NCBI RefSeq assembly: GCF_021869535.1
Contig: NW_026262626.1
Coordinates: 5,518,001-5,582,000 of the forward strand
Source of the DNA: Mytilus californianus
Taxonomy: Eukaryota
Direction: 5' to 3'
DNA length: 64,000 nucleotides
Position 1 is the stretch's first letter, and the number at the start of each line of letters is the position of its first letter. Under the pieces are notes generated by a model. The model had not been told where the DNA came from, made no database searches, and saw only the letters and a program-made list of their open reading frames with translations. Position numbers and translations under genes: made by a program. This document shows positions 1 through 64,000 of this stretch, in pieces.

Positions 1-1125
1 TTTTTTTTTCGATTTATAGAATTGAAAGAGAAATGGTTTATAAATAAATGCTTACATATTATAAGTTTTATATGAAAGAAAGGAAAAAAACACAGAAAAT
101 CCACAATAGATAGAAGAAGATGTGGTATGAGAATTGCTATATTTGCTTAATATCCGTCCTTTTTCAAAATAATACCGTTCAAATCGAATGTGTACGTATA
201 TGTTACATGTATGTTATACCTGAATGATTTTTATCTTTGATACGACCCCTCTATTGTTCCTGTAAACTTTAGGTGTCAATAGTCGGTGTCGAGAGTTGTT
301 GAAAAGGTCTATTAGTTGGACTTGAAATCAATTATAAAAGGAAATATATGAGTGTCATGCAAACGATAAAAGACTAATGATGATCGTTCAAAATGTATGT
401 TCAATAATTCTATCTGCCGACAAGGATGCAGATAGTTAGAAGCCGAAAAGCAAAATACAAAATCTGAATTCAAATTTGAGGGAATACACGTGTATTGAAC
501 CATTTTGGTTGATTCGGTATTGCTTAAAGTACAGTAGCAAATATTTACATAATCAATTTTACCTCTAATTCGGCTTACTGCGAGTTGGTCAGCTCTTTAC
601 TGTTCTACTAGATAATGGGCGCTTTATCAAGCAAGTGACGTTTGGGGAAAATTGTAGAACAAACACAACTGTTAAATGGGAGAAAAACTATCCAACCTAG
701 ATTTTTTTTTGTCCATTACGACGAATAAATTCGAAATTCGCTGTTATCTTTTGATTAATTGTAAAAACCAAATCGTTCTGAATAAATTATCTTAAGTTTA
801 GTATTTTTAAAGTTTGGTTAAATATTTAAACTATTAAATTTTACAGCGAATTTTGGAATTTTGATATTTTAAAACTTTGATCAAAAATCGAAATAAATAA
901 AATTTGAAAACTTTTTAAAATGTTGACTTGTAAAGTGTTACACGGACCCTGTAAGTGGTCCGGTAGGTAAAGAAACATTGTTTACTTTCATCTTCCAATA
1001 ATATTTTATAATTACATTTATTTCCCGTGCCTAATGGAGATATAAAGATTTGTTCATCAAGGATGAAAAAATCTTCATATCCCCTAAGCCAAGGGAAATG
1101 AATGTTTTATTCCACTATCTTTGCT

Positions 1126-1695
1126 TTTTAGCTCACCTGGCCCGAAGGGCCAAGTGAGCTATTCTCATCACTTGGCGTCCGTCGTCGTCGTCGTTAACTT
1201 TTTACATTTTGAACTTCTTCTAGAGAACCACTGAATGGAATGGAACCAAACATGGCATGAATGTTCCTTATGAGGTGTTCACCAAGTGTTGTTACTTTAA
1301 AGCCGATCCATCACCAAGATGGCCGCCAGCGGGGACTTAGTTTAACATAGGACCCTATGGGAAATACATGCAAATGTCTTCTTTTAGAGAACCACAGAAT
1401 GGAATGAAACCAAACATGGCATGAATATCCCTTATGAGGTGCTGACTTAGTGTTGTTACTTTGAAGCCGATCTATTATCCAAGATGGTTGCCAGCGGCGG
1501 ACTTAGTTTAACAAAGGATCCTATGAGAAATACATATAAATGTCTTCTTTTAGAGAACCACTGAATGGAATGAAACCAAACATGGCACGAATGTTCCTTA
1601 TGAGATGCTGACCAAGTGTTATTACTTTGAAGCCGATCCATCATCCAAGATGGCTGCCAGCAGGGGACTTAGTTTAACATAGGACCCTAAGGGTA
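1126..1695. mobile_element. HINE/Helentron-like non-autonomous element with ~165-bp tandem core repeats
   Basis: T-run then AGCTCACCTG...GTGAGCT stem-loop and a (GTC)n tract; about 3 tandem cores (GAACCAC recurs near 1225, 1390, 1556). A truncated relative starts at ~31898. The 3' end is not clearly seen. Confidence 0.65.
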
Positions 1696-2269
1696 ATACA
1701 TGATCATTGTGAATTTTGAACATATTTGCTGGCGATGCATCGTGAATAATTGCAAAGGTATTTCCTATAGGTCTTTGGGCATAACTACCGTCAACAGAAT
1801 CCAGGCGTACTACAAATGGCCCGGAATCCGAGCCATTTGTAGTAATATGAGCAATTTTATTCAGCACAACCATGTATTTTTGTGTTTTGTGTTTTTTAAA
1901 GCAGTGGGCTTCAAATATTCATTGCGTTACGACATGTAAAATCAGTACTTTTATTCTTAAGGTTTACTATGTTTTGACATTTTTATCTATATATATTTCC
2001 AGGACTAAGTGTTTGTGCACAATACAAAGGGCTTATTCTGCTCGAAAATAATATTTAACAAATAAATAAGTATAATCCATATATGTACCTGTATTTACCA
2101 GAGTTTACCTGTAAAAGTTTGCGCGCAAATGCAATCAAAAGCTGCGCGCATACATAATGCACCGGTGCACGGTGTTGTGCGGGATCAATTCAGACCAAAA
2201 ACTATATATAACGAGTATTGTGGTTTACGACACAGAAGATCCTTAATAATATAAGTTCCAAAGGGAAGA

Positions 2270-2405
2270 GATATATGGAAACTATTTCCGCTGGAAGACC
2301 TAATACGGAATATTATTTCCACTGGAAGAAATATCATTGAATATTATTTGCACTGGATGAAATGTTATTGAATATTATTTCCACTGGAAGAAATATTACA
2401 GTATT
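2270..2405. repeat. 31-bp minisatellite, ~4 copies
   Basis: ATT(T)(C/G)C(A/G)CTGGA recurs at ~31-bp spacing (2285, 2316, 2347, 2378); the intervening sequence is also similar, with no unique spacers. Confidence 0.8.
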
Positions 2406-3534
2406 CAATCCGGACGGAATAAAGAATATAGTCTATTTGTTTCAAAACAAGGTTCTGTTAGAAGGAACAAATATAAATTCATATTGCGAACTCTGATATT
2501 CATGAATCAATATCAGGTTCTCACTAATTATGTATAATAAGCATGATAAGGGTATGTTAATTTAGTCATAAACCTGTGAAAAAACAATTGACATTGTGAT
2601 AATCCAGACTTTAACTCTTATGAATCTGGGTAAGGTTTTAGTTTAGAAATCAGTGTGCCTATGAGCAGTAAAATAATTTCCAAGTGTACACGGCAAGTGC
2701 TTCTGAAATAACCCTTATTAGGGGATGACCATTTGATTTTCGGGGGTGGGGTTGAAATTGATTATCCTAGCTTGGTACTCAGAATAGAATCTTATACGGC
2801 TTCTGATTGGATAACATATGATTGGAATTACTTTAAATCGAAAGCTTATCCAATTGGGTTAAAAATTCCAGAAAATCAAATTCATATTTTACAAAGTATA
2901 GAAAATATATCAAATTTCTGCACGTAGGAGCCTTTAAAAAATTGCCTTTTTCATTAAACGAAAAATAATAGACGTTGTTTTTTCAACTGCATTTTAAGTC
3001 AATTTTTGCCCCATGACCATGTATACTTTTTTTGCTGTTATGCAACGCTGACATTTCTAGTAACAGGAACTGCTACCCATTTTTTTCTAGTTTGTGTAGT
3101 CTTTGAGAAAAAAGTATGGAACACCACTGGTACCCTATGGAAAATGCAATACGAATAATTGCGCTCTTGTAACCTAGCTAGAGTAAGTGTTTCAACTTTA
3201 TCCCAGAGATAAACAATAGAGTTACCCGCTCTTACCTAAACTAATCATCTTGTAATTTAGTACGCCACACATTTAAAGTAATCTATTCTTGGGGTAGAAA
3301 ATTCTTAGTATTTCGACTAATTCAAAGTTTAGTAAAACAGTTAATTTATAGATGTGACCATATCAATGATAATCCATGTCAAAGCAGAAGTGCTGATCGA
3401 CTATTCTAGGCTGAACAGAATTTCTGGAATTCCGGATCTTAAAAAAAAAACCAATCAGATAAAATATTCTGTTCAGATTGAATTTCATCATAAATTTATG
3501 TCTGATGAACTAGAATATTAAATGTCTTAAAAAC

Positions 3535-3564
3535 CTGGGACTATTATACTAATACTAGTCCCAG
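3535..3564. mobile_element. 30-bp palindromic mini-element with 7-bp flanking direct repeat
   Basis: TAAAAAC|CTGGGACTA-ttatactaatac-TAGTCCCAG|TAAAAAC. Confidence 0.65.
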
Positions 3565-4453
3565 TAAAAACATACAAAAATACACGCATTTTTGAAAAAA
3601 TAAAAAAAATGAATTTATTTGTATATTTAAACTTAAAAGAGTAGTTCAATGATTTAAATCATAGAGTTCAGTTCAGTTTCTTGTATGCTCCTCCATTAAT
3701 TGTAGAGCACTTCCCTTGGGGTATAATTGTAGCAACTATATACACCTTAAAACATAAGGGAACATATAAACTTATGTACAGATAAATGAATAAAGGCAAT
3801 ATCATTATTAATTCATTGGATAGTCATTACAGTTTTAAACCATAAAATTAACTAATCATAATGTGCTGAGGTATAAAAAATAAGAAAAAGTTATGTAGGA
3901 ACTGAATATATTTACAAGTAAAATTTGAAATTTAAAAGTTTAAATTAATTTTAATTTAAAATTCTATTGGTAAGTTAAGGGTGCTATTCTTACATCAGAA
4001 TTTATAACGAAAAGATTATTTAAAGGGGTGTTATGTAAATGGGTTAGGGTTAAGAACAATTCAACGTATGTACATAAGTGTTCCTTCACAATTTAAAATT
4101 ACCTATTTTATAGACATTTTCATTATTCTTTAAAAGGTACTTAACATATCTTAAAAACTTTGAAGAAGCTTTTTTAAATTATCGTAAAAAATAGTAAAAT
4201 GGTAAAAATAAAGAATTATTTTATTTTATTTTAATTTTATCACTTATACTTACACTTATACACATTTAACGTTTGAATATCTTGAGAAGTTAACCCCGTA
4301 GAAGATGGAATAATAAAATCAGAAAACTTTAAAACTTAACATGTGAGTAAACAACAGCGACTGAAAAAGAACCACAAAAACTTCACACCATTTCTTACTT
4401 ATTATATAGTTACGGCCTATAGTGAGTGTGTTCTCTTACATTTCCCCTGTACC

Positions 4454-4482
4454 CTGGGACTATTAGTATAAAATAGTCCCAG
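4454..4482. mobile_element. 29-bp palindromic mini-element with 7-bp flanking direct repeat (same family as 3535-3564)
   Basis: CTGTACC|CTGGGACTA-ttagtataaaa-TAGTCCCAG|CTGTACC. Confidence 0.65.
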
Positions 4483-4483
4483 C

Positions 4484-5707
4484 TGTACCATATACGAGCA
4501 ATACCAGAAGTCCATTTTTGGCGAATCATAAGTCCTTCATGGCTTCAATGAACATTGCATTGAACAACAAATCGGAGGACTTACCTTGTTTGTATTGGAT
4601 ACCTAAACTTCACAAACAACGGTACATTGCCGGCTCAGCTGCATGTTCCACTAAAGAATTGTCCATTAGATTGACTAAAATTCTGTCCGCAGTGAAAGAG
4701 GGTCTTCAGAAATACTGTGAAACTGTTTACTGGCGTAGTGGTATTTACCATATGTGGATTCTTAAAAACTCTAAAGAACTTCTTGATAATTTTAAATCTC
4801 GGTCTTTTTCTGAAATTAGTTCTATCAAAACTTTTGATTTTTCAACCTTGTATACCACCATTCCCCATGTGAAATTGAAAAACCGTCTAAAAGAAATAAT
4901 CCACAATGCTTTTCGTCATAAAAATGGTAGCATACGCTATAAATTTATTTCTTTGGGATACCCGATAAGGCATATTTTGTTAAAAGTGAACAAAAGGGTA
5001 AAACATGCTACACAGAGGAACAAGTGATCAGTATGCTGGAGTTTCTTATTGACAACATATTTGTTGAATTTGGAGGTAGACTTTTTCAACAAATTGTCGG
5101 CATTCCTATGGGAACGAACTGTGCGCCTCTCCTTGCCGACCTCTTCTTATTTTCATATGAATCGGAGTTCCTTCAGACACTTGTCAAAAACAAGAAGATC
5201 AAAGAAGCCAGGTTAATTAATTTCACTTTCAGATATATTGATGATGTTCTTTCCATTAACAATCCGAACTTTTCTGATTGGGTTCCATTAATATATCCAC
5301 CAGAACCAGAAATTAAAGAAACAACAGACACGGCTTCCTCCGCCTCATTTTTAGACTTATACCTTGAATTTCACATACACAGTCATCTCAGTACCAGAAT
5401 CTATGACAAACGAGACGATTTTAATTTTGACATTATCAATTTTCCCCACCTTAGTAGCAATATACCAACTTCACCTGCATATGGGATATACATTTCCAAA
5501 CTTATTCGGTATTCAAGAAGAGCTTGCAGCTTCTACTCAGACTTTGTAAAACGTAACCAGTGTCTTAGCAGAAAGATAATGAACCAGGGGTATGTCAAAG
5601 AACGTCTCGTCCTTTTTCTAAAAAAGTTCATCGGAAGGTACTAAGAACTTGTTGATAAATATTCCGTATCAACTTCACAAATAATACACGATGGTCTTGA
5701 AGTATAG
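4484..5707 (+). mobile_element. 5'-truncated, inactivated Penelope-like retroelement reverse transcriptase
   Basis: Motifs LYWIPKLHK, TFDFSTLYTTIPH, GIPMGTNCAPLLADLFL, FRYIDD, FLDL, YDKRDDFNF and PAYGIYIS. One frameshift near 4960 and a premature TAA at 5642; the frame continues to TAG at 5705-5707. Confidence 0.9.
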
Positions 5708-5756
5708 ATTTTGCGTACTGACGTTGTTTATCATCTTGATAACGTGTAATAGTATT

Positions 5757-6650
5757 CTTTTATTTGTCTTTATTAATATTACTTTTACTGTTAAGTCTGT
5801 TTTTTGAGATATCCATTTGACGTGACTCTGTGCTTATGTATCCCGTCATACATTGAACGACAAAATTATTTTATTTATTAATATTACTTTTACTGTTAAG
5901 TCTGTTTTTTTGTGATATACATTTGACTTGACTCTGTACTTATGTATCCCGTCATACTTTGAAAAACACAATTATTTTATTTATTAATATTACTTTTACT
6001 GTTAAGGGCATACGATACAGTTACAGTGGAGGTAATGACGTTGCTAACGTAAATTGTTATTTTCGCTTATCGGGAAAAGATGCAGTTTCGACTGATTTTT
6101 ATCATTCAAACGGATTTAACTTGAAAACGAGTTCATGGACCCCTCTTTTTTAAAATGACATTTAGTTTGATTACGGATGAAGATTATGTGTACCAATTTT
6201 CATAAAAAAGTCAATAGTGCAATTATTTTAAATTTGATAAATATACAGCAAAAAAAGACGTTTTTTTTCTACATTCATGAACATTTGATAAATATGAGTT
6301 ATTTGTAAAATAGAATGTACAAATTTATAGAACATTTATATAAAACAGAAATTACACATAATTTAACAAAAAACAGCTTATGTTTATCTTTTAAAACAAA
6401 AAAGTTATGTATTTCTGTCGAAAGAAAAAATACGTCCCAAAGTAGCACATGATGGTATATTTTTTATTGCATATTTGATTTAATCAGGTAAAATATAGCC
6501 TATATGCAAATTTTCATCAAAATTCCATTGCGGGATCAAAACTGTATCGTATGCCCTTAACTGTGTTTTTTTGTGATATCCATTTTACGCCGGTGACTCT
6601 GTATTTATGTATCCTGTCATACTTTGAACGACAAAATTATTTTATGTCTA
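5757..6650 (+). repeat. Tandemly repeated 3' region of the Penelope-like element, interrupted by a MITE
   Basis: About three copies of ...TATTACTTTTACTGTTAAG-TCTGTTTTT...GACTCTGT...TATGTATCC(C/T)GTCATAC...; the third copy is split at TTAA by the 6006-6556 insertion. Confidence 0.65.
6006..6556. mobile_element. TTAA-flanked MITE (Kolobok-like)
   Basis: TTAA|GGGCATACGATACAGTT ... AACTGTATCGTATGCCC|TTAA: 17-bp perfect TIR. GG termini with a TTAA TSD fit Kolobok rather than piggyBac (CC termini). Confidence 0.8.
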
Positions 6651-7526
6651 CCTGTGCGAATTTCAAACGGGCGATTTTGCGCCAGTACTTAAAACCTTCC
6701 ATCCTTTATGGGTGGGTTTTACATAGATGAATAAAATCGTATAATATAAGCAAAATGAGGATGTTAAATTTGATGTATGCCTTTTTGTGCTTATTCGTTA
6801 CATTTGTTTTATAGTGATTAAGATGATAACACGTACAATGTTGACTGCTGTACCCCTATTTTTGACATTTTTACCTATGTCGTAACTACAATCCCGTTCC
6901 CTTTTCACGAATGTGACCTACCAAATTAGACTATTTACCCCTATTTGTGACATTTTTACCTTTTGTTTTTGTTTGTTTTGTTCACACATCGTTGTCAATA
7001 TAATGGAATTTGATGCGACTGTCATACAAGTGAGAGGTTTAGCTAGCTTTAAAACCAGGTTCAATCCACCCATTTTCTACATAAGGAAATGTCTGTACTA
7101 AGTCAGGAATATGACAGTTGTTATCCATTCGTTTGATGTGTTTGAACTTTTGATTTTGCCATTTCATTGGGGCCATTTCATTGGGGCCTTTCCTTTTTGA
7201 ATTTTCCTCGGAGTTCAGTATTTTTGTGATTTTACTTTTTACTAGTAATGGATTTCTGGTTTCACCTAATTAACATATTATAATATGTTTATTGCTAACC
7301 GTGATATTATCATAATGCAATTACTGTTTAATTAAGAAAGTTAGCACATTATTATTTAAAGAAGGAGGGCCGTATAATGGAGAAGAGGGGGGGGGGGGGG
7401 TACTTTCATGACAAATAACGGTAAAAATGCCAAATGACGTTGACGGTAATTTATGATGCATGACGATAAAATATAAAGTAACATTTTCTATTTGATGATA
7501 AAAAAGACCAATGATTTTGACGAAGA

Positions 7527-7718
7527 CAGGGGCGGATTCAAGCGGGGGCGTGGCGGGCGTGCGCCCCCCCCCCCCCCCTAAAATTTGTAAAGCATGAGTT
7601 GTCCTCGGCTTATTAAAGAATATTTCGATAATTTTACCTCAAAAAAATGTTTGCCTCACTTCGCTCGGACAAAATTTAAGTCTGCGCCCCCTAACCTGAA
7701 ATCCTGGATCCGCCCCTG
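7527..7718. mobile_element. MITE with CAGGGGCGG TIR and imperfect 5-bp TSD
   Basis: GAAGA|CAGGGGCGGATTC ... GGATCCGCCCCTG|GAAGC; relatives at 25450-25601 and 51247-51395. Confidence 0.65.
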
Positions 7719-7787
7719 GAAGCACGTTAAACATGTTAAATTCTTTCCAAACTGAATAACGATAACGGATAATTGGGGCCTTCCTAG

Positions 7788-7979
7788 AGGGGGGGGGGTA
7801 TGACCTTTATCGGGACTCCGGGATCGGGTGTTTTTAAGCTCGGGATTTCGGGATTGATTCTTTCGGGATCCGGGAATTCTTTTTTCGAATTCGGGATGTC
7901 GGGATTTAATTTTTTTTTAATTCGGGACCTCGGGATTCCATGTTTTTAAGCCCGGGATTTCGGGATCAGGACCTCTCCT

Positions 7980-8011
<32 letters not shown>

Positions 8012-8015
8012 TTTC
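7788..8015. repeat. CGGGA-motif-rich dispersed repeat with poly-G/poly-C ends
   Basis: More than 10 CGGGA motifs between a G-run and a long C-run; a shorter relative lies at ~55858-55955. Confidence 0.6.
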
Positions 8016-8124
8016 CTACCCTCAAGAAGGTCAATGGTCGAAACGTTTTGGGAATTTCTATAAAAGTATTATCATTATTACGATAATTTATTTGCAGTAA
8101 GCTTAACTTTTTATTGACATATAA

Positions 8125-8597
8125 GGGAGCTACCATTTGATTTTTATGGGGGGGGGGGGGGGGGGGGGCGGGGGCTAGGATGAAAAATTTTGTCCTGCCT
8201 TTTTATTTTTCCCTCTATACACCTTATCGCTAATCCCGCTTGACCCGAGAATCAGTCCCGCTCGAACTTTTGACGTCATACAACAATCACTTTTCCATTG
8301 TGGCGTCAGATATTTTCTATTATGACGTCAAAATTTTACGGGAACTTGTGTGATGTCCAGTAATGGCGGACAAATAGCGATAAGGTGTATTCGGTCTTGC
8401 CTTTTTATTTTTCACTCTATTCAGTCCTGCCTTTTTTTTTTTTAGTTTATCCTGACTTTTTTTTTACATAAATTATCATCATGCCTTTTTTTTTGCAAAT
8501 AATCTCATCCTGCCTTTTTTTTTACTCAATACTCCTGTCCTGCCTATTTTTTTCAAATTTAATCCTAGCCCCCCATAAAAATCAAATGGTAGCTCCC
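8125..8597. mobile_element. PIF/Harbinger-like MITE with nested insertion
   Basis: TAA|GGGAGCTACCATTTGATTTTTATGGGG ... CCCCATAAAAATCAAATGGTAGCTCCC|TAA: 3-bp TAA TSD and GGG/CCC termini; second copy at 29374-29676. Confidence 0.85.
8220..8387. mobile_element. TA-flanked MITE nested in the PIF-like MITE
   Basis: TA|CACCTTATCGCTA ... TAGCGATAAGGTG|TA; the 29.4-kb copy of the host lacks it and shows a single TA (CACTC-TA-TTCGGTCC on the reverse strand). Confidence 0.75.
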
Positions 8598-8718
8598 TAA
8601 GTTGACTTTAAAAACAGACACAACTTTTTAACGATTGTGATGACGTTTTAATGGCGGGAAAAGGGAGTTATCTGACTTGTATTTGTACCGGAAGTTGTAA
8701 TCTCCAAGGAAAACAGTC

Positions 8719-11700
8719 ATGGCGGGCACAGTACCTCAAAGATTAGAAGTATATGGTTTAATTAACGATGTTAACTTTCAAAGAGCCCGATATTGTGCAG
8801 AGGTTTGTATTTCACATGAGTACTTAGACTGCATCAATCAAACAAGCTATAAATGTCGGCGGAGTTAAAAATTAAGGAAAATCTATCGTCTGTTTACCTT
8901 GTTTACAATGTAGTTTATATGCGAAAAAATTATAATAAGAGTGTGAGATACGTCTAACAATGCAGGCCCGAAAATACGTTTGCTGACAATTTTTCCAGAC
9001 ATACGCAATGACCAGAATTGACAACCATTGTATAAATGAATTGTTTGATTTAATCACAAAATATTTTATACAATGCACCTTGCTAAGAATCCGGGTCCTG
9101 AAAGATCTGAGCAAGACTTGATTATATTCCTATCACTTTGTTGTAACCTATCATGTTTAAATTCCTGTGCTCTGTCATTCGACCTGTTCTATATTTTATT
9201 TGCTGAACACATGCTGTGATTTCCTAATTCCATGTCCTTTATTTGTAAATAAGTGTTTTGCTTATGATTCTCGATTATATTCCTATCACTTTGTTGAAAC
9301 CTATCATGTTTATATTCCTGTGCTCTGTCATTCCACCTGTTCTATATTTTATTTGCTGAACACATGCTGTGATTTCCTAATTCCATATCCTTCATCTGTA
9401 AATAAGTGTTTTGCTTATGATTCTCTTTATCAATTCCTGGTTGTTTATAGTCTGGATACAAAGTTCCAGTATTTCTTCAAATCCGAGCAAGACTTGATTA
9501 TTTTATGGTATTTTAATAATGACTAACAAAATAAACAATTCATATCGCCGTAGCATTGTTACGTAATAAGTTAATGTCCCGAAGGTGTGTGTGATACAGT
9601 TCCTGAATAATCCAAGATATTACAGGTCAGTTCGCCCAAAATCATCTTCGCTCCCATTCATGCTCGCACCCCACTTGTTTGCACCCTTTTTAAAGGTTTT
9701 GTGTTAACTATTAATTTAATCGTGTTTTGCTATAGAATAAATTTAATAAGGTTTTTTATTGCTTTAAAATAAGGTGCCTTTCTAAAAACATAAACCGGTT
9801 TCCTTTAACATTTTGTGTATTATATTGATGTCACGAATAATGAATAATTTTATTGATGAACAATGACCAAGTTTGTCTATCTAAGACTTGTAAAAGAAAT
9901 GGGAAATTAAACTTTACAAGGGGAGTTAATTGGGGTCACTGGCTCTACTTCTTTATTCACAACTTTTATATCCCACTTTTTATAACACAACTAGGGCTAA
10001 TTCAGAACTTGATATATTGTGTAGACATCTACACTGTACCTATTGTTTAGGACTTGATGTTGCCCTCTAGATGAATTTTTTTATTGTTGTATTTTTTTTG
10101 GTTGCTGTCCCATTGATGTATACACCACATCTCCTTCTTTTTATACTGAAACAAAAAGTACCAGCTTATGGTCATTTTGCATTTTGGGTTAAGGTTAATT
10201 TGACCAGCTTCTGGTCAATAGACAGGCTGTTATTTTCATTCTTTGACATTTGTAATTTATACCTCTCTTAAACTTAAGTTTTACTATTTTATTTATTTGC
10301 AGTTGGAAGCTTTTTTTCTAGACAGTTTGTTGATTTTCAATCAAGAGTGAAATCAATAAATTTGCTCTGATTTCAAACTACATTTTTTTTGTATTTCAGG
10401 ACTTATGGAAGAAAGACCCAAATACATTTCCAGATCCAGTTGTCAATGGAATGTTGGAATTTGAATGGGATTTATTCATTGATGCTAAAAGAAAGGTATT
10501 TTTTATGTTTTGTGAAATAAAATGCAAATTTCTGTTGTACCAGTGTATTTTAATACATTATGCTAAAAGAAAGGTATTTTTTTATGTTTTATGAAATATA
10601 ATGCAAATTTCTGTTGTACCCAGTGTATGTTAATACATTATGCACAAAGAAAGGTATATTTATGTTTTGTGAAATATGATAGACATTTCTGTTGTACCCA
10701 GTGTATGTAAACACATTATGCTAAAAGAAAGGTATTTTTTATGTTTTGTGAAATAAAATGCAAATTTCTGTTGTACCCATTGTATGTAAATACATTATGC
10801 TAAAAGACAGGCCTGGGGCCATTACATTGCAATGTAATGCATTACATTACAATTACTTTGTGATTCTTCCGTTACAATTACAGTTACAATTACATTTTTC
10901 TCACATGTAATGCATTACATTACAATTACTTTGCCTGTGTAATGCATTACATTACACATTACTTTTTCAATATAAAAACTAAAAACATTTAAAAAACAGA
11001 TTTTTATAAGAAATTGATAAATATTACCTGGGTATATGTACATATATATACAGTGTTAGTGACATAGACTTCAAATACATGAAAAAAAAAATTATCATAT
11101 AATTTTGTTTCTAACATTGATCACTTAATCATTAAGACATCATAAAGGGATTTCAAAGGGATATAATAAATGTGCCATTAAAGGATTATCTTGTAAAATG
11201 CTTAAGGGCTCTGTGAGGACAAACATAAGTTGAAAAGATTTGATTGCAATAAAAACATTTTGATATTAATTAGGTGAAATAACAATCACAGTTTGGTGTA
11301 AAAATGTTGATTGACATATTCAATCTTTCATTGAAAGGCATGTAAGGTGTGTATAGGATTATGAAAATTTCATCTTCATATTTTTTCCATTCATCTATAT
11401 AGTTTTGTTTAATAATTATTTTTTAGAAGATTTTTTAAGGGCGAACTATCTATAATGATTTAATACAGTAATTAACTGTGACAATAATTTTATTCAATAC
11501 TTTCTTTTTTTTTTGTTAATATTTTCTTTTTATTTTACTATATTCTTCAATTTTATGTATTTTACCAATTTGTAATGAAAAGTAATGTACAGTAATGAAG
11601 GCATTACATTGATTTTTAACTAAAGTAATCATTACATTACATGTAATTGTAATGCAGAAAATGTGCATTACAAATTACTTTGCATTACATCAAAAAAAAT

Positions 11701-14700
11701 GTAATATTACAATGCATTACAATTACAAATTACCATTACCCCAGGCCTGCTAAAAGAAAGGTATTTTTTATGCTTTGTGAAATATAATACAAATTTCTGT
11801 TGTATCCAGTGTACATGTATGTTAATACATTTTATACTTTGTGTTTTAATTTATGACACAAATCTAAAAACTTACTTATATATGAGGGTGTGGATGGGGG
11901 TTTACAGAATAGAGAATAATGGGCAAAAAATATAAAGAATAGAGAAATAATTTATTATATGGACCAAAAAAATAAAAAATAGAGAATAATGAGTTGCTAA
12001 AATATAAAGAATAGAGGAAAATATCCTGAAAAATTAAAGAATACAGAAATATGAACAACTCAAGCTGGAAATTCAAAGGTTGTGTCAAAAATTTAAGTGT
12101 GGAGGAGCACCTGTGACCACCCTTAAACAGTGTGTAGCCTGATTATCTTATATTTTGAAAATAACTTGTTTCAATTGGCTAGTGAAAGTTATCTACCAAT
12201 GATTTTTTCTCTTAATAATTTCTGATTCTATATTTGTTTGTTTTATAGGAACTAAGAGGTGAGACCTGGTCATTTGAAGAGAAAGCCATTTGTTTTACCA
12301 ATGGCCAGCTGATAGGTGGACCAGACAACTTTGTAGTATGGGCTGAAGATAATTATGGTTTTGAAGAGTTTAGACCATTACCATTATATTTAACTTTAAC
12401 AGATGAAGCTTATATATCACATTTAAATTCCAAAAATGTAAGTCTATATAGTCAACTAATGTCCTTGGCCATTCCATAGAAACATCAAAAACAAGGAACT
12501 ATTTGAATCTGGATAATTTTCAATTCTGGAAACTTGATATGATGAAAACTAACCAAACTATAGACAGTTAGCCATGTGTGCATGGCAAAGGTTAATTTTA
12601 CTTTCACTGATATTTCAGTATGAACTAACCCTCCTAAATTGAGTTAGTTTTCATCATACATTTCTTATCAATTTTCCAGAATTCAAAATAAATCCAGATT
12701 CAAATAATTCCTCGTTTCAATTTAATTTTTTAACCATAATTTTGTGCAGAATACTGCTCTTGCAACTATGAAATTGAAATGTTTATGCACAAAATAGGAC
12801 AATACTGAATAAAGTTGTATTATCTAATATGAAACCACTTTAATATATTTATGTACAGCAATGGTGTATGGAGATATTTCAGAAGCATCAACTATCAAAC
12901 CGCTTGTAGCAACATGATCTGAGTAAATTTAAGTTTTTAAATTACTTTATAAACTTCATGCTTGATTATGTTTGTATATTGAAGCAGATAGATGACTTTT
13001 TAAATAATTTTTTTTCTGTTGTTTGTTAATATGAATAAATAAAAATAATTGTACAATCAATTTTTATTTTCAGCATCAGTATGTATTCATGGAAGTATCT
13101 ATTGGTGGTGAATCAGCAGGTCGTCTAGTGATAGAGGTATTCATTTATTTATGAATATACTACATTTCCTTTGATGTAATTTTTACTGTTTTTATATGAC
13201 CACAAACAAATTTTGGGGTTGTATATTGCTATCCCGTTGTCGTCCCAAGACATTTGGTTTCCGGACAATAACTTTAGCGCTCAGGGAAGTAGTTTTTTAC
13301 ACTATTTTTTTGTTGTTTTTCATGGTTCAAAGCTAAGCCTACCATGAAATAAAAGCTCGGTTCAATGATAAATTACAACCTGAGTTCAATATTTAAGGCT
13401 AAAATTTGTAAGTTCTTAGTAGTTTTAGAACACATGAACATTAATACATTTTTAAACATATAAGGATAAAAGAAGTGACATTTCTGTAACACTTTTATGC
13501 ATACAAATTTTGTATGAAATGATCTTCAAATGTTGACTAGAGTTATCTCCCATTTGTCAAGCAGTTAACTGTATAATTGATAATTTGTTAGTTTTATAAG
13601 AATTTGTTTTATGTATATTTCAGCTTTTTTCAGACGTGGTACCCAAAACATGTGAAAACTTCAAAGCTTTATGTACTGGAAATATGGGGAAATCTAAAGA
13701 AACAGATTATGATCTTCATTATAAAAACTCAATGTTTCACAGAATAGTTAGAAATGGATGGATACAAGGGGGAGGTAATTCTAATTCTAATTTCCTTCAC
13801 ACATTTTTTTCAATCTCATTAATTAGACCTCACATTTTTACCAGTTATCAGTGATTCACAATAATAAATGCACACATTAATTCCTTAATTTATAGTATTC
13901 AACATGATTGGAAGTGTGTGATTACTATTCATTATCTGATGCTCTCATTAAGATACGCAAGAAAGTTTTCTGAGTACATGTAGTTGACTTTTACTCTTAC
14001 GTTTGATTTATTTTACAAATGTAAGATATTGAATATTCATAAAATTTAATGTACAGTGCTAAATAAGGACTAACAAAGATTGTTTTTTTTGAAGCAGAAA
14101 TTTGAAGATTTCCTGAAATAGCAAGAGATGCTCCTAACTCTTTGTAAAATTCCTATGTGATACACAGTTCCATTGCCTTCCTAAATGACCAACCGAACTC
14201 CTGAATAATTTGAATCTTATTTCATTTTGCAGTATTCATTTACCTTCTTAAACTCTTGTTTGAAACCTGTTAGACTATGAATCATCACCAGGAGGCTCTG
14301 TAAACTATGTGTGGTTTTTTTTTTTTTTTTTTTTTTTTTTGCATTACTTACTTTTTATTTGCCTAGATTGATCATCCATTTTATGAGGGGCCTGATCTGG
14401 GGGTCTCATCACGATTCATGAGTTGATTTTTTTGTCAATCACGATTCACAGAAAATATAAATTTCCATGATCACGGATCACGAAAATATAAAAAAAAATA
14501 AATCTGTAGAAAAACGGATCACGATAGCGAAAATGCACCGATCACGAAGAACGAAAATAACCCATCAGGCCCCTCTTTTATATTAGAATCAATTTGATCA
14601 AAATACAGATCCTGTGTCAAAGTTTTGCTTGCAAGGATCTGACAACAGTCCCCTTTACTTTCTGTTCTGGAAATAATTACATCAGCCAATGAAATTTCAG

Positions 14701-17700
14701 TCTCCATATTTTTGAAGGCGTGTATCATTCCAACAAAACCAGAGGATCCCGAAAGGATTTTAAAACAGAAAGTAGAATGGAGGCTTTTTAGGTCCTTGTA
14801 AGCAACACTTGGAGATAGGATCTGTGTTTTAATCAGCTTGTATTATAATGAAAATGTTTAGGTACATTATACATTTGTAGATATATTTTTCACTGGTAGT
14901 GGTCAGGGTAAGTCCTCCATTATTGAGTATATTTGGAATGACATTTTTGTGCATGCTAACTGTTTGAAAAAAAAAAAAAACTTTTGCATTCATTTATATT
15001 TGTATTGTTTTTGAGAAGCTTTACTCACAAATCTTAAAAGTATTACAGAAAATAATTATTTGATATGTGTTTGAATTGTAATTAATTGTTTAATTATAAT
15101 TATAATTATAATTGTTTACTTTTACAAATTGTGACTTGGATGGAGAGTTGTCTCATTGGCACTCATACCACATCTTCTTATATCTATGAGTATTTTAGAG
15201 TGGATAGCTTGTATTCCATTCATACTGAGGTATGCATCATGGGTTGAAAAATAAGCATAGAACAAAATTACTGTGGATTCATTAATGATTATCATTAGAG
15301 GAATACCCTGGGTATTGGCAAACCATGAATTTAAATGTTCAACGAAGTACAAATTTACTATAGGTTTGTATGCAAAATTTGTCAAAACCAGGAATTTACT
15401 ATTTACTTCAATCCACTAAAATTGGTATTCAGGAAAATAAATGAATTCACAGTACTATGAAGAAATTTCAACAATATAATGAGAAATTAAAAAACAAAGG
15501 AAATTAAAACTTCCATACCAGAGCATGAAGACAGTGTTTCTTTATTAAATTGGAGTTATTCAATGCATGTTTCCTAAATTTGAATGATTTTTGTTTTTGT
15601 TTTACTCAAAAACATGTCTCAGTATCACAGGGTGAAAGTTCAGCAAGTTTTTATCTTTGGCTAAGAATCATAGGGTGAATTTACATTTTGGTATAAATTG
15701 GTTAAACATTGATAATATGTATCAGAATTAGATAAAGAAATTTTAGGTTTTTTATGTGTCAGAATAAACATCCTTTTTTAAAGTAAAAATTTAGTAAAAG
15801 TGATTTGTATTTAGTCTCTGTAACAGGTGTCAAACTAATTCTTTTATGGCATCCAATGATTTCACATTTGCTTATAAACAAGGTTTAATAGACATGTTGT
15901 AGAGCAAATGATACCTTTTAAAATTTCACCCAAAATTTTATATTCAATGCATTTAAATGAATCTTTAACGTTACAGATATTTATCACAGCAGAGGAAATG
16001 GTGGAGAATCAATTTACGGTGCAGCATTTGAAGGTAAGTTTCGAAGTCAAAAATATTATGTTCAAACCTTTGATACAACTATGTCTTAAATATGGGATAG
16101 ACATGTATCAGAGTAAAATATGAACTAATAGCAGATAACCATTATGTCACAGGAACAGTGATTTAATTGCTGTTCTTCATCTTAATAGATCATAAAAGTT
16201 CTTCAATAGTGAATTCAAAATCTCACTGCCTATTTCAGATGGTCTGTAGTGTCCATTAATTTGGTATATTCAAATAAATTATTGATAATTTCTACTTATA
16301 TATAGGTCTTTGAAAAAATAAAAGCAAGACAATCAGTATTGTAGGGATAAAACTTGTGAAATCTTCCTTCAATCTATTATTCATTGCCTGATAGAGAATT
16401 GAGAATTATATTAACCCAAAACAAACCAATAATTAAGATTTTTGTGTTGCAAAACTTGAAATGGAGGAGTCAAGTTGAAATTGATAATGATAATTGGAGG
16501 ACTGAATAAATTATTTTCAAAGCACAAGTATGTCAAATTAAAGCAGTGTAGCCATAAGCAATTTCTACAGTGATTAATTGGAAAAGAGATATAAGGGTAT
16601 CATTAGCTCAGTTGTCAGTGCTTCACTTATTATTCATAACATACCTTTCCTAAATTCTATGTTGATGAATTTACAAATCATTAAGAAACAAAGGTTACAA
16701 TTCCCTCAAGTAAAGTTGACATAAAGGTGGATTCAGCTATTCTTTAAAGATACCTTTTGGTCAAATATCTCCTTATGTATTTAAGTAGTTCTACTTTTTC
16801 GCTTGCACATTTTTGGGTTTGAGCTTTCTTGATAAATTTAAATCCAAAAAAGTGCTTCAGACACACCAAATTTATTAAGCATTAATTTTATCTTTCTTAC
16901 AGTAAAAAGAAAGTATTTATTTACAATTAAACTAAAAGTTTTTTTCCTTCTTCAAAAATGTGTTCTCTATGCAGTTTAAAATGCAACTATGTACTAACGG
17001 CTTTTGATAAAGAATATTAAACATTTTTGTCTTCAGATGAGAATTTTGCAGTGTCACATGACAGGCGTGGTATAGTTGGAATGGCAAACAAAGATCGTCA
17101 CACAAATGGTTCACAATTTTACATCACATTACAGCCTGCAAAGTGGATGGATACAAAATATGTTGCATTTGGGTAAAAAATTACATTTCACTTTGATTAT
17201 TAAAATTATTTGTTTCATTTGCTTTAAAAAGTACTAAAATTTAGGAGAAATTTAGTTGGTAGATGCTTATATCACATAGACCATTTACAACCCTATATTT
17301 GGTTAATGAAATTCTTGATGCAAATTCTTTTTTTATAATGTTGTCTTTTTTTAAGTTTGAAGATATGGATCAAGTTCTTGGAAATTTTGAATTAATTAAA
17401 ATTTGTTGTTGAAATTGAAAATAGCACCTTATAATAAATTAAATATTTTAAATACAGAATGTATAGCATCCATCAAACTATGGAAGGTCTCTTTGCCAGT
17501 TTTTGAGATACAAGCATTTGAAAAACTAGAAATTGACTAGAAAGGATGTCTTTGGATTTGCACATGTTGCCATCATCATAAAATATTTCAGTATTTAGAT
17601 AGCAAAACATTTGAAAACAAGTCAACTCAGTTTGTAAATGCACAAAATAGCTGTCTAAGTCACATAATATTCAAAATATAACCTTAAGCCTTAAATAATA

Positions 17701-17908
17701 CTTTTAGCCTTAAACATTGTTAACTTGTAAAGTATTATAGCTTATATGATACAAGAAAATAAATGTTAAATCTTTTTATATATATTTCAGACAAGTTATA
17801 GAAGGTACAAAGACACTGAAAATGATGGAAGAACAAGAAACAATGAATCAAAGACCGATGAAAGATATAAGGATTTTAGACTGTGGTGTGTGCAAATACG
17901 AATTCTAA
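8719..17908 (+). CDS. PPIL6: Cyclophilin-type peptidyl-prolyl isomerase-like 6; 8 coding exons, 297 aa
   Basis: Exons 8719-8802, 10400-10495, 12249-12437, 13074-13136, 13624-13774, 15977-16033, 17037-17172 and 17791-17908; all GT-AG, total 894 nt in frame. The N-terminal extension (VYGLINDVNFQRARYCAE, EFEW, LRGETW, NGQLIG) matches the PPIL6 N-terminus. The cyclophilin domain has VPKTCENFKALCTG, YKNSMFHRIVRNGWIQGGD, GESIYG, FEDENF, GIVGMAN, NGSQFYIT, YVAFGQVIEG. Confidence 0.93.
9111..9502. repeat. Local 153-bp tandem duplication in PPIL6 intron 1
   Basis: GATTATATTCCTATCAC at 9120 and 9273; GAGCAAGACTTGATTAT at both ends (~9111 and ~9485). Confidence 0.75.
10482..11833 (+). repeat. ~79-bp tandem repeat copying the PPIL6 exon-2 3' end and 5' splice site, split by a hAT MITE
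   Basis: ATGC(T/A)(A/C)AAAGA unit starts at 10482, 10560, 10640, 10718 and 10797; the fifth unit resumes at 11750 after the insertion. Confidence 0.85.
10808..11749. mobile_element. hAT-like MITE (942 bp)
   Basis: CTAAAAGA|CAGGCCTGGGG ... CCCCAGGCCTG|CTAAAAGA: 8-bp TSD and 11-bp TIR starting CAG; dense subterminal CATTAC/AATTAC/GTAATG motifs at both ends. Confidence 0.88.
14385..14575. mobile_element. MITE with GAG..CTC termini and candidate 6-bp TSD
   Basis: TTTTAT|GAGGGGCCTGAT ... ATCAGGCCCCTC|TTTTAT with internal TCACGA repeats. The TSD is low-complexity and may be chance. Confidence 0.65.
14881..14907 (+). other. Candidate 27-nt cassette micro-exon of PPIL6
   Basis: TTTGTAG|AT ATA TTT TTC ACT GGT AGT GGT CAG G|GTAAGT; phase 1/1, no stop codon. 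Confidence 0.45.
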
Positions 17909-19693
17909 ATGTTTCAAATACTATACAGTTGTTGTAACTTAAAAGCAGGCCGGATTAAATCCGTGCATGAGGATTAATTTTTATCTGTAAAACATAAATA
18001 CAGATTGCCTTAAAATGTTAGAAGATATAATTCAGAACCAAAAGATATATGCATTTTACTGCTGAATCTTATATAATATGACAAAATATTTTTCTCACTT
18101 TCGTCAATACTAATTTTTACTACATTTATATTGTTGAATACATATTTTTATTATATATTTAAAGAAAGATTAAGCAAACATTGTGTAAGTCTCCAAATTT
18201 GCCTTAAATCCAGCTACTTTTACTTGAAGATGGCCTTGTTTTTTGTCTTATTTACACAATTTTAAAAAACAATGTACATGCTTATTGTCTGTGATATATA
18301 TTTGAATATTTCTTTGTTGAATATATGTATTTACATTGCTTTGAATATTTTTATTTACTTATTTGAAAACCCAAAAGATTTTTTCATTTATATATGTAAA
18401 AAGTGACATAATTTTGAAAAACAAGTGATCAGTTTTATAGTGTGCCTTTAATGGTTACAAAATATGTAGATATGAATTTTATTTTATCAGATTTATTATA
18501 TCAGGTTTAATTTCTGTTTAATAAAATCTAAAATTTCATTAAAAATAAAACTTGAAAATACAAAGCTATTGTCTTTTTTTTTGTTTTCTGATGGGATACA
18601 CTAGAGCTTTCACTACTTAAGTCTACAGGAAGTATTAAAATATGCACTTGTGTAATCTCTAATATGTGTTATATTGTTACATACTTGGTAAACTAAAATG
18701 TTATTTTTATGGAATGCTGGGGGTTGTGTTAACACCATTGACATAGTCCTAGAGATGGACTGGTACTTAAAAATTGTTCACACATTTATTGTCGTCCTTT
18801 GGTCTGTGGTAGATAATTGTCCCATTGGCGATCAAACAAAAACTCCTTATTTATATATTTATTCAAGGATCATATAAAAATAAGAAGATGTGGTATGATT
18901 GCCAATACCAATAAGATTATTTAAGAGAAAATATTATATTCAATCATCCTGAATGACTATGAAAAGAGAGATATTGGGTTAAATATGACAGCAGCCTATC
19001 AAAAATGTCAATCCATTGGTAGCTTTAAGGTATGTGACAAGAACATTTTGCAAATATGTATGTGTTTTCATGTGTATAAAAGAAGGTATTGGGGTATACT
19101 TCAAAGAGATGGCAACTCAACAACACAGTAAAATGAGTGTACAATATACATGAATTTCAAATGATATATTCTTTTGAATATGCATGTAATATTTGCTAGT
19201 GAATTGTAACGCACAACTAAATCTACCCCGGTAAATCATAGAAAAATGAGTTTGCCATTGTTAAGTTCACTTTTCTTCTGGTACTCTTTCTTGCAGTATG
19301 TTTCTTTGTGGTGGGTCCTTACACTTCTTTTATGGATTTCCCTCCAATCAGTTTCCATAAAATATCAATGTAGGTCTGTTTGATTTATAAAAAATTACTT
19401 GTAATATCAGTGACCACAATCCATGATTAAGATTTATTAAAAGTACATCTGTTTTCTTTTTGGTATGAAAAAATAATTTACAATACATCTTAATTATTCT
19501 AATGGTCATTAGTTATTCTCCTGTCATGAAGAAAAGATCTCTATTTCCCACAATTAGATCATCATCTGCTTGTATGATGTTTTTCATCAGTACATGGAGG
19601 TATTATACTTCCATGGTCAGTATAAAATCTACATATTTGACATATTTTTCACTGCATTTGACAAAAATAATTTCAGAATGAGTGCCCATTTGT

Positions 19694-19940
19694 CCAGTTG
19701 TTTATAAATGATAATTGTAATCATGATTATGTCCCCTACAAAGTCTTGGTGTAAATGAATTGACCTGTCTCTCCAGTTGTTTATTAATGATAATTGTAAT
19801 CATGATTATGTCACCTACTTAGTCTTGGTGTAAATGAATTGACCTGGCTCTCCAGTTGTTTATTAATGATAACTGTTATCATGATTATGCCACCTGCAAA
19901 GTATTGGTGTAAATGAATTGACCTGTCTCTCTCTCCAGTT
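19694..19940. repeat. 79-bp tandem repeat, ~3 copies
   Basis: CCAGTTGTTT at 19694, 19773 and 19852; partial copy at 19935. Confidence 0.85.
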
Positions 19941-20231
19941 ATTTGTTTAATTTTCTTCACACATCATGTTAGAAAAAGTGGTTATTTAACATGACCATAG
20001 GTCAGATGTTGATTCTATCAAATACTTCGAAAGATAAACTTATGAATTTACGAAAATTTTCTTCCTGGTTCGATCTCATCATGTCATCACATAATTTATT
20101 GTTTATTTATCTACTTGAGTACATTGAAATTGCCTAGTATGAAAAAAATAAGGTATCAATATGATTATGTGAATGAAATATCAGCATCCACATAATGATT
20201 ACAACTCTTTTGGTATTGGTTATGAATTAAT

Positions 20232-20399
20232 GAGGATGTGGATGGGGATGTCTTCTTTTCTCTATTCTTTAATCTATAGGCAGTTTTTCTCTATTTTTAT
20301 TTTTATTACCTATTTTTCTCTATCCTATATTCTATTAGCACCTTCATTCTCTTTTGTATTCCCTTTATTCTCTATGCTGTAAACCCCACCCAGACACTC
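20232..20399. mobile_element. MITE with imperfect GAG..CTC TIRs and internal CTCTAT/ATAGAG repeats
   Basis: GAGGATGTGGATGGGG ... CCCCACCCAGACACTC; relatives at ~11884-12060 (partial) and 46755-47274 (interrupted by another repeat). Confidence 0.55.
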
Positions 20400-23300
20400 A
20401 TTTTTAACTAGTTGAATTAGCTCATACTGTATTGATGTGAATGTGGTAACATTTTCTTGTTTTCTAAGCTTAATTTTATAATTTTACTCCTTTTAAATTT
20501 ACTCTCCTGCAATCATCTTCCATTGTAACTGACATTGCATAAGATATTTTATATATGCGAAGCTTGGATTGTTTATCCTAATATTTAGATGTGTTTTCGT
20601 GAGGATGTTGTGGTTCATCGGGTCTTTTTGAACTATTTTTTTTTACCCTACATCCATCTCTCACTTTGTACAACCATGCAACTCCTTCCATTAAATTAGT
20701 GTATTGAAATTGCTTTAATTCAAAACCTTGAAGCATGAAACTGGATATAGTGTTAGATTATTACATAGGTATACCGTATTCATTTTGATTTTCCGGAAGC
20801 CAAATCAAACACTTTTAAGTTAGAATTCCAGACCATGACTATAGCAGAGACATATGATACAATTGTATTATGTCTTTTACTATAGACATTGATAAAACAA
20901 CATAGGTTAGGTTAAGGTTGAGCGCTCACAAACATGTCTAACCCGACACATTCTTTATGTGCCTGTCCCATGTCAGAAGCCTGTAGTTCAGTGGTTGTCG
21001 TTGGTTCATGTCTGTCATAAAAATAAGAAGATGTGGTATGAGTGCCAATGAAACAATATCTATCCAAGTCACAATGTGTAAAACGTAAACAATTATAGGT
21101 CAAAGTTCGGCCTTCAACACGGAGCCTTGGCTCACACCGAACAGCAAGCTATAAAGGGCCCCAAAATGATAAGTATAAAACAATTCAAGAAAACCAACGG
21201 TCTTAAATCTATACGAGAAACGAGAAACACTTGAGAACCACACTGAAACAGGTTCCTGACTTAGGATATTTGTTTTTCTTAAATTGTTTTGTTAGGGTTT
21301 TTCTCATTGTTGAAGACTGTACGGTTGCCTATAATTGCTTACATCCACCTCATTTGAACTTTGGTGGATAGTTGTCTCATTGGCAATCATACCACATCTC
21401 CTTATTTTTATATAAAAAAGTAAAATCATCACCTTGGTTCATATTCTTAACTGGAATGTATCTCACCTTTTGAAATAAGAGTATATGTACGTATAAAAAT
21501 GAGCAATACTTTAATGTACAAGCTATTTCTTCATCAAGTTCAATTGTTTTCCTATATGAATTTTATAAACATTCTAATCTGATAAATTAAAAAAATGCTG
21601 GTACAACGTCAATAAGACAGCAACCCAACGACTCAATTAACCAAAAGACGTTTAAAGACACCAACATAGGGCTTCATCAGTAGATAGATGTCTATGCAAC
21701 AAGTCAAACTCTATTCGTCCGAGTTTGAAAAAGTGAATGAATTTAACAGAGAAATGAAATACAACAAAGGTCAAATAAATGAACGTACAATATAATATAA
21801 ACAATAAGTACAGGAAAACACTTTACTGAATTTAGAAAATGTGACGGTGACATGACACCAATCAACATTACAAAGCATTTTTATGAAAAAAAGCAAATAA
21901 GAATGATCAATATCCGACACGAGTACAAATATTGTGTTCACTTCCTCTGCATTTCAACGAAAAGCTCGACTATATAGTCACGATATTTCTTATTCAATCT
22001 GCCTTAAATTTTTTTCGCCTTTTATAAATAATCTTGCAACAAGTTCGTTCAAACTCACATCTGGAGCTCGCTGTGTAGGTTTTTTTTTATCATAAAAGTA
22101 TCATCACACTATACAAAACAAGCTTACGGGTGTCAAATGTGGAGCAGGATTCGTTAACCCTTCCGGAACACCTAATGGTGGTGTTCGTGTTTGGCAGTTT
22201 TTATTCTTTTATGCAGTGTTTTGTAGACTGTTGTTTGTCTTTTTTTTAATTTTTTCTTGATTTTGTCGGAAATCTTTTCTACTTTAGAGTTTCAGATTCT
22301 CTTTCCGCATCAAATTGAATTTTGTTATCCAGACCATAATGTTATCGGCACTGCGGCGTATTATATTCGCTCCAATTTGAATCATTTGGGCCAAAACAAA
22401 GTTTTCATATGCACCAACAAAACTTATTGCGCCATTTTCACAAAGTCAGTCTGTCTAAGTACAGAGTACAAAGACAATACATGTGGAGCTGGAAAATGAG
22501 TATGGCAGGGTTTTTTTTAATCATCTGATAAAAGGTGTATTGCTTTTTCTGATTATCTACTTGATACTCAAGTAAATCCCAAGATCAGCCCCTTTGTCTA
22601 TATTTTCACTAGGAGGTATCTCATCTTGCAATGTATAAGATTACTAAAGCAAAAATATCAGCTTTGATTTGCATGGGTATTCCCTGTCCCATTTTAAAAA
22701 AAATGAACATCTTTGAAACCAAACTTTTGTAGAATTATAAACGATTTGATGATTCTATAAAAATTGTTAAACCATTTCATCCACGACAGTAGGGCATGAG
22801 AATGGTAGGACATAATAATTTTCATTAGTATTTCAGAAATTTATATTCTAAATTGATGTGCTTGAATAATCCTTAACCATATTTCACTCGGTGTAGATAG
22901 TGATTAAAAATAAGTTACAATCGACATACAAAATGACATGTTTCTCAGATTATTCCTTACTCATTTCATTGATTAGATCAGTATTTTGCAGTGATGATAA
23001 GATTCCTATCCTACTTTTAAATTTCAATATGAAATTAAAGACGGCTGCCATCAGTGGAAATAATATCTCTTAACCCCGAGAAGTACAGACATAAATCCTC
23101 AAATGTATTTTACTGATTGGGTATATTTTAGTAATGTTCTATGTTTCTTCATAACACTTGTGATCTGTTAAGTAAAATATGTGTACGTCTCATCATAATA
23201 TACAGTAACGAAGGATTATTGGTACAAGTTCAATCGAGGTTCGGAGCTCGTGTCGACACAAGGCGAATCCATGGTAACTGTAGGAAGTTAAAATATAAAA

Positions 23301-23564
23301 GCTAAGTGAATATCTTTAATATGAAATTACCTGATTTAGACTGCAATACGGAAGGATATTGTTAATCTTTATACAAACATCTCTATATTGACCTGTTATA
23401 GGGAAGTATTTAAGTGCATACAGATTATCAATTGAAAGCAAATACATATTTACAGCTCCATGTAGTCTATCAAACATTTACGATAAGGCAGATCCGCAAT
23501 TACAAAGTCTGCCTTCAAAGTTATATCCCAAGGTGTGCTGTCTCATCCGAGTATTTTTATAGAT

Positions 23565-23735
23565 ATAAGAAGATGTGGTATGAGTGCCAATGAGACAACT
23601 CTCCATCCAAGTCACAATTTGTAAAAGTAAACCATTATAGGTCAAAGTACACGGAGCCTTGACTCACACCGAACAGCAAGCTATAAAGGGCCCCAAAAAT
23701 GACTAGTGTAAAACCATTCAAACAGGAAAACCAAT
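23565..23735. repeat. Abundant dispersed repeat family (AGATGTGGTATGA(G/T)TGCCAATGA motif)
   Basis: Near-identical reverse-complement copy at ~43920-44110; further copies or fragments near 120, 15125, 18885, 21025, 21360, 35150, 43270, 46540, 47080 and 52225. Confidence 0.8.
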
Positions 23736-23898
23736 TTTTATGTTTACTTAGAATTCGGTGTTTGTAATATGCTAACTATTCACAAATTGTCTTAAATCAG
23801 TGTGAATAAGAGCAAGCTACACTTTATAATGAATGATCGTTGAGAAAATCGTATGTTTACACCAAAAATATCTATTTTGGTTAAATTTTGTTGTATCA

Positions 23899-24006
23899 CA
23901 ATCTAATTAAAATTAGTTCTCCGCACTTGCTCCTCGTTGTTTATATGTCACGCGCGACATATAAACAACGAGGAGCAAGTGCGGAGAACTAATTTTAATT
24001 AGATTG
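23899..24006. mobile_element. 108-bp foldback MITE with 9-bp TSD
   Basis: GTTGTATCA|51-bp arm + ACGCGC loop + perfect 51-bp inverse arm|GTTGTATCA. Confidence 0.85.
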
Positions 24007-24387
24007 GTTGTATCATTGACTCTTCCATCACATCTTTTATTCAAATGAATATGAGGGTACCCTCAAAGTTCCCTTCTTCATATACTCTTCATTGATACCA
24101 CAAACCTTATTTCATTTGGAGTTTCTAGACATGGGATTCTAGAAAAAAGGAAGCTGCTCCGACCTAAAAATTCAATTATATATATGTATTAGGCTAGCAG
24201 TCTGAGATACTGTCTAACATAACTGCTCGGTTTAGAGCCAATATTGGACAGGGATCCCAGTGTGATATAAAATGACCAAAGTTCTTGTCTCTATACTAGT
24301 TTTCTATGATGTTCTACTTATTGGTGATGCTCTACTGGATTTCAGTTTCTAAAACAGACCTGTATTTCTGAACTTTCGTACATTATA

Positions 24388-24548
24388 TTGATTAATTGAT
24401 TGGTTGGTGCTTAACGCCACTTTCAACACTATTGTGCTATTTCGTGGCGGTCAGTTTTTATTGCGGAATTCGAACTCACAACCTCAGTGTTGACTGGCTA
24501 GTGATACAGTAGTTCGACTACTTAGACCACTCGGCCACCGAGGCCACC
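24388..24548 (-). mobile_element. Short tRNA-derived SINE
   Basis: Minus strand: A-box TGGCCGAGTGGT, B-box GAGTTCGAA, then a CTGACCGCCACG...GTTGAAAGTGGCGTTAA segment and a (CAAT)-type tail. Confidence 0.75.
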
Positions 24549-25449
24549 TTCGTTCATTAGAGATTAACAGATAATTTTAATGGGTGTTATTTGCTTTTAT
24601 GTCATCATTATCAACATGTCGTCAAGTTGTGCAATGTCATTTTTCTTTATCATTATGTCAAGGGTAGGCTACTCCTACGAGAGGACTTTTACATCGATGT
24701 TTACAATCTTTTATTTATCAGATACATATGTTATCTTTAATGATAAATCAACAAAATACTATTCACCTTGATTATCACTATCATATAGGATGAACGAATC
24801 TTGTCGAGATTCGGACTGTAAACTGTAGTCAGATGTAGGGTTGTAAAATTTCCATTTATGGTATTAAAATTAAATTGCTTTAACATCAAATGCGTTTTAA
24901 CATGCAGTTCTATTCAATATACATACTACTATGCTCTTCCCGAATTGTATGTATCAGGAATTCCCGCCATAAAGTCGTTATCCAATCTCAATTATGGAGA
25001 AAAATTGTACTTAATAATACCATATAAACGAATGCTCGCAGTTACTGAAAGTAAGCTCAAAGTACTTCACATGTGCCGTCAGGGATTAATTACACTCACG
25101 TATATATACATGGGTAGATTTCGGGGATGGGGCACTTACTTTACTCACTATATTATGAGTGGTTCTGAGGAATGCGCTCTGGAATAGGTCACTATTTTAA
25201 GCTTAATGGTGTATGATAAGGTCACGAAATTAAGATGAAGCATATGAAAAGGTTGCTGATTGATTCAATGTATATGATGAAAATAATCTATGTCGAATTT
25301 TGTTCACAAATGCGATTAAATCAGTCAAGATCGACGTTAAACATTCCCTTAGTAGTAGTAGTAGTAGTAGTATATGAAAAAGGTGGGGTATTGGATGTCT
25401 CAGCTGGTCAACCCTACCAGCAAAGAATTGAAGTGCACCTCCCCTTGAG

Positions 25450-25601
25450 CAGGGGCCGAACCAGGATGTTTAAAAGGGGGCGTAATTCTATAAAACGGTA
25501 AATAAACTGCCGAGTCGACCGAGGCGAACATTTTTTGGATTATTATATGCTAAAAAAATATATTCCAATTCTCTACGCCCCCACCCATGAATCCTCCACT
25601 G
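25450..25601. mobile_element. MITE with CAG(G/T)GG termini and imperfect 5-bp TSD
   Basis: TTGAG|CAGGGGCCGAACC ... GAATCCTCCACTG|CTGAG. Confidence 0.5.
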
Positions 25602-26070
25602 CTGAGAGATAGATGTTGTAGCGACACATATATCAGATTTTATCATGACGGTTACTAGAGACTATGTTTGGTTTATAATTGGCAATGTATATCAATTACA
25701 AGCTCTGGAAAAAGCAAATTTACATCTATTTTTGTTGATTGGGATGTTTTTTGTCTCTTTCAAACGCGTTTTCAGTCCTGAGTGCTTGTAATTAGTCAGT
25801 TCTTCGTGAGTAGTCGGTTTTTGGGGAAGGAAGTTTTCCAACCAATCTCACTTTCAGATTTAAAACATATTATTTCCCTTCCTCCTAAACACAGGAACTT
25901 GTTGACTTGATTGCCCTTCACTTCTCTTGTTTTTTTTTAATTAATTTCTTTTCCGGCACTTTTGTTAAATGGTCTGTTAAAAATAAACGTTCAACAATTG
26001 TCCATGTTCCAATATTGATAGTAGAGATTGATACATGCTCCTTTGAAAAATAGAATAATTGATTATTCCT

Positions 26071-26217
26071 CCTCTCTTGGTATTTGATTTTTTTGCTTCT
26101 CTCTTGGTGTTTGATTTTTTGCTTCTCTCTTGGTGTTTGATTTTTTTGCTTCTCTCGCGGTATTTGATTTTTTTGCTTCTCTATTGGTATTTGATTTCTT
26201 TTGCTTCTCTCGCGGTA
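26071..26217. repeat. ~27-bp minisatellite, 5-6 copies
   Basis: Repeated CTCTC(TT/GC)GGT(A/G)TTTGATTTTTTTGCTT. Confidence 0.8.
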
Positions 26218-26729
26218 CTTTTATGAAACTATTTTTTTTGCGTTTATCATTAATTTAAAAGATCATTTAATAAAAGCGACGAAAAAGAAAATCAATAAAA
26301 AAAAGGGGGAGGGCAAACCAATTAAGTCAACAAGTACTTGTGGTAAGAAGCTGACTGGTTTCAGCCAGAAACTTATATTTGTATATTGTAACAAGGGGAT
26401 GGCTGTTAGACTAATTTTAAATCTTCAAAGTGTTCTAATAATTAATAATTCAAATCCCACCGCGTGAGGAAGGAAAGTCGTTTAACTTGTGGTGACCTAC
26501 ATAACAGACAACCGATCCTTCAAGTTGAGGGTCCTGTTTGATTTTCCGATCGATAATTGACGTCATCCGTTATTGGTATGCGATGGTTATTCATATTCAT
26601 ATGATAAGCTCATGTGACCTTCATAAAATACTTAAATAGCTATGTATATCTCTTCCGTCTTCACAAGCTTTTGTAGTTTTCAGAAAATATCAGTTCAATA
26701 TTTTCATCCTGTAATCCATAAGATCGACG

Positions 26730-28344
26730 ATGGATGTTACATATAGGAGTACCAAACTGTTAGTGGTTATCTGCTTTGCAGTATTAAATTCTAAACCTGG
26801 AATTGGTAGGTCATATTTAAACAGATTCAAAATTTCGAATGATTGTGCAAGACGCTATTTTTTTTTGTTACTGGCTAAAAGTTCCTTTGATTACTTCCTT
26901 ATTTGAAATTTATCGTTGTGAATTTACAATATCAATTTTAAACTATTTGTAAACATGAAATACTACCATACGCTTAACCTGTTAACAATATAATATATCA
27001 ACTTAGTTAAAGCAGATTTTGTATGCGGTTAAAACGGTGTATTTCCAACATGAATACCATGGGAATGAATATAGATCCTAAACAAATTAATAATATTATA
27101 TACCAATTCTCTTAAAATTCAGTTGATAAATCTTTTTGAAATTTGATCAATTCTGGTTCTTTTAAGATAATTTTATTTGACTTTTAACAGTAAAATTAAA
27201 AATAGCATCATATTCATAGATGGTAGTCTTTTTTAATAGAGCTTGGATAAATCAAAATTATGGGAAAATAAGTGTCCTTGTTTTTTAAATACAAGTTTAA
27301 AAAACTAAAATTTCCGGAGGAAAAGGGAAGTCGTTGATTTATCATATAAAAATAAATGAAACAAAGATAAATAAATAAGTGTTTATATGTAAGAAAAGTA
27401 TATTCGGAATAACAAAAATGTGGAAATATTTAGTAAAAGTGCTTTGATGCTTTTTTTTATTACATTGAGAAATGCAGAGATTACAAATTTTTTAATGCAT
27501 TGACTAGAAAAAACCTAGAGTAATAAACTACCTGTGTTAAAGAAGGGGGAAATGACACAGCGACTACGCTTAAGAGTTAAGTGTTTTGTCTTATAGTTTT
27601 TCGGTTTACCAATCAGTTGAGATTACAATTAGTTATTTTTCGTATCTTTCAGCATTGAAACATGTCAATGACATTGCAGCAGCAACTGTCCTTCAGACAA
27701 CAACCGACCAAAACACGTCAGATAGTTCTGTAACGACTACAAGAGACTCAAACATTACCGATCAGACAACGGAACTCTCAAATGTTACCATTCAAACAAC
27801 GATAACTCCAAATATTACGAAAGAACCAACAACGGAAAATTCTAACATTACTATGGAGCCAACAACTCAAAATTCAAATATTACCATGGAACCCATAACT
27901 AAGGCCTCAAACGTGACAGTAGAACCAACAACGAAAAACCCAAATGTTACAGTAGAACCAACAACCAAAAACCCAAATGTTACAGTAGAACCAACAACTA
28001 AACACCCCAATGTTACAGTAGAACCAACAACAAAAAACCCTAATGTTACAATAGAACCGACAACTAAACACCATAATGTTACAGTAGAACCAACAACAAA
28101 AAACCCTAATATTACAATAGAACCGACAACTCACCAAAGAAATACGTCTACACCAATGTCAACTCCAAAAACGAAACCACATTCAACAACACATGCAATG
28201 CCGGCCACCACAAAGAAGTATAAATTCAATGGTGCAAGTTTTGGAGGAGGAATTGCTTTGGGAGTGGGAGTATCAGTTGTTATAATACTGATTGTTTACT
28301 TTTTGAAATGCAGAAAAAGTGATGCGGGATACGACAGAATGTGA
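26730..28344 (+). CDS. Mucin-like type I membrane glycoprotein A (CD164/porimin-like); 2 exons, 255 aa
   Basis: Exon 1 26730-26805 (MDVTYRSTKLLVVICFAVLNSKPGI, donor G|GTAGGT); exon 2 27653-28344 (acceptor TATCTTTCAG|); phase-1 junction, 768 nt in frame. Thr-rich stalk, KFNGASFGGGIALGV TM segment, tail KCRKSDAGYDRM*. Confidence 0.85.
27811..28140 (+). repeat. Coding 33-bp (11-aa) tandem repeat x10 in mucin A
   Basis: Units NITKEPTTENS, NITMEPTTQNS, NITMEPITKAS, NVTVEPTTKNP (several), NVTIEPTTKHH, NITIEPTTHQR. Confidence 0.9.
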
Positions 28345-28749
28345 AGCTAACAATATTTGCTTATAATTATAATTTTGGTAATCTCATTTTCTTAATACTG
28401 ATTTTATATATAAGACCATTCTAGTGAATCATTATGTCATTGTCCTGCTATGAATTCCAATTACCATTTGGGGAAAAAAGGAATTCATTATACAAAATCC
28501 CTTAAGCCAACTGACAAAACTCAAAGAAAAAGAACAGTGCTTTTATTTTTGTACTTTATATTAAAGTCAAAGTGAGACCTTCAACACAGGACTACAGTTC
28601 ACACCTCGATGGAAGTTCACGACGGATCAACAATTTCGGGAACACAAGTGAAATATTACTTTTACCAATGTATTTATTTTTATATGATTTACAATTTGTT
28701 TTTGTTATATAAAATATTACTTAAACAAAGTTTTGTTAGCTTTTTATCA

Positions 28750-29090
28750 ATAGTTGATTGATTGTTTTTTTTTACTCTCAGTGACAAATATTTCAGGACG
28801 AGAACAACTTAACAATAAATACAACAGGTATAGGTCCAACAATAGGGGATCGACTGACATATTGGGCGGGAAATAATACTGCCACTGGAAAATGATAGGG
28901 ACAGAACCTTAGTCTTGAAACAGGCCACTTACGGACCACCAAGAATTTGCAAGGGTTCTTAACGTGCAGACAGCGTGGCACTTTCTCTACACAAGGCTTC
29001 AGATTTAACGTCCCCATTCTGAACGGACGTTGCTGCGAATTTATACACCACGCAAACCTCAACGAACGCCCACATTTTGCAAGGGTTTTA
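28750..29090 (-). mobile_element. SINE-like dispersed repeat (reverse orientation)
   Basis: TGAT-type tail and a CAGTG(A/G)CAAATATTT...GGACG...AGAACAA block shared with 33550-33845; both carry ACGTCCCCATTC. Confidence 0.45.
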
Positions 29091-29373
29091 CTGCCTGTCG
29101 GAAGAAGACCAATGATGACCCTATTTCTATACACCAGCCATCCTTGTGATTTTTTTATCATTAGTTATGCATTACTATTTTTGTATCATTTTTATTTTTG
29201 TATCATTTTTTATAAAACGGACACCAATCCTAAATCATACTCATATGATATGAAAACAAACTCGTTGATGCAACTTCCTGGTATGGGTATGACAAGGGGG
29301 TGCAACATCTTGGTCACTTCGCAAGGTATGCAATCTGTTTACGTTACCAGTTTTGCATTGTTTATAAATGTAA

Positions 29374-29676
29374 GGGAGCTACCATTTGATTTTTATGGGG
29401 GGAAGGCTAGGATGAAATTTAAAAAAATAGGCAGGACAGGAGTTTTGAGTAAAACAAAAGGCAGGATGAGACACTTTGCAAAAAAAAAAAAGGCAGGATG
29501 ACAATTTATGTAAAAATAAGTCAGGATAAACTAAAAAAAAAGTCAGGACCGAATAGAGTGAAAAATTAAAAGGCAGGACAGAGATTACGACTAAAAAAAA
29601 TACATACAAAATTTTTTATCCTTGCACCCCTCTCCCCCCCCCCCCCCCCCCCCATAAAAATCAAATGGCAGCTCCC
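29374..29676. mobile_element. PIF/Harbinger-like MITE, second copy
   Basis: TAA|GGGAGCTACCATTTGATTTTTATGGGG ... CCCCATAAAAATCAAATGGCAGCTCCC|TAA; the interior is the reverse orientation of 8125-8597. Confidence 0.85.
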
Positions 29677-32504
29677 TAAGAATGTTATTCTACCCTTTAC
29701 ATAGTTTTCCTTCGCAACGTTATCACCATTTGATTGTAATTCTTTGCTTTTTCGCTATAACTTTTGTCCGGTGATTTATCATGCAATTATATACTAGAAC
29801 TATAAGGACAGTTCATTCTAATTGTTTAAACGACCGGTTTTGGTCGAATACGTGATTACTTAGGTGTCCGTCGGTCTGTTGTCTGTCATTAATTTTTCAA
29901 AGAGAGTTCAACTCTGAAGCTAGTATACTGAAATCATTCAAACCAATCAGACGTCATGATTGATTCTCGCTATATAAAAATGTTCTGACTCTATTATTGC
30001 AGGCATGACTACAACTTCTAAAAATAAAATTGGGGTAAAATGCAAGTGTATAGTCTTATATCTTGAAAATTATAATAGATTGAGAAAATCCGACAGGTGC
30101 CTAAATGTTAAGAATGTCAAGATCTACCTGCTCTTCATTTATTCAAAAAAAATCAATGTGTATCTATAAAGGAGTTATTGCCCGTAAATGATGATATTTG
30201 TTTTACTAATTTTAGTAGTTTTGCTCATCAACGTGAAAACTACAGTAGATAGACAACGCTGAAAAAAAAATTTGATCATTACTATACGATCTACAAAAAT
30301 GTCAACATGACTGAATATACAAATTGAGCCCCAAAGAAGAGTTATTGTCCTTAAATGACTTATGGTTACACAATTTATCAGTTTCGCCTATTATATTAAA
30401 CACGTTTGGGTTATCTGACAGTGTGAATGGTGTATATGTCTATCGAGAAATTGAAGGAAGCAAAATTATGGAAAAGATGCAGACATTGAATATGGAATTA
30501 ATACATTTGTAAATCCCAACAAAAACAGAAGTGAAACTGTCCTAATTAGTTTCTGGGAAAATGTGTCTTTCAGATCATTTTATGACCTATACTATCAGTT
30601 CAAGTTTATATTGCGGGAAACGATGTGCTGTTTTTTTTTAAAGAATCCTATATATTTAGATTGAGCCATCATAACTATATCGAATATCTTTTTGATGAGG
30701 CCTGATTTATACATATTAAATTAATTTTGATACATAATAATAATTTTAGGTTAACAACAGGAAAACTTTTAATAGATTGCAATGCACAAAGTTCAAGCTC
30801 TTATAACTATTGGTGAATTACGGTGTCATAAAATCCTGCATACATCCATATAAGTGTGTCATTATTATGTTGAATACATGTAAGCATGGTGAAAATTTCG
30901 CTCTGCATAACATCGTATCGCTTTATTATATTGATTCAGTGGTATCAAAACTACATCATGTACAATACATTTCCCGGCAAAAATAAATTTAAACAGACAA
31001 CACATAAATCTATAACATTTTGCATTATCTCCGCCAACATTTATGTCAGCAGGTATATGGGCTTTTTCATTGCGCTTAACCATTTTATTAACTTTTTAAC
31101 CAATATATTTCTTTTGCTAGGCATCCAAATAAAATAATGGTTAAATTTGATACACTAGAAAACTGTTACCTGCAATATGATGCATGGTCCTTTGAAATGA
31201 TATTTATAACCAATTGTACTGCCTAATGAAGACAACTAAGTAAAAATGGTCATTCGTTTATATTTCTGTAAAAGGAATCAACTCACAAGTCGTAACAGAC
31301 TTCCAAAACTTTACATTGTTCATGCAACTTTTATCATTATCTGGTAAAATCAAAACTTGTGTTAATAGTAATCACTGCTCCATTTTAATACCACAAACTA
31401 ATGTGTGCAAGCCTATGTTCATAATCTATTTTTATATGCTGTGTTTTGCAGACTATTGTTTAATAGAAAAACAAAGGATATGGGTATCAATCCATGACGA
31501 CACAAAATCAGTACATGGACAGCAACAAAAAAAAACAATAAGCAAAGGAACAGTGCTTTTATTGCTGTTCTTCATCTCAAAGTCACAGTGAGGCCTTCAA
31601 CACGGAGGTCTCTTTTGCATCTTCCTTCTCTCTTTTATATCTTCCTGCATGTAACAACAATTCTCCACTACCTTTTCTATTACAAATTAAGCTAAATATC
31701 AAATTTCTTTTAATCAACACAACGTATCGGATTTGATCCTCCTCAAAATCATGAATAATTGGATTTAAAATTTAGAAATTAATTTTATAGCTGTAAAAAC
31801 CTTCCTTTATATAATGTATACAAGGCCTTTGAGTCTAGGCACAAAAACTGTTCAAAGATGGAATAAAAATGGGAAAAAAAAATACATTCTGCACTTTTAA
31901 GCTCACCTGACCCGAAGGGTTATGTGAGGTATTATCATCTCTTCTCTTTCATCTTCAATTTTCACATTTAAACATACTGTAAAACCACTTTGACCAATTG
32001 GAACCAACTTGTCAAGAATCTTCATTGGAAGATACTTACGAGTTTGAATTTTTTGTTTGGATCAGACATTCAAAATGGCAAACAGGACCAAAATGTTTGA
32101 GATTTTAAAGATCTTTTGAGTAAACACTTGGTTTATTAAATTGAGACATTACCGGAATGACCCAAAGACAGTCCTTTACTGATTTTGTGTTTTTGCTGTC
32201 AATCCATATCAAGATGGTCATCACCATGGTACAAAGTTCAACATACAACCTTACCAATAATACACACAGAAACCGTCGCACACATTTAAACCAAATCCAA
32301 CAATTACTATCCAAACTGATCTGTGTCCATACTTGTTACAATAATAAAATTTATTGTCAGAATGCGTTCTTTCTTGTTCGTATTTTTTTCTGTAAACTGT
32401 TTTAACTGTACGTAGTACTTGAAAACCTTGACAATGTAACAAGATGAATTTAAAGTGAAATAGAAGGAAATTATGCATCGTTTGTACTCCAAACTTGTAT
32501 ACTG

Positions 32505-33144
32505 AACAGATATATCATGTTATGGAGGAGTATTTGCGAAAAATACCAGTCAAGGGACGGTGAAATTTCCCAAGCCGGTAGGCTAGGGAAATTTGGTCCC
32601 AAGACTGGTATTTTTCGCAAATACCCCTCCATAACATGATATATCTGTTTAATTACACCGAATAGATTTTGATTGAAACTGTCTGTACATGTGAAGGGAA
32701 ATCGTATAGTACCGCGGGAATTATACATGTACTTATAAGTGTTAGTGCTGTCTTTTTGTGCATAACGTCATGGTATCTATATGTGTAAACGTCATTGTTA
32801 TTCCATCATTAATTCGTTCATTTGTATAGACATTTTTTCCCCCTCTTTATATATATATTTCTGACAGTTTACGGTTTAACTCAATCAATAGTGCTTAACC
32901 ATGTTATCGGGAAAAAGTGAGAAAGGTTCCGAATAATTTTGGCGGGAACAGGCTCGCGAGGGTAAAAAGGGAATATCCAAAATGGCAAATACCACGGCCG
33001 AGAGGGGAATTTGAGGCAAATTCACCGGCAGTGGTGAAAAAACAGGCAAATTCGTTTGAAATGAGGAAAAAATGTTAGAATATGCGAGAAATACACTGGC
33101 TAACAACCAATCAAAATCCGGCATTCTTATATAAGGTGTAATTA
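32505..33144. mobile_element. Unclassified foldback element: long hairpin plus a segment bounded by 10-bp inverted repeats
   Basis: 47-bp arms (1 mismatch) at 32505-32649 with further inner pairing; TAATTACACC at 32650 and GGTGTAATTA ending 33144. Confidence 0.55.
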
Positions 33145-33549
33145 TATTAAAAATAAGCTTGACTGTTGCGAATTAAAATGGTTTTCTTGCGAAATAAGAG
33201 TAAATCGACTTGATCGCTAGTAGTTTTACCAGACAAAGCCAGTTCTGCGCTCGTAATGGACCGATTCACGTAACAACAACAACAAAACACAAACACGATT
33301 CAGAAGATTACAACAGGAAACGATACCTATACTATGCAATACCCCGTTACTATACTTAGGAATTGACATTTGTTTGAACCGAGAACAGAGCTCTCACTCA
33401 CTTCATATGCATATTTTGTAAGAAGCGCTTTGAGCATCGACAACGAAACTTCGAGGTAGATAGTCCTACAATTGCTACAGTCATGAGCATGTCGATGTCT
33501 TATATGTAGTACAGCGGGAAAAAGTGAAAACATGGGGGCTTTTTGTATT

Positions 33550-33845
33550 TCATTGATTGATTATTGCTTTCTTGACGTCCAGTGGCAAATATTTTATGCA
33601 TGTTTAGGACGACGAGAACAAACCATCAATCAAAAGTACGTTTATCAGGATCCATGACTGGAAATTTGGGTTGCCAGAGGATAACGACGGTATGTAAGAT
33701 AGGAACAGAAATATTACCTTGCAGCAGGATACTTGCGGATCATCAAAGAGTTGTTGCAACAGTTTTTAACGTACTGAGAGGGTGGAACTCATCCTGCATG
33801 ATCCATCGGATTCTACGTCCCCATTCCGACTAGACGTGGCTTCAT
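33550..33845 (-). mobile_element. SINE-like dispersed repeat (reverse orientation)
   Basis: Shares tail and internal blocks with 28750-29090. Confidence 0.45.
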
Positions 33846-34690
33846 CATAAGAACATCCACATAACTAAACGGAAGCCTAGATTAAGTAAGGGTTTACTAA
33901 CGGATAGGAAAACTCATGGGGTGACAATATTTCTGTACACAGCCAACCCTTTAAAAAAATGCCAATTAAAGCCTTTAGTGAAGAAGTTTTAAGTTGGAAT
34001 TCCTGATTTTCTTACAAATGAACCCACTGCACAGAACATACGTACATCAAGTGATTTATTGTTCAATTTGTTCTCGTCCTGAATATGCGCAAATAATAGT
34101 TAATCAGTAATAATCGGTCACAGTTAAAAGTTTAAAAGCCCGGGAATTCATAAAGCAATTTTTTTTGGGGGGGGGGGGGGGGGGGGGGGGAGTAAAGCCT
34201 ACCTAGAACAAAACAAGCAAACATGAACATAAGTTTTAGAGAAAGGAACTTACTGGGAATTAGAAATGTGTCGCCTTTGAGTCATCTGATACTGAACATG
34301 TAAGTTCTTCCGATATTACAGAACAATAACATTTAGGCCATTTTCCGTTGGATGCAATCTCCATTATAATAATGATACGGAAGCTCTTAAAGTTCATGTA
34401 AGGATTTCGTTTCAAAAACTGTCTAGTCAACACTAATCACAGAATACATTAGTCACTTGCACGATATATTGTTCTTTCGTACATTAACTCGCTGATAGGA
34501 CATATTTCTCAATATCCAAATGCGTCTGATGATTACACACAATAAATGTGTAAATATGATTTTATCTTCATTATCTATTAAAATCACGAGATATTCTCTT
34601 CAAACTTTAACCTTACTAGTTACTGCAGTTGATATAAGTCGGATATTTAACACACTGGTAGAAGAATTTTGAGTCGAGAAAACTTACATT

Positions 34691-36377
34691 ATGATGAAAG
34701 TGTGTTTCGTAGTAGCCTTTTTTATTGTGTCTGGTTGTGTGGCACTTCCAACAAATGGTAAGATAAAAGACCACTGAAAATTTCAAACGAGTTATCATAC
34801 CCTTTTTTTCCCTCCCCCTTTATCCTTTAATCTTAAAACCTGCTACCCTTAATGTATTCCGATGTCATTGAGACATTATTCCTTTTAACTTTAACATTAT
34901 CTTTCTACTATTTGACGTTCGTAAAGTATATAAGCGTTATTTAATAAAAGGTCAAGAAGAAAATTAGGATGAATCGTATAAGAAAGGGAATGAAAGCCGA
35001 CTTTCTTTCTATTGAAAATCGGGCAATTACGTGTTACGAATTGTTTCACATTTGTTTTTATGTCGGGACCTTTTATAGCCGACTATACGGGTTTTTTTCT
35101 CATTTTTGAAGGCTGTACTGTTGCATTAAATTGCTTACACGCACTTCATTTGAACCTAAGTGGATAGATGTCTCATTGGCAATCATATCACATCTCTTTA
35201 CTTTTACATAATGTAGATATGACGCGTGCATCTGTGCTTTTAAATTTTCTACTTGTTATAGTACTTACGACCGCCAAAAAATTAATACATATAAAGTAGA
35301 GCCTCTGGAGGTTTCGTTCGTCCAATAAGTCAATGAATCTCGTTGAAGCAACATCAAATGAAAGATCTTGCGGTATGAAGAAGAAAAAGAATATCTTATT
35401 CAAAGCACAGGCATTTTTTTGAATGGAGTCCCCTTTTTCTATATTTTTTTTGTGTTTTAATTTTTCAAAGGTAAATATTCCTTAATATTTGAACTTATTT
35501 ACTCGTATTTAATATGTTCTTATTGTGATCCATACGATTTTACAATAACTTGTTTATTTATGATGCCTCTCTGTTCTTATTTTCACGGCTATTCTTATTT
35601 TCCATGTGGAAAATCAACCGTGAATAGAGTGGCATCATAAAACCTACTGTTATTGCAAAATCGTACGAATAACAGCCATAACAAATCAAATAAGTAAAAT
35701 TAAGCTAAAATATGTAAAAGGAATAATTACTCGTGATTTGCATTTTACAAATTATGTATGCATATGTTGCAGGGTAAATCGACGGTAGGTTGCCATTGGA
35801 CATTATCTTATACATTTACTCTAATCTTTCAGGAGCGCCAAATCCATCTTCTGCCGATATGACCAAAAAAGCAACGGTAGTGTCGTCTCAAACTAACGAT
35901 ATGACAACAGTAGTAACAACAGAACCACAACAGACAACAAAACCACAACAGATGACAACAAATAGTCAAACTACAGTCAACCCCGTCACCTCAATGTCAA
36001 TGACAACAGAGTCAATGATGACAAATAATACTATGCCACCTAGCTCAGAAACCACTGCCAGTCAAATGTCTACACAATCCTCTAACACTTCTACTGTTAC
36101 AATGATGACAGACGAACCATCAAACATGACGTCTGCTGGACCAATGACAACGATGCCGGCTGCTGTGACCACAGCGGGAAAGGTGACGGCGCACCATCCA
36201 ACAACACATACACCGAAACCAACCACACAAAAACCAGAGACAACAACCAAAAAATCTAAATTTCAAGGAGGAACGTTTGTCGGAGGAATGTTTTTGGGAA
36301 TAGCACTGGCGTGCATTATAACAGCTATTGTATACTTTCTTAAATGTAAAAATCAAAGCTATGGGAAAGTCAATTAA
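34691..36377 (+). CDS. Mucin-like type I membrane glycoprotein B (CD164/porimin-like); 2 exons, 203 aa
   Basis: Exon 1 34691-34757 (MMKVCFVVAFFIVSGCVALPTN, donor G|GTAAGA); exon 2 35833-36377 (acceptor AATCTTTCAG|); phase 1, 612 nt. Thr/Met-rich stalk, KFQGGTFVGGMFLG TM segment, tail KCKNQSYGKVN*. Confidence 0.87.
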
Positions 36378-36750
36378 AATCCAACAAGTTTATTCATCTT
36401 ATAGATGTTATACCGAATTTCTAGTCATGAATATAGGATTAAGAATAATTTAAAATATATTTTGAAGTACGAATATTTGTTTAAGATGGCACAGTAGATC
36501 TGTAACCATAATGAACATATCTTTTGACTTTGTCGTTGATCGACGTAGTTGTACAAAATTGCTTATAATGTGTATTCGTGGTGTTAGTGTTGTTTATGAT
36601 ATAAGATGCATTAAATTAAAATGGTTTCAAAATAATTATCTCGCCTAAATATTTTTTGTGCATGTCTTGTTCAGTTATTTTTCAAAGGATAAAAAATACC
36701 CTTATGTAGTGAAGAGCCATCAAAGGCATCAGGCAGGCTATTTATTATGT

Positions 36751-36792
36751 ACGCCAGACACGTTTTGATTACTCAAGACTCATCAGTGACGC
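36751..36792 (-). ncRNA. Degenerate type I hammerhead ribozyme motif in a dispersed repeat
   Basis: Minus strand GCGTCA-CUGAUGA-GUC-UUGAGUA-AUC-AAAA-CGUGUC-UGGCGU. Stem I pairs, but GAAA and stem II are mutated. Confidence 0.55.
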
Positions 36793-39021
36793 TCGGACGG
36801 CCAAATGACTTATTAAATTGAAGAGTGTCTAAAACCGAAAATGAAAGAAAAAATTGTACCAAAATCTGAATCGGATCATCTATGCCTGGTGGTTGAAAAA
36901 CCTTAGTTGTGCCAGAAGTCGACCTTTTTCGTTTCTCTGTCAGTCTATAAGATAAACTTCGTTTCTCTGTCAGTCTATAAGATAATCTAAATACGTTGAT
37001 TTCATAAACATGATATAAGTAAATGCACAGAAAACAAATAACACACAAAAACCTAAAGTTTACTTTGCCAATTGACATAAAAACATGAACAATTGGTGAC
37101 CGATCTAATTGAGCACATATTCAATTTATATTGTCATATAGCAAAATATATTCACCTGAGTATATGAAAAAATATAATGAAACATGGACATAATCAATCA
37201 TACCACATTGTATATACATTTACAGGCGCTAATTTCTGTTCAATTTAAAATTAAAAAAAAGACACAGAAGCTCCATGGGTGCATACCTAAGTTGAGATCT
37301 TCGTGGATTTGTAGCAGACAAAAGAGATTTTTGTGTCGAGTACATTAAAGACTGTAGAGTTTGCTGACAATTTACGTCCAAGTGGGAAAATGCCCAAATG
37401 TCAGTCTTTTAACTGTTGCTGGTACCTTGACCTTTGACCTAAACATCAAATCGGGTCTATTCGTTCCAGGTTTGATATTGAAAGATACAGTTATAATTTA
37501 TCGCTCAGAAGATATTGTCCCGAAACAAAACATTTCCCAAACATATAGGATATGTTACCTTCACTGACTAAACTGTTTATAGAGTTTACTTCTATCCAAA
37601 TGGCCGTCTCCCGCTAAACTTGGTGAAGGTTGGACAAATCATTCCAGAAATAAATTGCTTTCAATATAACACCCTATGGGACATTATCGAACCAAGTTTG
37701 GTAATAGTTAGATATATATTTCAAAAGCTAGATGACACCTGGAAATCAAAATTTTGCCAAAATTTAAGTCTTTGAATAGCTGATGTGACTTTGGCTTTTA
37801 ACCTATTGACCATTAAAGTTTGTAAAGATAAACACCCCGGCTTGTTCATTGGTATTCAGTCGATAGTTTTCGCATTGTCTGTCCAACCACGTCTTCTTCT
37901 CAGTCGGGAATCTACGAAGTCGAACTAGGTTTAAATATCATGGGCCATTATATAACCAAGTTGGACGCCTGGTTCAAAAATAACATCAAGAAACCAAACT
38001 ATTGACTGAATTTAAGTCCATTAATAACAGCTGTGACCTTGACCTTTCAGCTTATGACACAAAAATCAATAACGGTCATCCTCTTTTCACTGGGCAACTG
38101 CATGCCAACTTTTGTAAAGCTATTTTCGGTGGTTCAAAGATTTCGTCCGGAAATCGATATGTTGACGGCAGACATCCGGACAGCATTCATCATAAGCCGA
38201 GATCGACTTCGTGGATGCCCGGCCGATAAGGATATGTTGTATGACAACAAATGAGCAACTATCCAGTAAAGCCCAAGGGACACGGATATTTAATTTTACG
38301 TACTTTAGATTACGGCACGTATCTTCAACAATGGGCAAAACGTAGACATTCCAATAAAAAAAAATGTATTCTACTTTTTTATCGATGTGCGTTTCACGTT
38401 TTGATGTAAATTTTGAGAGTTTTCCTATGCTGCTCGCAAAGAAAAGCATCTTCTGGATAAATGGTATATCATGTTTAAAAATTCATTTAAGTTTTATTAA
38501 GACATATTGAGGCGGGTTGAGGCGATGAAAATTAGATGTGCTATTCTCGTCCGTTTTAGTTGTTTAAAGTGATATTCGTCAGACAAAGCGGAATAACTCA
38601 GATGTATTTTTTTTAAACGCCGTATGTGTTTTACTACTATATATGGCGGCTGTTCTCGTTGTTACAGGGAAATAATGAAACCAAAAAAATAATAAAATTT
38701 GGATGCTTTCATGATATTCAAAATCTGTATAAAGAAACAGAATGATAAAAAAATAATCACTATGTATTTTTGATGCAGAATGCTGTTTATTAATACCATT
38801 TAGCTATTTCTTTTTGGACGTTTGAAAATTTCGTTGGAATGCCCACAAAATTAATACATTTTGCAACGTACCAATTAAGATACAGCCAGTTATTTCTTTA
38901 TTGTTTTTGTTGTGGTTGCTTTCTTTTGAACGAGTAAGTTGCTGGTGTTTTGTGATTTATATGTATTCAATATGTGTAGTTATTTCTTTTTGTTTTTTTT
39001 TCAGTAAGATAGAAAATTAAT

Positions 39022-39620
39022 TTACCCAGTATTGTTGGCAAGAATTCCGTCCTACGCGCTATCATTGTAGTACGTATTTACCGTCAAGGTATTGAGATAT
39101 AAAAATATGTTTTCTTCTTGAATTGTCTCTTTTAATTCAGTATAAAAAATATTTATTATTTAATTAAAGTTGATATTTTTACAACTCACTGATTACAAGT
39201 GAACAGAATTTATATACGATGATCATACATTGTTACCTTGTAGCTTTACAATAAAATATAAAGGATTTCATTTACCCAGTATTGTTGGCAAGAATTCCGT
39301 CCTACGCGCTCTCATTTTAGTACGTATTTACCGTCAAGGTATTGAGATATAAAAATATTTTTTTCTTCTTGAAATTCATTTACCCAGTATTGTTGGCAAG
39401 AATTCCGTCCTATGCGCTCTCATTTTAGTACGTATTTTTCGTCAAGGTATTGAGATATAAAAATATTTTTTTCTTCTTGAAATTGTCTCCTTTAATTGAG
39501 TATAAAAAATCTTCATTGTTTAGTTAAAGTTGATATTTTTACACTTCACTGATTACAAGTGAACTGAATTTATATATGATGATCATACATTGTTACCTTG
39601 TAGCTTTACAATAAAATAAA
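39022..39620. repeat. Locally duplicated/triplicated segment
   Basis: TTACCCAGTATTGTTGGCAAGAATTCCGTCCTA block at ~39022, ~39272 and ~39380, with longer downstream homology in two copies. Confidence 0.8.
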
Positions 39621-39924
39621 AAGGATTAACATAGTTAGCACCCTTTATTTCATCGCGTTAAATATTCTTTAAGGATAAACAAATATGAGTAATTTTATAA
39701 CTAACTGAACAATAAAAGTAATAGAATATTAAACAAGTAAAATGCAACTGAAAACAAAATAAAGTTGGTTCTTCATAACAAATATAATTGCAAAACATAA
39801 AATGTTGGAATACCGCAACTCAATGTGATTTATAATGCAATAAAGTGAATACTTTCTTATCTACATTGTACACATACCTAATGAAGGAAATCTGAAGGCA
39901 TGGGTACCTATCCTTCCCAGACTC

Positions 39925-40200
39925 TGTGTGTGTGAATGAATGAACGGATGTTTGAGTGAGTGAGTGAATGAACGGATATTTGAGTGAGTAAATGTGTGGA
40001 TATTTGAGTGAGTAAATGTGTAAATGAATGAGTGAATGGGTGAATGAATGAGTGAGTAAGTGTGTAAATGAATGAATGAGTGAGTAAGTGTGTAAATGAA
40101 TGAATGAATGAGTGAGTGAGTGCATGAATGAAAGGACGTGTGACTGAGTGAGTGAGTGCACGAATGAAAGGACGTGTGACTGAGTGAGTAAGTGATGGAA
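39925..40200. repeat. (TGAA/TGAG)n microsatellite followed by a decayed GA-rich tract
   Basis: Tetranucleotide arrays seen directly; they explain the His/Ser/Leu/Thr ORFs on the minus strand. Confidence 0.9.
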
Positions 40201-40849
40201 ACGTATGAGAGAGCAAGTGTCTGTGATTGATGGTGTTTTGGTGTAAGTATGTAGATGATGCAGCGTGTGAGATGGAGACTGGGTATATGTGAAAGACTTT
40301 ATGGTGTGCGAGTGATTTTGTTACTGACTGCGAAGATGAGAAAGTGATTGCATGAGTAATGGGTGTGGATAAGAAAATGAGTGGGAAGATGGCGTGAATG
40401 GAAGAGAGAGTAATTGCGATTGAGCTAGACAGAATGTGAGAACGTAAATGAGAGAGTAAGAGATGGAGAATCAATGACCGACTATTAAAAAGTGATAGAG
40501 AGTGTGTGAGCGAAAATATAGTGAGAGAAAATGATGAGAGAGAGGTAGGTGGATAAATGAAAGAGACAGAATGAGCGTGTGGCGAGTAAGAAAATAAAGA
40601 TATTAGATTTAAACTATGAATTGAAATATTGAAACATAACTTGCCAAGCCTAAGATGTGATAGCTTGTAATACATTTTTGATCACTTCTTAGTTACTTCC
40701 AAAGCCAAACTTCAAAATGAAACATACATGCAATGTAATAATATCCGAAATGTATGCCTTGGTGGATGACCTTTATCATTGTTCCGTGTAGTTTGCCAAG
40801 CATTTTGTCGGTAAACCATCGCGTGGTTGCTATGAAATGTTTCACACAA

Positions 40850-41590
40850 CTTCCTTCTTAAGACAGAGAACACTATGGACTGAGATAGTCCTGCCTCCTC
40901 CAACCGACTTCGTAAGAGAGTGAACACTTTGAGGGGAGATATTCCTGCCTCTTCCAACCTACTTCGTGAGAGAGTTACACTATGGACTGAGATATTCATT
41001 CCTAAACCAACCACCTTTGTGAGATATTCCTGTCTCATCCAAGAAACAGTGTACATTATGGACACAGATGTTCCTGCCTCTTCCAACCCACTTCGTGAGA
41101 GAGAGTGTACACTATGGATTGAGATATTCCTGCCTCCTTCAACCTACTTCGTGAGACAGTGTACAGTATGGACTAAGATATTCCTGCCTCATCCAACCTA
41201 CTTCGTGAGAGAGTGTACATGATGGACTGAGATATTCTTGCCTCCTCCAACCTTCTTGGTGAGAGAGTGAACACTATGGACGGAGATATTCCTGCCATCT
41301 CCAACCTACTTCGTGAGAGTGTGTACACTACTGATAGAGATAGTCCTGTTTCCTCCAACCTACTTCGTGAGGCAGTGTACACTATGGGCATATATTCCTG
41401 CCTCCTCCAACCTACTTGGTGAGAGACTGTACACTATGGATTGAGATATTCCTGCCTCCTCCAACCTACTTCGTGAGACAGTGTACATTATGGACTGAGA
41501 TATTCCAGTCTCATCTAACCTCCTAAGTGAGACAGTGTACACTATGGAAAGCGATATTCCTACCTCATCCAACCTCTGTCGTGAACCAGT
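40850..41590. repeat. 54-bp minisatellite, ~13 copies
   Basis: Consensus GAGAGAGTGTACACTATGGACTGAGATATTCCTGCCTCCTCCAACCTACTTCGT. Confidence 0.9.
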
Positions 41591-43049
41591 GTAAACGGAC
41601 CCGGACCTTTTCCTGCGATATCTGAACGATAACGGTCAAGAAAAGCAATGAAATGTGCAAAATTGAAGATTTGGGTATACGTCAAGGGTAAAATTTCCCG
41701 TTATCTTCAACTCGAAAAATTTACATCAAGGACGGAAAATCTCAACACCATTTCCATTTCTAATCCCCAACCCGAAAAAATCACCCCCAGTACTCACGGT
41801 CTTGCACTTGTTTCGGTGTTAGATTCTTAATAACAAGCTTCAATAGACCGTCTCATTTGTCTTAAAGCGTCGATCTTTGTCTATTTTTAGTATGACTCTC
41901 ATTTCTATAAATTCATCCTTCCATATTATTCTGCGTTCCAGGTGGTCTGTCCATACTGGAACCAATATATAAAAGGACTTGTGCATTAGTACCAGGTTAA
42001 TTTGAAGTAATGTTTTCTGATGGTATTTCCTACCATTCTGATTACATGAATCGTAGTCTTGCCATATGCTTTGGAATAAACTTTTTAACATGGTTGTGTA
42101 CACTCATTATAACTATTTGGTCTATATATGGTACTTTCTGTTTTTCATGCAACATTTTCCTTGTTCAAAAGGAGATTGCTTTAAAGAAAAAGCAATGAGT
42201 CATATCTAAACGTATATGAGTTTTTTTTATAAATTTCTCAGATAAACAATAATGAAATAAAAACTTCTACCAGAAATAGACGTTTATCACCCCCAGTTTT
42301 TGTTGGGGTTCGAGTTGTTCAACCTTTAGTTTCTATGTTGTGTTTTGTATACTGTTGTCTATTGGTCATTTGTCTTTTTTTTTTTTGTCAAAGCGTTGTC
42401 TATTTTTCACCCACTTATAAGTTTGAATATCCCTTTGGTTTCTTCCGCCTCTCTTTGAGTATGTTTCCGTTACCGTATACTTTACAATTAATGTCCATAG
42501 TTTTCCGTTGTTAAAAGAAGTACAGACCTCATATACCAAAATATAGTGACTAGCAATTTTTTTTATATTATGATTTCAAAATACTTTTAAAAATCGTATC
42601 ATTTTAACAGTTGATATCTTGTTCTGTTACTATTTTATACATGGACATGTTTCTGAACTTTTTAAATATGGAAATTAACAATGTATACACTTCCGTTGTT
42701 AATAGTCATGTCTTAACATTCACCAGGGGCGTTGGAACCGGGAGTGGGTGTGGGCACGGGGTCCCGACTTCTTGGCAAAAATATATTTAAAAAAAAAGAA
42801 AATGATAGATGAAACTGACTAACTACTAGACTAATAGGCTATAGATGGTTTTGTTTACTTGTCACTTTCAGAAGTTTGCCCCCTCAACTTTTCAATCCAC
42901 TCTTACGCCATTATTTGTGATACTTAGCTCATATCTGTTAAATATTACGTTAATTATCAATAAGTATATAAATAATCTAAAGTCAATGAACATCACAAAG
43001 TCCAGTATTGTAATTTTGAAATGTAGATAAAATATATCTACACGCAGCA

Positions 43050-46000
43050 ATGAAGATGAATATTTTAAAAGTCATCTTGTCGATCTATTTTTCAGGTAAG
43101 TCATTTAAAATGTAATTCAGTTTGGGTTGTGAGGACTTCATTCATTGTTTATTGATTGTCATTTTTCTTTTTCCAAAAACCAGTTTTGTACATATTCTTT
43201 AAAAGGTTCCTCGGACATTTAAAACATAAAATATATTCAAATTTGCCTGCCGTATAGAATTAGAAGACTGGAATAATTGCCAATGAGACAACTTTCTACC
43301 AGTGACCAAATGACGTTGAAGTTAGCAATTATAGGTCACTCTACGGCCTTCGACAATGAACAAACCCCATACTACATAGCAATCTATAAAAGGCTCCGAA
43401 ATGATGAATGTAAAACAATTAAAACGAGAAAACTATCAGCCCGATCAATTTACAAAACAATAAACGAAAAGCAAATATGATATACAGAAACAAACTACAA
43501 CCATTGAATTACAGGCTCTCGACTTGGGATAGGCACATACAGAATGTGGTTAAACATGTTTGCGGGAGTCCATCCCCCTAACCTGGCACAGTGGTTTAAC
43601 AGCACACCATAAGAACAAACAAAAACAAAATTAGTTTAAAAAGGCTTGAATCATCATAACTGGTTTTTTTTTTATCTAACAGTCTAACTGATTTTACACA
43701 TCTGACAAACAGATTTTTACTAATAGATATTAGCACGCTACAAAGACAATGCATGCAATGTTGTATGGTATTGACAAGGGGAAAAAGAGTTGCATTTGTT
43801 AAAACCTCATTAAAAGTGCCATTATAAAAAGTCCTAATGATGTCATGATTTAGGTGCAGTTTCAAATATTTTATTGATAAATCAAATTGGTGGAAAACAG
43901 GCATAGTTTTTTTTATATAGATTAGACCGATGGTTTTCCTGTTTGAATGGTTTTACACTAGTCATTTTTCGGTCCCTTTTATAGCTTGCTGTTCGGTGTG
44001 AGCCAAGGCTCCGTGTTGAAGGCCGTACTTTGACCTATAATGTTTTACTTTTACAAATTGTGACTTGGATGGAGAGTTGTCTCATTGGCACTCATACCAC
44101 ATCTTCTATCTATGAAGTACCTATATGTACCCCCTCCAATAAAAAGATGAACGAGACACAGATAAAAATTAAAGAACATGTATCAACTCATATGTTTGTA
44201 GTACGTGTCATAGATAATGATTGTCTATATGATCCAGTCTACCTAAAATGAATCCAGGAACTTTATATATACTAGATATTTATACTATCTATATAAATAC
44301 TAAATAAATTCAACTGAACCGGATACATTGTAGGCGGGGTGTAACCATTACATTTAAGCACATGGTCAGCAACAAATATCACACATTATACCATTTGACA
44401 GTCTGTCTTATTAGATATACAATTCAAAGATTCTAGATGCCTATGTTTCTTTCATTAATAACAATAGTATTCATTCAGGTAAAGGCAATATATACAAATA
44501 CATAATAAGTTTTAGAAACTTAGCTAAATACAACCTTAAAATATAGCAACGGTTGTGACTTTAAACAACTTAGATTTTTTTTCATATGGGGTCCTTATAG
44601 TCTTGATAATGAAATAATTTATAATTCAATTTTACAGCAATATATAGTATCTAGGAACCACAGCTTAAAAACATTCGTATAAAAAGCAATCTAATAAAAT
44701 ATGAAATCTGCATCTGACATTGATCTGAGTTTACTCATTAGGTGTTTTGTTTACTTCAAACTTAAATTTAATTTTTGAATTCACATGAATACCTTTTACA
44801 TGATCTGGCAAAGCATTCCAGTTCTTACTGCGACTTAAAAATAAAGAAGAAGATTCTACACATTTGACATTTGGAACATAAAAACTGTAAGCAGTGTTCT
44901 AGTATTCCTATTCGAGGAAGTTCTTGAAAAACCATTTTTTAAATATTCTGGACATTTGTCGTGAAAAACATTGAAAACATGATTCAGACGAAGTTGTTTC
45001 ACTCTGTTACAAACATTCGATAATCCCAATTTTTCAAATTCATTTACATTTATTCGTTTTCTCTGAGGAAGATGTAGTATAAGCCTTATAACTTTATTTT
45101 TTATTAACCTGAAGCTTGTTTGTAAGTTTCTTGGATAAACCTTCATACCAACAAGCACATGCGTAATCAAGATGGCATTGTATTAATGTAGTACACAATT
45201 TTTTTTTTCTAGATTGTTGATACAAACATTCTTTAATATATCTATATGAAATTTAAGCCGCTGATTGGCCTTCTTTATTATATTATCAACAACCTGTTCA
45301 CCAGATTAAAATTTGTCCAACATGATACCTAAATATTTCACGTTTGATTTACTCTCAATTTCAATAGTATATCATTCAACAGAAAAATCACTTTCATTAA
45401 CATTTTGAAGTTTTCTTTTTGGTCCTAATAAAATACTCCCAGTCTTTCATAAATGTAGAACCAATTTATTATCAACAAGCCAATCTTTAAATGATTTTAA
45501 CGTAAGTGATAGCTTTCTAGAAATGATTTTTGGATCTGAATGTGAAAAAATTTCATACAATGATTACAATAATTTTTTTATGACAATAAAATAATACAAT
45601 ACAACATTATAGAGCAACGAATAGTCAGTGCATGTACATTAGAGAGAAAACTTAATAGGGGAGACAATCAAGTAATATGTAAGGATTATTTCCCTTTGAA
45701 CAATATCTAATATACTTTCAAAATAATAAAGTTAAGCATTATAATGTGATAAAATATTTGCTTTTTATGTTTGGGCTTTATATCTCTTCTACGTTTTTTT
45801 TAGGGATTATTACAGTTACTGATTCTTCATCATATGGTCCAACTATAGCTGACGTTGATATATCAAATGACACTTCCACTCAGTCAACCCAAGTTGCAAC
45901 ACATGGAATAACAGTGTCATCTTATGGCGCATCTTCCGATTCATCCGAAGGTACCACACAAGGAAACTCAACCAATATACCTTACATAACTGATACGACA

Positions 46001-46342
46001 GAAAATCCGAACCACTCGTCTATTACAACAGCCGTTAGGACGTCAGGTGCTCCCAAAACATCAAATCCGTCGGCTGTTCCAGAAACGTCGAATCCGTCAA
46101 CTGTTCCAGATAAAACAACAATTACTGTACCATCTACATCGAGTAATCCAACAACGACACATGGTCATTCGTCGGGCGATGGTTCTGGATTTAATGGGTT
46201 ATCCTTTGGAATCGGTATTCTGGCTGGTGTTATAGCAACATTTTTGTCGATACTTCTTGTTTTTCTTTATCGTCGTCGGCATCCATATGAAACTTTATCA
46301 AATTTAGACTCAACAGCTTCAATAAACTTTCTGAAAGATTGA
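43050..46342 (+). CDS. Mucin-like type I membrane glycoprotein C (CD164/porimin-like); 2 exons, 194 aa
   Basis: Exon 1 43050-43095 (MKMNILKVILSIYFS, donor G|GTAAGT); exon 2 45804-46342 (acceptor CTTCTACGTTTTTTTTAG|); phase 1, 585 nt. Ser/Thr stalk, FNGLSFGIGILAGV TM segment, tail YRRRHPYETLSNLDSTASINFLKD*. Confidence 0.8.
44740..45545 (-). mobile_element. Decayed CR1/L2-type LINE ORF2 3' fragment in the intron of mucin C
   Basis: Remnants DWLVDNKL, VKYLGIMLD, IKKANQRLKF, NKVIRLILHLP, RVKQLRLNHVF, CPEYL and WNALP, with stops and frameshifts. Confidence 0.75.
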
Positions 46343-48479
46343 AATTGTAAAATAGATCTGGGATGTATTATTAGATTTTTTATTTCGATACAAAATTCAA
46401 TATAAAAACGGACTGTCTTCTCTTTTTTTCTAATTGCTAGCTTGTACCTTTTATATCATACTTTACCTTAAGTTTTTTCTCATTGTTGAAGGCTGTATGG
46501 TTTCCTATAACTTCTGACATCAACTTCGTTTGAACTTTGGTGCATAGTTGTTTTATTGGCAATCATACCACATCTCCTTATTTTTATTCATAATTATTAT
46601 ATTAACAACATACAAAGGTTCTTTAAAACATTAAAAAATACATATAAGAACAGATGAATGAAGTGAATACTAATTAATAGACATAGGTTGATAGTCGAAA
46701 TTTAAATTCGTTTATGTAAAGCATGAATGCATGTACAAAATGAAAGTGATTAATGAGGGTCTGGTGTGTGTCTTTTACAGAATAGAGGATAAACGGAACG
46801 AAATAGAAAATAATGGGCATGTTTAACCCCGCCACATTCTTTATGTGCCTGTCCCAAGTCAGGAGCCTGTAGTTCAGTGTGGTTGTCGTTGGTTCATGTC
46901 TGTCATATTTGTTTTTCGTAAACTGTTTTGTTATAAATTAGGCCGTTTGTTTTCTCAATTGAATTGTTTCATATTTTTCATGTCGAGGCCTTTTATAGCC
47001 GACCATACGGTATAGGTTCTTCTCATTGTTGAAGGTCGTACTGTTGCCTATAATTGCTTACATCCACTTCATTTGATCTTTGGTGTATAGTTGTCTCATC
47101 GGCAATCATACCACATCTCCTTATTTTTATATAAAAAAACAAGATATGAGAAAAACGGGGTGCTATGATATAAAGAATGGTGGATAATGGACCAAAACAA
47201 TAACGAATAGAGAAAAATTGCCTAAAATTAAAGAAAAGAAGACCTCCCCTCCCCCCACCCCCATTCAGACCCTCGGTTATCAGGTTTACAATCATAATAA
47301 GACATAAAACACAATGCATGGTTGAAAGACAAAAATTTAAAAAGTCAACAAAACGCTATACAGACAACTTAATATTTAGCAATAAACACAGCTTTAATAA
47401 GCATTTTTATTTTGTAGGATTTTAATTAAAAGGTGGATGTTTGGTTGAGAGGGCGTGTTATATGTTTTAAGTGATACCTTAGTTTTAGATATAAAAAAAA
47501 AACAAAACAAAGAACAAAAATAAAAAACGATGTTTAGACGGATTTTTTTGAAAACTTGTTTATTAATGTTACAAAAGATTAAATATTTGAAGCCCATTTA
47601 AAATGGAAACTATTTTTTTTTCTGAAACAAAACGAATAAGTTAAAGAATACTTTTTACATAACTTAACCTGTATTTCTTGTCTCGGCTTGACGGAGTCAA
47701 AAAGCGAGATATATGTATGCTGTTTTCGGCGTCGTCGTTGTCAACAATGTATCAGTTTGTTTTTAGGTCAGTTTAAGAGGAACCGTTTGTGGTAGGACAA
47801 TACTAATTGTATTGCAGTTGTATAAGCATCAGCACATTTCATTTCAATGGAGAATATTTGGTCCTTACCCTCAGTCATGGTCTATTGTCTTATAGGGAGA
47901 GACATATCTCTGTGTTTACAGTTTATTTCTAATTATTAACTCTTATTGTTCTATAGATCCTGCCAATACATTTATTTTGGCATTGTGCATGGACATCCTT
48001 TTTTCAGACTGCTTATGACTCTTTACCATTATTCCGTTGGAGGTATGCTTATTCATGGGAAGCCTGGTCTGTTTGATAGTTGATATTGTGATTTGAACTA
48101 GCTTTTAGTAAATGATAGTGCTCTTAGATAAGTACTTTGTGTCTTTTGGCTTTTTGTTATTTATTTTTTCTTCTGGTGAGTGAAGCATTTTACAGTTTGT
48201 TCTAATGTTGTACTATCACACCACTTAAAAATACGCACAAAAATGTTTAACCCTACCATATTCTTTATGTGTCTGTCCCAATAACCAGCTAAGTGCTGTC
48301 GTTGGTTACCAATTGTCATAATTGTTTTTCTATCAAGACATGCAAAAGAGAGATAGAAAGTAAGTTAGACTCATCAGATCACTACTTAGCATGCAACAAC
48401 AACAACAAACAAACCAAAACAATGGTGTATCGTTGTCACATTGGCAATATTAATCATATCGCATCTTTTTGTTTCTATA

Positions 48480-48800
48480 TCGTATCAAAGTCAGAAATCA
48501 TGAAAAGGTAATAAGCACCTAATCTATCAATTAAATCATTTGTTGGTTCCCATTCTAAATGCAAGAAAAGAGTCGATTTAAGGATACTCATTTTAGTATC
48601 AAAAATCAGTTTTGCAGTTAATGATTGCCATGTTTCAAGAGGTATGTGTTGGCTTGTTAATCTGACGGCAGCCAAATGGAACATCCATATGCAATAGGTG
48701 GTTGGATTATCAAATTCCACGCAGATAGCATCCGTAAAGGATGTAGTATGATTAAAAGATTCATGTCGCATTATTCTTCAATTAGGCTTGCGCTCGAAGT
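48480..48800 (-). mobile_element. Highly decayed LINE ORF2 C-terminal fragment
   Basis: PPIAYGCSIW followed (frameshifted) by AKLIFD...LF..LEWEP, resembling the YxCSxW...ARLI...LF..L.W region. Confidence 0.4.
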
Positions 48801-49899
48801 AATATTTTAATTAAATGGTAAGGTAAATAGTCCACTGAAATTATCAATAGCTCTTTTGTGTCGTCTCCTGTCTGAGATGGAGGTATCCAAAACTTAAACA
48901 GTTGATTATAACGATATCAGAGGTCTATATCTTAATTAGATTGAACTTTGTTATTTGCATAGTTACTATGTTGAGAACGATCTAGTCCAAGATTCAACTT
49001 TCCGCAGTACTTTGTGTTTTTTAATAACTGCGTGGAAGGCATACGTCATGCCAAAGTTGAGGTCCGACAGGACTATTCCTTCCAAACCTTCGAATTCCCT
49101 ACGGCAGGCAATACGTTTGTCCAGCCCCTTTTACTTGCAGCAGCTAACTTCTTATGAATCAAAGTTTGGATGGGGTAGTCATGCCAGATGTTAAAAGTTT
49201 ACATTGGCCTAAATAAATAACAACCGAACAACAGATAAAAATATAGGAGGTATTGTTAATAGCAGGTCAAATATAAATTAAAGTACTGAAGTACTGAACA
49301 TCGGATGACCGCAAGTTCTTGTGGATTGTCAAAAGCACTTGTCACAGAAAAAAATCACAACTCTATACCTGAAACTGAGGTAAATGTACAGAGATATTTT
49401 TTTTCTGAGACAAGTTCGTGCGTGGATGATGAATAAATGACAGGAAATTCAACCTCACCGTAATAACTATTATATTGTAGTTGTTATATATTATATCAGT
49501 ATAACAGTTACATATATATATAATTTTCATCCATTTGTATATCATTCTATTCTACTATTCTAATAATAGTGCAGTGCAAGTGCATGGTAGACACTCTTCT
49601 GTAAAAATTCGATTTTTTTAAAAGATTGGATATGACTAGGCATTCATATTTTCCCGCAAAAACAATCTTCCATGCAGGGTTACCGATCCTTGCCGGGATT
49701 GTCGCAAAATGTTCTTGAGATATTCTTCCGCATGCTTTACCATATCAACGATTTTTTACTTATATATATATATCTAACGACAAAACATTTTCATATTATT
49801 AATTTATGTTCTGAACAAAAATATTGTTATCAGTATTCATTGAAGAGATGTATTAATAACAAACGACAAGGAATGTTATTTTGCACTGGTTAATATCCG

Positions 49900-50760
49900 C
49901 GTATTTATCATGTTTATAGATCGGTTACAAACCCAAAACGAAAGTTACGTAATGGAAATCTAGGCGATAGCAATACATCGGAATGCCCTCACGGTCATCG
50001 CGATGTAAAAAGGTGTGCACCGAGGATTAATATTGGGCCCGTTACTTTTTAATCTTCTACTTTATTAAAAAGGGTAACTTATACAACTATGCTGACGACA
50101 ACACTTTGTCTTTCAATTCTCCAAAATATGAGGAACTTGCTACAGTTATAAAATCTGAGAGCAATATTTTGATTGACTGGTTTCAATTGAATGTATGCAA
50201 GTAAATCCTGACTAATCCAAGGCTATTGCAGTTGATAAAAACTCAGCGGAAAAAATGTATTTCTTTTAAAATTGGAAATAATTATATGTCTTGTGGAGAA
50301 ACAGTCAAGCTTTAAGTGTAGATATAGATTTGATGGTAAATTTTAATAACCATATTAAAACCATATGTGAAAAAAAGCAGTTCAGCAACTTAATATCTTG
50401 AAGAGAATTGGTAGAAATCTATGTAAACTAAGCAAACTTACTATTTTATACATTTATATTGTTAAACTTTAACTTTTGTCCCTTGTCTTGGCACTTTTGT
50501 GCTGTTGTCGACACAAAGAAAATAGAAAAAAAAATCAAGAAAGGGCATTACGATTTGTATATTGTGATTATGTCTCTACATATTACGAAGAGCTTTCAGT
50601 CAAGGCAAAAATACCTAGCCTACATCCAAGGAGGAAAAAACAATGGCACTGGCACCTTACAAAATTTCACATGATTTTATCAGACTTAATTAATACACAA
50701 AGGTCATTATAAGTAATTTCAGATACTCTAATCTCTTATAGAATAGTAAAGCATGTTCCT
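49900..50760 (+). mobile_element. Decayed CR1-like LINE reverse transcriptase fragment
   Basis: GV..GLILGPLLFN, YNYADDNTL, LIDWF, QQLNILKRIG, NFNFCPLSWHFC and QERALRFVY remnants, with frameshifts. Confidence 0.85.
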
Positions 50761-51246
50761 GTGTTGCATGAAGATATTGACCACACCGTGTTTGTTATTT
50801 TTTTTTTAGTTTATTCAGCTTCTTGAGTTTAACTTATTTTAAGTGCTAATAGTTTTATAGTTGCTAAACTATATACTTTTATGTTTGACTACTCCTTTTA
50901 ATGTGACAAATGTGTATGTATAAACTATTGTATGTCTTGTGTTGTCCTATTGTGCCTGTACTCACTGTAATATAATAGGCATGTCTATAATATATTATGT
51001 TTGTCGTTTCAAAAGCTTTATGAGTAATTAATATCTATATTGTTATTGTGAAAATTTATTGCATTTAGTCTTTAATTCTTTGCTGAGAAGGAGTGTTATC
51101 AGACTCCAAATGACGTTCTATGTCGTTGCAAGTCTTCTGTTTTATGCATGATTAGTTTGGCGCGGTTCATCTTACTGTTTGCTAACTTGAGTATGGGCAA
51201 ACGCTTGGTGTTTTAAATGTTGGCGTTCTTACGTTAATATTGTATC

Positions 51247-51395
51247 CAGGGGCGCATCCAGCCATTTTTAAAAGGAGGGGGTCCAACCAATGATAAAGGG
51301 TGTTCCAACCATATGTCTCCATTCAAAAACATTGATCGTAAAAAAAAGGGGGGGAGTTCCAACACCCGGAACCCCTCCCCCTGGATCCGCCACTG
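51247..51395. mobile_element. MITE with CAG(G/T)GGCG termini and imperfect 5-bp TSD
   Basis: GTATC|CAGGGGCGCATCCAG ... CTGGATCCGCCACTG|GTACC. Confidence 0.6.
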
Positions 51396-51629
51396 GTACC
51401 ACGGAAAATTTAGTAACGCATCGGTCTATAGTTTATTAATCAAATAGTTTGATTATCGTTAAATTGTTATCTTTTAATAAATTGACAAGATTAAAATGCA
51501 TAATCTTCTACGTAACAAATTATCTATCAGTAAAGTGAAAAATGAATGATTACGTAAATTTCGTTATCATCTTATATGACACATGACCGTGAGGACAGTA
51601 ACAAAGTACAACACTTTTCACCATCCACC

Positions 51630-54239
51630 ATGAATTGCAACTGTCAACTTTTATGTATTGTCATTTTAGGCGCCTGTATATCAATAGTTAATGGAGCTAC
51701 AGTATCAACAGGTAAGCAGGTATCAAGTGGATTCAAGAGCGCAATTATTTGTAATGCATTGTTACATAGGGTACCACTGGTGTTCCATATTTTATTTCTT
51801 GAAGAATAAACAAACTAGAAAAAATGGGTTGCAGTTCATGTTACTAGAAATGTCAGTGTTGAATATCAGTCAAAATAAAAGTATATAGTGATGTTGTAAA
51901 AGTTGACCTTAAATGCAGTGGAAAAAACGTCTATTTTTTTCAGTTAATGAGGAAGGCAAATCTTTAATGGCTCATACGTAAAAAACGTTGAATATATTTT
52001 CTACACATTTTATAATACATGTGTATGAATTTAATTTTCTGTTGTTTTTTTTTAACCCATAATTCCAAACCTGTATCATCCAGTATCACCAAGAGTCGCA
52101 CAAGGTTTTATTCTGAGTACCATCTGATAATCGCAAGAATCGAACCTCTGTAATTTAAAATTTCGAAGTATTCTGCTTCAACTTGAACAGCGTTCAATTT
52201 GTTGAACCTTCAAAATAAAAATAAGTAGATGTGGTATGATTGCCAAATGAAATAACTATCCCCCCACAGTCCATATCCATATGAAGTGTTTGTAAGCAAC
52301 TACAGATCACCGTAGGCGTACGGCCTTTAACACTCGGAGCAAAACCCATACCATATAGTCCGCTTTTTAAATGTTATGTCGGGGCCTCTCAAATATTTAT
52401 ATGTTCAAAGAATTAAGCCAATACAAACAGATTCAAATATATGATAGGAGCATCTCTATACCGTGTTCTCGAAAACTCATGGTCCAGTCAATCCTGACCA
52501 CCAAAATACAGGTAACCAATTCCAAGTGCAGTGGTGGTCCTGATGTCCGACTAAAAGTTTGTGATGGTTTTATTCTTTTTTAAGCTTGCTGGTACATAGT
52601 ATAGCTTCTTAGTACGATGTATATCAATACTTGATATGGAACCATATAATTATTATTCAAATTGGCCTTATTTAATTTAAACCTGTGGAATTAATTGATA
52701 GAAAATTGTTACTGCAAATACTGAACTACAAAATTTTCACTGGAACCATTAGATTTGTAGTCTTTATGACCACCGGGCTAAAAAAGATTTCGAGAACACT
52801 GTTTTAATTGGTATCTTATTATACTCCCTTTTAGTAGAAGGGCTATTGAAGTAATCTCGGCGTCGACATCTCAATAATTTAGTAACAAACACTATAATGC
52901 TACATGATTGAGAAGCTGTTTTTATGAGAATGTTAAATTATTGAAGAAACTGTTAAACACTCCCTTACCGATTTTTCTGGTCAATTTATTCAAAAAAATA
53001 TAGGCCGGAAAAATCAGATTTTAATAAAATTGAGATTGGAAATGGGGAATGTGTCAAAGAGACAACAACCCGACCATAGATCAGACAACAGCCGAAAGCC
53101 ACCAATGGGTCTTCAATGCAGCGAGAAACTCCCGCACCCGGAGGCGTCCTTCAGCTGGCCCCTTAACAAATATGTATACTAGTTCAGTGATAATGGACAC
53201 CATACTAAACTCCAAATTATACACAAGAAACTAAAATTAAAAATGATACAAGACTAACAAAAGCCAGAGGCTCCTGACTTGGGACAGGCGCAAAAATGCG
53301 GCGGGGTTAAACATGTTTTTTGAGATCTCAACCCTCCCCCTATACCTCTAGCCAATGTAGAAAAAACAAACGTACAACAGTACGCACAGTAAAACTCAGT
53401 TCAAGAGAAGTCCGAGTCCGATGTCAGAATAGGAAACAAAAGAAAATAAACAAAATGACAATAATACATAAATAACAACAGACTACTAGCAGTTACTGAC
53501 ATGCCAGCTCCAGACCTCAATTAAACTGATTGAAAGATTATGTCTTCATCATATGAATATCAGGCACAATCCCTCCTGTTAGGGGTTTAGTATTATACCG
53601 TCATATAATATATGAGAAAAACATAACCCGTGTCATGCCAACAACTGGTTTTAGAATAAATATGTTTAATTCCGATGCAAAGACCCTATAAGTGAATCAA
53701 TATTAAAGCCAAAATATGCAATCTTTAATGACCTGACAACAGTATCGTAACTATATCCCTTCTTAGTAAGTCTGTTTAAAGGTTTTGTTAGCTTTTGAGG
53801 TGAATACTGACATTTTTGTCCTTTGTAAATGTATCAATCATACCTTATTTTTAGATTTACCTTGATTTTTTCAGCTGCTGTCTCTGTTACTAGTGGCAAT
53901 GATACATCTATCGTACCAATAGAAACGACATCAAACCCTGTTACCATGACAACAGGAGCAGGGACAACATTAAATGCTCAGACAACACAACCACCAAAAA
54001 CCGGGGATACTACACAGCCATCAAAGCCCACGGAAACTACACAACCTTCCACAAAACCCGCTGCCTCTACAGGAACAACACCAAAGAAACCAACCACAAC
54101 CATAAAACCAGGACGGAAATTTGACGGTCCATCTTTTGGTGGCGGTTTTGGTTTAGCTGCTGGCTTAGTAATAATATTTGGAATTGGATACTGCTGTTAT
54201 ACAAGACGAAAAACAAGTGGTGGATATAGCCAGTATTAA
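51630..54239 (+). CDS. Mucin-like type I membrane glycoprotein D (CD164/porimin-like); 2 exons, 148 aa
   Basis: Exon 1 51630-51711 (MNCNCQLLCIVILGACISIVNGATVST, donor G|GTAAGC); exon 2 53875-54239 (acceptor TTTTTTCAG|); phase 1, 447 nt. Thr/Pro stalk, KFDGPSFGGGFGLAAGLVIIFGIG TM segment, tail CCYTRRKTSGGYSQY*. Confidence 0.87.
53030..53790. repeat. Interspersed repeat in the intron of mucin D
   Basis: Contains CCTGACTTGGGACAGGC..GGCGGGGTTAAACATG, found in reverse complement at ~46820-46865 and partly at ~59465-59490; boundaries approximate. Confidence 0.55.
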
Positions 54240-56499
54240 TAATTTAGTGAATGCAATAAGAATGCAATGTTTATTCAACCATATTTTCTGGTTAATATGT
54301 GAACATTTAATGTTTTGGAGTTTTGCCATCCAAATTGAGCATCTATAGAACACGGCAGTTAAAAAAGGATCTCATTTCGTCCATTGTTATTCTTGTTTTG
54401 CCATATATACTTGGCACCATGAATTCGGTATCAATGGTGCATTTTTATTAATTAAATGTTTTACGTTATTGATTTATGTACAATTACATTTAGTGCATCA
54501 GCGAAGCCAAAAAGGGGATTGAAAAGTTTCAGTGCAATAGTGTTATAAAATGTGAAAACTTCCTGACAAATACGCTACAAAACTTACCAAAATAAGTCAC
54601 CAAGCATGTTTTACGCCCAACCATCCACATCTTTGAAAAATATGCTGTTTTCACTTTGTATGATTTTAAAAGTGTTTTTTTTAGAATTTTGAACGGAGAT
54701 GACTATCTTATTCGTTTGTTTCTTATGGGGTGATGTCTTTCTTTTTTCTCCGTTTTTTAGAGAGAAAAAAAGCAGTATGTATGCCTTTTGATTACTTTTG
54801 TGGATTGGTTGCTATTCAGTTGAGGTTCCTGTGCACATCCCTTTTTATTCATACAATTTTTCGATATGTTGCTTAAATTTCAAATTGTTTGCTGCTCTTA
54901 ATTTAGTTCCCTCTTCATGCAAAGCGCAATTCAGATATATGACATATATACATGTACATGTAGGGCATATCTCATTTTTCAATCTCCAGTTGCTTCACTG
55001 TTCCACTGTAATTTAGTCTCAATTTGCAGGTAAAGGGATATGGTCGCTTTCCCCTGTATTTGTTTGAAATTGAAATAGTCTAAATAATCTACCTTAAATA
55101 TAATTTAACAGTTGAAACATTATTTCGTTTTTCGCAAATCACAAAAAGGAATTTCCAACACACATAATATATATATATATGTATGATCAAGGATTTGTAC
55201 AGTGAAATATCCGGAAGTCACGGACAAAATAGTATTAGAAATAACTTAAATTATGAGTCTGGTGAAGAGGAACCCTAGGGATCCGGTACTGGAAATCAAC
55301 TCTAAGTAACTCTAAATATACAAATCCTTGATATGATCAATTAGAAGAGTAAAACTGCTAATTCTTCCGTTGCACCTACTGTCTATCTTTTCGACTATTT
55401 CTTTTGGTCTATTTCCTTCATTTGATGAATGACTTTTTGTGTAAAAAATTATTAAATTTGAATGCAAGAAACTGTATTTCTGGGCATGTCCTTAGTTAGA
55501 AACCTGGATCGTCAGTCGTTAATTTTCCCATGTTATATCTTAATAATTTTCGTTATTTTCATTTCTGTTGAGTGTTTCTGTTTCATTTATTCACAACTTT
55601 ATAGTCTCGGGATGATTTATAACTTGACATATAATGTAGACACCTGTCTATTGTTGGAGAATATTTTCTATCCTCAAGATGCGTTTTGGTTATTTTTGTC
55701 TTTGGGCGGTTTCTGTCTCATTTACATGACCCCCGGGCCTTACATGTACGTATACCCCATACCTCTTTTTACTGATTCTCTTTGGGAATTCCGTACTTTA
55801 CCGTGATGGTTTACACTTGTCCGGAAATCGTGATTTAATGATTATCTATTTCTTTAGATCCGGGAAAGAATGTTTTATTTTTTTGGGGAATTTAGGATTC
55901 AACGTTTGTTATCCAGGAATTCGGGATGAGATGCCGGATGACCCCCACCCCCCTTGTTTACCGATTTTTTTATAATTTATCATTGACCTATACCTAGATA
56001 AGATATAAGCTACTTCTACTGTAATATCGCATTGCATGGATAAAAGCAAGAAAACATAAAAATGATATTTACAGACATTTAAACTAAAAAAATAGAAAAA
56101 AATAAACAGTAGAGGAAGTTCCATCACTTAGTTCCATGAGTCTTCAATTCTTCAGTCCATGATGCCCAAAGCCCCGGTGCTAATTAAGATATAAACTAAA
56201 TGGATATTTACAGAATCAAAAACACTGTATCTCATTCTACCTAAAATGGTCTCAAATGGTCGGTCTATCGATGATAAAAATTCGACAACGAAAGTAATAG
56301 AAAATCGCTCTTAGATTTCCCGCGCAAAAACTAATGTTATTGAACATAATCTGGTACCTCGTCTTATCTCGTGAAGAGATTAAACCAGGCTAGACCAAAA
56401 CATCCGAGATCTTCCGAACAAAAATTTACGTCAGCGGAAACTAAATCGAAAGTTGAAAAGTCGCACTACAATCGCAGAAGTTCCTGTCGTCAGAAGTTT

Positions 56500-56593
56500 A
56501 TGACAAGTGTAAAGATGTCGATCCCTAATTTTGTCAGTGTTATATTGATATTCTGTTTCACACTGTCGACCTTTCCTACCATTAATGGAGAAC
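56500..56593 (+). CDS. Candidate signal-peptide first exon of a fifth secreted/membrane protein gene (downstream exon not found in window)
   Basis: MTSVKMSIPNFVSVILIFCFTLSTFPTINGE followed by a phase-1 donor C|GTAAGT, the same layout as exon 1 of mucins A-D. Confidence 0.55.
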
Positions 56594-57022
56594 GTAAGTG
56601 ACCTACAAAACTCAATTAAAAACAAGTGACACATGTGTGCTGGTGTGTGACAATAAAATTTGTTGTCACCTGATGATGCATGGTCATCAGAAATTATTTA
56701 TGTATTACAACCTTGAACCACACTTCTTTTCAAGCTATGAGTAATTCTGCAAATGATCAGTACAGACAAGTTCCATATTAAATTGGCTAGAGAACATAAC
56801 AGACATAACTCTTTCACTAGTTTCAGGCCTTGTGGATATTTTTTGATATAATTCACAAATTAAAAATTAGCACTAAACGATGTGAAGTTTTTTTTATTAA
56901 CTAATATCCAGTATATATATCTTGATTTTATCCAAGCAACACACAATGACATGGGAAACCCATAGTCCATCTCCATTTGTGTATCATGAATTTTGCTTTA
57001 TATATATATATATATTTATATA

Positions 57023-57748
57023 CAAGTCTAAATTGAAAACAACGTTCAAACCTATGATTGCGTTGGATAAAAACCGCAATTTTTATAAATGTGCATTCAA
57101 AACAAATTTCTATTTAGAGGGGTCTAATTACAGCACAAACAACATTTTCCAAAAGACCAAAAAAGTGAAAAAGTTATTTATTAACAAAACGTATTTGACT
57201 AGCAGGTCAAACAAAGGATGTTCTTAAACCCTGCTGACTGCCATTGGCGATTGCCAAATGAACGGATCACCAGATGTAACAAAATGAATCTTAACTATTA
57301 ATTTAACACCAAACAGAAAACAATAAACTTGCGGAAAAGATGGTATACCGCAACCAAAGGTGCAAAAATTAGTACACCATATCCGGATTTCGACAATTAA
57401 TGTCTCTTCAGTGATGTTAGGAATCGAAACGGTATTTGGAAGGCCATTTAATTAACCTGAATTTAGGATAGACTCTTGAATTTTGAAGAGTCGAAATAGG
57501 ATGAACGGATCATATAAACCCAAAGGCAAATATAATACAAGCCCAAACGAAAAAATATAAACAAGTCTAAATTGAAAACAACGTTCAAACCTATGATTGT
57601 GTTGGATAAAAACCGCAATTTTTATACGTGTGCATTCAAAACAAATTTCTTGGTAGAGGGGTCTAAATACAGCACAAACATTTTCCAAAAGACCAAAAAA
57701 GTGAAAAAGTATATTTTAACAAAACACATTTGACTTAAGCAGGTCGAA
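57023..57748 (-). mobile_element. Terminally redundant 539-bp non-coding element carrying a hammerhead ribozyme (retrozyme-like)
   Basis: CAAGTCTAAATTGAAAACAACG at 57023 and 57562; ~185-bp direct repeat; (TA)n tracts at both flanks; hammerhead in the unique part. Confidence 0.7.
57374..57417 (-). ncRNA. Minimal type I hammerhead ribozyme with intact core
   Basis: Minus strand ACAUCA-CUGAAGA-GAC-AUUAAUU-GUC-GAAA-UCCGGA-U-A-UGGUGU: stem I 6 bp (one G-U), stem II 3 bp, palindromic stem III AUCCGGAU, AUA cleavage triplet. Confidence 0.8.
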
Positions 57749-58125
57749 CAACGTATTTATATATATATATATTTCAACATGTCAGGGAAGATAGAACTGA
57801 TTTAATTTTATGCAATGCAGAGCTACAACATGTACAACGAGGAGTAAATGTATAAACCTTAGTACACAATCATGTAAAACATTATACTCATGGATTCAAT
57901 TTTTATTTGAAATTTAAACAAAGTAACGGGCCAAATAAATACAGAAGTTGAGGAAAGTTGGACAATTCCATTTACACATGTACCAAAAGCAAAATAGTCC
58001 AATGTACTGAAAGCTGAAACCACACTTAAAACAATGTTTCCCTACTTTTCGAATGGAGGGCAAGTACATTTTAGGTAAAAATCATTTTTTGTCAACAAAT
58101 TATTACAATCACAAAGGACTAACTG

Positions 58126-59364
58126 ATTTTTATACGACTGCAAAAAAATTTTGCGTTTGTTTATTGGTATCACGTTGTCGTCGACGTCCGAAGACAGTTT
58201 CCAGACAATAACTTTAGTTTAAATGAATGGATCTCTATGAAATTTAAACACAAGGTTTGAAACCACAAAAGGAAGATTGGGATTGATTTTGGGGGTTATG
58301 GTCCCAACAGTTTAGGAACAAGGGGCCCAAAAGGGGTCAAAATAAGTATTTTTCTAGTTTCCAGACAATAACTTGTGTGTTAGTGTATGGATCTTTCTGA
58401 AATTGTACCACAAGGTTCCATACCAAAAAAGGAAGGTTTGGATAAATTTTGGGGGTTATGGCCCAAACTGTTTAGGAATTAGGGGCCAAAAAGGGGCCAA
58501 AAACAATACTTTTCTAATACTTTGTATAAATTGCTTATTTCTTGACCAATTTCAATGGGGTTTTATTCTTGAATTCTTGGGGTTCTTTAATTTGCTGAAT
58601 GCAACCGTGTATTAGGTTTTTGGAATTTGGGCCCAGTTTTTGAATTGGTCCACATGAGGTCCAAAGGGTCCAAAATTAAACTGTGTTTCATTTCATCATA
58701 AATTGAATTATTGAGGTTCTTTGATATCGGAATCTAACCGTGTATTTAGATTTTTAATTTTGGGTCCTGTTTTCAAATTGGTCTACCTTAAGGTCAAAAG
58801 GGTCCAAAATTAAACTTAGTTTGATTTTAACAAAAATTGAATTCTTGGGGTTCATTGATATGATAATGCTGAATCTAAACATGTATTTAGATTTTTGATT
58901 ATCGGCCCAGTTTTCAAGTTGGTCCAAATTGGGGTCCAAAAATTAAACTTTGTTTGATTTCAACAAAAATTGAATATATGGGGTTCTTTGTTATGCCAAA
59001 TCTAACCATGTATTTAGATTTTTGATTTTTGGGCCCCGTTATCAAATTGGTCCACATTGAGGTCAAAAGGGTCCAAAATTAAACTTTGTTTGATTTCATC
59101 GAAAATTGAATTCTTGGGATTCATTGATATGCTGAATCAATCCATGTATTTAGATTTTGGATATTGGACCATAATAGGTAAATTTAATTTTTTTTACTTC
59201 ATTAGACCACATTCATTCTGTGTCAGAAACCTATGCTGTGTCAAATATTTAATCACCATCCAAATTCAGAGCTGTTTCAAGCTTGAATGTTGTGTCCATA
59301 CTGGCCCCAACTGTTCAGAGTTCGACCTCTGCAGTCGTATCAAGCTGCGCCCTGCGGAGCATTT
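58126..59364. mobile_element. HINE/Helentron-like element with internal tandem repeats
   Basis: Subterminal inverted repeats ATACGACTGC (58132) and GCAGTCGTAT (59331); 3' stem-loop GCTGCGCCCTGCGGAGC before a T-run; repeated TTCCAGACAATAACT and GGGTCCAAAATTAAAC cores. A short relative lies at ~13190-13280. Confidence 0.7.
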
Positions 59365-60654
59365 TATTGTAGTTTGTTCTTATGTTGTACTGTTACACCA
59401 CTGTCCCAGGTTAGGGGTAGGGTATGGTGCCAGCAAACATATTTAATCACACAACATTTTTTATGTGCCTGTCCCAAGTCAGGAGCCTGTAGTTCAGTGG
59501 TTGTTGTTGGTTCATGTCTGTTATATTTGTTTTTTGTAAATTGATATGTTATAAATTAGGCCATAAGTTTTCTCAATTTTAACTGCTTCATATTTATATG
59601 TCGGGGCCTTTTATAGCCGACTATATGGTATGGGTTTTCTCATTGTTGAAGGCCTGTTATTGGTTACATGAACTTATTGCCCCTGAAAAAACAAGTGTTG
59701 ATTTTTACCGTTTTTAAAGGCAAAGGTGTGATTCCTGTGATATGTATATTTGTTGAAGCTTTTTAGACTGGGGGATATTGAGAAGTACAACATTTTTTTG
59801 TTTAATTTTTGTCTGGTTTATTCAACTGTTCCGCCAGTTTTGTATTTTCTGTCAATTTATATAAACTGGTGTTACTAGTGGGGCAGTAACTGATTACTTT
59901 TCTAGAGCACATAAGATCAGCCCTGGTTTTTGTTGGGGTTATTAAAACAATCGGTTGACATGCTTGTGTTCATTTTATTTTTCCAAGTATGGTAAATAGT
60001 TTTGAACTAGATGTTGTCATGATTTATGAGAGTGAAGTGTGAGTCAGACTCTGCTTCATTATCATCACATTCAATATCAGAATCAACTTTGGCAATGTGT
60101 AAATTTTAATTGATGATATCTGAGACTACTATACACATGTGTTATAGCAGTCTTAGATGATATCCATATGTTCAGCGCTCTCATTTTGTCTTTTCACTGC
60201 TGACAGCTGAATAATTGGTCCCTTCTTGGTCCCAAACACGTTGTAATTTTGTTGTCTCAGCGACTTGCGGTAGACTTACATTCAGAGCAAATATATATAT
60301 TTGACCCCTGTTTAATCAATTTTATTTAACCATGGGTTCTTTCCTTTCCAGGCAAAGAATGTCTTATCTGACACTGTGCGTCTTTGCTTAAATTTAGTAA
60401 TATTTTCATCGAAGGAAAAAAGGACACCGTCGATGCATGATTTCGTCTAAAATGTCACATATATTTTGAGTTGTCGCCTTCCCCATAAAGGAATTGATCA
60501 TGTGACTTGTGTACTTTTGTGCTTCCACACTGCAGTCTGTTGTCAAATAGTTCAACAGAATATACGACTTTGTTACTAGCGGTGCATTTTTCAGGAAACG
60601 ATTTTGGTGCTGACTGATTTTCTGCTCAGAAATCACCTATTTTACATGTAGTAT

Positions 60655-61232
60655 TATTTTTTGAGGGGCATTAAGTTTTACCCTTGTCCGTCCGTAGGTC
60701 TTTACGTCCCAAAGTTGGTTTCCGTTCTCAAACTTTAGTTTGGCTCAACCAAATGTTATAAAACTTATACACAATGCTTATTACCACAAAATACAGATCA
60801 AGTTTGTATTTTGGTGGTGTCACTTTAACTGTTCTAGAGTTATGCCCCTTTACAAATGGAAAAATTGCTGAATTTTTCGTTTCCGTTCTCTAACTTTAGT
60901 TTGCCTCAACCAAATGTTATGAAACTTATACACAATGCTTATTACCACAAAATACAGATCAAGTTTGAATTTTGGTGGTGTCACTTTAACTGTTCTAGAG
61001 TTATGCCCTTTACAAATGGAAAAATTGCTGAATTTTTTCGTTTCCGTTCTCTAACTTAGGTTTGCCTCAACCAAATGTTATGAAACGTATACACAATACT
61101 TATTACCACAAAAATCAGATCAAGTACAAATTTGGGTAGTGTCACTTTTACTGTTCTTTAGTTATGTCCCATTATAACTTATATGTTATGCAAGCGGGGG
61201 CATCATCTGTGTCCCATGGACACATTCCCCAT
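60655..61232. mobile_element. HINE-like element with ~161-bp tandem cores (x3)
   Basis: GTCCGTCCGT tract near the 5' end; TTCCGTTCTC at ~60720, ~60881 and ~61042; ends GCGGGGGCATCATCTGTGTCCCATGGACACATTCCCC. Confidence 0.65.
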
Positions 61233-62358
61233 TTATTTCAACTGACCTGACACTTTCACCACCCGAGAACACTAAACTTTTTAATGCGAACGTTACTTTT
61301 TTGTTGCATAATCTCAAAGCTGAAATATTTAAGATTCATGAAAAAACACTGGTCCTGTTAGGAAAAATTTGTGTACTTAGGTAAAGCATTTAAAAAATAC
61401 TTGAAATTTATTCCAGAAATTGTATAACAAGCAAAAAAGCTGAAAAAGAAGTACAACAAATGAACAGTGGGTGTTTTATTTAAATAAACCCACAGCTGAT
61501 TAAGGATTTTCAACAATATTTTTTGGGTAACTTTTTTTATGATTGCAAATTTATGTCACATTTCTGAGAAATAAGAAATGCTTCTTATACAAGTGATGAA
61601 AAAATCAGTAATTCCCCTGACTGTTGATGTAATTAACCCGCATCTTTTATAGTTTTATTCATGTGTTCATATTTAAATAATGATTAATTAGAATATGATC
61701 ATTTTGTTTCAACTGAAGTGGAAACTTCACTATCTTTTTATATAGAAATCTGAGATTCCTCCCAATTTTTACGTATTCCCCTTTTCATTTTTCAGATCTA
61801 TGTCCATGCAACAAATCATTGCTTTCTCTTTAAGTTATGTAAGTTGTGTGTGTAGGCATGCATTAAATTTTGTTAATACATTTAATATACAGATATAATG
61901 GCTTTAAGCTAAAGATTTCCAATAATCATTTGTAAATAAGAGCTAAATGGTATTAAACCAATTTTATAAATTGAGAAAAAGAAATAAAAGAATTAAGGTT
62001 GTCATGGTTATTGGAATAAACTTTTGTTTCTGGACCAATTCAAATAAATCCATTTACCCTGGTAAACTTAATTGTTGAAATGTCTCATGAAATTTTTGTT
62101 TTGTAATAATGATATTGAATATTTATTGTGTTACCATAGATGTATGTTAATGTCAGATAATTGGAAAACTATAAATTCTTCCTTGTAAAGAGAATACATG
62201 ATGTAAAGTTAAATGTGTTGATCAATATTTTTTGATACACAATGTAAATATGGACTGTATTTATTTATTATCATCATTGTCATCATCCTGGAGGATGCTG
62301 TATGAAACAGGAAACTTAGTGATTGAAATTTAAATCTTTTGGTTATATTTTATTTATT

Positions 62359-62664
62359 TAAGGAATGACTGTAATATTTTTTCTGTCTATGAAGAAATAA
62401 CATCAAAAATGTGGTGCACACTAAATAACGCGCGTAGCGGGTTATTTTTAAGTGTGCACCACATTTTTTATGTTATTTCGAATAGACAGAAAAAAAATAT
62501 TACAGTCATTCCTTATAATTTAATTATAAATTCCATTTTAAACCGGAGTAAATCATGAAAAAACGTTGACGACGTCACGGTCACATGACTAAATTATGTC
62601 TATGAGCTGATAAATAAAACACCGTCAGCCAATCAGAAGACGTGTTACATCCAAAATTAAATTA
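62359..62664. mobile_element. Unclassified foldback element, same architecture as 32505-33144
   Basis: ~157-bp hairpin at 62359-62515, then TAATTTAATT at 62516 and AATTAAATTA ending 62664, with CCAATCA near the distal end. Confidence 0.55.
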
Positions 62665-64000
62665 TTTACAAATAATTAATGAACATGATGTTCAGCCTAA
62701 GGTCCAATTCAGAAATTTTGAAATTCTTTTTGCAGCAATGATTACTTTTTATATTGAGAATTTCAAATCCCATTAAAAATGAGCAAAATTGTTTAGTAAT
62801 ATTTTTGGTTAAAATATTATCAAACTAAAGCAGCAACACAAATATTAGTTTACATCATTTAGTGTCACACAATTTCTCCTCATTGGACATTTATAAAAAC
62901 AAACAATTGATCTTTCCAGGTACATGTATATATATAATAATTATTAACCTAATTTGATAAAAAAAAATTTATCACATTTTAAATTTCATAATAAAAATAT
63001 CCTGGAAATGACCAGCTTGCAAAAATATTTTTTCAACCCAAACTGTGATAGGTCGGAATTACAAAGGTTTGCTTAACTTCCCAATAAAGATAAACATGAT
63101 AAATAAATTTTAAGTTTGGAAAAAACTAAAAGGAATTTGACTTAAAATTTCAAAGAAAATTAAGTTGTTAACACTAAAGATATCTCTAATGTAATTATAA
63201 AAGTTCAGAGAGCACTCTTTATGTGTACATGTACATTATACAACATTTATAGTGTAAATTTAGAATAATGTCTGCCATAAACTTGTATGACATCAGATAA
63301 TTAATTACAAAGTTTGTGACATGAAAAGAAGTCAGGTGCAGTTATTACTTCAATTTAAATCAGCAATCAATGTTTACTACATGAGTTTTAGGTTGAGATT
63401 GTTTAAAAAAAAAAAAAAATGATCACAGAAGTTTGTTTTATATAGACATGATAGAGTTATGAAACAAGACTGGTTTGCTTAAAGTAGGAATACAGGGTCC
63501 AAGAAGGCAGGACATTTATTGTTAGAAATTTTTTTATGGAATAGCTTTTATTACTTATAGAAAAGAAGATGACCAAAATGATGAAGTAGTAGGCGATTTA
63601 GCTGGCTACTGTCTTCTTATGGAAACGCCATCTCTCATGAATATATGTTTGCTTACTGGTGAAGAATTTGTTTATATACATGAACAAAGATCTTTCTTAT
63701 AATAATGGTATAACGCAATACTTCTGGATTTTAGTTAGAGCTTGATAATAATCAAGTAAATCAAAATCTTCTTCATTCAGCAATGTTACCAACAAAAAGA
63801 AGTTGAACTCTAGGCTATTACGCAAGGATTAATAATGACATATTGATGATTTATGTATCATTGTAGAAGTACTCACTAGACATGCTAGAGATCAAATTAT
63901 ATTTGCACAATTTTAATGAAATGTAACTCAAGCAGAACTTTATAAATGATCTTTTGAAATCTGCATCCTGTCGATACAGTTTCACAATTTCGTCATTGAA

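What the first reader, a model, noticed from the sequence alone, without database searches (positions are those of the whole stretch)
26730..56593. Tandem cluster of four (probably five) divergent two-exon CD164/porimin-like sialomucin genes
Seen: four same-strand genes spaced 8-9 kb apart. Each has a signal-peptide exon, a phase-1 GT-AG intron, and one exon encoding stalk, TM and tail; every spliced CDS is a multiple of 3. The stalks are unalignable, but the juxtamembrane motif is shared: KFNGASFGGGI (A), KFQGGTFVGGM (B), GFNGLSFGIGI (C), KFDGPSFGGGF (D). Established: this resembles the F-D-x-x-S-F-x-G-G motif preceding the TM of CD164/endolyn and TMEM123/porimin, whose vertebrate genes are multi-exon. 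Inference: a lineage-specific, fast-diverging array of cell-surface or lysosomal mucins, possibly in mucosal or immune roles. Such genes are easily missed because exon 1 is tiny and exon 2 is low-complexity.
Basis: partly seen in the sequence, partly recalled or inferred. Interest (0 to 1): 0.85.

Follow-up and report, generated by a model that had tools for sequence, protein, structure and literature searches.

The report
Mussel cluster of CD164-like sialomucin genes
Four neighbouring small genes in the California mussel genome encode sugar-coated single-pass membrane proteins that are real, divergent relatives of the CD164/endolyn sialomucin; at least three are already in the public annotation as "uncharacterized", so this is a useful naming result, not a new kind of gene.

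Summary
Four same-strand, two-exon genes (A-D) sit 8-8.6 kb apart. Each has a signal-peptide exon, a phase-1 GT-AG intron, and one exon for mucin stalk, juxtamembrane motif, TM and short tail.

The window is Mytilus californianus (GCA_021869535.1). NCBI already calls B, C and D with the same spans and lengths (203, 194, 148 aa). They were not missed, only left unnamed. A's status could not be checked.

CD164 kinship is well supported:
- Pfam MGC-24 is the top hit for all four, though only B passes the curated cut-off.
- A profile of the four C-terminal modules retrieves CD164/endolyn from vertebrates and invertebrates; 128 of 150 hits are MGC-24.
- hhalign against canonical CD164 modules gives 98% probability.

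They lack the cysteine-rich domain. A, B and C carry a YxxPhi tail signal where CD164 has YHTL; D's Y-S-Q-Y has a non-canonical last residue.

Stalks diverge fast. The module is strongly conserved in B and D (dN/dS 0.03-0.14), while C evolves almost neutrally.

One RNA contig shows D's junction. The "fifth gene" exon 1 is expressed and ends at the predicted donor. Its remaining exons lie outside the window and its family is unproven.

The parts
26730..26805 (+). Gene A exon 1: start codon and signal-peptide-like segment, phase-1 GT donor
   Evidence: Sequence only: no RNA, annotation or ortholog check was possible for A.
27653..28344 (+). Gene A exon 2: N-glycan-rich mucin stalk, juxtamembrane motif, TM, and a tail ending G-Y-D-R-M. 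The stalk has 14 N-x-S/T sequons and a 33-bp x 9.8 coding repeat at 27808-28131.
   Evidence: Pfam MGC-24 at E 5.8e-5, 23.9 bits. The ORF has no in-frame ATG upstream of the stalk, so an upstream exon is required.
34691..34757 (+). Gene B exon 1 (signal peptide)
   Evidence: Matches the NCBI gene call of 203 aa with the same span. The splice sites are conserved in M. edulis.
35833..36377 (+). Gene B exon 2: T/M/S-rich stalk, motif, TM, tail with Y-G-K-V
   Evidence: Pfam MGC-24 at 34.4 bits, above the gathering score of 28.5. dN/dS against M. edulis is 0.21 overall and 0.03 in the module.
43050..43095 (+). Gene C exon 1 (signal peptide)
   Evidence: The model is identical to P0166, uncharacterized protein LOC127724091.
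45804..46342 (+). Gene C exon 2: stalk, degenerate motif (G-F-N-G-L-S-F-G-I-G), TM, longer tail with Y-E-T-L
   Evidence: Pfam MGC-24 at E 0.0017. Orthologs are intact in M. galloprovincialis, M. edulis and M. coruscus. dN/dS is about 0.8.
51630..51711 (+). Gene D exon 1 (signal peptide). An in-frame upstream ATG at 51576 is used in the M. galloprovincialis model.
   Evidence: RNA contig X18 record 9 covers 51632-51708 and continues at 53872.
53875..54239 (+). Gene D exon 2: T/P-rich stalk, motif, TM, tail ending G-Y-S-Q-Y
   Evidence: Pfam MGC-24 at E 0.0056. The spliced RNA contig joins 51708 to 53872, which equals 51711/53875 because CAG occurs on both sides. Module dN/dS is 0.07-0.14.
56515..56593 (+). 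Exon 1 of a fifth, expressed gene (signal peptide, phase-1 donor). The remaining exons lie beyond the window end.
   Evidence: X18 record 15 (2860 nt, depth 90) matches 56440-56593 and then runs on. Stranded run X21 has depth 8.5 here with the first mate on the - strand. The continuation is absent from the window. The M. galloprovincialis ortholog is called as a 190-aa product.
53023..53827 (.). High-copy repeat inserted in gene D's intron; absent from another individual's allele
   Evidence: DNA run X7 record 19 joins 53022 to 53828 with 6 other letters between, and depth over the repeat is extreme. Copies also occur in M. galloprovincialis.

Best explanation
This is a tandem array of four paralogous genes in Mytilus californianus. 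They encode small type I membrane sialomucin-like proteins of the CD164/endolyn (Pfam MGC-24) family.

Shown:
- Each product has a cleavable-looking signal peptide.
- Each has a cysteine-free, Ser/Thr/Pro-rich stalk of 83-190 residues with N-glycan sequons.
- Each has the family's juxtamembrane F-x-G-x-S/T-F-x-G-G motif leading into a glycine-rich TM helix.
- Each has an 11-24 residue basic tail with a tyrosine motif at or near the C-terminus, aligned with the Y of CD164's YHTL. It fits YxxPhi in A, B and C; D's Y-S-Q-Y has a non-canonical last residue.
- The motif-TM-tail module is under purifying selection in B and D, while the stalks change freely.

Inferred:
- The stalks are heavily O- and N-glycosylated.
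- The tyrosine motif is read by clathrin adaptor (AP) complexes, so the proteins cycle between the cell surface and endosomes or lysosomes as endolyn does. There they would present or shield a glycan coat.
- The array arose by local duplication of a CD164-type gene without the Cys-rich domain. The paralogs then diverged in stalk length, glycan type and tail signal.
For: - Gene structure. Identical NCBI calls for B, C and D. Conserved GT/AG positions in M. edulis and M. galloprovincialis. Spliced RNA contig for D.
- Family, by Pfam: MGC-24 is the top hit for all four, and B is above the gathering score.
- Family, by reciprocal search: a profile built only from the four modules plus one relative finds 156 proteins at E<=1e-3 among 1.84 billion. 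These include vertebrate CD164 (tail ...NYHTL) and invertebrate endolyn. 128 of the 150 listed match MGC-24, the best at 2.6e-37.
- Family, by hhalign: against canonical vertebrate and bivalve CD164 modules the probability is 98% and E is 1.6e-13, with the tail Y aligned to the Y of YHTL.
- Tail signal: 157 of 182 family modules carry YxxPhi in the last 16 residues, and 124 carry it exactly at the C-terminus. In human CD164, YHTL is the endosome/lysosome sorting signal, and its loss strands the protein at the plasma membrane (PMC4510537).
- Constraint: module dN/dS is 0.03 in B and 0.07-0.14 in D, against 0.34-0.62 for their stalks.
Against: - A, C and D fall below Pfam's curated cut-off.
- The ectodomains lack the Cys-rich domain that sits between the two mucin domains of CD164.
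- D's tail (Y-S-Q-Y) has a non-canonical last residue. B's and C's motifs are not at the very C-terminus.
- C evolves almost neutrally (dN/dS 0.8, stalk about 1.2), so its function is less certain.
- RNA support is thin. D has one contig at depth 2 and almost no reads in the one raw RNA run read.
- Glycosylation, cleavage of the signal peptide and localisation are all inferred.
- A tree of the 41-column module does not resolve whether A-D form one clade.
Confidence: 0.78

Rival explanations
1. The four genes are a mussel-specific family of mucin-like membrane proteins unrelated to CD164. The juxtamembrane resemblance would then be convergence or compositional bias from a Thr-rich stalk plus a Gly-rich TM helix.
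For: Three of the four are below Pfam's gathering score. The similarity is confined to about 40 residues, half of which are TM. The stalks share nothing.
Against: The reciprocal profile search returns almost only MGC-24 proteins (128 of 150), with the match ending at the protein's C-terminus. hhalign gives 98% probability. The non-TM positions F, G, S/T, F, G, G and the tail Y are the conserved ones.
Confidence: 0.05
2. The proteins act mainly at the plasma membrane as a glycocalyx, anti-adhesive or pathogen-barrier coat. This would resemble the steric 'SHREK' activity reported for human CD164 and TMEM123. The variable stalks would be shaped by host-microbe conflict, and the proteins would not be lysosomal residents.
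For: Stalk length, repeat number and glycan type differ widely between paralogs. The C stalk has dN/dS of about 1.2. CD164 and TMEM123 block virion attachment when overexpressed (PMC8147968). B's, C's and D's tyrosine motifs depart from the ideal C-terminal YxxPhi.
Against: There is no expression, tissue or infection data. The dN/dS values rest on few substitutions and are compatible with relaxed constraint. The conserved tail tyrosine argues for regulated endocytosis.
Confidence: 0.3
3. Part of the array is decaying: gene C, and possibly A, would be redundant paralogs drifting toward pseudogenes, not functional genes.
For: C has dN/dS of 0.82 overall and 0.55 in the module, and its motif is degenerate (G-I-G in place of G-G-G). 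A has no independent support beyond the sequence.
Against: C's reading frame, splice sites, length and tail are intact in four Mytilus species. A's module scores highest against the family HMM and ends in a textbook G-Y-x-x-M.
Confidence: 0.15

Closest known systems
CD164 / endolyn / sialomucin core protein 24 (Pfam PF05283 MGC-24; human CD164, Drosophila Vsg)
   Same: Type I topology, mucin ectodomain, and the F-D-x-x-S-F-x-G-G-I juxtamembrane motif entering the TM. The basic tail is short, and its tyrosine motif aligns with YHTL (PMC4510537; PMC3291509).
   Different: - There is no cysteine-rich domain and only a single continuous stalk.
- The tails are G-Y-D-R-M, Y-G-K-V-N, Y-E-T-L plus 14 residues, and G-Y-S-Q-Y instead of N-Y-H-T-L.
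- There are two coding exons, against seven in human CD164 and at least seven detected over 38 kb in the Mytilus canonical gene.
Canonical Mytilus 'sialomucin core protein 24-like' gene (M. edulis P0177, M. trossulus P0178, M. galloprovincialis LOC143047520)
   Same: It is on the same chromosome and has the same module. Its last exon encodes motif, TM and tail, and its introns are phase 1 like the A-D intron.
   Different: It carries several Cys-rich domains (26-27 Cys), has an N-Y-H-Q-M or N-Y-H-T-L tail, and spans 38 kb. In M. edulis it lies about 0.55 Mb from the array on the opposite strand, so it is not the array's fifth gene.
TMEM123 / porimin and other cysteine-free MGC-24 members (Octopus 'porimin', Anopheles 'integumentary mucin C.1-like', Trichoplax RDD41889)
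   Same: A signal peptide, a plain mucin stalk without a Cys-rich domain, and the CD164-type module. 70 of 128 family hits of 120 aa or more have at most 3 Cys before the motif.
   Different: Orthology to vertebrate TMEM123 was not tested and is not implied. The names on invertebrate records are automatic. The mussel genes form a local array with very different stalks.
LAMP-type lysosomal membrane glycoproteins (G-Y-x-x-Phi at the C-terminus)
   Same: Gene A ends in G-Y-D-R-M, and its TM and tail give a weak hit to the Lamp2 TM-segment model (E 0.042). A heavily glycosylated luminal domain is expected.
   Different: There is no LAMP luminal domain. The resemblance is limited to the sorting-signal logic, and the hit is below the threshold.

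Membership tests
CD164/endolyn family (Pfam PF05283, MGC-24) | Significant match to the family profile | tested here: met
   - MGC-24 is the top Pfam hit for all four. B scores 34.4 bits against a cut-off of 28.5, while A (23.9), C (19.2) and D (17.5) fall below it.
- In the reciprocal profile search, 128 of 150 hits are MGC-24.
- hhalign against canonical modules gives 98% probability, E 1.6e-13.
CD164/endolyn family (Pfam PF05283, MGC-24) | Juxtamembrane F-D-x-x-S-F-x-G-G motif directly before a single TM helix near the C-terminus | tested here: met
   F, G, F and G are invariant across A-D and P0001. F, S, F, G, G are at least 90% conserved over the 150 hits. C is degenerate at the second G.
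CD164/endolyn family (Pfam PF05283, MGC-24) | Signal peptide and Ser/Thr/Pro-rich mucin ectodomain with N-glycan sequons | tested here: met
   Hydrophobic N-terminal cores have Kyte-Doolittle means of 2.2-3.6. Ser plus Thr make up 32-40% and Pro 8-13% of the ectodomain. There are 1-14 sequons. Cleavage and glycosylation themselves are not testable here.
CD164/endolyn family (Pfam PF05283, MGC-24) | Cysteine-rich domain between two mucin domains (CD164 proper; PMC4510537) | tested here: not met
   There are zero Cys in the stalks of A-D. This feature is also absent from about half of the profile-defined family (70 of 128). It separates A-D from CD164 proper but not from the Pfam family.
CD164/endolyn family (Pfam PF05283, MGC-24) | Short cytoplasmic tail with a C-terminal YxxPhi (YHTL) sorting motif | tested here: inconclusive
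   - The tail Y is invariant and aligns with the Y of YHTL.
- A has Y-D-R-M at the very end.
- B has Y-G-K-V followed by N.
- C has Y-E-T-L followed by 14 residues.
- D has Y-S-Q-Y, whose last residue is non-canonical.
- Sorting function is not testable with these tools.
TMEM123/porimin (vertebrate) | Orthology to vertebrate TMEM123 by tree or synteny | not tested
   The module tree has 41 columns and is unresolved. No synteny data were obtained. The resemblance is only the shared Cys-free architecture.
Tandem paralog array derived by local duplication | The paralogs are each other's closest relatives, or share flanking or intron DNA | tested here: inconclusive
   Adjacency, strand, exon structure and intron phase are shared. 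No DNA similarity remains, and the tree does not resolve monophyly. A B-like plus D-like pair on one contig of a more distant organism shows that the duplication is old.

The most novel reading that the evidence does not exclude
The array could be a fast-evolving host-microbe interface. In this reading the constant CD164-type anchor and sorting module carries interchangeable glycan stalks. These stalks diversify under conflict with pathogens or symbionts, acting as decoys or steric antiviral barriers in the manner reported for human CD164 and TMEM123. The neighbouring fifth gene would be a Cys-rich CD164-type relative, marking the locus where the stalk-only forms arose by domain loss.
Probability: 0.12. 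Interest if true: 0.55.

Novelty: new member of a known kind. Interest (0 to 1): 0.3.

Why it matters
The practical value is annotation. At least three RefSeq 'uncharacterized' mussel genes can be placed in the CD164/endolyn family, along with their orthologs. One ortholog is misnamed 'levansucrase-like' and another is a fused model.

The cluster is also a clean natural example of a conserved anchor and sorting module (dN/dS 0.03-0.14) joined to freely evolving mucin stalks. That could be used to study endolysosomal sialomucins in bivalve haemocytes or epithelia.

It does not reveal a new mechanism or a hidden gene class.

Tried and rejected
- **Fifth stalk/TM exon in the window.** Motif, composition and HMM scans find none. 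The RNA continuation of exon 1 is not in the window or in the M. galloprovincialis locus held.
- **Fifth gene as the canonical Cys-rich CD164 gene.** Rejected for M. edulis, where that gene lies about 0.55 Mb away on the other strand. What remains is a start-to-start resemblance of the fifth gene's first 36 residues to the Cys-rich CD164-like proteins P0179 and P0180 (45% identity, E about 1e-6 in a 195-sequence set). This is a lead, not a proof.
- **Metagenome scan for the fifth gene's exon 1.** No match.
- **Word-index protein search with B's exon 2.** Only one relative was found and not B's own annotated product, so that tool under-reports these low-complexity proteins.
- **Module tree.** With 41 columns it is unresolved and was not used for any claim.
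- **Rule-based scan for alternative signal-peptide exons.** My thresholds missed the accepted exons of A and C, so it was discarded as uninformative.
- **RNA-run shares on the A-B stretch.** These could reflect expressed repeats, so nothing was inferred about A or B expression.
- **Annotation status of gene A.** It could not be looked up, because a spliced protein has no reference and I did not type it.
- **Single-exon alternatives for C and D.** Both have an ATG inside the polypyrimidine tract. These models are contradicted by the NCBI calls, by the conserved upstream exons in other species, and for D by the spliced RNA contig.
Full report
**Observation**

A six-frame scan for F-x-G-x-x-F-x-x-G finds four ORFs, all on the + strand. 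Each ends in a hydrophobic helix and a short tail.

Each upstream exon opens with ATG, has a hydrophobic core and ends in phase 1.

Splicing gives open frames of 255, 203, 194 and 148 residues. The ORFs of A and B have no methionine ahead of the stalk, so they need an upstream exon.

An HMM of the C-terminal module hits only these four ORFs in the whole window, at E 1e-21 to 1e-36. The four units share no DNA similarity except dispersed repeats. The stalks do not align significantly (best E 0.05), while the modules share 6-17 of 36 residues.

**Anatomy**

- The ectodomains are 32-40% Ser plus Thr and 8-13% Pro.
- They contain no cysteine and carry 1-14 N-x-S/T sequons.
- A's stalk is a 33-bp x 9.8 coding tandem repeat, with a sequon in each 11-residue unit.
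- The tails are basic, and each holds a tyrosine motif: G-Y-D-R-M at the very end of A, Y-G-K-V-N in B, Y-E-T-L followed by 14 residues in C, and G-Y-S-Q-Y in D.

**Where the window comes from and what is already annotated**

A profile search returned P0166, 'uncharacterized protein LOC127724091 [Mytilus californianus]'. Its encoding locus L003 is GCA_021869535.1, JAKFGE010000014.1:5551050-5574342. L003 is letter-for-letter window 33050-56342, and P0166 equals my model of C.

The gene calls in that locus are 203 aa at window 34691-36377, 194 aa at 43050-46342, and 148 aa at 51630-54239 (L003 coordinates plus 33049). They are only unnamed.

Other species:
- In M. galloprovincialis, the D and C orthologs are 'uncharacterized' or 'hypothetical'.
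- In M. trossulus, the D ortholog is called 'levansucrase-like'.
- In M. coruscus, one model fuses the C and D orthologs and carries the name CD164 in UniProt.

I could not look up A's status.

**Family**

- Pfam MGC-24 (PF05283) is the top hit for all four second exons. B scores 34.4 bits (cut-off 28.5), A 23.9, C 19.2 and D 17.5.
- As a reciprocal test I aligned the last 75-85 residues of A-D plus the one relative found. I searched that profile against 1.84 billion representatives.
- The search gave 156 hits at E<=1e-3, almost all ending at the hit's C-terminus. They include invertebrate endolyn-type tails (K-F-Y-K-A-R-T-E-R-N-Y-H-T-L) and vertebrate CD164 (K-F-C-K-S-K-D-R-N-Y-H-T-L).
- 128 of the 150 listed hits match MGC-24, the best at 2.6e-37.
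- hhalign of the window profile against canonical vertebrate and bivalve modules gives 98% probability and E 1.6e-13. The tail tyrosine lies on the Y of YHTL.

Homology to CD164/endolyn is therefore well supported.

The features of human CD164 used for comparison come from PMC4510537: seven coding exons, two mucin domains around a Cys-rich domain, and a C-terminal YHTL whose loss strands the protein at the surface. Drosophila Vsg is cited as the fly ortholog in PMC3291509.

**How A-D differ from CD164 proper**

They have no Cys-rich domain. This is not unusual in the wider family. Of 128 family hits of at least 120 aa, 70 have at most 3 Cys before the motif. Examples are Octopus 'porimin/sialomucin core protein 24', an Anopheles 'integumentary mucin C.1-like' protein and a Trichoplax protein.

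Mytilus also has a canonical gene with several Cys-rich domains: P0177 in M. edulis, P0178 in M. trossulus and P0171 in M. galloprovincialis. These score 43-46 bits on MGC-24.

In M. edulis the canonical gene spans 38 kb, and tblastn places seven pieces of the protein on it (residues 85-145 were not placed). The three acceptors I read are phase 1. Its last exon encodes exactly the motif-TM-tail module. It lies about 0.55 Mb from the array on the opposite strand.

**Conservation and selection**

The M. galloprovincialis locus L002 is collinear with window 42.8-64 kb at 70-89% DNA identity. It holds the C and D orthologs and the fifth gene's exon 1. M. edulis L005 holds B, C and an intact but uncalled D. 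GT/AG positions are conserved in all of them.

Nei-Gojobori dN/dS:

| Gene | Overall | Module | Stalk |
|---|---|---|---|
| B | 0.21 | 0.03 | 0.34 |
| D | 0.44-0.48 | 0.07-0.14 | about 0.6 |
| C | 0.82 | about 0.55 | about 1.2 |

The anchor and sorting module is constrained in B and D. The stalks are free to change, and C is close to neutral although it is intact in four species.

A 60.7-kb contig of a more distant organism has no DNA similarity to the window. It carries a B-like and a D-like gene on the same strand about 37 kb apart, so the duplication predates Mytilus. A tree of the 41-column module is unresolved.

**RNA**

- In RNA run X18, a 151-nt contig at depth 2 joins 51632-51708 to 53872-53945. 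CAG stands on both sides, so this is the predicted 51711/53875 GT-AG junction of D.
- D is almost silent in the raw RNA run X21.
- In X18, a 2860-nt contig at depth 90 matches 56440-56593 and then continues with other sequence.
- X21 shows depth 8.5 over that bin, with first mates on the - strand, the pattern most stranded libraries give for a + strand RNA.

The fifth exon 1 is therefore real, and its donor is exactly as predicted.

The continuation is not in the window. The orthologous M. galloprovincialis gene is called with a 190-aa product and an intron longer than 7.9 kb.

The first 36 residues are 26 from the window plus 10 read from the contig's loose end. They align start-to-start with two Cys-rich CD164-like proteins (45% identity). 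This suggests, but does not show, that the fifth gene is a family member of the Cys-rich type. I put that at roughly 60%.

**Mechanism**

What is shown is the topology-defining sequence features, the family membership and the selective constraint on the module.

What is inferred:
- The stalks are heavily O- and N-glycosylated.
- The tail tyrosine motif engages AP adaptors, so the proteins traffic between the surface and endolysosomes as endolyn does.
- The differences in tail reflect different steady-state locations: a terminal G-Y-x-x-M in A, internal Y-x-x-Phi in B and C, and Y-S-Q-Y in D.

A surface barrier or decoy role is an open alternative, by analogy with the steric antiviral activity reported for CD164 and TMEM123 (PMC8147968). 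It does not exclude the trafficking model.

**Verdict**

The CD164 reading is supported. The claims of a 'hidden' gene set and of a fifth member are not established.

This is a new set of members of a known family, in a genome where at least three of the four genes are already called. Whether it belongs to the same family was not tested.

Noticed in passing
window 53023-53827 (and 52215-52246): An 805-bp very high-copy, transcribed repeat sits in gene D's intron, 47 bp before the acceptor. It is absent from the allele assembled in DNA run X7, which has 6 other letters in its place. It is therefore a polymorphic insertion. Copies also occur in the M. galloprovincialis locus L002 (6683-7378 and 13836-14185).
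   Followed up: partly
window 27808-28131: A coding 33-bp x 9.8 tandem repeat in gene A. Each 11-residue unit carries an N-x-T sequon, so copy number would set the number of N-glycans.
   Followed up: partly
window 39928-40194 and 40854-41593: Between genes B and C there is low-complexity (TGAG/TGAA)n-like sequence and a 54-bp x 10 tandem array. Both give long spurious ORFs on both strands.
   Followed up: no
An Rfam scan of the whole window at gathering thresholds returned no family at all. I did not run the permissive scan.
   Followed up: partly
L005 15862-15942 and 20989-21375 (M. edulis OY782965.1): An intact ortholog of gene D (155 aa, conserved GT/AG) is not among the genes called in the M. 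edulis annotation of this locus.
   Followed up: partly
P0158 (M. coruscus), P0155 (M. trossulus): Two annotation errors in relatives. P0158 fuses the C and D orthologs into one 277-aa model. The D ortholog of M. trossulus is named 'levansucrase-like'.
   Followed up: yes
window 56500-56514: An in-frame ATG lies 15 nt upstream of the fifth gene's start codon. It is ACG in M. galloprovincialis, so 56515 is the conserved start.
   Followed up: yes
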